Source: Vicinamibacteria bacterium
GTDB lineage: Bacteria > Acidobacteriota > Vicinamibacteria > Marinacidobacterales > Marinacidobacteraceae
DNA length: 64,000 nucleotides
Direction: 5' to 3'
Assembly: GCA_963668695.2 (NCBI GenBank)
Contig: CAXXLQ010000004.1
Span: 2,720,001 to 2,784,000 of the forward strand
Under the pieces are notes generated by a model, which was not told the origin of the DNA, did not search any database, and saw nothing but the letters and a program-made list of their open reading frames with translations. Positions 1 through 64,000 of the stretch are shown here, piece after piece. The translations under genes were made by a program, and so were the position numbers. Position 1 is the stretch's first letter; every line of letters begins with the position of its first letter.

Positions 1-318
1 GAGCGGCTCCCCGAGATCGCGCTCAACCGGGCGCTCGGAGCGAGCCCGGCCCAGGTGGCCTACGCCTTCCTCGGCCGGGCGTTCGTGATCGTGGGGCTCT
101 CCCTGCTGATCGGGGGCGGCGCGGGCGCGCTTCTCACCCTGGTGCTGGTAAACGTGGTGAATCCCGGGTGGTTCGGCTGGACCCTTGAACTGCACTGGCC
201 GGTGGGGACCCTGCTGGCGCAGTCAGCCGCGGTGCTGATCGCGGGACTGCTGGCGGCCGTGCTCCCCGCCCGTCTCGCTTCCCGGGTGGACGGGGCGGCG
301 CTCCGCCAGGAAATCTGA
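1..318 (+). CDS. ABC transporter permease (FtsX-like), C-terminal fragment running off the window start
   Basis: Frame open from base 1 (ERLPEIALNRALGASPAQV...VNPGWFGWTL); RALGAS motif and TM helices; directly upstream of an AttH-like gene. Confidence 0.8.
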   Translation, partial: ERLPEIALNRALGASPAQVAYAFLGRAFVIVGLSLLIGGGAGALLTLVLVNVVNPGWFGWTLELHWPVGTLLAQSAAVLIAGLLAAVLPARLASRVDGAALRQEI

Positions 319-2411
319 TGCCGTGGAGCGCCGGTGTTCACACCGGCATCGCTGCCCGGAGGGCAGCGAAACTCCCCTCGGCCACTCCCCGTGGTGCGCG
401 GCCCGGGCATTCCGTTGTCGACCGCCCATTGTTGTCGGTGGCGTTTTTTTTGGTGCTCCTCGGGGTGCTCCTCGGGGCGCTCCTCGCGCCGGCCCCCATC
501 GCGGCGCAGGAGTGGCAGCCGGCGACCCCGGGTTATCCCTGGGAGTTCCCCGACGATCACTGGGCTCACGTCGGATACCAGACCGAGTGGTGGTACTTCG
601 TGGGCTTCGCCGAAAGCGCGGACGGGTCTGAGCGCTTCGCCTGGCAGTTCACGCTCTTTCGGACCGGGCTGACGCTGGTGGCGCCCCCCGCCGCGCCCTC
701 TCCCTGGCGTGCCCGGCACGTAGCGATGGGGCACGCGGCGGTGGCCGATCTCGGGAGCGGGGAGCGGGTCTTCACCCAGACCATCCACCGGGAGGCCCCC
801 GGACTCGCCCGCTTCGGGGTCTTTCCGGACCCGGAGATCGCCTGGATGCACGGCCCTCCCGGGACGGCCGCGCCCTGGTTCCTTGCCTACCGGGACGGTG
901 CGTTCGCGTTCGGCGCCGCCGATGCCGAACGGGGACTCCGGCTGGAACTCGCCGCCGTTCCGACGCGGGAGCCCCTGCTGCACGGCGAGGGCGGGCACTC
1001 GCCCAAGTCGGAAGGGGGGGCGGCCAGCTACTACTACAGCCACCCGCGGCTGGAGGTGACGGGCTCGCTCGGGCTCGGCGAGAAGAGGGTTGAGGTCACC
1101 GGCACCGCCTGGATGGACCGGGAATTCGGTTCGGCGTGGCTTGCCCCCGATCAGACCGGATGGGATTGGTTCGGTCTGAACCTCGGGGACGGCCGTGACC
1201 TGATGCTCTACCTGCTTCGCCGCCGCGACGGGTCCTTGTCGTACCTCGACGGGATGCTCCGCGGTCCGGGTCCCGATGCCGGCCTCCGGCTGACGGATGC
1301 GGAGGTCGAAGTCCTCGGCACCTGGATGCCGCCCGATCTCGAATCGAATCCGGGCCACTCCCGCGCCTATCCGGCAGGCTGGCGCCTGCGCCTCCCCGGC
1401 GAAGGGCTCGATCTTGAGGTGTACCCGCTGCTGGCGGCCCAGGAAAACCGCCGGCCGCCAGGACAATCCGGCCCGGACATCCCCTATTGGGAGGGCGCGG
1501 TGCGGATCGAGGCCGCCGGGGCCCCGTTTGGTCGCGGCTTCGTGGAGCTCACCGGGTACCGGGAAGATGTCGGGTTCGGGGGGCTGGCCCCGGATACAAT
1601 CGGAACTCCGCCCAGTGCGCGGCAAGGGAGCGAAAACACCATGATGGACGGCCTGCAGTTCATTTTCCGATGGCTCCATGTGTTCGTAGGGGTCATCTGG
1701 ATCGGCCACCTCTACTTCTTCAACTTCGTCAACGCTCAGATGACCGCCAAGCTCGACGGGGCCACGAAGGCGAAGGTCGTGCCGGAGTTGATGCCGCGCG
1801 CCCTCTACTGGTTCCGTTGGGGCGCCGCCTGGACCTGGATTACGGGAGTCGTGCTGCTCCTGCTCGTCTTCTACCACGGAGGCCTCACCGAACTCGGGAG
1901 CGGCGGCGCCATCGCGATGGTGGCGGTTACCTTCCTCGCGGTCTTCGTCTACGACGCCCTCTGGAACAGCGGGCTGAAGTCCAACGTGCGGGCGGCCGCG
2001 ATCGTGTCGTTCCTGCTGCTCTCGGTTTCCGTCTGGGCGTTCGTGACCATCGGCGGCTTCGATCCGCGCTCGGTTCTCATCCACACCGGGGCCATGTTCG
2101 GGACCATGATGGCGTTCAACGTCTGGTTCCGCATCTGGCCGGCGCAACAGCGCATCATCGCCGCGGTCAAGGCCGGCGACGCTCCGGCGGCTGCCGACCC
2201 GGCGCTGGCCGGGCTGCGCTCGAAGCACAACACCTACATGTCCCTGCCGCTCTTGTGGGCAATGCTCAACGAGCACGCCACTCCCTTCTTCGGCGGGAAC
2301 TTCGGGATTCCGGGGGACTACTACTGGGTTGCCTGGCTGGTGATCGTGGCGATTGGCTGGCACGTGATCTTCCACTGCTACCGGATCGCCGGCCGCGTCT
2401 CCGGGATGTAG
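318..2411 (+). CDS. Lipocalin-like AttH/CrtC-type protein in frame with a urate hydroxylase PuuD-like membrane domain (second domain starts at ATG 1641)
   Basis: FPDDHWAH..EWWYF, YYYS, WMDREF, GWDWF, YWEG, GFVELTGY motifs; then RWLHV..GVIWIGHLYFFNFV and RSKHNTY; true start may be near 429. Confidence 0.75.
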   Translation: MPWSAGVHTGIAARRAAKLPSATPRGARPGHSVVDRPLLSVAFFLVLLGVLLGALLAPAPIAAQEWQPATPGYPWEFPDDHWAHVGYQTEWWYFVGFAESADGSERFAWQFTLFRTGLTLVAPPAAPSPWRARHVAMGHAAVADLGSGERVFTQTIHREAPGLARFGVFPDPEIAWMHGPPGTAAPWFLAYRDGAFAFGAADAERGLRLELAAVPTREPLLHGEGGHSPKSEGGAASYYYSHPRLEVTGSLGLGEKRVEVTGTAWMDREFGSAWLAPDQTGWDWFGLNLGDGRDLMLYLLRRRDGSLSYLDGMLRGPGPDAGLRLTDAEVEVLGTWMPPDLESNPGHSRAYPAGWRLRLPGEGLDLEVYPLLAAQENRRPPGQSGPDIPYWEGAVRIEAAGAPFGRGFVELTGYREDVGFGGLAPDTIGTPPSARQGSENTMMDGLQFIFRWLHVFVGVIWIGHLYFFNFVNAQMTAKLDGATKAKVVPELMPRALYWFRWGAAWTWITGVVLLLLVFYHGGLTELGSGGAIAMVAVTFLAVFVYDALWNSGLKSNVRAAAIVSFLLLSVSVWAFVTIGGFDPRSVLIHTGAMFGTMMAFNVWFRIWPAQQRIIAAVKAGDAPAAADPALAGLRSKHNTYMSLPLLWAMLNEHATPFFGGNFGIPGDYYWVAWLVIVAIGWHVIFHCYRIAGRVSGM

Positions 2412-2476
2412 ACGGAGAACGGCCCCGATCGTCCGCTACGGCACAGTGACGAGGCGGTAGGGGATCGTCAGGGCTG

Positions 2477-3490
2477 GTGCGAATCACCGCCAAGGGACCG
2501 GGGACCGGTGTACGGGCTGCGGCCCGCCGGATCGCCCTACTGCCGCTTGCGCTCGGCATCCCTCTCGGCGCCTGTAGGTCCTCCCCGGAGGAATCCGAAT
2601 TCCCAACCGGTCCTATCGAGATCGTTTCCTGGGCAACCGTTGGCGGTCCGAGCGACCTGCTTGCGCGAGCGCTGGCGCAGGCGGCGCCGGACTACTTCGG
2701 TGGCCGGCGGGTGAGCGTGCTCACCCGGCAGGGAGGGGCGGGCGCCGCCGGGATGCAGTACGTCAAGAGCCGTGCCGGGAATCCCCACGTGCTCGGAGTG
2801 TTCACCGCGAGCGGCACCGTGAACATGGCCACGGGACGGATTCCGTTCACGCCCGGTGATTTCACTCCGATCCTCAGGATCCAGGTGGACCCGTTCCTGA
2901 TTGCGGTGCGGGAGGACAGCCCGTTCCGGACGCTCGACGATCTCTTCGGCGCGGCGCGGGCTCGGCCGGGAGAGGTTTCGGTGTCCGGCTTCGGGGCCGC
3001 TTCCGCGCACTTTTTGGGTTTCCAGCGCCTCCGGGCGGCTGCCGGCGACCCGGATGTGCGCTGGATCGCCTACGAGGGTTCCGGCGATGCGGCGGTGGCG
3101 GCACTCGGCGGCCACACCGACGCTACCCACAACAACTACAACGTCATCCGCGAGCATGTGCGCGCCGGGACGATGCGGGTGCTGGCCGTGGCCCTGCCGC
3201 TGACGGCGCTGCGGGACGTTCCGACCTATCAGGAGGAAGGCTACGACCTGGCGCCGGTTCATTGGCGGGGGGTGGTGGGGCCGCCGGGACTCTCGCCCGA
3301 GGTGCAGGCGGATCTGAGGGACCGGCTGCTCGCGACGATCCGGACGGCCGGCTTTCAGGAGTACATGGCCCGGGCCGCCATGGAGTACGCGGTCATGGAA
3401 GATTCGGATGCTTTCGGGGACTGGATTCGAGAGGAAGTCGGGACCAACCGGTCGCTGCTCGAGCGGCTCGGACTCCTCATGAATGAGTGA
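2477..3490 (+). CDS. tctC: Tripartite tricarboxylate transporter substrate-binding protein
   Basis: GGPSDLLAR, GGAGAAG, YEGSG..ALGGH, WRGVVGPPG; first gene of a tctCBA cluster; start uncertain. Confidence 0.85.
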   Translation: MRITAKGPGTGVRAAARRIALLPLALGIPLGACRSSPEESEFPTGPIEIVSWATVGGPSDLLARALAQAAPDYFGGRRVSVLTRQGGAGAAGMQYVKSRAGNPHVLGVFTASGTVNMATGRIPFTPGDFTPILRIQVDPFLIAVREDSPFRTLDDLFGAARARPGEVSVSGFGAASAHFLGFQRLRAAAGDPDVRWIAYEGSGDAAVAALGGHTDATHNNYNVIREHVRAGTMRVLAVALPLTALRDVPTYQEEGYDLAPVHWRGVVGPPGLSPEVQADLRDRLLATIRTAGFQEYMARAAMEYAVMEDSDAFGDWIREEVGTNRSLLERLGLLMNE

Positions 3491-3926
3491 AGTCAGCCGC
3501 CGTTCGGGGTCCTTGGTGGAGGCCGGGCTGCTTGCCCTTCTCGGGGCAGGGGTCCTCTTCGACGCCCACGGCTATCCGCTGGCGCTTGGCCAGGGGTCAC
3601 CGGGTCCGGCCTTCTTCCCCCGCCTCCTCGCCGTCCTCCTGATCGGGTGCGCCGCGGGGCTGGCGGTCCGGGCGTCGCGACGGCGCGAAACCTCCGCTCA
3701 ACCGGGTGGCGGGGCGTTCCGGCTCGCCGGGGCCGCCGCCTGGGTCGCCAGCTTCCTCCTCGCCCTGCCGCTCCTCGGGCACCTCCTGGCGCTTCCTCCA
3801 TTGGTCGCGGGGCTCATGTGGCTCTTCGGAGAGCGCTCGCCGCGAACCCTGGTTGCCGTGCCCGTGACCTTTGCCGGCTTCGTCCATCTGCTGTTCGTCG
3901 TGACCCTGGGCGTGCGCCTCCCGTGA
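3483..3926 (+). CDS. tctB: Tripartite tricarboxylate transporter small membrane subunit
   Basis: GPAFFP motif, 4 TM helices, LGVRLP C-terminus; lies between tctC and tctA. Confidence 0.85.
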   Translation: MSEVSRRSGSLVEAGLLALLGAGVLFDAHGYPLALGQGSPGPAFFPRLLAVLLIGCAAGLAVRASRRRETSAQPGGGAFRLAGAAAWVASFLLALPLLGHLLALPPLVAGLMWLFGERSPRTLVAVPVTFAGFVHLLFVVTLGVRLP

Positions 3927-3927
3927 G

Positions 3928-5412
3928 ATGACTTTGTTTCTGGAAGGCCTCCTCACCGCCCTGCAGCCGCAGAACCTGGCGGTCCTGCTCGGCGGCAGCG
4001 TGCTTGGCGTCTTCGCCGGCGCCGTGCCCGGCCTCAGTTCCACCGTCGGTCTGGCGCTCGTGCTTCCGGTCACCTTCGCTCTGGAGCCCGTACCGGCGCT
4101 CCTCATGATGATCTCCATCTACATGGCGGCAGAGTACGGCGGGTCGATCACCGCGATCGCGATCGGGGTTCCGGGGAGTTCCCCGGCGCTGGCCACGACC
4201 TTCGACGGCTACGCGATGACCCGCCGCGGAGAAGCCGGACGCGCCTTCGGGATTTCGCTCTTTGCGTCCATGAGCGGCGGAATTCTCGGAACGCTCTTGC
4301 TGGTGGTGGCGCTCGGCCCCCTATCCCGCGCCGCCATCGCCTTTGGGCCCCCCGAGTACTTCGGTCTCGGGGTGTTCGGTCTGGCGATCATCGCCAACCT
4401 GGTGGGCAGCGATCCGCTGAAGGGGGTCATCAGCGCGCTACTAGGCCTCATCGCCTTCATCGTCGGCCTCGACGTTCTCACGGGGGCGCCCCGCCTGACG
4501 CTGGGAACGACGGTCCTGATGGACGGACTCGGGCTCGTGCCCATGCTGATCGGTTTCTTCGCGATCGCGGAGGCGCTGGACGCGATCGCCCGGCGCCGTC
4601 CGCGAGTCGAGGCCGCCAGCGGAATGGGGGGCGCGCTGCCGAAGCTGGGAGAACTCCTCCGCCTTTGGCGGCCCATCCTCCGGGGCTCGGCGATCGGCGG
4701 AATCATCGGCGCGATTCCGGGGGCCGGTGCGACGATCGCGTCCATCGTCGCGTGGAACGAGGAGCGCCGCCTCTCCCGAACCCCGGAACGCTTTGGCACG
4801 GGAGCGCCCGAGGGTATCGCGGCCCCCGAGGCAGCCAACAACGCCTGTGTGGGTGCGGCCATGATCCCACTGCTGGCCCTCGGCATCCCCGGTTCGGCGA
4901 GCGCCGCGGTACTCCTCGGCGGACTTACGGTGCAGGGCGTAGCGCCGGGGCCGCTCCTGATGACCGAGCAGGCGCCCCTGGTTTACGCGCTCTATGCCGG
5001 ATTCATGGTGGCGGTGGCGTTCATGATGGTTGTGGGCCGGCTCGGAATCCCGCTCTGGGTGAGGGTGGTGAGCATCCGTCCTCAGATCCTCATGCCGCTC
5101 GTCGTCGCTATCTCCCTGGTCGGCGCCTTCGTGCTGCGGGGCAATCTGGCGGATGCGTGGTTCGCGCTCTTCTTCGGGCTCGTCGGTTTCGCGATGCTGC
5201 GGCGCGGGTATCCGCTCGCTCCGGCCGTGCTCGGCCTGATTCTGGGGCCGATGGTGGAGACGAACTACCGCCGGGCGCTGGCGCTGTCTTCCAGCTCGCA
5301 CACGGTCTTTCTGGAGAGTCCCATCAGCCTGGTTCTGCTGCTGCTGGCCGTGGCCAGCTTCGCGGCCCCGGCCCTCCGCGGGCGGTTCCGGCTCGGGAGC
5401 CGGCCGCACTGA
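3928..5412 (+). CDS. tctA: Tripartite tricarboxylate transporter permease
   Basis: GAVPGL, YGGSITAI, DGYAM, GPPEYF, APEAANNA, LGIPGS motifs. Confidence 0.92.
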   Translation: MTLFLEGLLTALQPQNLAVLLGGSVLGVFAGAVPGLSSTVGLALVLPVTFALEPVPALLMMISIYMAAEYGGSITAIAIGVPGSSPALATTFDGYAMTRRGEAGRAFGISLFASMSGGILGTLLLVVALGPLSRAAIAFGPPEYFGLGVFGLAIIANLVGSDPLKGVISALLGLIAFIVGLDVLTGAPRLTLGTTVLMDGLGLVPMLIGFFAIAEALDAIARRRPRVEAASGMGGALPKLGELLRLWRPILRGSAIGGIIGAIPGAGATIASIVAWNEERRLSRTPERFGTGAPEGIAAPEAANNACVGAAMIPLLALGIPGSASAAVLLGGLTVQGVAPGPLLMTEQAPLVYALYAGFMVAVAFMMVVGRLGIPLWVRVVSIRPQILMPLVVAISLVGAFVLRGNLADAWFALFFGLVGFAMLRRGYPLAPAVLGLILGPMVETNYRRALALSSSSHTVFLESPISLVLLLLAVASFAAPALRGRFRLGSRPH

Positions 5413-5566
5413 GGGTTGTTCTCGCCGGGGAACGCGCATCCAGTTCGGCGACGCGATCGGTCAGGGGGCACCACCGGGAGAACTGGCGCCGGCCTCCAGG
5501 CCGTCTTCGCCCGCCGGCGGCGGGCGAGAACGCGTACTGCCCCGCGCCCTTAGCTGAACGGCAGTC

Positions 5567-6586
5567 TCAGCAGTCGTTCGCCCTTCGTTCGAGGTCGGCG
5601 CAGGCGTCCATGAGTTCGTCGAAGGACTCCGCGTCCTCGGGGAGCATGCCGGCCTGCACCATGGCACGGTAGTCCTCGGCCAGCGTCTCCCGGCCGGCAC
5701 CGGAGGGCACGAGTTGCAGGCCGCCCGACACGGCGTCCTCGTATGAAATCCAATGATCCGCGACATCCTTCTCTCGGAAGAAGATGGCCTTGTGGCGCGC
5801 GACGCTCGAAGCGAGCGTGCGGTCGGCCAGCGCCTTCTCCGCAAAGCCGGCGCGGTCCAGTCGAACGAGGTCATGCCAGTGCCGGGTCAGGCGGTCTCCC
5901 CGGCCGCGCGCTCGCTTGCAGAAGACGTGCATCGCGGTCGCCTTCTCCCAGAACGTTCGCTCGGCCAGCATCACCGAGGGCCGGGCCTCGGGAAACGAGA
6001 TCTCCGGCAGAAACGGTGCCGCCTCACACCGCACCGGTCGGACTTCGCAGGGCTCGCCGGTCGAGCGTGCTCCGAATTCCACGACGACTGTGGGTTTGAC
6101 GAATTCGTAGCCCCGAAAAAGAGGTTCGTATTTCACCAGAATCCGGTCTCCCGAGGTGTCCGCGCGGGCGTCAAATCCGGCGCGCGCGAGACCGTCCGCG
6201 ACCGCGGCCCGCCCCTCGTTCCGGACCCAGGAGGCGAGCCTCTTCCGGACCTCTCTCGTCCACCGCTGCTCCTGACTTCGCGTAGGCGGCAACGCCTCCG
6301 GACCCGCGTCTCCGACCAGGTCCGGAGCGATGGCTCGAATGTCGTAGGTCACGTCCACGTCCTCCGAGAAGCGCTGGATCGCCCCCCAGGCCTTCGATAG
6401 CGAAGTTCCGCCTTTGAAGACGAGATCCCCCGCGAAGGGCGCGCCAAACAGGGCTTCGATGGTGGCTACCACCCAGATGTCTTTTTCCAGCAAGTACTCC
6501 GCGCCGCTCGGTCCGGACCGAAGGGCGGTTCTGAGCGCCTCGGTCCGCTCGTTCGACGAAAGGGACGCAAACCGGACGTCAGCCAT
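5567..6586 (-). CDS. Type IV TA toxin, AbiEii/AbiGii-family nucleotidyltransferase
   Basis: LEKDIWV, FKGGTSLSK, RFSEDVD, RTFWEKAT, RHWHDL; start reassigned to ATG 6586, overlapping the antitoxin stop. Confidence 0.9.
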   Translation of the reverse strand: MADVRFASLSSNERTEALRTALRSGPSGAEYLLEKDIWVVATIEALFGAPFAGDLVFKGGTSLSKAWGAIQRFSEDVDVTYDIRAIAPDLVGDAGPEALPPTRSQEQRWTREVRKRLASWVRNEGRAAVADGLARAGFDARADTSGDRILVKYEPLFRGYEFVKPTVVVEFGARSTGEPCEVRPVRCEAAPFLPEISFPEARPSVMLAERTFWEKATAMHVFCKRARGRGDRLTRHWHDLVRLDRAGFAEKALADRTLASSVARHKAIFFREKDVADHWISYEDAVSGGLQLVPSGAGRETLAEDYRAMVQAGMLPEDAESFDELMDACADLERRANDC

Positions 6587-7175
6587 CGGCCATTTCCGTG
6601 GTGATCGCTGCCGCCATCCAGGTCGGCAGGATCGGGCGCGCCCCGAGGAGTTCGGCGCGGTCCTCGGCCGCGAGTTGAGGCAGGACCCGCCCGAGGTTCT
6701 CCCGGACCTCCTCCCGGCCAAGCCAGTGCAGAGCCCGAATGACCTTGCCGGCCGGGCGATGCGGCAGGGTGAGTTGCCAGCGCGGCGCGTGAACCAGTCG
6801 GACTCTTCGGGCGCCAAAGTACAGCTTACGGCCCGGCCCGGAGGTGAGGCAGGTCGGGACTACCTGGTTCTGGGTCGTGAGCCCCAGAACATTGGCCGAG
6901 GCTCCGCCGTGCGGGACGATGGCCTCCCCCCAGAGTCTTGCGAGGGCGTCGAGCGATTTCGCAAGATCGGGGGAAGCGATTCCGAACCGAGTCCGGATCG
7001 TGCGCATATAGATCCCAGGGAAGATTCGGTCGAGCCGCTCCTCCCGGGCCAGCCGTGAAAGTGCCTGGTCGACTGCGGCTCGGCTTCCGAGGTCCAGAAG
7101 CGCCTTCGCGCAGATCGGCGTCGCTTCGGGCAGGGCTTCCGCCCGTTCCATGATGCGTTTCGCGATGCTCGGCAT
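6579..7175 (-). CDS. AbiEi-like antitoxin (DUF6088 family)
   Basis: LGSRAAVDQALSRL..GIY, ANVLGLTTQ, LTSG motifs; coupled to AbiEii. Confidence 0.85.
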   Translation of the reverse strand: MPSIAKRIMERAEALPEATPICAKALLDLGSRAAVDQALSRLAREERLDRIFPGIYMRTIRTRFGIASPDLAKSLDALARLWGEAIVPHGGASANVLGLTTQNQVVPTCLTSGPGRKLYFGARRVRLVHAPRWQLTLPHRPAGKVIRALHWLGREEVRENLGRVLPQLAAEDRAELLGARPILPTWMAAAITTEMADG

Positions 7176-7219
7176 TTCGTCAGTCGGTTTGTCAGAAATA
7201 ATAGTAGATATCTGACGAA
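7176..7219. promoter_or_regulatory. AT-rich AbiE promoter with inverted repeat (probable AbiEi operator)
   Basis: TTGTCAGAAAT-aatagtag-ATATCTGACGA imperfect inverted repeat immediately upstream of the antitoxin ATG. Confidence 0.55.
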
Positions 7220-7347
7220 CACCCCCCGCTGTGACGCCGACGACCGGCGACTTCGGCCCGCTGCGTCCTTTTGCTATCCTGCGACGCGCTTTCCCGCTGG
7301 CGCCGGCGCTGCGCGGCCGCCTCCAACCCCCGAAGAAAGGAACTGCC

Positions 7348-8745
7348 GTGAGTGCGACCGCCGCCGTAACCGATTTCATCCTCGACACGACGATCGAGGA
7401 CTTTTCCGACGCGCTGCTCGACGAAGGCCGCCGGTGCGTGACTGACGGAGTGGGCGTGATCCTCGCCGGCTCCACCGATACCTGTTCGCGCATCGTCCAG
7501 GAACAGATTGCCGCCCAGGGCGGGCGTCCCGAGGCGGCCATCCTCGGCCCCGCGGGACTCCGCGCGCCGGCATCCCTCGCCGCCCGGGCGAACGGGACCG
7601 CCGGCCACGCGCTGGACTTCGACGACACGCAGCTCTCGAACGCCCCCGACCGGATCTTCGGGCTGCTGACGCACCCCACGGTGGCGCCGCTCGCCGCGGG
7701 ACTCGCGATGGCGGAGCGGGAGGGCGCGAGCGGCGCCGGCCTGCTGGAGGCGTTCCTGGTCGGTTTCGAGGTGGAATGCAAGATCTCGGAAGCCATTGAT
7801 CCCCGCCACTACATGGAGGGTTTCCACTCCACCGCGACCGTTGGGGCTCTGGGAGCCACGGCGACCGCGGCCAAGCTGGCCGGTCTGGACCGTGAGGAGC
7901 TGGCCATGGCGCTGGGAATCGCGGCGAGCCTCGCTTCGGGCATCCGGCTCGGCTTCGGCACGATGACGAAGCCGCTCCACGCTGGGCGGGCGGCCGAAAA
8001 CGGAATCCTGGCGGTGGAGCTGGCGGCGCGCGGTTACACCTCGGGGCGCGACGCACTGGAAGCGACGTGGGGTTTCTTCCGGGTTTTCGGAGGCGGCTTC
8101 GATCCGGACCGGCTGAACCTCGGCAATCCCTACACCCTGCTCGATCCGGGCGTTTCGGTGAAGATGTTTCCCTGCGGCAGCCTCAGCCACCCGAGTCTCG
8201 CCGCGCTTCTGGAACTGATTCAGACGCACGACCTCGCGCCGGGAGATGTGGAGCGGATCACCTTCCGGGCGGGGCGCAACATCCTGAATCCGCTCCGGTA
8301 TCTCGATCCGCAAAACGCCCTTGAGGCCAAGTTCTCCATCCCGTTTCTGCTCTCGAGCGCCGTGCTCCGGCGGCGGGTGGGGATTCCCGAGTTCGCGGAC
8401 GATTTCGTTCGTTCTCCCGAGGTGGTGGCCATGATGCGGCGGGTCGCCGTGCAGTTCGATCCCGAGATCGACGCGCGCGGCTACGACCGCATGCGGAGCG
8501 CCATGGACGTAATCCTGAAGGACGGTTCGCAGCTCACAGTCGAGGCCGACGTCTATCCGGGCGGTCCCGAGCGGCCCCTGACGCGCGAGGAACTGCGGCA
8601 GAAGTTCCGCGACTGCGCGGTTGACGCCCTTCCCCCCGACCGGATCGAGGAAGCGCTCGCGCAGGTCGAAGCGGTGGACGAGGCGCCCCGGCTCGCGGAC
8701 CTGGCGGCCGCCCTCTCCGGGGCGGCGGCGGGGGTCGCGGCATGA
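7348..8745 (+). CDS. MmgE/PrpD family protein
   Basis: NGTAGHALDFDDT, GFHST, FGTMTKPLHAG, KMFPCG, AKFSIP; GTG start after an AAAGGA RBS. Confidence 0.9.
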   Translation: MSATAAVTDFILDTTIEDFSDALLDEGRRCVTDGVGVILAGSTDTCSRIVQEQIAAQGGRPEAAILGPAGLRAPASLAARANGTAGHALDFDDTQLSNAPDRIFGLLTHPTVAPLAAGLAMAEREGASGAGLLEAFLVGFEVECKISEAIDPRHYMEGFHSTATVGALGATATAAKLAGLDREELAMALGIAASLASGIRLGFGTMTKPLHAGRAAENGILAVELAARGYTSGRDALEATWGFFRVFGGGFDPDRLNLGNPYTLLDPGVSVKMFPCGSLSHPSLAALLELIQTHDLAPGDVERITFRAGRNILNPLRYLDPQNALEAKFSIPFLLSSAVLRRRVGIPEFADDFVRSPEVVAMMRRVAVQFDPEIDARGYDRMRSAMDVILKDGSQLTVEADVYPGGPERPLTREELRQKFRDCAVDALPPDRIEEALAQVEAVDEAPRLADLAAALSGAAAGVAA

Positions 8746-10688
8746 GGGTCTTCCGCCTCTTCCTGCTGTTTCCCGTCGCCCTCGCGGCATGCGGGTCGGA
8801 CCCCGGGGAGGCTCCCGATGCGGCCCGGAGCGTCGCGCCTCCCTACGAGGCGGTGCAGGTCGAAGAGAACCTCATGCTCCCGATGCGCGACGGCGTGCGG
8901 CTCGCTACCGACGTCTATCGCCCCGGTCGCGACGGCGAGCCGGTGGACGAGTCGTTCCCGGTGCTGCTCCACCGCACTCCGTACAACAAGGCCGGCGAAC
9001 GCCTCGCCGAGCAGGCGCGCTGGTTCGCCTACCACGGCTACGTGGTGGTGGTGCAGGACATGCGGGGCCTCTACTTCTCCGAGGGCGTCTTCCAGAAGTA
9101 CCACGAATTCGACGCCCCCGACGGGTTCGACACCATCGAGTGGGTCGTCGGCCTCGACTACACCCTGCCGTCGGTGGGCATGTGGGGCACCTCCTATGGG
9201 GCCCACACCCAGGCCGACGCGGCAAAGCTGAGTCCCCCCGGCCTCGACACCCTGGTGCTGACGATGGGCGGCCTTTCGGACGGCTGGACGCACAAGGTGC
9301 GCAACCACGGCGCCTTCGAGCTGGGCCAGCAGCTCGGCTGGGCGCACAGCCAGCTCGCCGCGGTGACCGACGAGCCGAGCATCCGGGCGCGGCTCGAGCA
9401 GGAGGGTCCGGCCGACTGGTTTCCCGCCACCCCATTCCAGAAAGGTGAGAACCCGCTGTCCGCCGCCCCCAATTTCGAGGACTACTACCTCGAGATGCAA
9501 AACCACGGTGACTACGACGACTACTTCCGGGGCATCGGCCGCAACTGGGCCGAGTACTACGAGCAGAGTTCGGACATCCCCATGCTGCACGTCGGCGGCT
9601 GGTACGACTCCTACGCTCCGGGCACCATCCAGAGCTTTCTCGAGCTGTCCCGCGTCAAGTCCTCTCCCATGATGCTCGTCATGGGACCGTGGACCCACGC
9701 CGGCAACAACCGGTCCACCGCCGGCGACATCGAGTTCGGGGAGGCCGCCGCCATCGAAGACTTCGCCCGCGACTTCCATCTGCGCTGGTTCGACGCGCGC
9801 CTGAAGGGGCAGGGGACCTTCGCGCCGTTCGGGGACGAACGGATTGAGGGGGAGTCAACCGGCCCGGTGACCCTCTTCGTGATGGGCGGGGGCGACGGCC
9901 GCCGGGACGAAAACGGCCGCCTGTTCCACGGCGGCGAGTGGCGGACGGCTGCCTCCTGGCCCCTCGAGGGGACCGAGATGACTCCCTTCCACCTGCGTGC
10001 CGGGGGCGGGTTGACCCCCGAGTCACCGGAGGAGGACGAAGGTTCCTCGCCGTACACCTACGATCCGGAGCACCCGGTCCCCACGATCGGCGGCGCCTTC
10101 TCGGGCGCTCTCAAGCGGGGCGGTTACGACCAGCGGGAACGGACGTTCCAGTCGCTTTCCGGAGGATCCGAGAACGGATTCTTCGGTTCCGAGGTGGACG
10201 ACCGCCGGACGGCCGACCGGGAAGACGTCGTCGTCTTCGAGACGGAACCGCTGGAGGAAGACCTGGAAGTCGTCGGGCCGGTATCGGCGCGGCTCTGGGT
10301 CTCATCGAGCGCACCCGATACCGACTTCACCGCGAAGCTGGTGGACGTGTATCCCGCGAGCGACGACTATCCGGAAGGCTTCGATCTCAACATCACCGAC
10401 GGCATCCTGCGGGCTCGCTACCGGGACTCGCGGGAGCTTGAGTCGCCGATGAATCCCGGGGAAATCTACGAACTGGAGGTCACCCTCTTTCCTACCGCCA
10501 ACCGGTTCCAGGCCGGCCACCGGATCCGTCTGGAGATCTCCAGCTCGAACTTCCCGCGCTTCGATCCGAACCCCAACACCGGCGAACCCCTCGGGCGTCA
10601 TACCCGCATGGTCCCGGCGGACAACGTGATCCATCACTCCGCGGATCGCCCCTCGGCACTGATCCTTCCGGTCCAGCCGGCCCGGTAG
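8742..10688 (+). CDS. CocE/NonD family hydrolase (probable lipoprotein)
   Basis: PMRDGVRLATDVY, RTPY, GTSYGA, GGWYD, GPWTH, SSSNFPRFDPN; LAAC lipobox. Confidence 0.92.
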   Translation: MRVFRLFLLFPVALAACGSDPGEAPDAARSVAPPYEAVQVEENLMLPMRDGVRLATDVYRPGRDGEPVDESFPVLLHRTPYNKAGERLAEQARWFAYHGYVVVVQDMRGLYFSEGVFQKYHEFDAPDGFDTIEWVVGLDYTLPSVGMWGTSYGAHTQADAAKLSPPGLDTLVLTMGGLSDGWTHKVRNHGAFELGQQLGWAHSQLAAVTDEPSIRARLEQEGPADWFPATPFQKGENPLSAAPNFEDYYLEMQNHGDYDDYFRGIGRNWAEYYEQSSDIPMLHVGGWYDSYAPGTIQSFLELSRVKSSPMMLVMGPWTHAGNNRSTAGDIEFGEAAAIEDFARDFHLRWFDARLKGQGTFAPFGDERIEGESTGPVTLFVMGGGDGRRDENGRLFHGGEWRTAASWPLEGTEMTPFHLRAGGGLTPESPEEDEGSSPYTYDPEHPVPTIGGAFSGALKRGGYDQRERTFQSLSGGSENGFFGSEVDDRRTADREDVVVFETEPLEEDLEVVGPVSARLWVSSSAPDTDFTAKLVDVYPASDDYPEGFDLNITDGILRARYRDSRELESPMNPGEIYELEVTLFPTANRFQAGHRIRLEISSSNFPRFDPNPNTGEPLGRHTRMVPADNVIHHSADRPSALILPVQPAR

Positions 10689-10707
10689 GCGGCCGGCCGG
10701 CGGCGGC

Positions 10708-12162
10708 TCAGTTCGCGGATCGGCGGAGGACGAGAGATCCGACCACCGCGACGGTTGCGTTCAGGAAAGCACCCAACAGGCCGGCGTGGATGCCGGCGAC
10801 CTTCCCGTAGCCGGCGAGCGTGAGCCCGGCGGCGAGGAGCGTGCCGCAGACGACGCCGGCGAGCGCCGCGCGGGCCGAGAGCCGCGGCCAGGTCAACCCC
10901 AGCACGAAGACGGGCGCCGCCTGCACCAGCAGTTCCATCTTGAGTTCCAGAAGTCCCCAAAGGCTGATCCGCGGGGTGAGGGCGATCGCCACCAGCACCC
11001 CCATGATGGCGAGCGAAAAGCCCTTCCCGATGCGGGTGATGCGGGCTTCTTCCACCGCGGCGCCGGCGCGGCGGCCCAGCACCGGGGCCACGAAGTCCTT
11101 GGCCAGCATCGAGGAAAGCGTCAGCAGCACCGAGTCGGCGGTGGACATGATGGCCGCGACGACTCCCACCACGGTCACGATGCACATCCAGAACATCCAC
11201 TCGGACTCGGCCGCCCAGCCGCGAAGGAGCGCCGGGAGCACCTGATCGGCCGCGATCCCCGTCAGCCCGCTGAGCCGCGGGAGCGCCAGGATGCCGACCA
11301 GGAAGACCGGCAGAGTGGTGAGGAAGGGGAGGAACGCCAGGACCGAGAGCGCCTTCCGGAGCGAGGTGCTGCTCCGGGCGGCGAAGATCCGCTGGATCGC
11401 CTGGGGATACACGGCGCCCGAAAAACCGATCAGCAGGATGGTGCTCGCCCAGGTGGCCTGCGTGGTGGCGTCGGGACGGAAGCCCTTCGCGGGCTGGTTC
11501 TCGAGAACCCAGGCGGTGGCCTCCCCGATGCCCTCGCCGGAGAACATGGTGGCGGCGAGCAGGCCGAAGAGCCCGATCGCGAGCAGGATTCCCTGCAGAC
11601 AATCGGTCCACGCGACCGCCCGGAGTCCGCCCAGGAGTTCGTAGCCGAGGATCGCGGCGGTGAGCACCAGGACCCCGGCCGCGTAGGGGATCGCCCCGTC
11701 GGAAAGGCCCGCGACCACGTGCCCCATCGCCATGAGCTGGGCGAGCAGGTAGTTGGCGATGGCCACCGCCATCAGCAGGTTCGTGACCCGGGTCAGCGCC
11801 GGATTCCCGAACCGCTGGTCGAGCCAGTCCGCCGGGGTCACGAACCGGTGGCGCTCGGAAGCGGCGCGGAGCCGGGGCGCGACCACCAGATAGACGACCA
11901 CGATGGCCAGCATGAAGCCGACGCTCATCACCCACGGGAACCCCACCCGATACGCCTCTCCGGGATAGCCAACCAGGGTGTTCCCGCTGTACTGGGTGGC
12001 GTAGAGCGTGAAGAGGAGCACCACGCCGCCGAGCCCGCGTCCGGCAAGATAGAAATCGGCGAGCGATTCCGAGGCGCGGGCGGCGCGCGCCCGGATGCCG
12101 AGGAAGGCCAGCACCGCGATGTAGACGGCGAGAGCGGCGACCACCGCTGGTCCGAAACCCAC
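10708..12162 (-). CDS. Sodium:solute symporter (PanF/PutP-like)
   Basis: DFYLAGRG, GGLRAVAWTD, AAIMSTADS; many TM helices. Confidence 0.9.
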   Translation of the reverse strand: MGFGPAVVAALAVYIAVLAFLGIRARAARASESLADFYLAGRGLGGVVLLFTLYATQYSGNTLVGYPGEAYRVGFPWVMSVGFMLAIVVVYLVVAPRLRAASERHRFVTPADWLDQRFGNPALTRVTNLLMAVAIANYLLAQLMAMGHVVAGLSDGAIPYAAGVLVLTAAILGYELLGGLRAVAWTDCLQGILLAIGLFGLLAATMFSGEGIGEATAWVLENQPAKGFRPDATTQATWASTILLIGFSGAVYPQAIQRIFAARSSTSLRKALSVLAFLPFLTTLPVFLVGILALPRLSGLTGIAADQVLPALLRGWAAESEWMFWMCIVTVVGVVAAIMSTADSVLLTLSSMLAKDFVAPVLGRRAGAAVEEARITRIGKGFSLAIMGVLVAIALTPRISLWGLLELKMELLVQAAPVFVLGLTWPRLSARAALAGVVCGTLLAAGLTLAGYGKVAGIHAGLLGAFLNATVAVVGSLVLRRSAN

Positions 12163-12165
12163 GGA

Positions 12166-12405
12166 TCAGTTCTCCCGGTGGTCCTCGTGGCCGTCCTCGT
12201 GGCCGTCCCAGAGCCGGAGCGCCGCGTACGACACGAGGCAGCTCACGCCGAAGGTGCAGAGGAGGGAAACCACCGCCCAGGAAGGGAGCCCGAGAACGAT
12301 GGAGGGCCTCCCGTCCCCGAACCACCAGGGAATCGAAAACGCGTAGAGCGCGCCGATCGCCGCGAAGAGCCACGGGTGGCGGAGCGGATCGCGCCGGAGC
12401 TTCAT
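12166..12405 (-). CDS. Small 2-TM partner protein of the SSS transporter
   Basis: Two hydrophobic helices with PWW...LGLPSW, directly upstream of the symporter. Confidence 0.7.
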   Translation of the reverse strand: MKLRRDPLRHPWLFAAIGALYAFSIPWWFGDGRPSIVLGLPSWAVVSLLCTFGVSCLVSYAALRLWDGHEDGHEDHREN

Positions 12406-12521
12406 GGATGGCGACGATATGGCAGTTTGGGCTTCGGGAAAACGGCGACGGGAAAACGCCGTGACCGCAGAGGCGCCACCCGCCAGATCGGCGGGCTACG
12501 CCTCCGGGTTGCGAGTCGGTG

Positions 12522-12944
12522 TCAGCGCGCTCCCAAGCGCTCGAGCAAGGCCGCCGGAGTGAGGATCGGGACGGCGGGAAGACCGGTCACCTCCAAGAGG
12601 TCCAGATCACCGGTTGCCAACGCGTCCGCTTCGCCCAGCAGTGCCGTCTCGGTGAGTTTGTCGTCATCCGGGTCGCGGCATCCCAGTCTGGCGCCCGTGA
12701 TCCAGACCCATTCCGACACCGCGCGGAGGCGGGCCCGATAGACGGCGCTGGTCCTCCGGCTGGCGTAAGGATCGAACTTGGCCTTCATGACACGTGTCTG
12801 ACGTTCATCGAACGTCTGATCGGAGAACAACAAGAGGCCGCCCGCGCGTCCCACTGCCTCCAGGGCCTCACGGGGCGCGTCCGCCGGCCAGAAGGCAGCG
12901 CTGATCAGTACATTCGTGTCCAGGACAACCCGCTCAGCTCTCAT
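12522..12944 (-). CDS. PIN-domain toxin
   Basis: RVVLDTNVLISA, CRDPDDDK, TGDLDLL. Confidence 0.88.
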   Translation of the reverse strand: MRAERVVLDTNVLISAAFWPADAPREALEAVGRAGGLLLFSDQTFDERQTRVMKAKFDPYASRRTSAVYRARLRAVSEWVWITGARLGCRDPDDDKLTETALLGEADALATGDLDLLEVTGLPAVPILTPAALLERLGAR

Positions 12945-13185
12945 CCGCGAGGAGTGTGCCGAGAGCCGACGCGGTCAGCCCCTTGGCAGAGGCTTCCGCG
13001 CCGAGGGCATCCATCGTCGCCGTAAGACGTTCCCAGGCAGCGCCGCGGAGACGTTCGTGCTGCTCCACCGACATCACCACGCTCACACCGCGACCCTTCC
13101 GGGTGAGGAGCACGGGAGCTGTCTGGGAGGCGTCAAGCAGATGACCGAAGCGGTTTCTGGCGTCCCGGGCCGGGATCTCTCTCAT
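12934..13185 (-). CDS. Phd/YefM-family antitoxin
   Basis: MREIPARDARNRFGHLLD..PVLLTRKGR..VVMS; overlaps the PIN gene start. Confidence 0.85.
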   Translation of the reverse strand: MREIPARDARNRFGHLLDASQTAPVLLTRKGRGVSVVMSVEQHERLRGAAWERLTATMDALGAEASAKGLTASALGTLLADES

Positions 13186-13199
13186 GGGAGCCATTATGG

Positions 13200-13386
13200 C
13201 TAACAGCCTGTGGTGGAACTCGCGTGAGCGCCGAGAGCGGTGAGGCGCCCGGCTGACAAGGCGCGTGAGGGAGGAATACCGGGTGTATTTCGACCGAAAC
13301 GCAACGCAGAGCGCCGCAAAGCGGCGCGGTTCAGGCGGGATGGATCGCCGCTCGAACGCCGCGTGGGTTTCACCACAGGCTGTTAA
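13200..13386 (-). mobile_element. MITE family A, basic 183-bp unit
   Basis: CTAA-CAGCCTGTGGTG...CACCACAGGCTG-TTAA terminal inverted repeats; matches other copies in the window. Confidence 0.85.
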
Positions 13387-13561
13387 CAGAGCCACTCCTG
13401 ATTGAAGGTCCTCCGGTCAGCACCTGAGCCAGGTGGAGTACCGGTTACGGCCGGCCCGGTTCGACGGGCGGAGGCTCGCCGGCCGCAGGTCAGCATCCGG
13501 TCCCATCTCGGGCGCGCCGCTGGACCCGGAACGCGGGATACTTTTCCGCCGAGGTATTCCC

Positions 13562-14778
13562 ATGACTGTCCGTCTGCTTGCTCTTTGCGCGCTTGCCGCG
13601 ATGTTTGCCCGCCCGCCACCGCTCAGGAGCCCGACCTGGCAATCGTCGGCGGTTCGGTGCTGGATGTGCGCGCCGGGACCATGTCCCGCGCCAACGTCCT
13701 GATCGGGGACGGGCGGATCCTGTCGGTGGGGCCGGAAGCTCCACCGGCGGGGATCGAGACGCTGGACGTCACCGGGAAGTTCGTGCTGCCCGGGTTCATC
13801 GACGCCCATACCCACGCCGACCAGCTCTCCCAGGTTCGGCGGGCGCTGGAATCGGGCGTCACCACCCTCCGGAGCGCGAGCGTCGGCTCCTACCGGGATG
13901 TGGCCATCGGGCGGATGGTCGCGGCCGGCCACCTCGCGGGCCCCGACTATGTGGGCTCGGGCATCTTCGTCACCACGAACATCGGGGACGCCCGGCTCGC
14001 TTCCGAGAGCCTGTTCGGGATTTCCGACGAAATCGGCAGCGAAGCCGACTTGAGGATGCTCGTGCGGGTGAACGCCGAGAACGGGGTCCGGGCGATCAAG
14101 ACCCGGGCTACCGAGCGGGCCGGGCTCCCCAACACCGATCCGAGGAAGCAGGTGTACTCCGAAGCGCAGCTTCGGGCGGTCGTCGAGGAGGCCACCGCCC
14201 TCGGCATTCCCGTGCTCTGCCACGCCCATGGCGACGAGGGCGCGCGCGCCGCGGTGCTCGCCGGGGTGGCGAGCATCGAGCACGGAACCTTCCTCACCCG
14301 GGAGACGCTCGAGCTCATGAAGGAACGCGGTACCGTGCTCGTCCCCACCTACACCACCCTCATCGACCTCGACGAGCCGGGCGGGGACTACGAGCACCCG
14401 GTCCTGACGCTGCGCGCCGACTTCATGTTGCCCCGGATGGAGCGGACGATGCGGATGGCCCAGGAGATCGGAGTCCGGCTGATCGCCGGCGGCGACACCA
14501 GCTACGGCCCCGAGAGCGTCAGCCGGATCGGCGTCGAGGTGGCGAACTTCGTGAAGGTCGGTCTACCCCCCATGGAAGCCATCCGGGGCGCCACCCTCTA
14601 CAGCGCCGAACTGCTCGGAATTGCCGAGGACACGGGGGCGATCGAGCCGGGGAAGGAAGCGGACCTGATCGTGGTGGTGGAGGATCCGCTCGAGCACATC
14701 GCGGCGATCCAGGACGTGGTGGCGGTGGTGTCGAACGGCCGCTTGGCGGTGAACCGGCTGCCGTTCGGAGTCCAGTAG
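13562..14778 (+). CDS. Amidohydrolase family protein (Xaa-Pro dipeptidase-like), signal peptide out of frame near 13610
   Basis: PGFIDAHTH, CHAHG, SIEHGT, GGD, GKEADLI; RBS GAGGT and MTVRLLALCALAAMFA lie in a different frame from ATAQEPDL. Confidence 0.85.
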
Positions 14779-14789
14779 CCGCGGGCCCG

Positions 14790-14976
14790 GCGGCGCCGGT
14801 TTCAACTACCCCGAGTCTGCGGTTCTGATCGAGGAACCGGAGCGCGCCGGCGCCTCGGTGGCGATCACCGCGGCCGCCCAGGTGTTGCGCGCGGCAAACC
14901 AACACCTACGAGCAGGGGACCGCGAGCAGGGGACCGAAGGACACCAGGCGACGGTACGCGCTCCCCTGGCTTCCGG
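14790..14976 (+). pseudogene. Degenerate duplicate of an internal fragment of the downstream acyl-CoA dehydrogenase
   Basis: GGCGCCGGTTTCAACTA...ATCGAGGAA...CGGTGGCGATCACCG...CTGGCTTCCGG aligns with about 17650-17823. Confidence 0.75.
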
Positions 14977-14984
14977 GCCCCCAC

Positions 14985-15572
14985 TCAGTCCTTCCGGTAC
15001 GCCCTCTCGATCCGCACCGGCGGCGTCAACTGCTGAGCTTCATACGGCGCCAGGTGAATCGCCCGCACCACCTCCATCCCCTCGACCACTCTGCCGAACG
15101 CGGCAAAACCCTGCCCGTCAGGGTTCCGCATGCCTCCGAAATCGAGCGACGGCTGATCGCCGATGCAGATGAAGAAGCTGTCCGTGGCCGTGTCCGGGCC
15201 GGTACGCCCCATCGAGACCGCGCTGTCAACATGCAGGATCCCCGTATCGGTGGTCCGCTCCAGCGCGATCGCCGGGAAGGCGTCCGCCGCCGTCTCGGGA
15301 TTTCGGCCGCCCTGGATGACCGCGATCCGGATGGAGTCGTTGGGCTGGTTTTGTGCGTGCACGGTGCGGAAGAAGGTGCCACCGTCGTAGTGCCCACCGT
15401 CCACGTAGCGGAGGAAGTTGTGGGCGGTCACGGGGGCCCGGTCGATATCGACCTCCAGTTCGAAGGCGCCCATTTCGGTTTCGATGACGACCCGCACGGG
15501 ATCGTCGGGTGCTGGTGGGGCGAGCGCGAAGCCGCCGGTCACGAACGCCAGTAGGGGCAGGAGAGCGATCAT
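14985..15572 (-). CDS. Cyclophilin-type peptidyl-prolyl isomerase, secreted
   Basis: APVTAHNFLRYVD, FFR, IQGG, SMGR, FFIC, FAAFGRVVEGM. Confidence 0.9.
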   Translation of the reverse strand: MIALLPLLAFVTGGFALAPPAPDDPVRVVIETEMGAFELEVDIDRAPVTAHNFLRYVDGGHYDGGTFFRTVHAQNQPNDSIRIAVIQGGRNPETAADAFPAIALERTTDTGILHVDSAVSMGRTGPDTATDSFFICIGDQPSLDFGGMRNPDGQGFAAFGRVVEGMEVVRAIHLAPYEAQQLTPPVRIERAYRKD

Positions 15573-15726
15573 CGTCCGTCGAGGTGCGGCGTGAAGGGGT
15601 CTGCGCCGAGGTGTTCCGCAGTATGTCAGACCTCCGCGCTCTGTCCCCTTCCTTTGCCGGCGTGATCGGCATGCTGCGGTTCGAAGTCCAGTAGCCCCGG
15701 GCCCGGCATGAGCGTCGGGCTCCTGG

Positions 15727-15779
15727 AATGACCGATCGATCGGTCGGTTGATACTAATATGACTTGTTCATCGGTCATT
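15727..15779. promoter_or_regulatory. Two palindromic operator-like sites in the hipBA promoter
   Basis: ATGACCGATCGATCGGTC and ATGACTTGTTCATCGGTCAT flank TTGATA; outer AATGACCGAT/ATCGGTCATT inverted repeat. Confidence 0.6.
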
Positions 15780-15789
15780 TCATAGCATC

Positions 15790-16125
15790 ATGTCGATCTC
15801 GCCACCCATCAATTCCCGCCTCTCCCGGCAAGCTCTCGGTCTGCTGGGCAAGCGGATCCAACTCGCCCGCAAGGGACGGCGGATGTCCGAGAAGGATTTG
15901 GCGGCTCGTATCGGCATCGCCCGGAGCACCTTGCAGCGGATCGAGAGGGGTGACCCCGCGGTCGCCATCGGCCGAGTGTTTGAAGCGGCGGTCATCACCG
16001 GGGTGGATCTGTTCGTCCCGGAAGCGACCTCGCTGGCGCCCGAGATTCGGCGGACCGAGGAGCGGCTCGCCCTGATGCCGGGCTCGGTGCGCAGAACCCG
16101 GCGCGAGGTGGACGATGACTTCTGA
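15790..16125 (+). CDS. XRE-family HTH antitoxin (HipB-like)
   Basis: IQLARK..MSEKDLAARIGIARSTLQRIERGDP; coupled to HipA. Confidence 0.88.
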   Translation: MSISPPINSRLSRQALGLLGKRIQLARKGRRMSEKDLAARIGIARSTLQRIERGDPAVAIGRVFEAAVITGVDLFVPEATSLAPEIRRTEERLALMPGSVRRTRREVDDDF

Positions 16126-17461
16126 CGGCTCGTCGCCCCGCGAAGCCTTCGTGTGGATTTGGCTGCCCGGGCGGACGGCGCCGGTAGTGGCTGGACGCCT
16201 CCAGGCGGAAGCCGAGCGGTTGGTCTTCACCTACGGACGCTCCTATCTCGCACGGGATGACGCGATTCCTGTCCATTTGCCAGAACTACCGCTTCGGAGG
16301 GGCATCATCGAGCCCGAGCCGCCGCTTCCGGTCGCAAACGCCCTGCGCGACGCGTCGCCCGACGCCTGGGGGCGGCGGGTGATCGCCTATCGGCTCTCAA
16401 GCCGCTCCGACAACTCGGCCGATGCCGACGTGGATGAACTGACGTTCATGCTGGAGTCAGGGTCGAACCGGAGCGGCGCTCTCGACTTCCAGGCATCCCC
16501 CAAGTACTACGTTCCTCGAGAGACTCCGACCGCCACCGTCGATGACCTCCTGACGGCCGCGGAGTGCCTGGAGCGGGGTGAGTCAATCCCGTCCGAGTTG
16601 GCGGAACCGCTCCAACATGGCTCGTCCATCGGGGGCGCGCGGCCAAAGGCGGTCCTGAAACAAGGTGACCAGCAACTGGTTGCCAAGTTCTCCTCTTCGA
16701 ACGACACCTTCAATGTGGTCAAGGCCGAGTTCATCGCCATGCGCCTGGCGCATCTGGCCGGGCTCGAAGCTGCTCCGGTCTTGCTCGTGCAGGCGATGGG
16801 CCGGGATGTGCTCCTCGTTCGGCGTTTCGACCGCGAGCTCACGGAGCGAGGCTGGACACGGCGCGCCATGGTTTCCGGCCTGACCCTGCTGGGTCTTGGC
16901 GAGCGGTTCGCTGCCCACGCCTCTTACGAGGATCTGGCCGATATTGTCCGGGCGCGCTTCACGGCGCCCCTTCCGACTCTGCGGGAACTCTTCGCCCGGA
17001 TGACCTTCAACATTCTCGTGGGGAACACGGACGACCACGCGCGAAACCACGCAGCCTTCTGGGACGGCGCTTGGCACACGCTGACTCCGGCCTACGACAT
17101 CTGCCCGCAGTCGAGAACGGGACGGGAGGCGTCGCAAGCCATGCAGATTCACGGCAGCGGGCGGAGGAGCCAGCTCTCGCTGTGTCTGGCGGCCGCCCCG
17201 AGATTCCGGCTGGCAGGCGAGGAGGCCCTCGCGATCATGAAACGCCAGATCACGACGATACGCGAGCGCTGGGACCAAGTCTCTGCGGAGGCCCGGCTCG
17301 GTCCCGCTGACCGGCGACTCCTCTGGCGCCGTCAGTTCCTGAACGAGCTGGCGTTCGAGGGGCTGGAGGATCGGCTGGGTGATGTCGTCCGGGACCTGTT
17401 GGACCGGGTGCGCCCAGAAGCAGTTTCGGCACCTGCTGCAAGTAGAATTCGGACGTCTTGA
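16115..17461 (+). CDS. hipA: HipA-family kinase toxin
   Basis: [44 protein letters not shown]. Confidence 0.92.
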
Positions 17462-18624
17462 CACCGCCGTCCATTCCCATCCGGGATACCGAAACCCAGG
17501 CTGAAATCCGACGGGCCGTCCGGGAGTTCGCGGCCACCGAGATCCTTCCCCACGCCTCGCGCTGGGACGACGAGGAGTCCTTCCCGGGGGAAACGGTTCG
17601 GAAGCTGGGCGAGCTCGGTTTTCTGGGCCCCATCTTTCCGGAGGAGTACGGCGGCGCCGGTTTCAACTATGGCGAGTACGCGGTACTCATCGAGGAATTG
17701 GCCCGCGCCGACGCTTCGGTGGCGATCACCGTGGCGGCCCACGTTTCGCTCGCCGCGAACCACATCTACGAACAGGGAACCGAGGAGCAGAAGGCGAAAT
17801 ACCTCACTCCGCTGGCTTCCGGCGAAGCGCTCGGTGCGTGGAGCCTGACCGAGCCGGGCGCCGGAAGCGACGCGGGCGGAACCCGCGCTACCGCAGTCCG
17901 CGACGAGAACGGGTGGGTCCTGAACGGGAGCAAGACGTTCACCACGAACGGTTCGCAGGCGGACATCGCGATCTGCATGGCTTCCACGGATCTGGCCCTC
18001 CGCACCGGCGGGATTTCGGCCTTCATCGTCGAGCGGGGGACTCCGGGTTTCCGCTCGGGAAGAAAGGAAAGGAAGCTTGGGCACCGGGCATCGGACACCT
18101 CCGAAATGGTCTTCGAGGACTGCCGGGTACCGGCCGAGAACCTGCTCGGACCGGTGGGGGCCGGCTTCAAGGGCGCGATGAAGGTGCTCGACGGTGGCCG
18201 GATCAGCATCGCGGCGCTCTCCCTCGGCATCGCCCGCGCCGCCTTCGAGTGCGCGGCCGCCTACGCGCAGGAGCGCCGTCAGTTCGACCGGCGGATCAGC
18301 GACTTCCAGGGAGTGCGGTTCCCGCTCGCGGATTCCAAACTGGAGATCGATGCGTCACATCTCCTCATCCAGCGCGCCGCCGCCCTCAAGGACTCCGGAG
18401 TCACGACGACCTCCGAATCGGCGATGGCCAAGCTCTTCGCGAGCGAGACGGCGGTCCGGGTGACGAACCGCGCGGTCCAGGTGCTCGGGGGTTACGGATA
18501 CACCCGGGAGTATCCGGCCGAGCGCTACCTTCGGGATGCGAAGCTCATGACCATCGGGGAGGGAACCTCGGAGATCCAGCGGCTGATCATCGCCCGGCCC
18601 ATTCTCGGGCGGATCGGCGGTTGA
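17458..18624 (+). CDS. Acyl-CoA dehydrogenase
   Basis: [47 protein letters not shown]. Confidence 0.93.
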
Positions 18625-18633
18625 TCACCCGCA

Positions 18634-18838
18634 TCAGCAGCCGGTGGTGAAACCCATGCGGCGTTCGGCCGGCGATCCATCCCGGCTGAACCGCGTCGCT
18701 TCGCGCCGCTCATCGTTGCGTTTCGGTCGAAATACACCCGGGCCAGTTCTCCCGGTGGGGGCTCCTCCCTCACGCGCCTTGTCAGCCGGGCGCCTCGCCG
18801 GCCTCGGCGCTCACCCGGGTTCCACGACAGGCTGCTAG
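18634..18838 (+). mobile_element. MITE family A with one 20-nt micro-insert (201-bp unit)
   Basis: TCAG-CAGCCGGTGG...CCACGACAGGCTG-CTAG; 183+18 bp. Confidence 0.85.
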
Positions 18839-18851
18839 CGGGGAGCGCGCC

Positions 18852-20090
18852 TTGGCATCGGACGCGGATCGCGACGCCGGATTGCTTCGCGCCGGATTGT
18901 TTCGCAAGGTCGCGGCCGGCGACCGCCGCGCGCTGGCCCGCGCCATCACCCTGGTGGAGGGTGGCGCGGAGGGGGCGCGCCGGGCGGCCCTGACCCTCGG
19001 CTGGCCGGACCGGGCCCGGGTGATTGGCCTGACCGGTCCGCCGGGGGTTGGGAAGAGCGAACTGGCGAATCACCTCGCTGCGGGATTTGCCGCAGAAGGG
19101 CGCCCGGTGGCGGTGCTCGCGGTGGATCCCTCCAGCCCCCGGACCGGAGGGGCGCTCCTCGGCGATCGGGTGCGGTTCACCGGCGATCCGAACGCGATTT
19201 TCTTCCGGAGCATGGCGGCTCGCGACGGCGATGGAGGCCTGGCTCCCGAGGTGCCGGCGGTTTTGCGGCTCCTGGCCGCGGGCGGCGCGGAGCGCATCCT
19301 GTTGGAGACGGTGGGCGTGGGGCAGGGGGACGTGTCGGTCCTGGAGCTCGCCGATCTCGGGGTGGCGGTGACGGCTCCCGGCCTGGGCGACGCGGTGCAG
19401 GCGGCGAAGGCTGGACTCTTCGAGGTGGCCGACTTCGTGGTGGTGAATCAGGCGGATCGTTCCGGGGCCGAGGCGATGGCGGCTGCATTCCGCGCCCTCC
19501 GGTCCGGACCGGTGCTGTTGACCTCCGCAGTTGAGGGAACCGGCGTGAAGGAACTCCGGGCGGCTCTGGAGGCGGACCTTGCGGCCCGCGCTCCGCTCAA
19601 TCGTCCCGGCTCTTCCGGTGACGTCGGGCCCAACCCGGAGGAAGCGAACCCGGAGGAAGCGGGCCCGGAGGTCCGTCTGCACCATGTGGGGATTGCGGTA
19701 CGGGACGGCGGAGCGGCCGCCGAGCTTTGGCGCACGCTGTTGGGGCTTCGGGAAGCGGGCCGCTATCCGGTGGAAGAGTTCGGCGTTTTGGCCCTCTTCC
19801 TGGCGCCGGAGCGACCGCCCACCCCGGCCGGCGGCGGTCTTCTGGAACTCCTCGAGCCCATGGCTCCGGACAGCCCGGTCGCCCGTTTCCTGTCCCGGCG
19901 AGGCGAAGGGCTCCATCACGTCTGCTTCGAGGTCGAGGACATCCACCGGACGCTGGCCGCCCTCGAATCACGGGGCGTTCGCCTGGTGGACCGGGAGCCA
20001 CGCCGCGGCGCCGGAGGCCATTTGGTCGCCTTCATCCACCCGGCGAGTGCGGGGGGTGTACTGCTGGAGCTGAAACAGGCCGATCCGTGA
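18852..20090 (+). CDS. MeaB GTPase fused to methylmalonyl-CoA epimerase
   Basis: TGPPGVGKS, VDPSSPRTGGALLGDR, ETVGVGQ; then HHVGIAV, GEGLHHVCF, AFIHP..GVLLEL. Confidence 0.85.
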   Translation: MASDADRDAGLLRAGLFRKVAAGDRRALARAITLVEGGAEGARRAALTLGWPDRARVIGLTGPPGVGKSELANHLAAGFAAEGRPVAVLAVDPSSPRTGGALLGDRVRFTGDPNAIFFRSMAARDGDGGLAPEVPAVLRLLAAGGAERILLETVGVGQGDVSVLELADLGVAVTAPGLGDAVQAAKAGLFEVADFVVVNQADRSGAEAMAAAFRALRSGPVLLTSAVEGTGVKELRAALEADLAARAPLNRPGSSGDVGPNPEEANPEEAGPEVRLHHVGIAVRDGGAAAELWRTLLGLREAGRYPVEEFGVLALFLAPERPPTPAGGGLLELLEPMAPDSPVARFLSRRGEGLHHVCFEVEDIHRTLAALESRGVRLVDREPRRGAGGHLVAFIHPASAGGVLLELKQADP

Positions 20091-20172
20091 CGTCCGGGTG
20101 GTTCGCAGCTTCCCGGAGTTCGGCCGCTCGGCACTGGGCCACCACGCTGGACCCGGATAGGCTTTCGGAGTC

Positions 20173-20913
20173 ATGAAACCCGCTCTCTCTTTCCGCCGCG
20201 ACTTGCTGATGCTGGCGGGCGGCGTCCCGGCCGCCTACGCCCTGGGACTCTGGTTGGGTTCCATGGGCGTGGGCTTCGCCCGCTGGCTGCTGCCGCTCCT
20301 GCTCGCGGCCCCGGCGATCCACGCTCTCTGGCGCACCCTGGGGGAAGGGCGGCGCTCCGAGGCAGTCCGGTTGATGCTCGGCTGGGCGCTCGCGCTCGCT
20401 GTCTTCGGACCGATCGCGATGGCGATCGCGCCCGAGGCCGCCGAGGCGTCGGTCCTTCGCGGTGCGGACTACCGCGAAGAGATGATGTCCTGGCTCGCGA
20501 CGGGAGAGGGCGCGGAGGGAGACATCCGGATGTTCCTCCCGCTCCATCTGCAGCGGCTCCTCCTCTTCGTCCCGCTCTCGCTGGTGAGCGGCGGCGCGCT
20601 CGGGCTCCTGATGGGCGCGGTGATGATGAACTTCATGGACTTTTTCGTCGCTTCCTACGCGGCGGCCGCGAGCGGAGTCCCGGCGGCGCTGGCCTGGTTC
20701 CCCTGGGCCCTGTGTCGGGTGGTGGCGTTCGTCATCCTCGGGGTAGTGACCGCCGAACCACTCGTCCGGCGACTCGCCAAAGTCACGGCGCCGCTCCAAC
20801 CCGGACGCGGCCGCCTGCTCTACCTGGCCGGCGCGCTCCTGGTCGCCGATGTGGTGCTCAAGGCGGCGCTCGCCCCGATGTGGGGCCGGTTCCTCGCCGG
20901 CTTTCTCAACTGA
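20173..20913 (+). CDS. Hypothetical integral membrane protein
   Basis: ATG with GGAG RBS; multiple TM helices; high-GC codon usage. Confidence 0.7.
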   Translation: MKPALSFRRDLLMLAGGVPAAYALGLWLGSMGVGFARWLLPLLLAAPAIHALWRTLGEGRRSEAVRLMLGWALALAVFGPIAMAIAPEAAEASVLRGADYREEMMSWLATGEGAEGDIRMFLPLHLQRLLLFVPLSLVSGGALGLLMGAVMMNFMDFFVASYAAAASGVPAALAWFPWALCRVVAFVILGVVTAEPLVRRLAKVTAPLQPGRGRLLYLAGALLVADVVLKAALAPMWGRFLAGFLN

Positions 20914-21065
20914 CGCCGTAGGCGGAGGCGTCGGACCAGCGTCAAGCGCGCGCGACCGCGGGAGTACGTCCAGCCGACCAACGCGACGACGCGCGACGGC
21001 GGAACGCCGGCCAGTTCTCCCGGCGGGGGCCTCCGGCCTACACACGGAATTTCTGACAGTCCTGG

Positions 21066-21581
21066 TTCCGCGGCTCCAGCGTGGAGTTCCACCCGCTACA
21101 GCGTGGAGTTCCCGCCAACAGACCCCGCCAGAGCGTGGAGTTCTCGCCAACAGACCCCGCCAGAGCGTGGAGTCTCGCCAACAGCGGCCAGCGTGGAGTT
21201 CTCGCCAACAGACCCCGCTACAGCGTGGAGTTCGCGGCCAGCGTGGAGTTCTCGCCAACAGACCCCGCTACAGCGTGGAGTTCCGCGGCTCCAGCGTGGA
21301 GTTCTCGCCAACAGACCCCGCCAGAGCGTGGAGTTCCGCGGCTCCAGCGTGGAGTTCCGCCAACAGACCCCGCTACAGCGTGGAGTTCGGCGGCTCCAGC
21401 GTGGAGTTCCCGCCAGCAGACCCCGCCAGAGCGTGGAGTTCGGCGGCTCCAGCGTGGAGTTCCCGCCAACAGACCCCGCCAGAGCGTGGAGTTCGGCGGC
21501 TCCAGCGTGGAGTTCCCGCCAGCAGACGCCGCTACAGCGTGGAGTTTCCGCCAACAGGCCCTACCACAGCGTGGAGTTCGG
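21066..21581. repeat. Complex tandem array of 19 AGCGTGGAGT(T) cores, mostly at 21/32-bp spacing
   Basis: Direct inspection; two linker types (CCGCCAACAGACCCCGC(C/T)A and CGGCGGCTCC-like) alternate. Confidence 0.92.
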
Positions 21582-21604
21582 CAAAAAAGCGCCGGATTCC
21601 GCGG

Positions 21605-21679
21605 TGGTGGGCGATGCAGGATTTGAACCTGCGACTTCTACCGTGTGAAGGTAGCACTCTTCCGCTGAGTTAATCGCCC
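21605..21679 (-). tRNA. tRNA-Val(CAC)
   Basis: GGGCGATTAACTCAGCGG...CTACC-TTCACAC-GGTAG...GGTTCAAATCC..ATCGCCCACCA. Confidence 0.95.
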
Positions 21680-21948
21680 GTTGCCGGGTGCTGCCGGGGC
21701 GATGCGGACTGACGTCGCGCCCCGGCGGCCGAGGGCTGGGACGCTAGCAATCCGCCCGGTTTCCGTCAACCCGTCACGAGAGGACGACCGTGCGCGCTCG
21801 CCCGCCGGCGGCCAGCGGCCGGCCTTCCAGGCCGTCCCCGCGCTTCTTCTCGATCAACCGTACGCGGTTTCGCGGCCCTCCGGGCCGCGGTGCCGGTCTG
21901 AAGCCCCCACCGGGAGGACTGGCCGGCGTTCCCTCGCCCTACCGCTTC

Positions 21949-23364
21949 CTAGGAGATCTCCACCTTCATCATGTTCGTGGCGCCACTCAGTTGGTGGGTG
22001 CCGCAGACGAGCACGAGGCGGTCGCCGGAGGCGATATAGCGTTCTGATCGGAGCTGGTCCAAGGCCTTTTTGAGCATTTGATCGGTGGTTCGGAACCGCC
22101 GGTTGCGCATGGGGCGGACGCCCCAACGGAGCGCCAGGCGTCGAAATACGTGCTCGGAAGTCGTGAATCCGAAGATCCCGCACCGCGGCCGCATCCGGCT
22201 GACCTGACGGACGGTGGCTCCGGAATCGGTGAAGGCGACGATGTAGGACGCGTCGATCGTGGCGGCGGCCTCGCGCGCCGCGGCGGCGATGGCGTGTTCT
22301 ACGCGGCTCCGGTCGATCAGGGCCTGGTAGTGGGGCCGTTCGCCGAAGTCCGCATGCTGCTCGGTATAGGTGGCGAGGCGGTCCAGCGTGCGTACGGCCT
22401 CGATGGGGTACTCCCCGACGGACGTTTCGCCGGAGAGCATTACGGCGTCGCTTCCGTCGAGGATCGCGTTTGCGACATCGGAGGCCTCGGCCCGGGTAGG
22501 CATCGGATGCGAAATCATGGAGTCCAGCATCTGGGTGGCCGTAATCGCGATCTTGCCCCGCGAATTCGCCTCGCGAATGATCCATTTCTGGACGATGGGA
22601 ACCCGCTCCGAGGAGGTTTCCACTCCGAGGTCACCACGAGCGACCATCACCCCGTCCGAGACCTTGAGAATCTCGTCGAGGTTCTCGAGAGCTTCGGGCC
22701 TCTCGATCTTGGCGATCAGCGGTATGTCCTCCCGATCCATCCGGGCGAGCAACCCGCGGACAGTCTCGACGTCCCGCGCGCGCTGCACGAAAGACACCGC
22801 GAGATAGTCCACTCCCGCGGCAACCGCCGCCTGCAGGTCGGCGCGGTCCTTGACGGTGAGCGAGGGACCGGAAAGGGGTACCCCGGGCAAGTTGAGGCCC
22901 TTCCGGGAAGACAGGATGCCTCCCACCACCACTTCGGTCTGCACGTCCCCGTCTGCTGCCTTGAGAACCCGGAGTTTGAGGAGGCCATCGTCGATCAGGA
23001 TGAAATCCCCGGGGCGCACGTCGCGGGCGAGCTGGGGGTACGTTGTCGAAACGGTATCCGCAGTTCCCTCGATGGCCCGGGAGGTGATTACGAACCTGGT
23101 TCCCGGCTTCAGTTCGACTCCTCCTGCCGGCACCTCGCCGGTCCTCATTTTGGGACCAGCGAGATCCGCGAGCGTGGCCACCGCGCGACCGGCCTTGCGA
23201 GCGGCGCGGCGCACGATTCGCACGCGTCTCTGCAGGCTCCCCGCGGTCTCGTGTGCGCAGTTGAGACGGGCCGCGTCCATTCCGGCGTCGACGAGCGCCT
23301 CCACGGCGGCTGCGGAGCGCGTTACCGGACCCAGGGTGGCGATGATCTTCGTTCGGCGAAACAT
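21949..23364 (-). CDS. pyk: Pyruvate kinase
   Basis: TKIIATLGP, DLAGPK.R, IAKIE, MVARGDLG, ATQMLDSM, MLSGET. Confidence 0.97.
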   Translation of the reverse strand: MFRRTKIIATLGPVTRSAAAVEALVDAGMDAARLNCAHETAGSLQRRVRIVRRAARKAGRAVATLADLAGPKMRTGEVPAGGVELKPGTRFVITSRAIEGTADTVSTTYPQLARDVRPGDFILIDDGLLKLRVLKAADGDVQTEVVVGGILSSRKGLNLPGVPLSGPSLTVKDRADLQAAVAAGVDYLAVSFVQRARDVETVRGLLARMDREDIPLIAKIERPEALENLDEILKVSDGVMVARGDLGVETSSERVPIVQKWIIREANSRGKIAITATQMLDSMISHPMPTRAEASDVANAILDGSDAVMLSGETSVGEYPIEAVRTLDRLATYTEQHADFGERPHYQALIDRSRVEHAIAAAAREAAATIDASYIVAFTDSGATVRQVSRMRPRCGIFGFTTSEHVFRRLALRWGVRPMRNRRFRTTDQMLKKALDQLRSERYIASGDRLVLVCGTHQLSGATNMMKVEIS

Positions 23365-23369
23365 GGAGG

Positions 23370-24077
23370 CTAACCGGGTTCCGGGGTGGTGGATGAACCC
23401 GTCGCCCGCGGTTGCAGCACCGTCAGCAGGACCTTCACACTCGCGAGGAAAGAGCCGGTGAGCGTTTCAACCCGCCCGGTTGCCCCGCGCGCTCGCCGGC
23501 TGGAAACCGGAACTTCCACCGAAGGGATTCGGGCTCGGGCGGCATTCACCTGCATCTCGGCGAGCCAGCCGAAATCCGGGTCCGACAGTCCCAATCGGGG
23601 AATCACCTGCCAACGAACCGCCCGGAAGGGGCCGAGGTCGGTGAAGCGATATCCGTACAGGAGCAGGATGAGGCGGGTCGCGATCCAGTGTCCGACCCGA
23701 ACCAGGCTCGGGTAGGCGCCGGGGTCGGGTTCACCCCGGCTGCGGGACCCCATCACGAAGTCCACGGCCGGAGAAAAAAGTGGAGACAGCACGGCGGGAA
23801 GTTCCTCGGCATCGTCGGCGCCGTCGCCCCGAAGGAACACGACGACATCGGGAGGCTCGGCGGCGAGGTGGACCATCCCCGCGAGGCAGGCGCGCCCGTA
23901 TCCCGGGCGTGGTTCCTCCACGGGCGTCGCCCCGTACTGGCGCGCCGGCTCGACGATATCGGCGCCCGGGCCCCCGACGACCACGATCCGCTCGAGATGG
24001 CCGTGGGGAAGCGCCGCCAGCACGCGGGAGAGTTCCGGCCCGCCGGCAGGTGCGGGAATGATCGCCGCCGTTCGCAA
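23370..24077 (-). CDS. Glycosyltransferase family 2
   Basis: GYGRAC, VVVFL.GDG, FVMGSR, TDLGPFRA, EVPVS; TTG start inferred. Confidence 0.8.
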   Translation of the reverse strand: MRTAAIIPAPAGGPELSRVLAALPHGHLERIVVVGGPGADIVEPARQYGATPVEEPRPGYGRACLAGMVHLAAEPPDVVVFLRGDGADDAEELPAVLSPLFSPAVDFVMGSRSRGEPDPGAYPSLVRVGHWIATRLILLLYGYRFTDLGPFRAVRWQVIPRLGLSDPDFGWLAEMQVNAARARIPSVEVPVSSRRARGATGRVETLTGSFLASVKVLLTVLQPRATGSSTTPEPG

Positions 24078-24129
24078 TGGCTCTTCAGTCTCGTTTCGCG
24101 GGGGCAGTATACGAGGCTGTTCCCGTAGG

Positions 24130-25773
24130 ATGGACGCCGTGAACGACCTGCCGATCCGATTCCGATTCCTCCTGGTCGCCGCGGCGGCGCTCGCTGCCGC
24201 CTGTTCGAACGGCCCGCCACCGGAGGGTGAAGCGGGACCGGCGGTCCTCTTCCGGGACGGCCGGATCCTCGATGGGACCGGAAACCCCTGGTATCTGGGG
24301 GATGTGCTGGTGGTGGGTGACCGCATCGCCCGCGTTGGCGTCATTCCCGCCGAAGAGGTTCCGGCCGGCGCGCGCGAGGTTGAGGCTGCCGGGCTCACCA
24401 TCATGCCCGGCTTCATCGATCCGCACTCGCACGCGGGCCCGGGGCTTGCCACTCCGGAACTGCGGGCCGGGGAACCGGTGATCCGGCAGGGGATCACCAC
24501 GGTCATGGTGAATCCGGACGGCGGCGGCGAGGTGGACTTGGCGGAGCAGGGCCGCAGTCTCCGCGAAGGCGGGATCGGGGTCAATGTCGCGCTCATGATC
24601 GGCCATGGGGCGGTACGGCGCGAGGTGCTCGGCATGGAGGACCGGCCGCCGACCGAGGAGGAACTCGAGCGGATGGCCGGGCTCGTGCGTTCGGGAATGG
24701 AGGCCGGAGCCTTCGGGATGACCGGAGGCCTCTACTACGCCCCGGGCAGCTATGCGGCGAACGACGAAGTGGTGCGGCTCGCCGCCGAGATCGCGCCGTT
24801 CGGCGCCTTCATCAGCCATATCCGGGATGAAAGCGATTACAACATCGGTCTGGTCGCCGCCGTCGAGGAAGTGATCGAGGTGGCGGAGACCCACGGCATC
24901 CGCGGCGTGGTGACCCACTTCAAGGCGCTCGGTCCGACGGTCTGGGGTCTCAGCCGGGAGGCGACGGCCGCCATCGATGCGGCGCGGGCCCGCGGGGTGG
25001 AGGTCTTCGCCGACCAGTACCCCTACGAGGCGTCCGGAACCAGCATTGTCGGAGCGCTCGTTCCGCGTTGGGCGCTCGCGGGCGAAACGATGCCGGGGAT
25101 GCCTTCTCCGCTCGAGAATCGGCTACACAGTCCACCGGAGCGCGCGCGCCTGAGGGCCGAGATGCTGGTCGCCCTGGAGCGGCGGGGCGGCGCTGACACG
25201 CTGCTCCTCTCCCGCCACCGGGCCGATACCGCGCTCGAAGGGCGATATCTGAGCGACCTCGCGGAGGAGTGGGACCTCGAGCCCATTGATGCGGCTCTCC
25301 GCCTGCTCGACGCGGGCGGCGCGGGGCTGGTGTCCTTCAACATGTCGGAAGAGGACATCGCCCACATCATGACCCGCGAGTGGACGATGGGTTCCTCGGA
25401 CGGCGGCCTCGTTCCCGCGGGCGAGGGACGGCCGCACCCGCGCTACTACGGCGCGTTTCCACGGCGGATAGCCCGTTACGTCCGGGAGCGGGGCGTGCTC
25501 ACGCTCGCGGAAGCAGTGCGCGGGATGACGAGTCTGCCGGCGACGGTGTTCCGTATGCCCGACCGGGGACAGGTGGCGCCGGGGCGGATCGCCGATCTGC
25601 TCATCGTGGACGTGGGCGGGTTTCGGGACGTTGCCACCTACGAAGACCCCCACGCTCTCGCCGAGGGGATCGTGCACGCGTTGGTGGCCGGCGTCTTCGC
25701 AATCGAGGACGGCGAGGCAACCGGAGCGCTGGCCGGACAGGTGCTGACCCCTCACTGGATGGACAGCGAATGA
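24130..25773 (+). CDS. N-acyl-D-amino-acid deacylase family amidohydrolase (lipoprotein)
   Basis: PGFIDPHSH, SHIRDE, HFK, DQYPY, SDG, HPR.YG.FPR; LAAAC lipobox. Confidence 0.9.
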   Translation: MDAVNDLPIRFRFLLVAAAALAAACSNGPPPEGEAGPAVLFRDGRILDGTGNPWYLGDVLVVGDRIARVGVIPAEEVPAGAREVEAAGLTIMPGFIDPHSHAGPGLATPELRAGEPVIRQGITTVMVNPDGGGEVDLAEQGRSLREGGIGVNVALMIGHGAVRREVLGMEDRPPTEEELERMAGLVRSGMEAGAFGMTGGLYYAPGSYAANDEVVRLAAEIAPFGAFISHIRDESDYNIGLVAAVEEVIEVAETHGIRGVVTHFKALGPTVWGLSREATAAIDAARARGVEVFADQYPYEASGTSIVGALVPRWALAGETMPGMPSPLENRLHSPPERARLRAEMLVALERRGGADTLLLSRHRADTALEGRYLSDLAEEWDLEPIDAALRLLDAGGAGLVSFNMSEEDIAHIMTREWTMGSSDGGLVPAGEGRPHPRYYGAFPRRIARYVRERGVLTLAEAVRGMTSLPATVFRMPDRGQVAPGRIADLLIVDVGGFRDVATYEDPHALAEGIVHALVAGVFAIEDGEATGALAGQVLTPHWMDSE

Positions 25774-25791
25774 CGACGAAAGGAGAACCCC

Positions 25792-27177
25792 GTGAACCGT
25801 GAATCCGCGATCGCCGAGACGATCCTTGAAACGGTAGGAGAAACACCGCTCGTCGGCCTCCGGCGCATTGGCCGGGGGCTCCCCGGGCGGGTCGCCGTGA
25901 AGATGGAGTCCTTCAATCCCGGCGGATCCGTCAAGGACCGCATCGCCATCACCATCGTTGAGGACGCGGAGCGCAGCGGTGCGCTCAAACCCGGAGGAAC
26001 GATCATCGAGGGCACCTCGGGAAACACCGGCATGGGTCTCGCGCTGGTCGCGGCGGTGAAGGGCTACCGGTCGATCTTCGTGATGCCGGACAAGATGAGC
26101 GACGAGAAGATCCGGGCGCTCCGGGCGCTCGGCGCCGAGGTGGTGGTGACGCCGACGGCGGTGGAGCCCGAAGATCCGCGCAGCTACTACAGCGTGGCGA
26201 AGCGCCTCGTGGAAGAAACCGAAGGAGCTCTCTACGCGAACCAGTACCACAATCCCGTGAACCCGGAGACCCACTACCGCACGACCGGGCCCGAACTCTG
26301 GCGGCAGGTAGGGCCCGAGATCCACACCCTGGTCTGCGGTCTCGGGACCGGGGGCACCGTCAGCGGGATCGGCCGCTACCTGAAGGAGCAGAACCCGGAG
26401 ATCCGGGTCGTGGGCGCCGACCCCGTGGGTTCGCTCTACGAGGAATACTTTCGCACCGGGAAGGTGGGTGAGGCCCGGAGCTACAAGGTGGAGGGAATCG
26501 GCGAGGACTTCATCCCGTCCACCATCGACTTCGCGGTCATCGACGAGGTAATCCAGGTCACCGACCGGGACTCCTTCCTGATGACCCGCCGGCTCGCGCG
26601 GGAGGAGGGGCTCTTCGTGGGTGGCTCCGCGGGGACGGCGGTAGTGGCGGCGCTCGAGGCGGCGTCGCGAGTTCCTCCCGGGGCGCTCGTGGTGGTCCTC
26701 GCTCCCGATTCCGGCGGGCGGTACCTCTCCAAGATCTTCAGCGACGACTGGATGCGCCAGAACGGCTTCCTGGAACCCGCGCGCGAAGACGCGAGGGTCG
26801 GCGACGTGCTCGCCGCCAAGGGCGGCCAGGAGATCCTGAGCGTTCCCCAGACGGCGGGAGTCCGCGAAGCCGTGACGCTGATGCGGAAGCACGACGTGTC
26901 GCAGCTTCCGGTCCGGGACGAGGACGGTTTCGTCGGGGTCGTTACCGAGGCTTCGCTCCTCGAGGGCCTCTTCTTCGGCGGCGCCAGCCGGGGCGAGGAT
27001 CAGGTCCGCGCGTTTATGAAGACGGACAAGATCGCGTCGGTGGACGTGGACAGTCCCCTCGACGAGTTGGCGCAGATCTTCGCCGGGGGCAGGATCACGG
27101 TGGTGACCGAAGAAGGCCAAGCCGTCGGCTTGCTCACCCCGATCGATCTGCTCGACTACCTCTCGCGGGAAAGCTAA
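25792..27177 (+). CDS. cbs: Cystathionine beta-synthase with C-terminal CBS domains
   Basis: NPGGSVKDR, TSGNTG, GTGGT, VEGIGEDF, YLSKIF.DDW, CBS pair. Confidence 0.9.
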   Translation: MNRESAIAETILETVGETPLVGLRRIGRGLPGRVAVKMESFNPGGSVKDRIAITIVEDAERSGALKPGGTIIEGTSGNTGMGLALVAAVKGYRSIFVMPDKMSDEKIRALRALGAEVVVTPTAVEPEDPRSYYSVAKRLVEETEGALYANQYHNPVNPETHYRTTGPELWRQVGPEIHTLVCGLGTGGTVSGIGRYLKEQNPEIRVVGADPVGSLYEEYFRTGKVGEARSYKVEGIGEDFIPSTIDFAVIDEVIQVTDRDSFLMTRRLAREEGLFVGGSAGTAVVAALEAASRVPPGALVVVLAPDSGGRYLSKIFSDDWMRQNGFLEPAREDARVGDVLAAKGGQEILSVPQTAGVREAVTLMRKHDVSQLPVRDEDGFVGVVTEASLLEGLFFGGASRGEDQVRAFMKTDKIASVDVDSPLDELAQIFAGGRITVVTEEGQAVGLLTPIDLLDYLSRES

Positions 27178-27803
27178 CAGCCGGTGGTGGAACCCGGGTG
27201 AGCGCCGAGGCTGGCCAGTTCTCCCGGTGGGGGCGAGGCCCAGTTCTCCCGGTGGGGGTCCGGGTGACAAGGCGGGTGAGGGAGGAGCCCCCACCGGGAG
27301 AACTGGCCCGGGTGTATTCCGACCGAAACGCAACGATGAGCGGCGCGCAGCGACGCGGGTAACAGCCGGTGGTGGAACCCGCGTGAGCGCCGAGGCCGGC
27401 CAGTTCTCCCGGTGGGGGCGAGGCCCAGTTCTCCCGGTGGGGGTCCGGCTGACAAGGCGGGTGAGGGAGGAGCCCCCACCGGGAGAACTGGCCCGAGTGT
27501 ATTTCGACCGAAACGCAACGCAGAGCGGCGCGCAGCGACGCGGGTAACAGCCGGTGGTGGAACCCACGTGAGCGCCGAGGTTGGCCAGTTCTCCCGGTGG
27601 GGGCGAGGCCCAGTTCTCCCGGTGGGGGTCCGGCTGACAAGGCGCGTGAGGGAGGAGCCCCCACCGGGAGAACTGGCCCGAGTGTATTCCGACCGAAACG
27701 CAACGCAGAGCGCCGCAACACGGCGCGGTTCAGCCGGGATGCATCGCCGCTCGAGCCCCCACCGGGAGAACTGGGCCGCCTGGGTTCCACGACAGGCTGT
27801 TAA
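27174..27803 (-). mobile_element. MITE family A head-to-tail trimer (185-bp period) carrying 10 micro-inserts
   Basis: TAACAGCCGGTGGTGGAACCC at 27175, 27360 and 27545; single distal end CCACGACAGGCTG-TTAA. Confidence 0.88.
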
Positions 27804-27812
27804 GAACGGCGA

Positions 27813-29420
27813 TTACATTCGCCGCCAGCGGGTACCCACGCCGCCCTCGCGCGGGGTCCAGCGGGGGCCGAAGACGTCGGCCGCGCGGCAGTCCACGCAG
27901 TTCGAGGGGTTGACCGTCAGCCCGTCGTCACGGGCCTCGTACACCCCCGCCGGACAGATCCGTTCCCAAAGCGCCGCGGTTTCGGGCGGCACCCGGTCCG
28001 GAACCACGAGATGCGAGGGGATGTCGTCCCGCGTGTTGTTTCCGGAACGAAAGACCCCGTCGAGCTTCGAAAAGGGCAGGGGAGCGGCGGGTTCGGCCGC
28101 CTCCCGGGGGGCCGCCACATCTTCCTCCACCTTGAGGGTGCCGCCGGGAAGGGCTCCCGCGGTCAGGGTGGCGAGTACGGAGACGAAAGCTCCGCGGTAG
28201 AACCCGCGCTGGAATGCCGGCCGCATGTTCCGGTTGCGGTTCAGGTCGGCGAGGATCTCGCTGTCCTGCAGCGAAGCGTCGTAGAGCGACAGCGGCACGC
28301 CGGCGCGCAGATGCGCGACTGCCGCATCGGCGGCCAGGATGCCCGACAGCATGGCGTAGTGGATGCCTTTCAGCGACGGGACGTCCACGAATCCGGCGGT
28401 GTCTCCGACGAGCAGGAGTCCATCGCCCGAGAGCCGCTCCGGGAGCGAGCCGATTCCGCCTTCCGGTATCAGCCGGGCTCCCCACTCGAGGCATTCGCCG
28501 CCCTCCAGATGACGCCCGATCCGGGGGTGCGCCTTGAGCAGTTGGAGCGCCCGATGCGCATCGAGCGCCTCCGTGGGCGCATCGAGCCCGACCACCATTC
28601 CCACCGCCGAGAGGTCTTCGCCCATCGGATAGAGGAAGCCACCCCCGAACGCGGACCGGGGCAGGGGGTAACCCATCGTATGGATCACCCGGTCCGGTGG
28701 GTTCTCCGACCGCCAGAGCTCCTTCACCCCCAGCGCGAAAATGGGTGGGTTGGGCGACGAAATGCCGAGCCGTTCGCGCCACGCCTGACCCAGCGGGCCG
28801 CGGGCTCCCTCGGCGAGGATGACGACCCGGGCCGCCACTTCGGTCGGAGGTTCGAAGCCTGACCCGGGAGACCCGTCCTTTCGCAATCCGGCGGGCACCG
28901 TTTCGAATCCGAGTACCCGGTTTTCCCGCATGAGCAGCGAGCCGATCGCGAAACCGGGAAACACCTCGACCCCGAGATCCTCCGCCTGCTCCCCCAGCCA
29001 CCGGGCGATCTCCGAGAGCGAGGCCGTGAAGAAGCCGTGGTTCCGCATGGTGGGGGGAGTCGGCACCCGGATCCCGCGTCTGACGGTCAGGAAATGAACG
29101 CTCTCGCGGTTCACCCGCGTCCGGAACGGGAACTCCTGGTCCTCCATCGCGGGGAAGAGCTGCCGGAACGCGACCGGATTGACCACCGCCCCCGAAAGGC
29201 AGTGCCCACCGAGTTCCGCCGCTTTTTCGAAGACCGAGATCGAGAACTCCTCGCCGGCCGCCCTCGCCGTCTGGGCCAAACGGATCGCGGCGGCCAGCCC
29301 GGCGGGTCCACCACCCACGATCGCCACGTCGAAGGGCAGGGCGTCGGGGCCCGGAACACGGTCGGCCAGCAGCCGGTCCACCGGAAGCGGTGGCCGGGTC
29401 TCGCGGAGGTTGATGCTCAT
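27813..29420 (-). CDS. Electron transfer flavoprotein-ubiquinone oxidoreductase
   Basis: GGGPAGL, LSGAV, LGVKELW, IPEGG, KGIHYAM, CPAGVYE..NCVDC. Confidence 0.92.
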   Translation of the reverse strand: MSINLRETRPPLPVDRLLADRVPGPDALPFDVAIVGGGPAGLAAAIRLAQTARAAGEEFSISVFEKAAELGGHCLSGAVVNPVAFRQLFPAMEDQEFPFRTRVNRESVHFLTVRRGIRVPTPPTMRNHGFFTASLSEIARWLGEQAEDLGVEVFPGFAIGSLLMRENRVLGFETVPAGLRKDGSPGSGFEPPTEVAARVVILAEGARGPLGQAWRERLGISSPNPPIFALGVKELWRSENPPDRVIHTMGYPLPRSAFGGGFLYPMGEDLSAVGMVVGLDAPTEALDAHRALQLLKAHPRIGRHLEGGECLEWGARLIPEGGIGSLPERLSGDGLLLVGDTAGFVDVPSLKGIHYAMLSGILAADAAVAHLRAGVPLSLYDASLQDSEILADLNRNRNMRPAFQRGFYRGAFVSVLATLTAGALPGGTLKVEEDVAAPREAAEPAAPLPFSKLDGVFRSGNNTRDDIPSHLVVPDRVPPETAALWERICPAGVYEARDDGLTVNPSNCVDCRAADVFGPRWTPREGGVGTRWRRM

Positions 29421-29522
29421 CCGCCGGTGCCGGGGTCCTCTCCTGGACGACGGCGATGATTCGGGCGAGATAGATGAAGTGATGCCTGATGCGCCGCATC
29501 ATTTCCTGCTACGCTGCCGTCC

Positions 29523-29762
29523 ATGAGGACGACCCTGAACCTTGCTCCCGAAGCCGCGGCCAAGGTGCGCCAGCTCGCCGAGCAGCGTTCCCAGACCCTG
29601 GGCGCCATCGCCTCGGAGCTGATCCTGCTGGCGCTCGAACCAAAGGAGGCGCCGCGCGTCAGGAACGGAGTGCCGATCTTCAACGAACGTGTTCCGGGTG
29701 CTGAGGCGCGTCCCGCCACCACGCTCGAATTGGTCAACCGACTCCGCGACGAGGAGCCGTGA
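29523..29762 (+). CDS. VapB-type antitoxin
   Basis: MRTTLNL.., RNGVP, LVNRLRDE; overlaps vapC. Confidence 0.85.
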   Translation: MRTTLNLAPEAAAKVRQLAEQRSQTLGAIASELILLALEPKEAPRVRNGVPIFNERVPGAEARPATTLELVNRLRDEEP

Positions 29763-30196
29763 GCCACCTGCTCGACGTCAACTTTCTGGTGGCCCTGTTC
29801 GACCGCTGGCACGTGAACCACGGCGCGGCGCACCGGTGGTTCGAGGAAGACTGCCGGTCCGATTGGGCGACATGTTCGATAACGGAACTCGGGTGTGTCC
29901 GGGTGCTGTCGAATCCCGCCCTGGCGCTCGCGTGGGCTACCCCACCCGAGGTATCGAAGCGCCTCGAGAGCCTGTGCGGATCGGGAGGCCATGTCTTCTG
30001 GCCTGACGACCTCCCGCCGCGGAGTTCGCTGGACGATGACCTTGGCGGGCGTCTCCGGGGACACAAGCAGGTGACCGACTTCCATCTGGCCGCTCTCGCG
30101 CTTCGCCATGGTGGGCGGCTGGTGACGTTCGATGGCCGGTTGGCGCGGTCGCTGGCTGGTAGCCGACTCGCTTCTGCGGTGATGCTGGTCCGGTAG
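29759..30196 (+). CDS. vapC: VapC PIN-domain ribonuclease toxin
   Basis: LLDVNFLVAL, TELG, QVTD.HL, LVTFD. Confidence 0.9.
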   Translation: MSHLLDVNFLVALFDRWHVNHGAAHRWFEEDCRSDWATCSITELGCVRVLSNPALALAWATPPEVSKRLESLCGSGGHVFWPDDLPPRSSLDDDLGGRLRGHKQVTDFHLAALALRHGGRLVTFDGRLARSLAGSRLASAVMLVR

Positions 30197-30231
30197 GGGC
30201 GGCCCGGTGCCGGCCCACCGCGTTGCCTGCC

Positions 30232-32301
30232 TCATCCGCCGAACCGTTCTGGGTCCCATTGCAGGCCGAGCTCCGAGGGCGGCGCGATGTAGCCGAGAAG
30301 CGCGGAAGCGGCAACCACCGCCGGGCTCGCCAGATAGCCCTCCCCGCCGCGGCCCATGCGGTTTTCCCAGTTCCGGTTGAAGGAGGTGATCGCCCGCATC
30401 CCCGGTTGGAGGGCGTCCTCGCCCTGTCCGAAGCAGGGGCCGCACCAGGAGGCGCGGATTTCGCCGCCCACGGAGCGGAGGACGGAAGCGATCGGCTCCC
30501 CCCCGAGTCGCGGTTCGCCCTGCTCGATCTGCTTGCGAACGCCTCCCGATCCCGGAAAGATGACGAACTTCTCCCGCGCCCGGTCGTGCCCCTGGTCGCG
30601 GGCGGCGCGGACGACCTGGGCGGCGGACAACAGATCTTCGTAACTGCCGTTCGTGCACGAGCCGATGTAGGCGCGGTCGAAGCCGAGGCGACTCTCCGCC
30701 ACCCGGGTCGCCGGGTGCGCATTCCCGGGCGCCGCCGGGAGCGCCACCAGCGGTTCGGCGGTTGCGAGGTCGAAGACTTCTTCCTCGGCGAACCGCGCGG
30801 AGGGGCCGCTCGCGAGGCGGGGGTAGGGAAGGTCCCGGATCCCGCGGCTTTCGTAGAAGCCGGAAGTCACCTCGTCGAAGGCGAAGATCCCGTTCCAGGC
30901 CTCCGCTTCGGCCATCATGTTGCAGATCGTGTTGCGCCACGCGATCGGCAGGGCGCCAGCCGGATCGACGAATTCCACGGAGGCGCCGGCGGCGGCCCCG
31001 TTCCACCTCGAGATGAGCGCCAGCACGATGTCCTTGCCCGAGGACCACGGAGGGAGTTCCCCGCTCAGCACCACCCGGCGGGCCGGTGCCGGAGTCAGAA
31101 AAACGCTGCCGGTGGCCCAGCCGAAGCCGAGTGCGGTCGATCCGATGCCGATGCCGAGCGCGCCGTAGGCGCCGTAGGCGCGGCTGTGGCTGTCGGCCCC
31201 CGGAATCACGGCGCCCGGCATGACGAGTCCCTGCTCGGGGAAGTAGAAGTGGAAGATCCCGTCGCCGGGAGTCGCGAACCAGGGAGGGCGAAGTTCCTCG
31301 GCAGCAGCGAATTTCCGGCTGATTGCGGTCTGCCGATCGTCGGCTTGGCGCCCCGTGAAGACGAAGTGGTCGTTCGCGATGGCGGCTTGGCGCGGATAGC
31401 TGGCGCCCCCGGTTATTTTCCGGAAGGTGTGGATCGCGAAAGGCGCGGTGCCGTCGGAAGCGGGCAGGAGGTCCGCCGCTACCAGGATGCTTTCTCCCAC
31501 CGAGACCGGAACCCGGGGATCCACCCGGTGGGCCCAGAGGATCTGCTCGGTCACGGTGAGCCGGCGCTGCTCTTCGGGGCCGGGCCATTCGATCCGCGGC
31601 TCGCTGGCCAGGGAGGCGAGGAACTCCCGGCGTCCGGCGGCGAAGATGCCACCCGTCGCCCGGAGTTCGGCTTCTTGCCGGTTGAGTGGCTTCGGCTCGT
31701 AGGTGCGGCCGAGCGATTCGTTGGTGAGTCGCCGGGTCGCCGGGTCGAAGCTGAAGCGGTGGCCATCCCGGGCGTCCTCGGCCGCGGCGGGACACTCGAG
31801 AACTTCGAGGCCGAGGTTCAGGGCATTCCGGCGGAAGATGTCGCCGATCCCGCGTCCGAGGACCAGCACCAGGGTGGTGCCCGCATCCCGTGCGATCCCG
31901 AGGAGTCCTGCCGGGCTCATCTCCCGCGAGGACCCGATACCGAACCGTTCGCCCGCGACCACGAAGTTCGCTCCGGCCCGTACCCGGGCGGCGAAATCAG
32001 GCATCAGGTGGAGAAACGCCCCGACTTTCCAGCGCTCGTCGAGCGCGTCCAGGCTCTCGGAAACGCAGTAGGCGGAGGGTGTGATCTGGTCGGTATCGAT
32101 GGCGTCCCGTTTTCGCCCGGGTTTCCCCGGATCCCAGAATATGAGGGTTTCTCCGGTGACCGGCGCCGCTGAGCCGGATGCGCGATGACCGCTCGGAGGG
32201 GAAGGGAGCGGGACGCCGGGCTTCCTCCGTCCGGGCTGGATGCGCACGGTTTTGAGTATAGAGAGGGGCACCCACGGAGGGGTCCCCTTGGGTCCCACCA
32301 C
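30232..32301 (-). CDS. Aconitase-family dehydratase: LeuD-like swivel domain fused N-terminal to a LeuC-like large subunit
   Basis: IDTDQI, FGIGSSRE, IFRRNA.N.G; then DH, GADSHS, GKD, NMMAE, IGSCTNG, CGPCFG, NRN..RMG; start uncertain. Confidence 0.85.
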   Translation of the reverse strand: MVGPKGTPPWVPLSILKTVRIQPGRRKPGVPLPSPPSGHRASGSAAPVTGETLIFWDPGKPGRKRDAIDTDQITPSAYCVSESLDALDERWKVGAFLHLMPDFAARVRAGANFVVAGERFGIGSSREMSPAGLLGIARDAGTTLVLVLGRGIGDIFRRNALNLGLEVLECPAAAEDARDGHRFSFDPATRRLTNESLGRTYEPKPLNRQEAELRATGGIFAAGRREFLASLASEPRIEWPGPEEQRRLTVTEQILWAHRVDPRVPVSVGESILVAADLLPASDGTAPFAIHTFRKITGGASYPRQAAIANDHFVFTGRQADDRQTAISRKFAAAEELRPPWFATPGDGIFHFYFPEQGLVMPGAVIPGADSHSRAYGAYGALGIGIGSTALGFGWATGSVFLTPAPARRVVLSGELPPWSSGKDIVLALISRWNGAAAGASVEFVDPAGALPIAWRNTICNMMAEAEAWNGIFAFDEVTSGFYESRGIRDLPYPRLASGPSARFAEEEVFDLATAEPLVALPAAPGNAHPATRVAESRLGFDRAYIGSCTNGSYEDLLSAAQVVRAARDQGHDRAREKFVIFPGSGGVRKQIEQGEPRLGGEPIASVLRSVGGEIRASWCGPCFGQGEDALQPGMRAITSFNRNWENRMGRGGEGYLASPAVVAASALLGYIAPPSELGLQWDPERFGG

Positions 32302-32361
32302 CGGCTGCTACACCGTCCCGATGATTCAAACGGGGCTGCGGTCACTAGAATTCGGACCGTC

Positions 32362-33534
32362 TTGGGGCGTTCCTCTTCGCTGTTGCTGGCCGGGTTGATG
32401 GCCCTGGCTGCAACGACCCCGGTCCTGGGGCAGTTGCCGGGGGCCCAAACCGAAAGCGCGGAAGCGACACCCATCTTTCTCTTGACGATGGGTCCCGACC
32501 AGTCCGTGGTCTTTCGCAAGTGGGGACACGCCGCGCTCTGCCTGGGCGATCAGTGCCTGAACTACGGAGTGACCGATTTCTCGCGGCCGGTGGGCCTGGT
32601 CCAGGAGGTTCTGCGAGGCGAAGCGATCTTCTGGGTTGCGGTCTCGGACTATGAAGACATGGTGAGGGTCTATTCGCGGGACGACCGGAGCGTCTTCCGA
32701 CAGGATCTCGAACTCTCTCCCGAGGGCCGGGCGGCGCTCATCGGACGCCTTTCCCGGGACCTGGTGCCCGGGCAGGGCGAATACGTCTACAACCACTTCG
32801 AGGACAACTGCACCAGCCGCATTCGCGACTACCTGGACGAGGCGTCCTCCGGGAAGCTGCGGCAGCCGATCCCGCTGCCCTCACCCTTCGGGACCCCTGG
32901 GAGGGAACCCACCTTCCGGAGCGACATTCGCCGCGGTCTCTACGAGGACCGGTTCCTGCTCTGGCTCTCGGATGTCGGAGTCGGTTCGGTGGCCGATCAG
33001 CCAATTTCCTCGTTCGACGCCATGTTCCTGCCAGGCGCGCTTCGATACGGGGTGGAGCAGGCCTTCGACGCGCCGCCCCGGAAACTCCACTCCGGCACCT
33101 ACGGTGATCTGTTGCCCCCGGATCCGGGAAGCCGTCCGTATTTGCCGGGGCTCTTCGCCATTGCGGCGCTCCTCGCGCTGCTCATCCTGCTGCCCGGACG
33201 CTCCGGACTCCGGAGGGCGGGGGTCGGAGCCGCGGCGGTTCTGATGGCCGCGGTGGGAGTGCTCGCGACGATCGTGCTGGCCGTGAGCCCGCTCCCCGAG
33301 TTCCGGACCAGTCTCCTCGCGCTGGCAGTGCCGCCCAGCGACCTGCTGCTCGCTACCAGACACGCGCGCTGGTACGGGCCGGCGCGGCTCGTCTGGGGCG
33401 CCGGTTTCCTGGTGGCGATCCTCGCCGGGGTTCTCCGCCAGCCCCTGGGATGGACCGTTCTCGCAACCCTGCTGCCGGTGGCCGCCATCGTCTGGCGCCA
33501 GCGGCGATCCGTGGAAGCCCCTTATGCCCGCTAG
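32362..33534 (+). CDS. DUF4105/Lnb-like membrane protein
   Basis: GHAAL, NYG, RSVFRQDL, Y.YNHFEDNCTSRIRD, MFLP plus C-terminal TM helices; start uncertain. Confidence 0.75.
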   Translation: MGRSSSLLLAGLMALAATTPVLGQLPGAQTESAEATPIFLLTMGPDQSVVFRKWGHAALCLGDQCLNYGVTDFSRPVGLVQEVLRGEAIFWVAVSDYEDMVRVYSRDDRSVFRQDLELSPEGRAALIGRLSRDLVPGQGEYVYNHFEDNCTSRIRDYLDEASSGKLRQPIPLPSPFGTPGREPTFRSDIRRGLYEDRFLLWLSDVGVGSVADQPISSFDAMFLPGALRYGVEQAFDAPPRKLHSGTYGDLLPPDPGSRPYLPGLFAIAALLALLILLPGRSGLRRAGVGAAAVLMAAVGVLATIVLAVSPLPEFRTSLLALAVPPSDLLLATRHARWYGPARLVWGAGFLVAILAGVLRQPLGWTVLATLLPVAAIVWRQRRSVEAPYAR

Positions 33535-34873
33535 CCCGCCGTCCTCGATCGAGGCGGTGCTCCGTCGCCGCGGGATGCCCGCGGCTTTTTGTCGCGGTTT
33601 CCTGCGCTCCGTGGCGATTGCCTCCCGGGGGCCTTGTCACCTTCCGGAAGAGTCCATCGTTCCCGTTGCGGACGTTCCCGTATTGCCGGCGCTCGGCGAG
33701 GCAGCTCCCGCGGAAGAGCGGGCTCGCACCGTCTCCATCACCCTCAACGGCGGACTCGGGACCACCATGGGAATGCGGGCTCCGAAGGCGCTCCTCTATG
33801 CCACCAAGGGCATGACCTTCCTGGACATCACGCTGAGACAGGCCGAGGCGGTGGGGGTGCGCCCGGTCCTCATGAACAGTTTTGCGACCGATGCCGCGGT
33901 TCGCGAGAACCTGGGGGGCAAGGACGTTCGCAGCTTCTTGCAGCACGAGGCGCCCAAACTTCGCCAGAGCGACTTCGCTCCGGTCCGCGTTCCCGGGAAA
34001 CCGGATCTCGAGTGGTGTCCTCCGGGGCACGGGGATCTCTATACGGCCCTCGGGACCAGCGGAGTCCTGGGGGATCTGCTCGCGGATGGGTTCCGCTACG
34101 CCTTCCTCTCGAATGTGGACAACGTCGGGGGTTGCCCCGACCCGTCGCTCCTTGCCTATTTCATCCGGTCGGGCGCACCCTTCCTCATGGAAGTCGTCCG
34201 GCGCACGGCCGAGGATTGGAAGGGAGGCCACCTGGCCCGCCGGCGAACCGACGGACGGCTGGTCCTGCGGGAAACGGCGCAGTGCGCGCCCGAGGACCAG
34301 GCCGCCTTCCGCGACCACGAGTGTTATCGCTACTTCAACGCCAACAACCTGTGGTTGCGCCTGGAGGCGCTTCGCGACGCGCTGGATCGGGAAGAGGGAT
34401 TCCTCCCGCTCCCCACGATCGTGAACCCGAAGACCGCTGATCCGCGAGATCCGGGTTCCGATCCGGTATTCCACCTCGAACAGGCTGCCGGGGCGGCGCT
34501 GGAGGTCTTCGAGGGGGCACGGGCGGTCGAGGTTCCCAGGCGGCGGTTCGCGCCGGTAAAGACGATCGAGAACCTGCTGGTCCTGCGCTCGGACATCTAT
34601 GCGATCGACGAGAACGGCCTGGTGGAACCGGCGCGCGAGCCGCCACCGGTGGTGGCGCTCGACGGTGAGCGGTACCGCTTCATCAGCGATCTCGAAGCGC
34701 GCTTTCCCTACGGGCCGCCTTCGCTCGTTGCCTGCGACCGGTTTCAGGTCCGGGGTGACGTGCGGTTCGGGAAACAGGTCGCGTGCGAGGGAGAAGTCAC
34801 CGTGCTGGGCCGTTCGGACCGGCCTTCAACCATCCCGGACGGGGCCCGCCTCCGGGGCGTGGTGCGGGTCTAG
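33524..34873 (+). CDS. UTP--glucose-1-phosphate uridylyltransferase (eukaryote-like UDPGP family)
   Basis: LNGGLGTTMG..PK, LMNSF, WCPPGHGD, SNVDN, KGGHL, LRETAQ, FNANNLW, RFAPVK. Confidence 0.92.
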   Translation: MPASPPSSIEAVLRRRGMPAAFCRGFLRSVAIASRGPCHLPEESIVPVADVPVLPALGEAAPAEERARTVSITLNGGLGTTMGMRAPKALLYATKGMTFLDITLRQAEAVGVRPVLMNSFATDAAVRENLGGKDVRSFLQHEAPKLRQSDFAPVRVPGKPDLEWCPPGHGDLYTALGTSGVLGDLLADGFRYAFLSNVDNVGGCPDPSLLAYFIRSGAPFLMEVVRRTAEDWKGGHLARRRTDGRLVLRETAQCAPEDQAAFRDHECYRYFNANNLWLRLEALRDALDREEGFLPLPTIVNPKTADPRDPGSDPVFHLEQAAGAALEVFEGARAVEVPRRRFAPVKTIENLLVLRSDIYAIDENGLVEPAREPPPVVALDGERYRFISDLEARFPYGPPSLVACDRFQVRGDVRFGKQVACEGEVTVLGRSDRPSTIPDGARLRGVVRV

Positions 34874-35056
34874 CAGCCTGTGGCAAAACCCACACGGCGT
34901 TCGACCGGCGATCCATCCCGGCTGAACCGCGTCGCTTCGCGCCGCTCATCGTTGCGTTTCGGTCGAAATACACCCGGTATTCCTCCCTCACGCGCCTTGT
35001 CAGCCGCGCGCCTCGCCGGTCTCGGCGCTCACGTGGGTTTCACCACAGGCTGCTAG
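34870..35056 (+). mobile_element. MITE family A, basic 183-bp unit, CTAG duplicated
   Basis: CTAG-CAGCCTGTGG...CCACAGGCTG-CTAG; left flank is the UGPase stop codon. Confidence 0.88.
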
Positions 35057-35207
35057 GAGTCGTGGTGCCGACCGCCGGCCAGTCCTCCCGGTGGCGCCCG
35101 GCACAGCGGCCCGTAGCGCCGCCGAGATGCGTACGGTTGCGCTCCTTCACGGGATGACCGCCTTCCTCCCAGACAGCCCCGGCTAGAATCCGCCCTTCCC
35201 CACTCCC

Positions 35208-35930
35208 ATGCGCGGCGAAGAACGACACAAGCTGGAAACCGACGCCCTGATCCTGCGGGTCGAGCGGGCCATGGACTGGGCGCAGGCGAACCGCCGCAGT
35301 CTGGTGACCATCGTGGCGGCCACCATCGGGCTGGGGCTGCTGGTGGGCGGTTTCCTGGTGAACCGCGGGAATCGGAAGGACGCAGCAAGGACGCGGCTCG
35401 GTTTCCTGACGGCCGAGATTCAGCGAGCGACGGGCGGGGAAGAGGGCCAGCGAGGTCCCTGCGAGGTCTCGCTCTCCGAACTGGAACGGCTTGCGGAGAG
35501 TGAAGGCAATTCCTTCGAAGGCCGGACGGCGCGTTACTACGCCGGGATCTGCCAGCGCGCGCTTGGCGAGTACGAAGAGGCCGCAGCCAGCTTCGAGCAG
35601 GCTCGGGGGCGCAACGATCTGCTGGGCGATCTGGCCACCCTCAGTCTTGCCAGCGTTCAACGGACGTCCGGCCAGGGCGAAGAGGCTGCTTTGGCATACC
35701 GGAGCCTGCTCGATGGGGGTGGCGAACTGCCCCTCGATCCGGTGCTGTTCGAGCTTGCAGTCCTCGAGGAGGAGCAGGGACGGCCGGAGGCCGCGGTTGA
35801 ACTCTACGAACGGATTGTCGACGAGTTTCCCGCCTCTGCCTTTCGGGACCTGGCGGAGGCCCGGAGGGAGCGGCTTCCCCGGAAGGAGCGGCTTCCCGGG
35901 GGGGAACGATCTCCTGACCCGTCCCGCTGA
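35208..35930 (+). CDS. Membrane-anchored tetratricopeptide repeat protein (YfgM-like)
   Basis: ERHKLETD N-terminus, single TM helix, TPR-like helices. Confidence 0.75.
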   Translation: MRGEERHKLETDALILRVERAMDWAQANRRSLVTIVAATIGLGLLVGGFLVNRGNRKDAARTRLGFLTAEIQRATGGEEGQRGPCEVSLSELERLAESEGNSFEGRTARYYAGICQRALGEYEEAAASFEQARGRNDLLGDLATLSLASVQRTSGQGEEAALAYRSLLDGGGELPLDPVLFELAVLEEEQGRPEAAVELYERIVDEFPASAFRDLAEARRERLPRKERLPGGERSPDPSR

Positions 35931-35992
35931 CGCCCCTCCCCGTTCCGCGACAAGAACCGGCCACCGAGCCGGAACGGTTCCTGCCGGCAGCG

Positions 35993-37731
35993 ATGTCTGA
36001 GGCGTTCCCGGGCCGCGTGCCCGCTCCCCCTCCTCCTCCGGGGGCCCAGCGCCGGGCGGGATCCGGATGCCTGCTCAGCGCCATGCTGGTGCTTGCCGTC
36101 TTCGCGGGCCTCGGTTTTTTGGGACTGGCCATCGTGTTCGTCATGGGTGGCGGCCCGCCGGTGCCCGAGGGGAGCGTGCTGGTCGTGGGCACCGAGGGTG
36201 ACTATCCGGAGACGCTCCCCTATGCGCCCTTTTTCTTCGCTGACGCGGGACCGAGCTTCAGCGAGCTGATCCGCGGGGTATCGCGGGCGGCGGGGGATCC
36301 CCGCATCCACGCTCTCCACCTTCGGGTCGGAGATACCCGGCTCGGATGGGCGCGGGCGCGTGAACTGCGTGATGCAGCGCTCCGCTTTCGCGAAGCAGGC
36401 AAACGAGTCACCGCCTCGCTGGAGTACGCGGGTCTCATGGACTACTACCTGGCGAGCGCCGCCGACCGGGTCCACATGCATCCGCGAGGGCAACTCGGGC
36501 TCTACGGCGTCTCGATGGAGGTGACGTTCTTCGCCGGACTCCTCGAGAAGCTGGGAATCGAGGCCCAGTTCGAAGCGATCGGTCCGTACAAGACGGCTCC
36601 CGAGGTCTTCACCGGCTCCACGATGAGCGCCGAGTATCGCGAGCAACTCGAATCCCTGGGAGAAGAGGTCCGATCCGCACTGGCCGAAGCGGTGGCCGCA
36701 TCCCGCGGAATGACTGCGCCGGAAGCGGACGGGCTGCTGTCTGACGGCCCCTACACCGCGACCCGGGCGCAGGACCAGGGACTCGTGGATGTCCTGAGCT
36801 TCCACGACGAGATCAGGGAGGATGTCGGGGGCGCGGCCCTGCTGGACGTTGCCGACTACCTGGCCTCGTCGGGGTTGGAATCGACGGACGGCGAGGCGCT
36901 GATCGCGGTAGTCCACGTGGATGGGGCGATCCTGCCGGGCAAAAGCCGCGAGGACCTGACGGCGGGCAGGGTTGCCGGGGCCGAGACGGTGGCGGAAGCG
37001 CTCGCCTGGGCCGAGGAGGAGGCGTCCGTCGACGCCGTGGTGCTGCGGGTTTCGAGTCCGGGCGGCGCCGATTCCGCCTCGGACACGATCTGGAGGGCGG
37101 CGGAGCGGGTGCGGGCCGTGAAGCCCCTGGTCGCCTCTTTCGGCGACACCGCTGCCTCAGGCGGCTACTGGGTCTCCACGGCGGCGCGCCGGGTGGTGGC
37201 GGAACCCCTCACCGTTACCGGATCGATCGGCGTCTTCGTGGGAAAGTTCAGCATCGAGGAACTGCTCGACAAGGTCGGGCTGGCGGTCGAGGTTGTCTCG
37301 CTCGGCGGCAAGCCGAATTGGCTCAGCTCCGCCCGCCCGCTCGATGAGCAGGAACTCGCGCGGCTCAGGGAGGGCGCGGCGGAAATCTACGGCGTCTTCC
37401 TCGAGCGGGTGGCGGCAGCGCGCGGGATGTCCACCGCAGAAGTGGACGCTATCGGCCAGGGGCGCGTCTTCACCGGCCGGCAGGCGCTCGCCGCGGGCCT
37501 CGTGGACGAGTTGGGCGGCCTGGAGGATGCGATCCGGATCGCGGCATGGAGGCCGGTTTCCCGGAAGGCGCCGCCACCCGCACCGTCTCGCTCCCGGAAC
37601 CGCCGACGCTTGCGGAGGCGATCGAAGCCGAGTTCCGATCCGGGGGACTGCGCGAACGTTTCCCGCTTCTCGATGCGGCGCTCCGCGGCACCCGCTTGGC
37701 GATTCTTCCCTTCGTCCCCGAATTTCGCTGA
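35993..37731 (+). CDS. sppA: Signal peptide peptidase SppA (long form), frameshift near 37545
   Basis: YYLASAAD, YKTAPE, LRVSSPGG, AASGGYW, TGSIGV, QGRVFTG..GLVDELGG; C-terminus continues in ORF 37546-37731. Confidence 0.88.
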
Positions 37732-37882
37732 TCGCCAGCGGGAACCGGGGACGAGCGTTGTCGCGACGAGCCCGCTATTCTCTTGTTGGCGCAGCCCATA
37801 CCGTTGCGCCGAGTGTGAGAGAGGCAGCCCGATTCACAACCAGCCCCGCAGAGGCAGAGAGCCTGTAGGGAGAGCGGCCCAA

Positions 37883-38463
37883 ATGTCGGTAAGGATCGTC
37901 AAGCCCGGGACCTTCAAGTGGCCTTGGGACACTCCGGTCGGCTTGCTAGTCATCACCGGAGCCTCCGGTGGAGGAGGAGGGGGAGGCGGCGCTTTCTGTA
38001 TGGAGGGTCTGCACCTGTACACAGCCGGCGGAGGTGCCGGGGGCACTGGAGGCGACGCAACGACGGTACGGTTCAGGGGCGAGACTCACACCGCCGCCGG
38101 AGGTAACGGGGGTGATGGCGGCGGGGGGGGGAGGGCTCGTGAATGGGAAGTCTGCTAACGGACGTGATGGCCGTGGCTGTCACTACGGCGGCGGCGGCGA
38201 CGGTGGCCGCGGTGCCGTAGCCCCCCCCCGGTCCCGGACGCACGGTCTCAAACGGCGGGAACGGCGGCAAAGGCTTTGTCGGGGAGAGCCTCATCGTGGA
38301 ACTGACCGACCTGACGGTTGGCGATCGGTTCGAGATGGATGTTGGGGTCGGTGGAGGCGGGGGAGCGGGTGGCAAGGGGTTCGGAGACGGCGACGACGCG
38401 GGACAGGGCGCGGGAGGATCGCTCCTATTCGTGCCGATCCTTGCAGAGAGCGGCGGCGAGTGA
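37883..38463 (+). CDS. Glycine-rich protein (about 192 aa) split by two frameshifts at G9 (38123-31) and C9 (38221-29)
   Basis: PGTFKWP..VITGASGGGGGGG..AAGGNGG / NGRDG..GGGGDGG / GGNGGKG..VGVGGGGGAGG..GAGGSL; removing one base from each tract gives one ORF ending at TGA 38461. Confidence 0.65.
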
Positions 38464-39065
38464 TGTCGGCGTTACAGGGAAGCCCCGGTATCGCGGGCCA
38501 TACCGGGGCGCATCATTGGTCGCAATATGGCGTCCGTGGAGGTGAGGAAATCTTGCTTCCCGAAGGCTTCGGCTTCGGCCAGTCTGGGTGGAATTCGGCG
38601 TGGATCGGAGAAGCGACGGAGCCTGACCCAGCCGTATTCGGTCTCGGCGGCAGGCTCGGACGCGCGGGCGCCACGTTCGTTCCGGATGTTTCCCGGACCT
38701 CCGAACCCAGGAGACTGTCCGGCCCGATTCAGTTCGTACCGAGACTGCTGGAGTTTTGGTGCTTGGAAGAGGGAGACGCGGTGCGACTCTTGGGCTTTGA
38801 TCGGGAAGATTCCGGTTATGTCGCCTCGGCACTGGCGGGGGTGGCGCAGTTCCGTGGACGCGATGTGCGGGAACGGATCGCCCATCTGTTCTGGATTCGG
38901 AAGACTCTGTCCGCGTTGTTTCGCGATCGAGACACTGAGAACGCATGGCTCCGGGAATCCCATTCCTGGCTCGACGACAGGGTGCCGATGGATTTGCTGC
39001 GTGGCGGATCCATGGAAGACCTGCTGCTGGTGCGGGACTATGTGGATACGGCTGCGGGCGTATAG
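38463..39065 (+). CDS. Xre/MbcA/ParS-type antitoxin
   Basis: C-terminal LSALFRD...AWLRE...LDDRVPMDLL.GG..L..VRDY; TGATG coupling upstream, RES gene downstream. Confidence 0.8.
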   Translation: MSALQGSPGIAGHTGAHHWSQYGVRGGEEILLPEGFGFGQSGWNSAWIGEATEPDPAVFGLGGRLGRAGATFVPDVSRTSEPRRLSGPIQFVPRLLEFWCLEEGDAVRLLGFDREDSGYVASALAGVAQFRGRDVRERIAHLFWIRKTLSALFRDRDTENAWLRESHSWLDDRVPMDLLRGGSMEDLLLVRDYVDTAAGV

Positions 39066-39067
39066 GT

Positions 39068-39694
39068 GTGCTTCGAAGTATCCCGAGTCGCAGCCGTAGC
39101 ACGCAGGTGTATCGCCTGGCGCGCGATGGCCCGATGGAGGAGGTCCTTGCCGAGCATCAGCTCGACCCATCGGCAGGTGACGACATAGCGGCGGACTTCA
39201 TCGAATTTGGCTACGTGGTGAATGAGCGGGAGTTGCTGGACACTCCCTTTCGACCGAAGCGAAACCGCAAGCCGACCCGGTTTTCCGATGGGTCGTTTCC
39301 CGTCTTCTACAGTTCGCTGGATTCGGAAACGGCCGAGGCGGAGGTGCGGCATTGGGCGCGGACGTTTCTCGGGGACCCCGAACAACCGAGGACGACTTAC
39401 CGCTGGCTGTTTCGCTGTAGCTTCGATGGCGTAGAAAAGGACGTTCGTCCGCAAATTGGGACTTGGCCCGATTTGGTCCACACTAGCGATTACGCTTTCT
39501 GCAACCGGCTCGGCGCCGAAGCCGTACGGCTCAGGTTGGATGGTCTTGTGACATGGTCGGCCCGGCGCGCGCGGGGAGTGAATGTGCCGGTTTTCTCGCG
39601 GAAGTCGCTTTCGAATCCTGACAAGGTGAGGCTAGTGACCGTGACCTACAACCCGGCTACCGATTCGGTCTCCGTTCAACCAGCTTCCCAATAG
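39068..39694 (+). CDS. RES-domain toxin (putative NAD+ phosphorylase)
   Basis: TRFSDGSFPVFYSS..TAEAEV, DY..C..LG, SAR, NV.VF; start GTG 39068 or ATG 39134. Confidence 0.85.
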   Translation: MLRSIPSRSRSTQVYRLARDGPMEEVLAEHQLDPSAGDDIAADFIEFGYVVNERELLDTPFRPKRNRKPTRFSDGSFPVFYSSLDSETAEAEVRHWARTFLGDPEQPRTTYRWLFRCSFDGVEKDVRPQIGTWPDLVHTSDYAFCNRLGAEAVRLRLDGLVTWSARRARGVNVPVFSRKSLSNPDKVRLVTVTYNPATDSVSVQPASQ

Positions 39695-39829
39695 GTCGGC
39701 GGCCGTCGGCAACCCTTCACGCGGGCTCCGCGGCGGACGGGGCGTCAAACAGACGCACGGCCCGTAGGTCGCGGCACGGTCTTCCCGAGTGGCCGGGCGT
39801 CACTTTCCTTCGGGGGACCGCCGTGCGGC

Positions 39830-40513
39830 TCAGAGGCCGCGGAGGTAGCCGGCGCCGCCGAGCTTCGCCACCAACTCCTCGATCTCGCGGGTGCGGCCGA
39901 TCACGTATTCCGAAGGGCGCGCGGCCGACATGCGCTTGGGGCTCGGCAGCACGGCGATCAGCGTGGCGGCTTCGCGCGGCGTCAAGTCACCCGGTTTTCG
40001 GTCGAAGGCGTGCCGGCTCGCCGCCGACACGCCGAAGATGCCGGGGCCGAACTCGGCGACGTTCAGATACACCTCCAGGATTCGGCGCTTGGGCCACATG
40101 AGCTCGACCGCGAGCGTGAAGTACGCCTCCATGGCCTTCCGGACGAGGTTCTGGCCGGGCCACAGGTAGAGGTTCTTGGCGACCTGTTGGGAGATCGTGC
40201 TCCCACCCCGGACGCGTCCGCCCCGCCGGTTGCGTTCCATTGCGTCGGTTATCGCCTCGAGGTCGAAACCGAAGTGCCCGGGGAACTTCTGATCCTCGGC
40301 AGCCACCGCCGCGATGGGCAGGTGGGACGAAATGCCGTCCCACGACACCCACTGATAGCGAACCGGTCCCTCGCCCACGAGGTGCTCCCGGAGCATGAAG
40401 GCCGTGGTCGGCGGCGGAATCCAGCGCCACGGCAGCACCAGCACGATCGTCAAGGCGACCCACCCGAGGGCCGCCGCGAGCGCCAGACGGAGGAATCGCT
40501 TTTTGCCGATCAT
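39830..40513 (-). CDS. mtgA: Monofunctional peptidoglycan transglycosylase
   Basis: AAEDQKF..HFGFD, GGSTISQQVAKNL, KRRILEVYLN. Confidence 0.95.
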   Translation of the reverse strand: MIGKKRFLRLALAAALGWVALTIVLVLPWRWIPPPTTAFMLREHLVGEGPVRYQWVSWDGISSHLPIAAVAAEDQKFPGHFGFDLEAITDAMERNRRGGRVRGGSTISQQVAKNLYLWPGQNLVRKAMEAYFTLAVELMWPKRRILEVYLNVAEFGPGIFGVSAASRHAFDRKPGDLTPREAATLIAVLPSPKRMSAARPSEYVIGRTREIEELVAKLGGAGYLRGL

Positions 40514-40561
40514 GGCGCCCGTGGTGGCGGCCGGTGCGATCGTCGGGTGGGAACGGGCTCG

Positions 40562-42172
40562 CTAGGGGCCGGTTGGATCCCCGCGTGGAGAGACGTCGGC
40601 GTCCTCGGCGTGTTCCAGGCTCAGCGTCCGCGTCGGGAAGGCGAAGTCGACCCCGATGTCCTTCGCGAGGCGGAGGATGGACAGCAGGAAGCCGTGCCGC
40701 TCGGTCAACTCGGCATGCCAGTCGGGCACGTGGAAGAAGCAGTAGACGAGCACGTCCACCGACGAGTCGGCAAAACGATTCAGGTGGATCTCGAAGTAGT
40801 CGTGGCGCATCGCGGGGTTCTTCAGAATGAGTCCCTGCACACCATCGACGAACGTCTGGATGCGGTCGGGGTCGGTGTCATAGCGGAGTGCCAGCATCTG
40901 CTTCATGCGCCGGTACTTGCGTTGTCCCATGTTGTCCACGACCGAGTTCACGACCGTGCTGTTCGGGACGCTGACCAGCGAGTCGTAGAAGGTGCGGACC
41001 CGGGTCGAGCGCAGCCCGACCCGCTCCACGGTTCCTTCGTGGCCGTCCACCAGCACCCAGTCGCCAACCTGGAAAGGACGATCGCTGACGATGGCGAGCG
41101 AGCCGAGTACATTGGCCAGCGTGTCCTTGGCGGCGAGGGCGACCGCGAGACCGCCGAGTCCCAGTCCGGCGACGAGAGTGGTGACCGAGAATCCCTGGCT
41201 CTGGGCGATCAGCAGGATCGCCGCGATCAGCGAACCGACCCTGAGCGCGGTGCGCGCCAGAGGGACAAGGTGATCGTCCACGGTCGTCGCGGTCTTCGCC
41301 GTGAGGGCTTCGAGCTTCGTGCAGACGGCGTCGATCGCCCGGAACGCGAACCACACGGTGATTCCGGCCAGCGTGAGGTCGAGCAGGACATTGAGGACCT
41401 GGTTCACCAGCACCGGAAACCGGAGGTCGGCAAGGAACCGGTGGAAGATCCAGACCGAGGCGAGCCAGGACGCCGGCAGGGCGGCGGATTCGAGTTCCTT
41501 GCCCGCCCAACCGCCCTGCCGGGCGGCGAAGCCGACGAGGAAGCCCCGGAAGAAGATGCCGAGTAGCGCCTGCAGCACCCAGGCGAGTCCCGCCAGGATG
41601 GCGAGCCCAATGAACTGCCAGAGCGTGAATCCCAGGAACGGCTGTTCGACGATCGGAGGGAGAAGATCCAGCAGCCGCCGCGCGTACCAGGAAAAGGTTT
41701 CGTCGTAGAGGCTTTCGGCGGCGCGCACGGTGTTCGCGGAAATGCGCCAGGCCTGATCCTCGCCGCGGCGCACCTGGAAGGCCTGGAGCCGGATCGGGAA
41801 GGGGGTGAAGACCGCCTGGCGGGAATCGGGGTCGAGGTAGTCCGGATCGGCTGGGACCGTGCCCATCCGGACGAAGAGACCCCGCCCGTCGAGGATGGAC
41901 TTGAGCTGTGCGGCGACGAGCTGGCGTTCCTCGGGGGTGACCCCCTCCTCGAAGTCGAGGGTCCCCACGACCGTGTCCCAGGGGATCTCGGCCTTCAACT
42001 GTTCGCCGAGGAAGGTGGCGAGCGTGGTTCGCGGGCTTCGGAGGTCCTCGGGGACGCGGGAAGCCGCTGGCTCCTGGGCGTTCGCGGTTGGGGGGTTTGC
42101 GGCTGGGGCGCCGAGGAGAAGCGCGAGGACGGCGAAGATCCGCAGCGCGGTCTGCTGGGAGGAATGACTCAT
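40562..42172 (-). CDS. Small-conductance mechanosensitive channel (MscS family)
   Basis: SPRTT, AGLGLGGLAVALAAKDTLAN, DRPFQVGD, GLRSTRVRT, FAFPT. Confidence 0.92.
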   Translation of the reverse strand: MSHSSQQTALRIFAVLALLLGAPAANPPTANAQEPAASRVPEDLRSPRTTLATFLGEQLKAEIPWDTVVGTLDFEEGVTPEERQLVAAQLKSILDGRGLFVRMGTVPADPDYLDPDSRQAVFTPFPIRLQAFQVRRGEDQAWRISANTVRAAESLYDETFSWYARRLLDLLPPIVEQPFLGFTLWQFIGLAILAGLAWVLQALLGIFFRGFLVGFAARQGGWAGKELESAALPASWLASVWIFHRFLADLRFPVLVNQVLNVLLDLTLAGITVWFAFRAIDAVCTKLEALTAKTATTVDDHLVPLARTALRVGSLIAAILLIAQSQGFSVTTLVAGLGLGGLAVALAAKDTLANVLGSLAIVSDRPFQVGDWVLVDGHEGTVERVGLRSTRVRTFYDSLVSVPNSTVVNSVVDNMGQRKYRRMKQMLALRYDTDPDRIQTFVDGVQGLILKNPAMRHDYFEIHLNRFADSSVDVLVYCFFHVPDWHAELTERHGFLLSILRLAKDIGVDFAFPTRTLSLEHAEDADVSPRGDPTGP

Positions 42173-42195
42173 GGATGGAGAAAGCTGGAGCAGCG

Positions 42196-42269
42196 TACGC
42201 CTGGCAGGACTCGAACCTGCGACCTACGGATTAGGAATCCGTCGCTCTATCCTCCTGAGCTACAGGCGC
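42196..42269 (-). tRNA. tRNA-Arg(CCT), CCA not encoded
   Basis: GCGCCTGTAGCTCAGGAGGATAGAGC, ACGGA-TTCCTAA-TCCGT, GGTTCGAGTCC. Confidence 0.95.
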
Positions 42270-42360
42270 ATCGAACCGCCGGACGACGCCGGGGAGAATC
42301 GTACCGCGTGGGACCTGCCGCAACCTCTCTCCGGCAACCTCTCTCCCGGACCGACGGCTC

Positions 42361-42637
42361 CTGGCAGCCGGTGGATAAAGTGGCGTGAGCGCCGAGAGCG
42401 GCAGTTCTCCCGGTGGCGGCGAGGCCCAGTTCTCCCGGTGGGGGTCCGGCTGACAAGGCGCGCGAGGGAGGAGCCCCCACCGGGAGAACTGGCCCGGGTG
42501 TATTTCGACCGAAGCGCAACGATGAACGACGCGAAGCGGAGTGTTTCAGCCGGGGCCCCCACCGGGAGAACTGGGGATCGCCGCTCGAGCCCCCACCGGG
42601 AGAACTGGGCCGCGTGACTTTGTCCACAGGCTGCTAG
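42361..42637 (-). mobile_element. MITE family A with five micro-inserts (273-bp unit)
   Basis: CAGCCGGTGGATAAAG...CTTTGTCCACAGGCTG-CTAG; 183+90 bp; right flank is the apt stop. Confidence 0.85.
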
Positions 42638-43191
42638 GGGTAGTCCAGCACGGTATGGAGCGCAGCGCCGAGTTCCTCCAGCCGGCGCCGGCCGCCAAGC
42701 GCGGGCAGGGCGAGCAGGAACGAAAAGCCGGCCACCTCCGCACCGAGTCGCCGGCAGAGGCGGAACGCGGCGGCCGCGGTGCCGCCGGTTGCGAGCACGT
42801 CGTCCACGATGAGAACGCGCTGGCCCGCGACCAGAGCGTCCGAGTGCACCTCGAGGGAGGCCGTGCCGTATTCGAGTTCGTAGTCCTCGGAAAGGCTGGC
42901 CGCGGGCAGCTTTCCCGGCTTGCGGAGCAGAACCAGACCACTCCCGAGGCCAAGCGCCACTCCGGCCCCGAAGAGAAAACCGCGGCTCTCGATCCCCGCG
43001 ACCGCATCCAGCCCGGACTGTGCGAACGGGGAGGACATCGCCGCGACGGCTTCCCGGAATGCCCCGGAGTCCGCAAGCAGGGGCGTCACGTCCCGGAAGA
43101 CAACCCCCGGTTCCGGGAAATCGGGAACGTCGCGGATGCGGGCTTTCAGCCGCGCGGCGAGCGCGGCCTCAGCGGATGATTCGGAAGTCAT
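42634..43191 (-). CDS. apt: Adenine phosphoribosyltransferase
   Basis: PDFPEPGVVFRD, GIESRGF, RKPGKLP, LEYG, VDDVLATGGT. Confidence 0.95.
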   Translation of the reverse strand: MTSESSAEAALAARLKARIRDVPDFPEPGVVFRDVTPLLADSGAFREAVAAMSSPFAQSGLDAVAGIESRGFLFGAGVALGLGSGLVLLRKPGKLPAASLSEDYELEYGTASLEVHSDALVAGQRVLIVDDVLATGGTAAAAFRLCRRLGAEVAGFSFLLALPALGGRRRLEELGAALHTVLDYP

Positions 43192-43456
43192 TTGGCCGCT
43201 TGGCCGGTTCCGGCGCCTCAGCGGCGTCCGCCAGGATGGAATTCACTCGTCCGGGCGTCTCGGTCCGAAGCGCGCGTTCGAAACCGTCCAGGACTTCCGG
43301 AGCGCCGTAGGCGTCGATTCCCACGCTCCCGTCCGACCGGTTCCAGACCGTGCCGGTGATCCCGAACGAACGGGCGAGACGGGCCGTGGCCCACCGGAAG
43401 CCGACCCCCTGCACGAACCCGGAAACCCCGTAGCGTCGAGCGATCTGGTCTCCCAC
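43169..43456 (-). CDS. acyP: Acylphosphatase
   Basis: GFVQGVGFR, GTVWNRSDGSV. Confidence 0.9.
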   Translation of the reverse strand: MGDQIARRYGVSGFVQGVGFRWATARLARSFGITGTVWNRSDGSVGIDAYGAPEVLDGFERALRTETPGRVNSILADAAEAPEPAKRPNDFRIIR

Positions 43457-43461
43457 CGCGC

Positions 43462-44640
43462 TCAGCGAAGCGTCTCGAACGCGCCTTCGAGGTCTCCCAG
43501 CAGGTCGGCGATGTCCTCGACTCCCACCGAGAGACGCACCAGCCCGTCGCCGATGCCGATGGCGCGGCGCATCGGTTCGGGAATGGAGGCGTGGGTCATG
43601 GTGGCGGGATGGTTCGCCAGGCTTTCGACACCCCCGAGGCTCTCGGCGATGTGGAAGATGTGCAGCGCCTCCATGACCTTCCGGGCGCGGGCCATGGTCC
43701 GGACGTCGAAGGAGAGCATGCCGCCGAACCCGCTCATTTGGCGGCAGGCCAGTTCGTGTCCCGGATGGCCGGGCAGTCCGGGGTAGTAGACCGCGGCGAC
43801 CTCCGAATGCCCGGCGAGCATCCGCGCGATCTCCCCAGCGTTGGTGTCGTGCCGCTCCATCCGCAGCGCGAGCGTCTTGGAACTCCGCAGGAGGAGCCAG
43901 GAATCGAACGGCGACAAAATCGCACCCGCGGCGTTTTGGAGGTATTTGAAGCGGGACAGGTGCTCGGGGTCGCGCGCCACCAGGATTCCGCCGACGCCAT
44001 CGCTATGTCCGTTCAGGTACTTGGTGGAGGAGTGGACCACGATGTCGGCCCCCAACTCGAGGGGCCGCTGGAAATAGGGGGACATGAAGGTGTTGTCCAC
44101 CACCACCACGGCGCCTACGGAGCGAGCGGCCGCCGAGAGAGCCTCGAGGTCCGCGATCCGCAGCAGTGGGTTCGTGGGCGTTTCGAGGAACAGCATCGCG
44201 GCCCCGGCGTCCAGTTCGCGGATCGTGCCGGCGGTGTCGCTCGTGTCCATCCAGGTGAAATCGAGTCCCCGGGGGCGCAGCACGTTCTCGCACACCCGGT
44301 AGGTGCCGCCGTAGCTGTCGTTGGTGGCGACGACCCGCCCGCCGCTCGGCACCAGCTCGAGGGCCATCACGATCGCCGCCATTCCGGAAGCGCACGCCAC
44401 CGCGCCTGCGCCTCCTTCGAGAGACGCCATGTTCGTTTCGAGCGCGTTGCGCGTCGGGTTGCCCGTTCTCGAGTACTCGTACTTGCCCGGCCGGCCCGGG
44501 GACTCCTGAATGAAGGTCGCCGACGTGACCAGGGGGACGACGACTGCCCCGGTTCCGGGGTCGGGATGCTGGCCCGCATGAATCGCGCGGGTGGCGAAGC
44601 CCGCGGAGGTGCGCTTGGGTGAGGAATCGCTGGGCGGCAA
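43462..44640 (-). CDS. Cystathionine gamma-synthase/gamma-lyase family PLP enzyme
   Basis: YSRTGNPT, SGMAA, YGGT, ETPTNP, DNTF, HSSTKYLNGHSD, ESLGG; TTG start inferred. Confidence 0.92.
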   Translation of the reverse strand: MPPSDSSPKRTSAGFATRAIHAGQHPDPGTGAVVVPLVTSATFIQESPGRPGKYEYSRTGNPTRNALETNMASLEGGAGAVACASGMAAIVMALELVPSGGRVVATNDSYGGTYRVCENVLRPRGLDFTWMDTSDTAGTIRELDAGAAMLFLETPTNPLLRIADLEALSAAARSVGAVVVVDNTFMSPYFQRPLELGADIVVHSSTKYLNGHSDGVGGILVARDPEHLSRFKYLQNAAGAILSPFDSWLLLRSSKTLALRMERHDTNAGEIARMLAGHSEVAAVYYPGLPGHPGHELACRQMSGFGGMLSFDVRTMARARKVMEALHIFHIAESLGGVESLANHPATMTHASIPEPMRRAIGIGDGLVRLSVGVEDIADLLGDLEGAFETLR

Positions 44641-44694
44641 GGGCGCCGATTCTATCGGCCGTCCGGTGCCATAATCCGGGCCGGACAAGACACT

Positions 44695-45045
44695 TTGGCG
44701 GACGTGAACCCGAACACCGTTTACCGGGTGACATTCCTGAGTCAGGGAGAGGTGTACGAGCTCTATGCCCGTTCGGTCAGTCAGGGCGGGATCTTCGGGT
44801 TCGTCGAGGTCTCCGATCTGATCTTCCGGGACGAAACGAAAAAGCTCATCGATCCCTCGCGAGAGCGGATCGCGAACGAGTTCAAGGGGGTGCCCCGAAC
44901 GTTCGTGCCGCTCCACGCGGTACTCCGGATTGATCAGGTGGAACGGGAAGGGGAGGCCCGGATCACCCCGAGCACCGGGGAAACGAAGCGCGGCCAGGTC
45001 CGTCTGTTCCCCGCCCCGATACCCACGCCCGTGTCGGATTCCTGA
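44695..45045 (+). CDS. DUF1820 family protein
   Basis: YRVTF.SQGEVYELYA, GFVEV, DPS.E, PLHAVLRIDQV. Confidence 0.8.
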   Translation: MADVNPNTVYRVTFLSQGEVYELYARSVSQGGIFGFVEVSDLIFRDETKKLIDPSRERIANEFKGVPRTFVPLHAVLRIDQVEREGEARITPSTGETKRGQVRLFPAPIPTPVSDS

Positions 45046-45056
45046 ACAGCGCCCGG

Positions 45057-46784
45057 TTGGGAGCTGAGCCCGTGACTTCTCGCGCACCGGCTGGTTTTGT
45101 CGCGTTCGCGCTTGCCCTGGGCCTCATGTCATTCCCCCCCGGCGCCGGGCGCGCCGAGGCGGCCCAGCCGCCTACGGCCGCCCTGGACGAAGTGTTCAGA
45201 GAGTGGGACCGGGACGATTCTCCCGGCTGCGCGGCGGGCGCGCTCCGGCGCGGGGCGTTCGTGTTCCGCAGCGCCTATGGAATGGCGAACCTGGATCACA
45301 CGGTCCCGCTCACCCCGGATTCGATCTTCCGGATGGCCTCGGTGTCCAAACAGTTCACGGCGGCGGCGGTGCTGGTCGCCGAGGATCAGGGGCTGCTTTC
45401 GCTCGAAGATCCGCTGCGGAAACATTTTCCCGACCTCCCGGACTGGGCCGATCCGGTCCGGATCAGGCATCTGATCCATCACACCAGCGGCATTCGCGAC
45501 TACCTGGTGGTCATGGCGCTGCGCGGCCTGGGGGACGACGCCTACTACACCGATGCCGACGTGCTGCAGGCGCTCCGCCAACTCGAACGGCTGAACTTCG
45601 AACCCGGCAGCGAGTACCTCTATTCCAACTCCGGCTACTGGCTGCTGGCCCGGTTGATCCACCGGACCTCGGGGAAAACCCTCCGGGAATTCGCGGCGGA
45701 GCACCTTCTCGGCCCGGTCGGCATGACCGCCAGCCACTTCCACGACCGGCAACGGGAAATCGTGCCGGGGAGGGCCACCGGCTACCGGCTTCGTCCGGAG
45801 GCCGAGGGGGGCGGCTTCGAGGTGGATGCGACGACGCTCGAGATGGTGGGCGACGGCGGCCTCTACACCTCGGTGAATGAGCTCCGCCACTGGGAGCGGA
45901 TGTTTCTCGATCCCGCGGCGCTCGGGCCGGACTTGTTACATCGCCTGGTGGCTCCGGGGCGTTTCAACGACGGCTCGGTCCAGGACTACGCGGGCGGCCT
46001 CGGGCTCGGCGAGTACCGCGGGCTCGCGACGGTTTCCCACGGCGGCGGATTCGTTGGCTTTCGGACCTATGCGCTTCGTTTCCCCGAGCAGGAGTTCGCG
46101 GTCTTTGTGCTCTGCAACTCCGCGAGTGCCGATCCCGGCGAGCTCGCCCGCCGGGTCGCGGACCTCTTTCTCGCGGATCACCTGGTTTCCCCGGGGGCGG
46201 CTTCGGAATCGATCCCCTCCGAGGACGCGGGACTGTTACCCGGGAAATTCTGGGAGCGCGCCTCCCGATCGCTCGCCTCCATCGAGCGGAAAAATGATGG
46301 CGACGGGGGCGGTCTCTTTTTGATCAGGGGCGGCGCTCGAACGCCGCTGTCCGTCGTCGAGGGTGAGCTGTCGGGGTTCGCCGGGGAACCGCGGCTCCGC
46401 CTCGAATTGCAGCCGGACGGCTTCATTCTCCGGCAGCCGGGACAGCGCGACTTCCGCTACGCCCGGGTCGAACCGTACGGGCGGGAGCAGGGGGAACCCG
46501 CGTTCGACGAGATGGTGGGGCTAACGGGATCCTTCCGCTGTCGGGAACTGGGCGTGACCTACGAGGTGCGTCCCGACGCGCGGCCGGGGCTCACCCTGGT
46601 CGGCGCCGGCGAGGAGCGGGCTCTGGAGCCGGTGTTCGTGGACCCGGAGGGGTCCTCGCCGGTGTACGCCTGGGACGGCGGTACCGTGCGTTTCCTCCCC
46701 GATCCCGATCCGGGCGAAGACCGCGCCCGGGGGTTTGAACTGTCGGCGGGGCGGGCCCGCGGGTTCTTGTTCGTGCGGGAGTAA
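45057..46784 (+). CDS. Serine hydrolase (beta-lactamase/D-aminopeptidase family)
   Basis: FRMASVSKQFT, HHTSGIRD, YSNSGY, GDGG, HGGG. Confidence 0.9.
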   Translation: MGAEPVTSRAPAGFVAFALALGLMSFPPGAGRAEAAQPPTAALDEVFREWDRDDSPGCAAGALRRGAFVFRSAYGMANLDHTVPLTPDSIFRMASVSKQFTAAAVLVAEDQGLLSLEDPLRKHFPDLPDWADPVRIRHLIHHTSGIRDYLVVMALRGLGDDAYYTDADVLQALRQLERLNFEPGSEYLYSNSGYWLLARLIHRTSGKTLREFAAEHLLGPVGMTASHFHDRQREIVPGRATGYRLRPEAEGGGFEVDATTLEMVGDGGLYTSVNELRHWERMFLDPAALGPDLLHRLVAPGRFNDGSVQDYAGGLGLGEYRGLATVSHGGGFVGFRTYALRFPEQEFAVFVLCNSASADPGELARRVADLFLADHLVSPGAASESIPSEDAGLLPGKFWERASRSLASIERKNDGDGGGLFLIRGGARTPLSVVEGELSGFAGEPRLRLELQPDGFILRQPGQRDFRYARVEPYGREQGEPAFDEMVGLTGSFRCRELGVTYEVRPDARPGLTLVGAGEERALEPVFVDPEGSSPVYAWDGGTVRFLPDPDPGEDRARGFELSAGRARGFLFVRE

Positions 46785-46790
46785 GGGATC

Positions 46791-47423
46791 GTGTTTCGGA
46801 TCCCCCCGCGGGCGCTCGCCGTGTTCGTGGCGCGGGGTGTGCTGGGTCTCGTGTTCTTCATGGCGGGCTGGTGGAAGGTGTTCGAGATGGGAGCCTTGGA
46901 ACACGCACGATCTCTCTTCGTGGGGCCGTACGCGGAGAGCTGGCTGCCGGCGTGGGCGCTTTGGGCGCTAGCAGCCTGTGGCGAAACCCAGGGCGGCGTT
47001 CGGCCGGCGATCCATCCCGGCTGACCGCGTCGCTTCGCGCCGCTCATCGTTGCGTTTCGGTCGAAATACACCCGGTATTCCTCCCTCACGCGCCTTGTCA
47101 GCCGGGCGCCTCCCCGGCCTCGGCGCTCACCCGGGTTCCACTACAGGCTGCTGAGGACAGCGGTGCCGTTCGTGGAGCTCATCGCCGGGGGGTTGATGCT
47201 GGCCGGGTGGATGCGGTGGCCGGCAGCGCTCGGACTCGGGGGAGTGCTGATCCTGGTGACCTTCGGGCATCTGCTGGCGGAGCCGCTCTTTGCCTTCAAC
47301 GCGCATGTGATTCCGCGCACACTCTTGCTGGTCTTGGTGCTCGCGCTCTTCGAGGAGGACCGCTGGAGCGTGGATGGATCGCTCGCGCGGCGCCGGGCGG
47401 CGAAACAAGCGCAGAATCGCTGA
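46791..47423 (+). pseudogene. DoxX family membrane protein interrupted by an in-frame 183-bp MITE carrying one TGA
   Basis: RGVLGLVFFMAGWWK...WAL|insert|TAVPFVELIAG...TFGHLL.EP; both halves in the same frame. Confidence 0.8.
46968..47154 (+). mobile_element. MITE family A, basic 183-bp unit inside doxX
   Basis: CTAG-CAGCCTGTGG...CCACTACAGGCTG-CTGA. Confidence 0.88.
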
Positions 47424-47842
47424 CCGGTCGCCCCGCGGACTGACCGGGCGCGAAGCCGATCCGGCGGTATTTTTGGAACCACTTGGGCATGATGGACAGT
47501 TTCCCGGACTCGGTGAGCGATGCGGACATCGCTCAGCTTCTCGAACCCGTCGCGCTGTTGGACGAGAAAATCGAAGAGCAGATCGGCTGTCGGATCGTGG
47601 AGGTGGGCGAGGTGATTCCGGTGCCCGATGGAGCACCGCAGGGGTGGAACGAGGACGAGCAGCGATACCGGCGCACTTGCCCGGTCCTTGCGGACGAAGC
47701 CCAGATTCTTGGCTTCTACCTGGACGACGAGAACCACGGGTCCCCGAAGGCACCGGGGCAAGCCAATTCCTCATGTGGGACCTTCAGCTACTTGCGGCCC
47801 GTGCTCGAAATCTGGCCGTGTCCGGGGTGCGAAGTGGACGCT

Positions 47843-48071
47843 CTAACAGCCTGTGGTGAAAGCACCCCGCACCGGCCCCGGAACGTCCCGCGCGCCGAAT
47901 CTGGGGGTTTGTGTGCGTGCGGGGCGCTTCCCCCACAGGTTGGTGGTGCGAATCGCTGCGCGATTCACTCCACCGTCTTTCGTGGGGAGGGGAAACCCCT
48001 CCCCACACCCCACCCCCGCGGCGCTGCGCGCCGCGAATGGATGCCTTCAGAGTTCCACCACAGGCTGCTAA
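47843..48071 (+). mobile_element. MITE family B (same ends as A, unrelated interior), 225-bp unit, CTAA duplicated
   Basis: CTAA-CAGCCTGTGGTG...CACCACAGGCTG-CTAA; internal hairpins GAATCGC-TGC-GCGATTC and GTGGGGAGGG-GAAA-CCCTCCCCAC. Confidence 0.85.
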
Positions 48072-48162
48072 CCCTTCACGAACTCCTCCACATCCTCGGC
48101 TTCGTTCACTATGGGGATCACGACAAACTCGATCAAGGGAGGGGTGTCCCAATGTTTCCCCC

Positions 48163-48222
48163 CCTGACCTGGAGCACCTGACCTGGAGCACCTGACCTGG
48201 AGCACCTGACCTGGAGCACCTG
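48163..48222. repeat. 14-bp tandem repeat CCTGACCTGGAGCA x4
   Basis: Four perfect units plus a partial. Confidence 0.95.
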
Positions 48223-48319
48223 GCCGGGTGCCGGTACAGTGCTTTCGGAGGACATCGACCTCCTGCGCTGCGTCTTCCCGGAACAGTGACGCGTTCTCCG
48301 TTTCGTCAGGGGTGGGCCT

Positions 48320-48525
48320 TTAACAGCCTGTGGCAAAACCCACGCGGCGTTCGGTCGGCGATGCATCCCGCCCGAACCACTCCGCTTCGCTCCGTTCTTC
48401 GTTGCGTTTCGGTCGAAATACACCAGGTATTCCTCCCTCACGCGCCTCGTCGGACGGGCGCCTCGCCCCCACCGGGAGAACTGGCCGACCTCGGCGCTCA
48501 CGTGAGTTTCACCACAGGCTGTTAG
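48320..48525 (+). mobile_element. MITE family A with one micro-insert
   Basis: TTAA-CAGCCTGTGG...CCACAGGCTG-TTAG; 183+19 bp. Confidence 0.85.
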
Positions 48526-48546
48526 GTGGGTCACGGGAGACCCTGT

Positions 48547-48788
48547 TCAACAGCCTGTGGCAAAACCCACGCGGCCCAGTTCTCCCGGTGGGGGCTCGCC
48601 CGGCGATGCATCCCGGCTGAACCTCTCCGCTTCGCTCCGTTCTGTGTTGCGTTTCGGTCGAAATACACTCGGGCCAGTTCTCCCGGTGGGGGCTCCTCCC
48701 TCACGCGCCTTGTCAGCCGGGCGCCTCGCCCCCACCGGGAGAACTGGCCGGGCTCGGCGCTCACGTGGGTTTCACCACAGGCTGTTAA
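48547..48788 (+). mobile_element. MITE family A with three micro-inserts
   Basis: TCAA-CAGCCTGTGG...CCACAGGCTG-TTAA; 183+55 bp. Confidence 0.85.
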
Positions 48789-48921
48789 CGTCCGACGTGA
48801 TCCCCCGCCCACGACCGTAGCGCGGCGGCCGGGATGCTGGTAGCATGACCGTCGCAAGCAGCAGGTGACCGGAGGTTTCGTCGCGAAGCGACGGGGCCGC
48901 GTGTTGAAGGGGAAGAGACTC

Positions 48922-50085
48922 ATGTCGAAACAAACTACTCGTCGCGATGTTCTCCGGCGCGGTGTCGCGCTGGCCGGGCTCGGGGCCTTCGGCGTGCCGG
49001 AATGGGCGTTTCCCGCCCTCGCGCAGGGTGAGGAGCTCGTCGAGTTCACGGACCTGCCGAAAGAGATCGTGCTGGAGCGGACGCCGGACCGCCGCATCAT
49101 CGACGTCCGGAATATCGACGGGCCGATCACGCCGGCCGACCAGTGGTTCACCACCCAGCACCACGGCCATCCGGAGATCGATCCGGACACCTACCAGTTG
49201 AAGGTGTCGGGCATGGTGAACGACACGCTCAGTCTGTCGCTGGCCGACCTCCGGGCGATGCCCAGCCGGGAGCTGGTGTTCGGGTTCGAGTGCTCGGGCA
49301 ACCGGGGCCCGTTGAACGGGTCGTCGAGCAACGGGCGCTGGACCGGCGTCCCGCTGCGGACGGTCCTCGAGCGGGCGGGCCTGCAGGATCGCGCCCGCGA
49401 GATCGTCTTCTTCGGGGCCGATCACGGCGAGGAAGAGGTGGTGTTCCGTTTCGGGACCCACAACGTCGACCAGCAGTACGGCCGTAGCCTGCCGCGGGAC
49501 AAGGCGCTGTCGGACGAGCCGCTGCTGGCCTACGCCCTGAACGGCGAACCGCTGACCGTGCACCAGGGCCGTCCGCTCCGGCTGCTGGTCCCCGGCTGGT
49601 ACGGCGCGCCGAACGTCAAGTTCCTCTCCGGGATCCACGTGCAGGAGGACCCCTATCTCGGCAAGTACCAGGCGCGCTGGTACCGCACCCTGAAGGGGGA
49701 GATGATCAACGGCGAGATGAAGTGGGTCGAGACCGCGATCACGAAGATGCGGCTGAAGTCGTACATCGCCCGGGTGACGAAGGTGGGCGACCACCACCGC
49801 GTCTTCGGGGTGATCATGCACGACGGCACTCCCATCGAGTCGGTCGAGGTGCGGGTGGACGACGGTCCGTGGCAGGCCGCGACCCTCGACCCCACCATGA
49901 CCGAGAAGTACTCGTGGAAGTTCTTCACGTACGACTGGCGCGGGGCGACGCCGGGCGAGCACACCGTCACCTCGCGCGCCACCGACGTGAGCGGCTACCG
50001 GCAGCCGACGGCCGAGGAGCTCGAGGTCAAGCGGACCCGCCTCGAGCAGAACAACCAGCATCCGCGGACGCTGATCATCGCCTGA
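48922..50085 (+). CDS. Tat-exported molybdopterin oxidoreductase, sulfite oxidase family
   Basis: TRRDVL Tat motif, FECSGNR, WTGVPL, YGRSL, LNGEPL..HQGRPLRLLVPGWYG..NVK. Confidence 0.9.
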   Translation: MSKQTTRRDVLRRGVALAGLGAFGVPEWAFPALAQGEELVEFTDLPKEIVLERTPDRRIIDVRNIDGPITPADQWFTTQHHGHPEIDPDTYQLKVSGMVNDTLSLSLADLRAMPSRELVFGFECSGNRGPLNGSSSNGRWTGVPLRTVLERAGLQDRAREIVFFGADHGEEEVVFRFGTHNVDQQYGRSLPRDKALSDEPLLAYALNGEPLTVHQGRPLRLLVPGWYGAPNVKFLSGIHVQEDPYLGKYQARWYRTLKGEMINGEMKWVETAITKMRLKSYIARVTKVGDHHRVFGVIMHDGTPIESVEVRVDDGPWQAATLDPTMTEKYSWKFFTYDWRGATPGEHTVTSRATDVSGYRQPTAEELEVKRTRLEQNNQHPRTLIIA

Positions 50086-50182
50086 CGGAGGGCGCCGGCG
50101 CTCCGTTGTCCTTCCGGCGGCCCTGCGGACACGTTCTGCGGGCCGTCGTCGCTTGCGCGCCATGGCGAGCGTGGGGCTGGGG

Positions 50183-50326
50183 GAGCCGCTCTTCGCCTTC
50201 GACGTGCACGTAGTGCCGCGGACGGTATTGCTGGTCGTGGTAATGGCGCTCTTCGAGGAGGACCGCTGGAGCGTGGATGGATGGCTCTCGCGCCGCCGGG
50301 CCGCGAGGGCAGGCCAGGATCGCTAA
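50183..50326 (+). pseudogene. Diverged duplicate of the doxX 3' end
   Basis: EPLFAFDVHVVPRTVLL..LFEEDRWSVDG..R* is colinear with 47280-47423 and has the same length. Confidence 0.8.
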
Positions 50327-50411
50327 CCGTCGGCCCCCCGATATTCTTCGGACTCCGTGGGGCGGTTGGGCCCCACCTCGTTCCCCCAGCCCGGCTTCGA
50401 CCATCTTGACC

Positions 50412-53039
50412 ATGACCACCAAATCCGATCTCCGGACCCCGCTCCCGGGCGCTGTCCGCACCCTTCGCGCTCTTGGCCTCTCCGGCCTTGTCGCCCTCGG
50501 CAGCTTCTCTACCCAGGCCGCAGCTCAAATCCCTGCCCCTGAGGAGTTCTTCGGACACCGCATGGGTGCGGACCGCAAGCTCGCCCACTGGGACCGGCTC
50601 GTCGAGTACTACGAGCTCATCGGCGGGGCGAGCGACCGGGTCCAGGTCGTCAACATGGGTCCCTCGACGCTCGGGCGGCCCTTCCTCTCGATCTTCATCT
50701 CCTCCCCGGAGAATCTGGCCCGGCTCGACGACTACCAGCGGATGAACGCAGTCCTCCAGGACCCGCGCGGGCATTCGCAGGGGGAAATTGACCAGGCCAT
50801 CGCCGAGGGCAAGGTCGTCTTCGTCCAGTCCTACGCGCTCCACTCGACGGAGGTGGCGGCCGCCCAGTCGGCGGCGGAGATCGTCTGGTCCTTTGCCAAC
50901 CGCGACGACCCCGGGATCCACGAGATCCTCGACAACACGATCTCCATCCTGATCCCCTCCTTCAACCCCGACGGGGTGGACCTGGTGAACGAGTGGTACG
51001 ACCGCTGGGTGGGCACCGAATACGAAGGGGCGGGTCCGCCCGGGCTGTACCACCACTACATCGGGCACGACAACAACCGCGACGCCTTCATGCAGAACAC
51101 GGTGGAGTCGCGATACGGGGCCCAGATCATGTTCCGCGAGTGGATTCCGCAGGCGTATATCGACCACCACCAAATGGGGGCTTACACCGCCCGCATCTAT
51201 CTGCCGCCGTACGCCGAGCCCATCCGTCCCGCTGGCGACCCGCTCGTCTGGCGGGAGATGTCCTGGTACGGCGCGCAGATGGCATACCGCATGGAGGAAG
51301 AGGGCCTCGAGGGGGCGGTGAACGCCGCGATCTATTCCGGCTGGGGGCATTTCGGGTTCCACTGGCTCACTCCCTTCCACAACATCGCCGGGATGCTCAC
51401 CGAGTCCGCCAGCGCTCGTCTGGCGACGCCGCTGTTCGTGCATCCGGACCAGCTCCGGGGCTCCCGAGCGCTCCCGGAATACGAAGCGCAGACCACCTTC
51501 CCGAACCCCTGGCCCGGCGGCTGGTGGCGGGTGCGCGACATCGTGGACCGGCAGATCTCCGCCACCTTCTCCCCGCTCGAGATGGCCGCCCGGAACCGCG
51601 AGACCGTCCTGCGGAACGCCTGGAACAAGGCCAGCCGCCAGATCCGGCGCGGCGCCGAGGACGAGGTCAAGGCGTACCTCGTGCCGGCGCGCCAGCACGA
51701 CCCGCTGACCATGGGCAAGATGGTGGACAAGCTGCTCCTCCAGGGGATCACCATGGAGCGCTCGTCCACCGGCTTCATCCATGAGGGCCGGGTGTACGGG
51801 CCGGGGACCTGGGTGGTGTCGCTCGCGCAGCCGAAGCGCGGCGTCGTCCGCTGGCTCCTGGGTCGCACCCTCTACCCGGACAACACCTACACGCGCACCG
51901 CCGGCGGCGATCCGATCCGTCCCTACGACATGTCCGGCGACGTGCTGGCCGAGTTCATGGGAGTGCGCGTGGACGAGGCGCGCACGCCGGTGGAGGCGGA
52001 GCTCGAAGTGGTCGCCGAAAGGAAGCTGCCCCCGGGGACGGTCGCGTCCACCGCGCCGGGCGGCTACCTCATGGACGGCGCGCTGAACGACGCGTTCAAG
52101 GCGGTGAACCTGCTGTTCGATGCGGGTGCGTCCCTCCGCCGCGTCACCGAGGACACTGGCATGGCGAAGCGCGGGGACTTCATCGTCGCCCGGGAGACCG
52201 CCGGGGAGACGCTCGGCGAGGTGGCGGAAGCCACCGGAGTCAGCTTCACCGCCCTCGCTACCGACGCTTCCGGCGCCTCGCACCCGCTGTCGCAGCAGCG
52301 CATCGGGATGTACCAGCGCTACTACGGCGGCAACATGGACGAGGGTTGGACCCGCTGGCTCCTCGAGGACTTCGGTTTCGATTACACCAGTCTCTTCGAC
52401 GAGGAGATCCTCGCCGGCGAGCTGCACGAGCGCTGGGATGTGATCGTCCTTCCCGCCGACTCGAAGGCCATGATGCTCGGGCCGTCCGGGGATTCCCCGG
52501 GTGGGTTCGGCCCCGACCCCAACCAGACGCCGCCGGACTACCGGAGCGGTTTCGGAGCGGAGGGCGCCGAGGCCCTCGAGGCTTTCGTTGAAAACGGCGG
52601 CACCCTCGTGACCTTCGCCCAGGCGGGACAGCTGGTGCTCGACGAGTTCGATGTTCCGGTGCGCGACGCCGTGGCCGGCAGGTGGGGGAACGAGTTCTGG
52701 GCGCCGGGCTCGACGCTCAAGGTCAAGGTGGACACCTCGAGTCCGTTTGCGTACGGGATGCCGGAGGATGCGCTCGCCGCCTATCTCGCCGGCGGGCAGG
52801 TCTACGAGACGGTCCCCGGCGCGCGCAGCGCCGACGTGCGGCGTGTGCTGACCTACGTGGATCGGGACATCCTGCAAAGCGGCTGGCTGCTCGGCGAGGA
52901 CGCCATCGCCGGCAAGGCCGCCATGGTGTCGGTTGACCACGGGGAGGGTCAGGTCGTGATGATCGGCTTCCGCGCGCAGCACCGCGCCCAGACCCACGGC
53001 ACCTACAAGCTGTTCTTCAACGCGCTGGTGGGGGAGTAG
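50412..53039 (+). CDS. M14-family zinc carboxypeptidase-like protein, secreted
   Basis: LHSTE, FNPDG, YIGHDNNRD, DHHQMG, MDEGWTRW. Confidence 0.88.
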   Translation: MTTKSDLRTPLPGAVRTLRALGLSGLVALGSFSTQAAAQIPAPEEFFGHRMGADRKLAHWDRLVEYYELIGGASDRVQVVNMGPSTLGRPFLSIFISSPENLARLDDYQRMNAVLQDPRGHSQGEIDQAIAEGKVVFVQSYALHSTEVAAAQSAAEIVWSFANRDDPGIHEILDNTISILIPSFNPDGVDLVNEWYDRWVGTEYEGAGPPGLYHHYIGHDNNRDAFMQNTVESRYGAQIMFREWIPQAYIDHHQMGAYTARIYLPPYAEPIRPAGDPLVWREMSWYGAQMAYRMEEEGLEGAVNAAIYSGWGHFGFHWLTPFHNIAGMLTESASARLATPLFVHPDQLRGSRALPEYEAQTTFPNPWPGGWWRVRDIVDRQISATFSPLEMAARNRETVLRNAWNKASRQIRRGAEDEVKAYLVPARQHDPLTMGKMVDKLLLQGITMERSSTGFIHEGRVYGPGTWVVSLAQPKRGVVRWLLGRTLYPDNTYTRTAGGDPIRPYDMSGDVLAEFMGVRVDEARTPVEAELEVVAERKLPPGTVASTAPGGYLMDGALNDAFKAVNLLFDAGASLRRVTEDTGMAKRGDFIVARETAGETLGEVAEATGVSFTALATDASGASHPLSQQRIGMYQRYYGGNMDEGWTRWLLEDFGFDYTSLFDEEILAGELHERWDVIVLPADSKAMMLGPSGDSPGGFGPDPNQTPPDYRSGFGAEGAEALEAFVENGGTLVTFAQAGQLVLDEFDVPVRDAVAGRWGNEFWAPGSTLKVKVDTSSPFAYGMPEDALAAYLAGGQVYETVPGARSADVRRVLTYVDRDILQSGWLLGEDAIAGKAAMVSVDHGEGQVVMIGFRAQHRAQTHGTYKLFFNALVGE

Positions 53040-53159
53040 GGCGCCTCACCGGAAACGCGGCCCGCCGGCCGGCGAAAAAGCGGTCCGACGGCCGGCGAAA
53101 AAGCGGGCGGCCGATTCTTCGGAAGGTCCCTTGTCCTAGCGGAAGGTCCCTTGTCGTAG

Positions 53160-54161
53160 CTAGGCCGGGACGGGCTCGGCGCCGACCGTGGTCCGATCCT
53201 GGTTCTTGAGGATCCACTCACCGGTCAGGGCGAGCCCCGCTTCGAGGGACGTCTTGGGCGTCCAGCCGAGGCCGCGAATCCGGCCCGTGTCCATGCTGTA
53301 ACGGCGGTCATGTCCGGGCCGGTCGGCCACGTGGGCGATACGGCCCTTCCGGCCGCTCATCCGCTCCGCGAGAGTCAGGATGTGACCCGCCATCTCCAGA
53401 TTCGTTCTGCGATCCTCGCTGCCGACGTTGTAGATGGCGCCCGGGGTTCCGGCGCGCAGGAGCAGATCCAGCGCGGCGCAGTGGTCGGCGACGAAGAGCC
53501 AGTCGCGGATCTGCCGTCCGTCCCCGTACACCGGAAGCGCCTCGCCGGCGAGCGCCTTGGCGAAGAAGGTCGGAGTCATCTTCTCGTGGTGTTGGCGCGG
53601 GCCGTAGGTGTTGGCGCCGCGACTGATGATCACCGGCAGTCCGTGAGTGGCACGGTAGGCAAGGGCCAACAGATCGGCGCCGGCCTTGCTGGCGGCATAC
53701 GGGTTCTTGGGCGCCAGGGGCGCTTCTTCGTCGACGTCTCCCTCCGGGATCTCCCCGTAGACCTCGTCCGTCGAGACCTGGAGGAGCAGCCTTCCCCGTG
53801 GGGATCGGCGGAAAGCTTCCAACAGGACCGCGGTCCCCAGGGTGTCGGTGCGGGCGAAGGCCTCGCCATCGAGGATGGCGCGGTCCACGTGGGTCTCGGC
53901 AGCGAAATTGATCACGTAGTCCGCCCGGGCGGCCAGCGGCTCGCTGACTGCCTGGTCGCAGATGTCGCCGTGGATGAACTCGTGGCGGGGATTCGCGAGC
54001 GCGGCGCCGAGGTTGTCCAGGGACCCCGCGTAGGTCAACTTGTCCAACGTGACGACCCGGCAGTCCGGGTAGCGGGCGAGCAGGAGGTCCACGAAGTGGC
54101 TTCCGATGAAGCCGGCTCCGCCGGGCACCAGAAACGTCGGGTCGGCAGGCACTTTGGACAT
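53160..54161 (-). CDS. rfbB: dTDP-glucose 4,6-dehydratase
   Basis: GGAGFIGS, DKLTYAG, FAAETHVDR, STDEVYG, PYAASKA, DRPGHDRRY. Confidence 0.95.
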   Translation of the reverse strand: MSKVPADPTFLVPGGAGFIGSHFVDLLLARYPDCRVVTLDKLTYAGSLDNLGAALANPRHEFIHGDICDQAVSEPLAARADYVINFAAETHVDRAILDGEAFARTDTLGTAVLLEAFRRSPRGRLLLQVSTDEVYGEIPEGDVDEEAPLAPKNPYAASKAGADLLALAYRATHGLPVIISRGANTYGPRQHHEKMTPTFFAKALAGEALPVYGDGRQIRDWLFVADHCAALDLLLRAGTPGAIYNVGSEDRRTNLEMAGHILTLAERMSGRKGRIAHVADRPGHDRRYSMDTGRIRGLGWTPKTSLEAGLALTGEWILKNQDRTTVGAEPVPA

Positions 54162-54195
54162 CAAGGGCAATTTATGGGTTCTCGACCATTTGCGG

Positions 54196-55206
54196 TCAGG
54201 CGACCTGGAGAACGATCTTGCCGAAGTGGGCGCCGCGTTCCATGCGCTCGAGCGCCGCGGGAAGTTCGGCGAGCGGATAGTGGCTATCGAGGACGGGCCG
54301 GATGTCCGTTCCTTCGAGGAAGCGCACCAGATCCCGGAGCGCCCGGCGGCAGTCGGTCATGACGCCTGCGATCCGGATCCGGCGCATGACCGCGGGTGCG
54401 AACTGCACTTGGGCCTCGAGTCCGGTGAGGGCGCCGAGCAGCGCCACCGTTCCTCCGGCGGCGGTGGCTCGGAGCGACTGGCCAAGCGTCCCGGCGCCGC
54501 CGTTTTCGACGACCAGGTCCGCACCCTCACCGTTCGTGGCCTCCCGCACGGCCCGGTCCCAATCCGCCACTTCCGTGCGGTGGATTCCTACGTCAGCACC
54601 CAGGGATCGGGCTCGTTCCAGCTTTTCGTGAGAAGACGAAGTGATGATCACCCGTGCTCCCAGGGCCTTGGCGATCTGGAGAGCGAACACGGAAACCCCG
54701 CCGGTCCCCAGGGTGAGGACCGTCTGGCCGGCCTGAATCGGGCCCTCGGTGACGAGGGCGCTCCACGCGGTAAGGGCTGCGATAGGAAGCGAAGCGGCCT
54801 CTTCGTGGCTCCACCCGGAAGGTGCGTGACAAAGCGCCGCCTCCGGGAGGACGACTTGTTCCTGGCCCATCCCCGGGCCCGGTCCGCCCAGCGTGGCCCG
54901 CGAGTACTCGCGCCGGAAGCGGCCGTCTTCCCAGCCCACCACCGGATGGGTGATGACCCGATCTCCGGGCGAGAAGGCAGCGACTCCCTCGGAGACTTCG
55001 AGGACAACGCCCGCTCCGTCGCTGACCGGAACCTGGGGCAGCGGCAGCCGCGGGTTGTAGAGCCCTTTCAGGATCAAGAGGTCCCGGTAGTTCAGCGAAG
55101 CGGCGTGAAGTCCGACCAGAACCTCGCCCGGACCCGGCTCGTCGGGGCGGCACTCCTCGATTCGGAGGTTTTCGGCGCCAAACCGATGGAATACCCAGCG
55201 CTTCAC
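54196..55206 (-). CDS. MDR-family NAD(P)-dependent alcohol dehydrogenase/quinone reductase
   Basis: SLNYRD, SDGAG, TAWSAL, GTGGVS, HFGKIV; GTG start. Confidence 0.9.
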   Translation of the reverse strand: MKRWVFHRFGAENLRIEECRPDEPGPGEVLVGLHAASLNYRDLLILKGLYNPRLPLPQVPVSDGAGVVLEVSEGVAAFSPGDRVITHPVVGWEDGRFRREYSRATLGGPGPGMGQEQVVLPEAALCHAPSGWSHEEAASLPIAALTAWSALVTEGPIQAGQTVLTLGTGGVSVFALQIAKALGARVIITSSSHEKLERARSLGADVGIHRTEVADWDRAVREATNGEGADLVVENGGAGTLGQSLRATAAGGTVALLGALTGLEAQVQFAPAVMRRIRIAGVMTDCRRALRDLVRFLEGTDIRPVLDSHYPLAELPAALERMERGAHFGKIVLQVA

Positions 55207-55310
55207 GGGGGGCAGTGTACCGAGCGGCCCCGGCGATCGGCGCTCTTCTCCTGGCGGTGACTCCGCTCGATCCGCGCCTCCCGATGGTTCGCCCCGGCCA
55301 ATCGACACTG

Positions 55311-55524
55311 TCAGCAGCCGGTGGTGAAACCCACGCGGCGTTCGAGCGGCGATGCATCCTTGCTGAACCGCTTCGCTCGTCGTTGCGCTTCGGTCGAAAT
55401 ACACCCGGGCCAGTTCTCCCGGTGGGGGCTCCTCCCTCGCGCGCCTTGTCAGCCGGGCGCCTCGCCCCCACCGGGAGAACTGGCCGCTCTCGGCGCTCAC
55501 GCGGATTTCGCCACGGGCTGCTAG
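55311..55524 (+). mobile_element. MITE family A with two micro-inserts and a 10-bp deletion (210-bp unit)
   Basis: TCAG-CAGCCGGTGG...CCACGGGCTG-CTAG between divergent genes. Confidence 0.85.
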
Positions 55525-55535
55525 TGTTCGCCCGC

Positions 55536-55991
55536 ATGTCCGAGGGCACGCTTTTCGACCGGATCATCCGGGGCGAACTGCCGAGTTACCGCGTCTATGA
55601 GGACGACTTGGTGTACGCGTTCCTGGACATCGGCCCGCAGAGCGCCGGACATCTGGTGGTGGTACCGAAGGAAAGCAAGGAAACCCTCGGTGAACTGTCC
55701 GACGACTCCTCCGCCGCCATCGGAAGGGTGCTGCCCCGGATCTGCCGGGCGGTCGCGAAGGCCACCGGCACCCCGCACTGCAACATACTCCAGAACAACG
55801 GTCAGCCCGCCGGCCAGGCGGTTCCCCACGTACACTTCCATGTCATCCCCGCCCACGGCCGCCGGAGCGAACCGGGGCAAGGACTTCACACGGTCTGGCG
55901 TCCGGGGTCACTCGGCGCCCCCGAAGGAGAGCGAATCTCGGCAGGTATTCGCGACGCCCTCGCTGATGAAGTGGCGGCTCGCGGCTCCTGA
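55536..55991 (+). CDS. HIT family hydrolase
   Basis: AFLDI.P...GH.VV.PK, NNG..AGQ.V.HVHFHVIP. Confidence 0.92.
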   Translation: MSEGTLFDRIIRGELPSYRVYEDDLVYAFLDIGPQSAGHLVVVPKESKETLGELSDDSSAAIGRVLPRICRAVAKATGTPHCNILQNNGQPAGQAVPHVHFHVIPAHGRRSEPGQGLHTVWRPGSLGAPEGERISAGIRDALADEVAARGS

Positions 55992-56048
55992 TTCCGGAGG
56001 ACGCCGCCACTTGGCCATGACGCCGGGTGGCCGTCCGCAGAAAGCACG

Positions 56049-57809
56049 ATGACCAAACCCTGGCGGCGAACCGGCGCGCAACTCATCTGGGAGACCCTCC
56101 TGGAGGAGGGTGTGCACACGGTGTTCGGGTATCCGGGCGGAGCCATCCTGCCGGCGTACGACGCCATGCTGGACTACCCGATGCGCCACATCCTCGTGCG
56201 GCACGAACAGGGCGCAACCCACATGGCGGACGGCTACTCCCGGGCGAGCGGGGACGTGGGGGTGGCGGTCGCGACCTCCGGACCCGGCGCGACGAACATG
56301 GTGACCGGGATCGCCACGGCGATGCTGGATTCTTCGCCCATCCTGTGCATCACCGGCCAGGTCGGCAGCGCGCTGATCGGCACCGACGCTTTCCAGGAGA
56401 CCGATGTCACCGGCGTCACCCTTCCGATCACGAAGCACAACTACCTGGTGACCGACGTGGACGACGTCGCGCCGGCGATTCACGAGGCCCTCTACGTCGC
56501 CCGCTCCGGCCGTCCGGGCCCGGTGCTGGTAGACATCACCAAAGACGCCCAGCAGGCATTCACCGAGCAGCGCCCGCGCCTCGGGAAGGTGGACCTACCG
56601 GGTTACCGTCCCGAGCCGAAGCCGCCGGAATCCGAGTTGCGGAGGGCCGCGGAGCTCATCAACCGGGCGAGCCGCCCGGTCATCCTCGCCGGGCACGGCA
56701 TCCTGATATCGGGTGCGATGGGGCAGGTCCGGGAACTGGCCGAGCGCGCCCAAATACCGATCGCCATGACGCTCCTCGGCATCGGCGCGATCCCGGCGAA
56801 CCATTCCCTGAACATGGGAATGATGGGGATGCACGGCGAGTCGTGGGTGAACCAGGCCATCCAGGAGGCCGACCTGCTCATCGCGCTCGGGATGCGGTTC
56901 GACGATCGGGTCACCGGCAACCTCAAGACCTACGCCCCGAACGCCGCCAAGATCCACATCGACATCGATCCGGCCGAATTCAACAAAAACGTCCGGGTGG
57001 ACGTGGCCCTCGCCGGCGATCTGGCGGCCGTGCTCACCCATCTCTCACCCGAGGTCGAGGCCCGGGACCGCTCGGAATGGCTGGGGACGATCTCCGGCTT
57101 CAAGGGGGACACGTCGGTCCGCGACATCCAGGACCTGCCCGATATGGGGCGCCTGTATGCGGCGCACGTTATTCACGACATCTGGCGCATGACCGGCGGG
57201 AAGGCGATCGTGGCGACGGATGTCGGCCAGCACCAGATGTGGGAAGCCCAGTACTACCCGCACAACAAACCCCGGTCGCTGATCACGTCCGGCGGACTGG
57301 GGACGATGGGGTTCGCGCTACCGGCCGCGATCGGCGCCAAGGTGGCGCGCCCCGATGAGGAGGTGTGGGTCATCGCGGGAGACGGCGGCTTCCAGATGAC
57401 CATGTGCGAGCTGGCCACGATCGCGCAGGAACGGCTGAAGATCAACATCGCCATCATCAATAACGGGTACCTGGGCATGGTGCGGCAGTGGCAGGAGTTC
57501 TTCTACGACCGCCGCTATGCCGGAACCCCGATCCTGAGCCCGGATTTCGCCGCCCTCGCCCGGTCCTTCGGACTCGGCGGCGAGACCGTCCGGAATCGCC
57601 AGGAAGTCGAGAGCGCGGTCGAGGGCGCCCGCGCCGACGAGAGGACCGTGGTCCTCGACTTCAAGGTCGAAAAGGAGGACACGGTGTACCCCATGGTGCC
57701 GACGGGCGCCCGCCTCCAGGACATGATCCGGCGGCCGGGGCCCCACTCGGAAGGCGACCCGGAGCCGGAAGGCGACCCGGTGACTGCCGGCGGCCCCCGG
57801 GAGTGGTGA
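56049..57809 (+). CDS. ilvB: Acetolactate synthase large subunit
   Basis: FGYPGG, RHEQGA, TSGPGATN, RFDDRVTG, DVGQHQM, GDGGFQM..NNGYLGMVRQWQ. Confidence 0.96.
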   Translation: MTKPWRRTGAQLIWETLLEEGVHTVFGYPGGAILPAYDAMLDYPMRHILVRHEQGATHMADGYSRASGDVGVAVATSGPGATNMVTGIATAMLDSSPILCITGQVGSALIGTDAFQETDVTGVTLPITKHNYLVTDVDDVAPAIHEALYVARSGRPGPVLVDITKDAQQAFTEQRPRLGKVDLPGYRPEPKPPESELRRAAELINRASRPVILAGHGILISGAMGQVRELAERAQIPIAMTLLGIGAIPANHSLNMGMMGMHGESWVNQAIQEADLLIALGMRFDDRVTGNLKTYAPNAAKIHIDIDPAEFNKNVRVDVALAGDLAAVLTHLSPEVEARDRSEWLGTISGFKGDTSVRDIQDLPDMGRLYAAHVIHDIWRMTGGKAIVATDVGQHQMWEAQYYPHNKPRSLITSGGLGTMGFALPAAIGAKVARPDEEVWVIAGDGGFQMTMCELATIAQERLKINIAIINNGYLGMVRQWQEFFYDRRYAGTPILSPDFAALARSFGLGGETVRNRQEVESAVEGARADERTVVLDFKVEKEDTVYPMVPTGARLQDMIRRPGPHSEGDPEPEGDPVTAGGPREW

Positions 57810-57813
57810 GCAG

Positions 57814-58404
57814 GTGACTTCCGATCCGGTGGAGCGACCGAGGCCGCACATCCTCGCGGTCTGGGTGGAGGACCTTCCCGGGGTCCTGAACCGCGTCACC
57901 TCGCTCTTCCGGCGCCGCGGCTTCAACATCGAGTCGCTCACCGTCGGACCCGCGCGAGCCCCGGGGGTGTCCCGGATGACGATCGTGCTGCGGGCGGACC
58001 CGACGGCCGCGCGCCGGATGCTGGTCCAGCTTTCCCGTCTCGTCAACGTGCTGCGCATCGACGAGATTACGAACGAGCCCACGATCCGCCACGAGCTGGC
58101 CATGTTCAAGGTCTCGGCCGCCCCCGAGGAACGCTCCCAGGTGATCCATTTGGCGGGTGCTATCGGGGCCCGCCTGGTGGATATCGCGCCAGGGTCGGTG
58201 GTGATCGAGGCCACCGCTTCGCCGCAAAAGATTGATGGGCTCGCCGAAGTGCTGCGCCCCTACGGGATCCTGGAACAGGTTCGCACCGGAATGGTCGGGA
58301 TGGCGCGGGGCGCTGCGAGCGTCATGACCGACCCGGATGCCCGGAATCCACCGAAACGCCGGATCTCGCGGGACGAGGACGACGGCGGATCGCAGTCCGT
58401 TTAA
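57814..58404 (+). CDS. ilvN: Acetolactate synthase small subunit
   Basis: PGVLNRV..LFRRRGFNIESL.VG, SRMTI, RTG. Confidence 0.93.
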   Translation: MTSDPVERPRPHILAVWVEDLPGVLNRVTSLFRRRGFNIESLTVGPARAPGVSRMTIVLRADPTAARRMLVQLSRLVNVLRIDEITNEPTIRHELAMFKVSAAPEERSQVIHLAGAIGARLVDIAPGSVVIEATASPQKIDGLAEVLRPYGILEQVRTGMVGMARGAASVMTDPDARNPPKRRISRDEDDGGSQSV

Positions 58405-58587
58405 CAGCCTGTGGCGAAACCCAGGCGGCGTTCGGCCGGCGATCCATCCCGGCTGAACCGCGTCGCTTTGCGCCGCTCATCGTTGCGTTTCGGTCGCAAT
58501 ACACCAGGTATTCCTCCCTCACGCGCCTTGTCAGCCGGGCGCCTCCCCGGCCTCGGCGCTCACCCGGGTTCCACCACAGGCCGTTAG
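58401..58587 (+). mobile_element. MITE family A, basic 183-bp unit
   Basis: TTAA-CAGCCTGTGG...CCACAGGCCG-TTAG; left flank is the ilvN stop. Confidence 0.88.
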
Positions 58588-58707
58588 GATTTTCTCAGCA
58601 GCGAAGGCAGACTCTCCCTTTCTTGTCACGCCCGCGGTTTGCGGGCGCCTTTGACGCAACGTTTTCCGGCGAAATGGACGCTTCGCCGCCCCCGGAGGAT
58701 CTCTTCC

Positions 58708-59721
58708 ATGGCCACCATTTACTACGACGACGCGGCGGATCTCGAACTGATCCGCAGCAAGAAGGTTGCCGTCTTCGGCTACGGCTCGCAGGGCCACGCG
58801 CATGCCCTCAACCTCCGCGACAGCGGCGTCGAGGTGCGGATTGCGCTCCACGCCGGGAGCCGCTCCCGCGCCCGGGCGGAAGCCGAAGGACTCACCGTGC
58901 TCTCGGGAAGCGAAGCGGCGGCCTGGGCCGACGTCATCGTCCTGCTGACTCCGGACACCACCCAGGCGGGGATCTACGAGGAGCAGGTGGCGCCGCATCT
59001 GGCGCCCGGCAAGACGCTCATGTTCGCCCACGGCTTCAACATCCGGTTCGGCACGATCCAGCCACCGGCGCAGATAGACGTTTCCCTTATCGCACCGAAG
59101 GCGCCGGGTCACCGGGTCCGCGAACTGTTCATCGAGGGCGGCGGGACTCCGGCCCTCGTTGCCGTCGAGCAGGACGCTTCGGGGAGCGCGTTGGCGCTCG
59201 CCCTCTCCTATGCCCGGGGGGTCGGCCTCACCCGCGCCGGAGTGATCGAGACCACGTTCGCGGAAGAGACCGAGACCGACCTCTTCGGAGAGCAGAGCGT
59301 CCTCTGCGGCGGAGTCAGCGAACTCGTCAAGGCGGGCTTCGACACGCTGGTGTCCGCCGGATACCAGCCGGAGATCGCCTACTTCGAATGCCTCCACGAA
59401 CTCAAGCTGATCGTGGACCTGATGTACCGCGGCGGCCTCAACTACATGCGCTACTCGGTCAGCGACACCGCCGAACACGGCGACTACCACGGCGGCCGCC
59501 AGATCGTCACCGAGGAGACCCGCGAAGCGATGCGAAAGATCCTCGAGGACGTGCGGAGCGGCGCCTATGCCAAGGGCTGGATCGATGAAGATCGGGAGGG
59601 CCGACCCAACTTCATGGCGCGCCGGCGGGAAGAACAGGAGCACCAGATCGAAACGGTCGGCGCCGAGCTGCGGCGGATGATGCCCTTCCTGGACGCCGTC
59701 ACCCTCAAGGAGTCCGTCTGA
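58708..59721 (+). CDS. ilvC: Ketol-acid reductoisomerase
   Basis: [37 protein letters not shown]; GGAGG RBS. Confidence 0.97.
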
Positions 59722-59783
59722 TTCCGGAGTCCCCACTCCCCGCTTCCCCGTAACATCTCCGGTTTCGTCCGGGGAGGCGCGTC

Positions 59784-62411
59784 ATGCTGCGAGTCACGGT
59801 TTGTGCACTGCTGGTCCTTGGTCCGGGACTTTCTGGAAGCTTGGCCGAGGCGCAGGTGCCGGCGCCGGCGGATGTCCTCGGTTTCGAGCCCGGGGACGAC
59901 TACCAGCTCGCGCTGTGGGGAGAACTGACCCCCTACTACGAGCAGCTCGCGGCAGCGAGTGATCGGGTCGAACTCCGGCAGATCGGCGAAACCGTCCTCG
60001 GGAAGCCGCTTCTCGTCCTCTTCATCTCCTCACCGGAGAACCTCGCGGAGCTGGACCGGCACCGGGCGAATGCCCGCGCGCTGGCCCACGCAGCGATTCC
60101 GGAAGAGGAGGCGGTGCGCCTGTCCCGCGAAGGCAAGGCGGTCGTCTGGATTGACGCCGGACTGCATGCCACCGAGGTGGCGCCGGCGCAGATGATGCCG
60201 CTCCTCGCCCACCGGGTCGCCACCGAGGAATCGGAGGAGACGCGGAAGATCCGCGACGAGGTGATTCTCATCCTCATGCCCTCCATGAACCCCGACGGAC
60301 TCGACATCGTCGCGTCCTGGTACCGCCGGAACCTCAAGACCCCCTTCGAGACCACCCGGCCGCCCGAGCTCTACCACCACTACGTCGGGCACGACAACAA
60401 CCGGGACTGGTTCATGAACAACATGCCCGAGACGGCGGCGGTGAGCCGGGTCCTCTACCACGAGTGGTTCCCCCAGATCGTCTACAACCATCATCAGACG
60501 GGGCCGGCCTGGGCCCGGATCTTCCTGCCGCCCTTCGCGGACCCGGTGAATCCCAAGATCCATCCCGGAGTCACGACTGCGGTGAACCTGATCGGTTCGG
60601 CGATGGCGAACCGCTTCGCGATGAAGAAGATGCCGGGCGCGGTCTCGGACATGATCTACTCGATGTGGTGGAACGGGGGTATGCGCACCACCCCCTATTT
60701 CCACAACATGATCGGTCTGCTGACCGAGACTTCGCACGCCTCGGCGAGTCCGAGGATGTACGACCCCGAGGAACGCCCGGAGTTCGTCGGCAATCCCCGC
60801 CGGGGGCAGGCGGCTCCCACGAACGGCACGGATGTCTTCTATCCCTATCCCTGGCCCGGCGGGGAATCGTCCTTTTCCGATCCGGTCCGCTACACGCTCA
60901 CCGCTTCGATAGCGGTGCTGGACGTGGCGGCCGACCTTCGCGAGAAGTGGCTCTTCGACATCTGGCGAATGGGCCGCGACGCGATCGAGGGGAGCGATGC
61001 GAGCTGGATCGTGCCAGCCGACCAGTGGGACCCGGGGGAGGCCGCGGCGCTCGTGAACGTGCTTTATGACGGGGGCATCGCCATCGAGCGGGCGGAAGAA
61101 GCGTTCGAGATCGACGGAGAAACCTACGGCGAGGGCACCTACATCATCCCTGGAGCCCAGGCGTTTCGCGCGTATGCCGACGACCTGCTCGAGCCGCAGG
61201 AGTACCCCGACCGGCGTCGCACCCCCGACGGGCCGCCCGATCCCCCGTACGATCTGGCGGGCTGGACGCTGCCCATGCAGATGGGGGTGCGGGTGGATCG
61301 CGTCACGGAGGTTCCGGAGGTCGCATCCGCGCCGGTGGACGCTCCGGTTCGCGCCCCCGCGGGAGAAATCTCCCCAGGCGCTTCCTTCGGCTATGCGATT
61401 TCGCACCAGCCGAACGCCGCGGTGATTGCCCAGAACCGGCTGCTCGCTGCGGGCGCCGAGGTCTCCTGGGCCGTGGAGGAATTCCGCGACCAGGGGACCG
61501 ACTACCCGGCGGGCACCCTCGTCGTGCGTAAATCGGATCCCGCCGACGCCGCAATGGAAGGAATTGCCTCGGAGCTCGGCCTCGACGTTCGAGGGCTCGC
61601 CGACGCGCCCGGAGTGGAACTCCTCCCGCTGGAACCGGTGCGGGTGGGGCTCTACAAGTCGTACGTCGCGAGCATGGACGAGGGTTGGACCCGCTGGCTG
61701 CTCGAGAACTACGAATACGACCTCACCAGCCTTTCCGACGACGACGTGCGGACCGGCGACCTCTCGCGCCTGGACGTGATCGTCCTGCCGCACCAGACCC
61801 CGGAAGCCATCCTGCAGGGACACGCCCCAGGCACCATGCCGGACGAGTTCACCGGGGGCATTGGCCTTGAGGGATCGCTGGCGCTCAGCCGCTTCGTCGA
61901 GGAGGGCGGGATGCTGCTGACGCTCGACGGCGCGAGCGATTTCGCGATCGCCCAGTTCGGCCTTCCCCTGAAGAACGTCACCGCCGGGTTGGGCGACCGC
62001 CAGTTCTTCATCCCGGGCTCTCTTATCCGGGCCACGGTCGATACCTCCCACCCACTGGCCTTCGGGATGCGCGACGAAGTGGCGACCCAGTTCGTCAGCA
62101 GCCGGGCCTTCGACACCGTGAGCCTGCCGCGGACCCGTGAGGGGGGAGAAGAAACCACCATGGAGCCGCCCCCCGCCAACGTGGAAGCGATCGCTCACTA
62201 CGCCGAGGAGGACATCCTCATGAGCGGTTGGGCGCTCGGCGAGGAGGACGCGATCGGCGGCAAGATCGCCATGGCCCGGGTGCCGATGGGCGCGGGCGAG
62301 GTCGTGCTCTTCGGCTTCCGGCCCCAATTCCGGGGTCAGCCGCGCGGGACCTACAAGTTGTTCCTGAATGCGCTGAACGGCGCCACCGTGGAGGATCTCG
62401 GGGCGCGGTAG
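59784..62411 (+). CDS. M14-family zinc carboxypeptidase-like protein, secreted (paralog of 50412-53039)
   Basis: LHATE, MNPDG, YVGHDNNRD, NHHQ, MDEGWTRW. Confidence 0.88.
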   Translation: MLRVTVCALLVLGPGLSGSLAEAQVPAPADVLGFEPGDDYQLALWGELTPYYEQLAAASDRVELRQIGETVLGKPLLVLFISSPENLAELDRHRANARALAHAAIPEEEAVRLSREGKAVVWIDAGLHATEVAPAQMMPLLAHRVATEESEETRKIRDEVILILMPSMNPDGLDIVASWYRRNLKTPFETTRPPELYHHYVGHDNNRDWFMNNMPETAAVSRVLYHEWFPQIVYNHHQTGPAWARIFLPPFADPVNPKIHPGVTTAVNLIGSAMANRFAMKKMPGAVSDMIYSMWWNGGMRTTPYFHNMIGLLTETSHASASPRMYDPEERPEFVGNPRRGQAAPTNGTDVFYPYPWPGGESSFSDPVRYTLTASIAVLDVAADLREKWLFDIWRMGRDAIEGSDASWIVPADQWDPGEAAALVNVLYDGGIAIERAEEAFEIDGETYGEGTYIIPGAQAFRAYADDLLEPQEYPDRRRTPDGPPDPPYDLAGWTLPMQMGVRVDRVTEVPEVASAPVDAPVRAPAGEISPGASFGYAISHQPNAAVIAQNRLLAAGAEVSWAVEEFRDQGTDYPAGTLVVRKSDPADAAMEGIASELGLDVRGLADAPGVELLPLEPVRVGLYKSYVASMDEGWTRWLLENYEYDLTSLSDDDVRTGDLSRLDVIVLPHQTPEAILQGHAPGTMPDEFTGGIGLEGSLALSRFVEEGGMLLTLDGASDFAIAQFGLPLKNVTAGLGDRQFFIPGSLIRATVDTSHPLAFGMRDEVATQFVSSRAFDTVSLPRTREGGEETTMEPPPANVEAIAHYAEEDILMSGWALGEEDAIGGKIAMARVPMGAGEVVLFGFRPQFRGQPRGTYKLFLNALNGATVEDLGAR

Positions 62412-62441
62412 GTCGAACTGGCGTTAGAATCCGCGCTTTCT

Positions 62442-62708
62442 ATGGCCAGAATCTGCAAGTTGACCGGAAAGCGTCCTCTGTCGGGGAACTCCATCAGCCA
62501 TGCCCACAACAAGACGAGGCGGCGTCAGCTTCCCAACCTGCAGTGGAAATCCGTGTGGGTTCCGGAACTGGAGCGGTCCGTCAGGCTGCGCCTCACGACC
62601 AGCGCCCTTCGCACGATTGACAAGAAGGGTCTGATCACCTACCTGAAGGACGAGGGCCTGCGCCTCCGGGATGTCCTCCCGGCCCGCGCCCACTTCCGCA
62701 ACCTGTAA
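62442..62708 (+). CDS. rpmB: 50S ribosomal protein L28
   Basis: MARICKLTGKRP..GN.ISHAHNKTRRR..PNL. Confidence 0.95.
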   Translation: MARICKLTGKRPLSGNSISHAHNKTRRRQLPNLQWKSVWVPELERSVRLRLTTSALRTIDKKGLITYLKDEGLRLRDVLPARAHFRNL

Positions 62709-62755
62709 GGGTCGGTAGGGGCTCCCCCGACCGAGTAGAAGCACGGGGACGGCTT

Positions 62756-62863
62756 GGAACGCCGACCTCCGGTCGGCACCGCCCCGTGGAGCGGGGCGAA
62801 AGCGCGTATCGCCAATCCGCGGGAAGAACGGTCCGTAAGGGAACGCCAGACCTCCGGTCGGCA
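62756..62863. repeat. Two REP-like palindromes GGAACGCC(A)GACCTCCGGTCGGCA
   Basis: Copies at 62756-62779 and 62839-62863; related palindromes at about 5465, 21001, 21890-21932 and 35065. Confidence 0.65.
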
Positions 62864-63145
62864 TCGCGGCCTGCAGGGCCGTGAAACCATCTACTGCCAA
62901 TCCCCGCACGGACCGCGCGAGGTGGCAGTAGAACCGCGACTGGGAGGACACCAGACGTTCCGTTGCGCGAAGTTGCGGGACACGGGACGGCCGGTTTGGG
63001 TTCGCGGATGACTCAACGAGGTGTCGGAGCGACAAGACACGGTAGCAAGGAATACGAAGTTCCTGAACGGAAGCGGTGGCTTATCTGGTGTAAGGAAGGG
63101 AGGGGAATAGTCCGCTCTCGGGAAACGCCAATAGGAGGCAAAGCA

Positions 63146-64000
63146 ATGATGACAAACAGAGAAAAGCTCAAGACGGTTACACGAAGGCAACACTACGTCT
63201 GGCGCCACTACTTGGAGGCTTGGGCCGAGAGCAACAGAACGATTCGGGTCCTGCGCGAGGGCCGCAGTTTCGCTGCTGACCCGAAGAATGTAATGGTGCA
63301 GCGTGACTACTACCGAGTGCCGCAGATGACCGAGTCCGACCTTACTATCGTGGCTGGGCTAACGAGGACAGGGAACTCCGTGCTAGACGGTATGAATCTG
63401 AGATTGGCACGGCAGTTTGCCGCTATTGGAAGGGTGTCGTCCGTGATTCAGTCCCTCAGCGGGATATCAGATGACGACAAGAGGATGGCGGAAGCGACCG
63501 CGATCGAAGCGGAGGAGAATCTTCATGGTGCTATCGAACAAGAAGCGGTTTCTATGCTTGCCGAGTTGCGGGAGCAGGACGTTGATTTCTTGGAGAGTTC
63601 TGATGATGCAGCGGGCTTCTACCACTATTTGGCTCAACAGTATTTCCGCACGAAACGACGTCGAGAGCCGATTGCGAGAGTGTTGGAGGAAATGTCGGGT
63701 GACAGAAGCCACCTCAAGAATCTGGTGTGTCACCTTATGGCTGTGACGGTGGGCGGCCGCCTGTTCCGTGACCGGAGCGGGCTAGAGGTGCTGTTCTTGG
63801 AGAACGCAACGAATTCGGAACTCGTGACGGGAGATCAGCCCATCGTGAACCTATTGGGACGGATGGCGAGGAGTCGCCCACCGACCTGGCTCTGTACTAT
63901 CCGCTGACACCTGCTCTCGGGATGGTACTGGCTCCAGCGGGCTACCAGACTGCTGTCGTGGACACTACTGCTGTTCGGGAACTCAACGATTTGATCGCGT
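63146..64000 (+). CDS. DUF4238-like protein, lower GC, frameshift near 63860, runs off the window
   Basis: RRQHYVWRHYLEAW N-terminal motif, TGDQPI, and LYYPLTP in the shifted frame; AGGAGG RBS. Confidence 0.7.

Follow-up and report, generated by a model that had tools for sequence, protein, structure and literature searches.

How can a sequence of 20 nt come to occupy the same few positions inside other, palindromic repeats, over and over? The question is raised by the window, by which we mean the whole 64,000-nt stretch of DNA that was analysed, where GCCCCCACCGGGAGAACTGG has 26 matches with at most three mismatches (17 exact, six with one, two with two and one with three), compared with 0.04 expected from shuffles, none of 100 of which reached 26. 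Twenty-two of these units lie in one MITE family (18743; ten at 27215-27755; five at 42401-42589; four at 48465-48728; 55410 and 55464) and the remaining four in short REP-like contexts (5467, 21011, 21903 and 35079). A sequence-only reading made before this analysis had put the number at about 26 and divided the copies in the same way, and both statements held when we read the sequence again. The features concerned are as follows.

5467..5486, plus strand: diverged unit with 2 mismatches in a short REP-like context
13203..13386, minus strand: MITE without units (approximate bounds, from the core match at 13283-13305)
18640..18838, plus strand: MITE with one unit, at 18743-18762 on the minus strand (site A); sites B, C and E empty
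21011..21030, minus strand: unit with 1 mismatch in a REP context, GGAACGCCGG-[unit]-CTCCGGCC
21903..21922, plus strand: unit variant GGAGGACTGG in a REP1 palindrome, GCCGGTCTGAA-[unit]-CCGGCGTTCC
27176..27805, minus strand: tandem array of period 185, made of three partial MITEs and one right end, with ten units, at site C (27215, 27400, 27585), site B (27240, 27425, 27610; variant ACCCCC...), site A (27287, 27472, 27657) and site E (27755)
34871..35057, plus strand: MITE without units (approximate bounds, from the core match at 34951-34973)
35079..35098, minus strand: diverged unit with 3 mismatches in a REP-like context just past a MITE end
42362..42636, minus strand: MITE with five units, at 42401 (C), 42426 (B), 42473 (A), 42555 (D, a rare site) and 42589 (E); the entire element is missing from the orthologous place in genomes G001 and G008
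46969..47152, plus strand: MITE without units, the empty reference form, which folds as a single long hairpin
48380..48530, plus strand: 5'-truncated MITE; site A empty (CCAGGTATTCC), site C filled at 48465-48484, plus strand
48549..48790, plus strand: MITE with three units, at 48576 (E, minus), 48674 (A, minus) and 48728 (C, plus)
55318..55530, plus strand: MITE with two units, at 55410 (A, minus) and 55464 (C, plus); site E empty (GGC-GT-TCG)
58402..58585, plus strand: MITE without units (approximate bounds, from the core match at 58482-58504)

The 4.1-Mb genome to which the window belongs (G000) holds 1,646 copies of the unit at up to three mismatches, 962 of them exact, and a reversed-pattern control gave 0 matches; the unit makes up ~0.8% of the genome, a share that is relevant to annotation. 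Its 18-nt core, CCCCACCGGGAGAACTGG, is usually preceded by GC, and 20 of 24 further family genomes have the exact core, versus none of 16 genomes from two sister families. We regard as refuted, with a negligible chance of being right, the idea that the unit is an assembly, adapter or polishing artefact, for which no supporting point was found: 21 of 41 related genomes (counting G000) carry the unit, and these include single-contig chromosomes as well as short-read MAGs, with assemblies of many different origins; its orthologous positions are conserved, and sequencing runs from 8 studies contain the window stretch. Nor is its context the same everywhere. One relative (G018) has 220 cores but 3 MITE cores, its units sitting in other repeats, and shows a nested-looking form, the unit followed by CCGGGAGAACYGG, that has no counterpart in G000, where tandems are common.

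An exact 18-mer common to five genera could also be a functional motif kept by the host, either a protein-binding site in DNA or RNA or a transcript structure, with selection rather than a dedicated mobilising enzyme explaining its identity across genera. The ~240 inverted unit pairs (spacings 47, 54 and 50), which would form 20-bp stems in MITE transcripts, and the lack of stop codons in all six frames (by inspection) are in keeping with such a role. We nevertheless think it improbable, since close relatives range from 1 to about 1,290 copies, one near-complete genome of the same genus has just 6 cores, and gains are whole-unit insertions rather than point mutations. A lone unit, moreover, folds no better than shuffles (z 0.45, by contrast with -3.7 for REP1) and has no Rfam match above threshold, its orientation shows no replichore bias (and so gives no pointer to single-strand insertion), and selection leaves the entry of the sequence unexplained.

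Genome-wide, nearly all units lie at fixed positions of a ~183-bp MITE or in short REP palindromes. Comparison of filled and empty sites in the 363 full-length MITEs of the genome, with REPs analysed alongside, showed that the 20-mer replaces 1-3 bases, lengthening the site by 18 or 19 nt with no target duplication, bearing out the replacement of two bases described from the window. The sites are as follows, with the replaced bases between hyphens.

Site A: GGA-AT(A)-CCGG
Site B: CCGG-GC-GCCTC
Site C: CTC-N-CCGG (net +19)
Site D: GGG-AT-GGATC
Site E: GA-AC-GCCG
Site F: CCGC-GC-CGCT
Site REP1: GAAG-A-CCGG (net +19)

Six MITE positions are thus in use, one more than the five first reported, although site D is rare (3 filled versus 355 empty at the stringency applied). 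The genome-wide count and flank classification proposed in the sequence-only reading returned, beside the 1,646 copies, 125 flank classes, and six of them, all at MITE positions, hold 1,109 of 1,495 blocks. Empty counterparts, with filler bases particular to each site, were found for at least 17 site types, and unfilled sites retain the ancestral bases, so the unit leaves no footprint class. As had been noted in the window, units insert in either orientation, with 0-5 per MITE; they also form tandems with an 18-nt period and up to five units. The targets are overwhelmingly short, G+C-rich palindromic repeats, namely one IS630-like MITE and RAYT-type REPs, and a rare target is a palindrome within a gene. 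A (G)CCGG(C)-like motif usually adjoins the insertion point, while no target word common to all insertion sites was found, and the insertion points are not consistently in loops even though the targets are mostly hairpin-forming. The unit lengthens MITEs in 18-nt steps, and short-read assemblies are broken by it at these repeats.

The insertion event needs no flanking homology. One exact unit lies, in frame, in an AcrB-family transporter gene (ACR_tran, E 6.6e-241), where G000 and G001 read GAGCCCG-[20-mer]-CGGGATG and 14 of the 16 genus genomes read GAGCCCG-CG-CGGGATG or close variants; with two of 16 members filled, the unit is a derived insertion made without homology to its flanks. Those flanks are shared by no other unit in the flank classes of G000, and this is the only insertion fully free of homologous donors. 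The statement that no copy lies in ordinary coding DNA therefore stands for the window and fails for the genome, where this copy lies in a real gene and illustrates that the unit can add six codons with the frame intact. Crude coding-like frames contain 199 of the 1,646 units; among 205 C4-unit placements in such frames, three had coding signal on both flanks and one was a true unit.

Occupancy varies widely among otherwise similar elements. Ninety of the 363 MITEs have no unit, 42 occupancy patterns were seen, and all four combinations of filled and empty occur in 10 of 10 site pairs. The presence/absence comparison suggested by the first reading revealed 18 empty/filled site differences at orthologous loci of four genomes, and 2 of 9 indels between haplotypes 99.2-99.9% identical involve the unit. 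One orthologous MITE has four sites filled in G000 and all four empty in G001, the two sharing rare backbone variants. In G010, 30 of 30 MITEs examined are empty, though the genome has 6 cores, and the 183-nt tandem period of these empty MITEs agrees with the base length of 183 given in the sequence-only reading. A MITE phylogeny, suggested there to find independent gains, cuts both ways: of the 40 closest pairs of MITEs, 20 are occupied differently, yet on the tree occupancy changes at all five sites were fewer than in each of 200 shuffles, and this phylogenetic signal means that much of the copy number is inheritance, not separate insertion.

These last data bear on the possibility that the unit has no mobility of its own and is a module of the MITE/REP repertoire, like the accessory motifs of BIMEs, which arose through a few illegitimate founding events and spread later through nothing more than MITE/REP amplification, ectopic gene conversion and switching of the replication template between hairpin-forming repeats. 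Besides the tree signal, identical complex alleles recur, in that a double unit at site B appears in three orthologous empty-to-filled differences, which short-tract gene conversion between MITEs explains no worse than repeated de novo insertions would; base changes adjoin site A in two such differences, and MITE regions are more diverged than their flanks between two haplotypes. Deletions between units, and between the CCGGG of a unit and that of a MITE, show that such recombination occurs, and the pairing of left-arm with right-arm units in a filled MITE would favour template switching across the hairpin. We still consider a unit without mobility rather unlikely, given the transporter-gene insertion without homologous flanks, the identical unit ends shared by 17 or more site types that are unrelated to one another and by other repeat families of another genus, the four sites of one MITE that changed while rare backbone variants between them were retained, and the MITEs examined in G010, all of them empty although that genome has cores.

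We consider it probable, instead, that the 20-mer moves, as a non-autonomous DNA module of very small size. A minimal unit of this kind was one of three possibilities in the sequence-only reading, and the gene insertion, the empty-site matches, the ortholog and haplotype differences and the relative whose examined MITEs are all empty support it. Points that count against it, besides the tree signal and the recurring alleles, are a mismatch rate per position in the unit (1.5%) not clearly lower than in the conserved columns of the MITE (backbone median 1.8%) and the lack of a replichore bias in orientation. The unit would be copied or pasted by a DNA enzyme that acts in trans on specific sequences, is conserved across this acidobacterial family and differs from canonical reverse transcriptases, RAYTs and serine recombinases. 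Once a site type had been founded, most copies would multiply passively through MITE or REP amplification, and would later be rearranged by unit-to-unit recombination and perhaps by conversion of short tracts from one MITE to another. The 18-nt tandems could reflect slippage, or re-insertion where the replaced dinucleotide equals the first two bases of the unit (GC, site B).

The second possibility, a stereotyped excision footprint, would make the unit the scar left when a larger, REP- and MITE-targeting insertion sequence excises. IS110 elements in these genomes, G000 included, do insert into a REP palindrome, at GCCGACCGGAGGTC^CGGCGTTCC, and all five high-copy genomes have them. The insertion point of IS110 is not at unit sites, however, its ends do not match those of the unit, and it is absent from G019, which has 36 cores. 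Few orphan unit halves exist, 26 left ones and 7 right ones among ~1,390, all of them internal deletions or chance matches, and at no such locus do halves flank a longer element. Tandems of up to five units and an in-frame gene insertion are likewise hard to reconcile with scars, and the reading is largely refuted and highly improbable.

The third possibility was that an enzyme working on hairpin DNA makes the unit as a templated product, which sequence alone does not decide. To our knowledge, no known transposition chemistry replaces 1-3 nt without duplication for a 20-nt element. Putative, undescribed DNA-writing machinery that stamps a fixed 18-20-nt sequence into hairpin-prone DNA, removing 1-3 bases, is a doubtful account; candidates would be a recombinase or a nuclease-ligase with a dedicated template that it carries or reads, such as a bridge-RNA-type IS110 recombinase with a minimal donor, or a templated polymerase other than a canonical reverse transcriptase. 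On this account the tandem period of 18 nt, for a unit of 20, would come from a 2-nt overlap in register like that of repeat-addition enzymes. Of five families surveyed across the family's genomes, IS110 alone is present in all five high-copy genomes, and the conserved non-coding region at its left end has CCGCCGGGAGCAAC, which resembles the unit core, both observations being post hoc and confounded. Searches of G000 turned up no reverse transcriptase, RAYT or serine recombinase, and the absence from the window of the enzymes named in the first reading agrees with the coordinates of profile matches. Its RAYT and reverse transcriptase candidates fit poorly, being absent from this and other high-copy genomes. 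Retro-element or templated cDNA insertion was rejected on its need for a reverse transcriptase, since the 4 of 28 family genomes with PF00078 matches do not include G000, G004, G008 or G018. IS200/IS605 or RAYT (HUH) transposition uses a Y1 HUH transposase and inserts 3' of a fixed tetra- or pentanucleotide with lagging-strand bias; it was rejected because PF01797 was not found in G000, G004, G018 or G019 and the unit has neither a common target word nor replichore bias. The RAYT loci of G001 and G010, moreover, have 19 and 17 REP1 palindromes versus 1 and 0 units.

If the preferred reading of a mobile module is true, the unit is among the smallest mobile DNA units known, its family is the second lineage with such units, after Nostocaceae, and the long-standing question of how ~20 nt move becomes directly testable. 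The record is cleaner than in the Nostocaceae case, with exact empty and filled alleles, a polarised gene insertion, active turnover between 99.5%-identical haplotypes, and several closed genomes with copy numbers from 1 to about 1,300.

Several known systems resemble the unit in part. MITEs are 50-500 bp long, with terminal inverted repeats and a target-site duplication; the unit, at 20 nt, without inverted termini and with a target that loses 1-3 nt, is not one of them. DNA uptake sequences (DUS/USS) are 10-12-nt motifs of coding and non-coding DNA that arise via point mutation, whereas the unit is almost never in genes and is gained whole. Modular mosaic repeats include NIME/dRS3 of Neisseria and BOX of pneumococci, and passages of PMC2884548 cite the BIMEs of enterobacteria as mosaic repeats built of modules. 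In these, as here, short accessory motifs occupy fixed positions of a host repeat in varying number, but no entry of theirs into unique DNA or into unrelated repeat families is known, whereas the 20-mer, with the same ends, is found at 17 or more unrelated sites and in a gene. Insertion sequences that target REPs were reportedly described by Tobes and Pareja in 2006. The IS110 family (IS621) and the IS3-family IS1397 are such REP-targeting, autonomous elements, sharing with the unit the use of palindromic repeats as landing sites (as does the IS110 of this genome), although they are 1-2 kb long with a transposase gene and the unit encodes nothing. REPs and REPINs with RAYT, according to parts of PMC3116915 and PMC3733652, are short, extragenic, highly repeated and lineage-specific, often as inverted pairs able to form a hairpin, all of which is true of the unit; the unit is, however, non-palindromic and without a GTAG/CGTC tag (by inspection), the RAYT genes of the family are flanked by REP1 instead, and the unit is a guest inside REPs.

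The closest precedent, likened by description, may be the small dispersed repeats of the cyanobacterial Nostocaceae (SDR1-8, 21-27 nt), said to have been reported by Elhai and colleagues in 2008 (Genome Res 18:1484), which reportedly sit inside minitransposons, HIP1 and heptamer arrays and among which SDR1 and SDR4 reportedly nest in their own copies, tandem forms occur, and SDR4-6 share a predicted structure with compensatory changes. Passages of PMC4390886 place SDR5 between nt 3 and 4 of HIP1, and SDRs are also treated in parts of PMC5861425 and PMC2884548. Like SDRs, the unit appears to be a high-copy repeat of ~20 nt that is confined to one coherent lineage, encodes no protein, is embedded at precise positions in other repeats, minitransposons included, and occurs in tandem and, in nested-looking form, in G018; evidence of recent mobility, reportedly also a trait of SDRs, comes from its haplotype, ortholog and transporter-gene differences. 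It differs in belonging to the phylum Acidobacteriota, in its length of 18-20 nt, just below the SDR range, and in having no predicted structure of its own, unlike, reportedly, SDR4-6. It is further set apart by an insertion that replaces 1-3 bases, by its targets, RAYT-type REPs and an IS630-like MITE, and by a documented, polarised insertion into a gene.

The 20-mer GCCCCCACCGGGAGAACTGG occurs 26 times in the window at up to three mismatches (17 exact matches, six with one mismatch, two with two and one with three), in agreement with the count of about 26 made by eye in the sequence-only reading. Dinucleotide-preserving shuffles gave an expectation of 0.04 matches, and none of 100 reached 26. 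The hosts named in that reading also held up when the sequence was read again, with 22 window copies in one MITE family and four in short REP-like contexts. The genome-wide count that it had proposed returned 1,646 matches at up to three mismatches in the source genome (G000; 4.10 Mb, 67.5% G+C, four contigs, 92% complete; the window is C4:2720001-2784000), 962 of them exact, 535 with one mismatch, 104 with two and 45 with three. These matches form 1,495 blocks (1,351 single, 140 double, two triple, one quadruple and one quintuple), and the period in multiple-unit blocks is 18, not 20. We take the units to have no replichore or strand bias (385/389 versus 323/337 for all units, p 0.79; p 0.02, uncorrected, in one subset). 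Some counts are duplicated by contig C1 (144,504 bp), on which 52 of the 1,646 units lie and which matches C4:304184-421223 in reverse orientation at 99.2-99.9% identity (116 kb aligned, 12 blocks); C1 is probably a second strain haplotype retained by the assembler, which fits the contamination figure of 9.3% for this genome.

Of 24 other genomes in the family, 20 contain the exact 18-nt core of the unit, CCCCACCGGGAGAACTGG, across five genera and at 1 to ~630 copies each; none of 16 genomes from two sister families contains it, and a reversed-pattern control gave no match in any genome searched. Over the family as a whole, unit copy number runs from 1 to ~1,290. In a scan of one genome per species, nearly all of the matches listed (at least 99 stretches) were in MAGs titled Candidatus Marinacidobacterium, Vicinamibacteria or Acidobacteria, and the few single matches listed elsewhere are at chance level for that much DNA. 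Contigs of the public runs X4, X8, X10 and X15 break at MITEs (24 runs, contigs only), and MITE words occur in an RNA library, summed across hundreds of copies and with DNA carry-over possible. We reject an adapter or assembly artefact, a possibility raised in the sequence-only reading, because the unit is found in many family genomes and the window stretch in runs of eight studies.

The main host is a repeat of ~183 bp, with ends CAGCC(T/G)GTGGTGAAACCC...GGGTTCCACCACAGGCTG abutting TA (CTAG/TTAA) and with ~575 core matches and 363 full-length copies in the source genome; its ends and TA target suggest an IS630-type MITE. Two short palindromes, REP1 (GCCGGTCT-GA-AGACCGGC) and REP3 (GCCGACC-GGA-GGTCGGC), are also hosts. 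In MITE copies, units of the left arm are on the strand opposite to those of the right arm, and 1,109 of the 1,495 blocks belong to six flank classes, every one of them a MITE position. Insertion at fixed MITE positions had been claimed from the window, and this was confirmed, with the number of positions revised from five to six (filled in 363 MITEs: A 167, E 156, B 130, often double, C 117, F 39 and D 2). The empty forms, with the bases that the unit replaces set between hyphens, are as follows.

Site E: GA-AC-GCCG
Site B: CCGG-GC-GCCTC
Site F: CCGC-GC-CGCT
Site D: GGG-AT-GGATC
Site A: GGA-AT(A)-CCGG
Site C: CTC-N-CCGG
REP1 site: GAAG-A-CCGG

Wherever copies were numerous enough to compare, filled sites are the empty ones with one to three bases swapped for the unit, which bears out the replacement of about 2 nt described earlier, and comparison of empty and filled MITE and REP sites likewise reproduced the net gain of 18 or 19 bases without target duplication. 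Because the filler bases are site-specific and equal to the MITE or REP consensus, the empty state is ancestral, and loss of a unit could restore them only via copying of another empty repeat. A weak theme near the insertion sites is an adjoining (G)CCGG(C)-like word. Empty sites contain no footprint class. We also attach little weight to the idea that the unit is a scar left by excision of something larger: the search for loci of this kind, proposed in the sequence-only reading, found no half-unit around any longer element.

Several arrangements of these repeats stand apart from the main pattern. Immediately between two CTAG-abutting MITEs (G000:C4:666797-668230) there is a DDE_3 (IS630-like) frame (C4:667625-668065; open over 465 aa); the MITE may have its autonomous partner here, or insertions may simply have landed on both sides of the frame. 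At 27176-27805 of the window, three head-to-tail partial MITEs of period 185, each carrying the same three units, close with one complete right end; similar tandem MITEs in G010, a genome of the same genus, have a period of 183 and no units. The window also contains two tRNA genes, at 42196-42269 (Rfam, 70.4 bits) and 21608-21679 (68.6 bits); a five-unit MITE begins ~93 nt from the former, and a unit-bearing REP lies ~220 nt from the latter.

Occupancy varies extensively among copies. Ninety of the 363 MITEs are unit-free, 42 occupancy patterns occur, and all four combinations were seen at 10 of 10 site pairs. On a MITE backbone tree, which is weakly supported (36 of 347 nodes at 0.9 or above), the minimum numbers of occupancy changes were 97 for E, 64 for A, 83 for B, 78 for C and 26 for F, against shuffle means of 117, 120, 107, 102 and 37.5, respectively. 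The phylogeny proposed in the sequence-only reading returned many changes together with real inheritance. Half of the 40 closest MITE pairs (20) differ in occupancy.

The polymorphism that this reading had proposed to look for was found both within the assembly and among relatives. Between C1 and C4, two of nine indels of at least 6 nt over 116 kb involve the unit, one being site B filled versus empty (GC) and the other one versus two tandem units. Units also recombine with one another, and a third difference, at an alignment break, is a deletion between two direct units. For 38 unit clusters in C4:300-525 kb, four-way alignments with genomes G001, G004 and G008 gave 18 site-level empty/filled differences, 25 of the clusters having at least one partner. 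One MITE has four sites filled (five units) in G000 and all four empty in G001, where the empty sites have the canonical fillers and the two genomes have rare backbone variants in common; at another, site B is empty and A filled in G000, and the reverse is true in G004. The five-unit MITE at window 42362-42636 is missing as a whole from G001 and G008.

The unit is not part of the MITE. The near-complete genome G010 has 88 MITE cores and six unit cores, and none of the 30 MITEs examined in it contained a unit-like sequence at up to four mismatches, while G018, from another genus, has 220 unit cores versus three MITE cores. Units in G018 are in other repeats, for example GCCGG-AC-TGGAGTCCGGC, which becomes GCCGG-[unit]-TGGAGTCCGGC, again following the 2-nt replacement. 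One further G018 repeat family (loci L184, L190, L195 and L200), GCCCC-[unit]-CCGGGAGAAC(C/T)GG-(T/C)GGAG, looks like a unit within a unit, just before the internal CCGG. MITE homologues in G018 carry an older unit variant, GCCCCTACCGGGAGAACCGG, at site E.

A crude coding test on C4 yielded 205 unit placements within coding-like frames, three of which had a coding signal on both flanks: two were three-mismatch chance matches and the third was an exact unit within an AcrB-family transporter gene (ACR_tran, E 6.6e-241). The earlier observation that no copy lies in ordinary coding DNA is therefore correct for the window but not genome-wide. The transporter was compared across 16 genomes of the genus. 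Its orthologues in G000 and in G001, a sister genome of 96% identity, have GAGCCCG-[20-mer]-CGGGATG, and those of the other 14 are 18 nt shorter at this point, with GAGCCCG-CG-CGGGATG in G008 and close variants in the rest. On this alignment, the transporter unit was inserted into unique DNA and is the derived state. CG at the centre of the palindrome CCCGCGCGGG has given way to it, so that seven in-frame codons stand where there was a single alanine codon; none of the six reading frames of the unit contains a stop, as read from the sequence. Its flanks here matched those of no other unit in the flank classes of the source genome. That units are only shuffled among repeats, with no mobility of their own, seems to us unlikely: inheritance on the tree and recombination between units accord with it, and the gene insertion and the G018 repeats stand on the other side.

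Folding of the empty MITE gives a single long hairpin (-47.6 kcal/mol, z -2.7). Pairing between left-arm and right-arm units makes the fold of the five-unit MITE much stronger (-96.6, z -10.2); by itself the unit is unstructured (z 0.45), and REP1 forms a clean hairpin (z -3.7). In the folded MITE, sites B, C and D fall at helix/internal-loop junctions; in the transporter gene, the unit entered at the centre of CCCG-CG-CGGG. A rule of hairpin-loop targets was rejected, as REP1 and REP3 are hit inside a stem arm, leaving no single structural rule. Against Rfam, the window gave two tRNAs above the gathering thresholds and nothing else, and the filled MITE gave only sub-threshold miRNA-like hairpin matches.

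Profile searches of the source genome for Y1/RAYT (PF01797), reverse transcriptase (PF00078) and resolvase (PF00239) found none, and no TnpB zinc-ribbon scored above cut-off in 28 genomes. Reverse transcriptases occur in four of 28 family genomes, not including G000, G004, G008 and G018, and RAYT-like genes in 15 of 28, not including G000, G004, G018 and G019; the repeat that flanks the latter, where they are present, is REP1 rather than the unit (19 REP1 copies around the G001 locus, 17 around that of G010). The G001 genes (234 and 279 aa; L176, G001:C17:2345000-2359000) lie among REP1 arrays, and the spacing in such arrays (G001 L176 and G010 L179; 17-19 palindromes) is ~111 or 80-85 nt. G000 is 96% identical to G001, yet it has no RAYT by family or protein search, the G001 protein as query having no match in it. 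DDE_3 genes are found in seven of 28 family genomes, with four matches in G000 and the most in three other MITE-rich genomes, and are missing from G018.

IS110-family genes occur in 11 of 28 genomes, including all five high-copy ones but not G019 (36 cores). IS110 copies insert in REP3, at GCCGACCGGAGGTC^CGGCGTTCC, and therefore share the habitat of the unit, which confounds this co-occurrence. One such element, at approximately G000:C4:482107-483885 (L134:1209-2985), lies in a REP3 palindrome and encodes a 415-aa DEDD transposase (PF01548 and PF02371). Alignment of seven copies from three genomes (L201-L208) shows that a segment at the left end, CAACC(G/A)GAGG, agrees with the target flank on that side; in one copy, G004a, the segment changes along with the flank, as expected of a bridge-RNA guide. 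The invariant non-coding left end (L134:1285-1300; alignment columns 686-700) contains CCGCCGGGAGCAAC, which resembles the core CCACCGGGAGAAC; this likeness may be chance (by a rough estimate, ~1 in 100 for such a region).

Two further ideas were rejected. A circular 18-mer with a 2-nt crossover, of serine or IS110 type, fails in its simple form because the left dinucleotide (mostly GC) is neither that of the target nor that of the right end (GG). The rotated unit GT-TCTCC-CGGTGGG-G-CCA recalls a tRNA 3' end or primer-binding site, and none of 58 Aragorn tRNA/tmRNA calls ended with the unit; the nearest, with three differences, was a doubtful 98-nt tRNA-Val(gac) at C4:2525348-2525445, which begins ACCGGCGC, ends ...GGTCGCCCGGCGGGGCCA and probably represents a miscalled degenerate repeat.

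Whole units are gained without homology or duplication, at the cost of one to three bases; they enter either way round, as the sequence-only reading had it, and strongly prefer palindromic repeats. An enzyme that acts in trans with sequence specificity, and that the family has conserved, would found new sites, which MITE and REP amplification would then multiply, possibly with short-tract conversion. Tandem units could be explained by insertion at site B, which recreates the target (CCGG-GC-), or by slippage. We consider this reading as a whole, a mobile unit founded in trans and multiplied with its hosts, to be fairly probable. A motif selected by the host receives little weight from us. Conservation of the unit relative to its host repeat did not discriminate.

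The unit fails the defining tests of REPs and REPINs, MITEs, HUH single-strand elements, retro-elements and uptake sequences. Literature searches (Marinacidobacterium; miniature repeats of acidobacterial sponge symbionts; the smallest mobile elements), supplements aside, found no description of it, and we rate it as previously undescribed in that literature and as belonging with a known, poorly understood kind. Its closest known counterparts, as citing papers describe the work of Elhai et al. (2008), are the small dispersed repeats of Nostocaceae. The unit differs from what is described there in its phylum, its lack of structure, its replacement of a few bases, its REP and MITE targets and its polarised insertion in a gene, and has in common with those repeats its size class, its nesting in other repeats and its restriction to a lineage.
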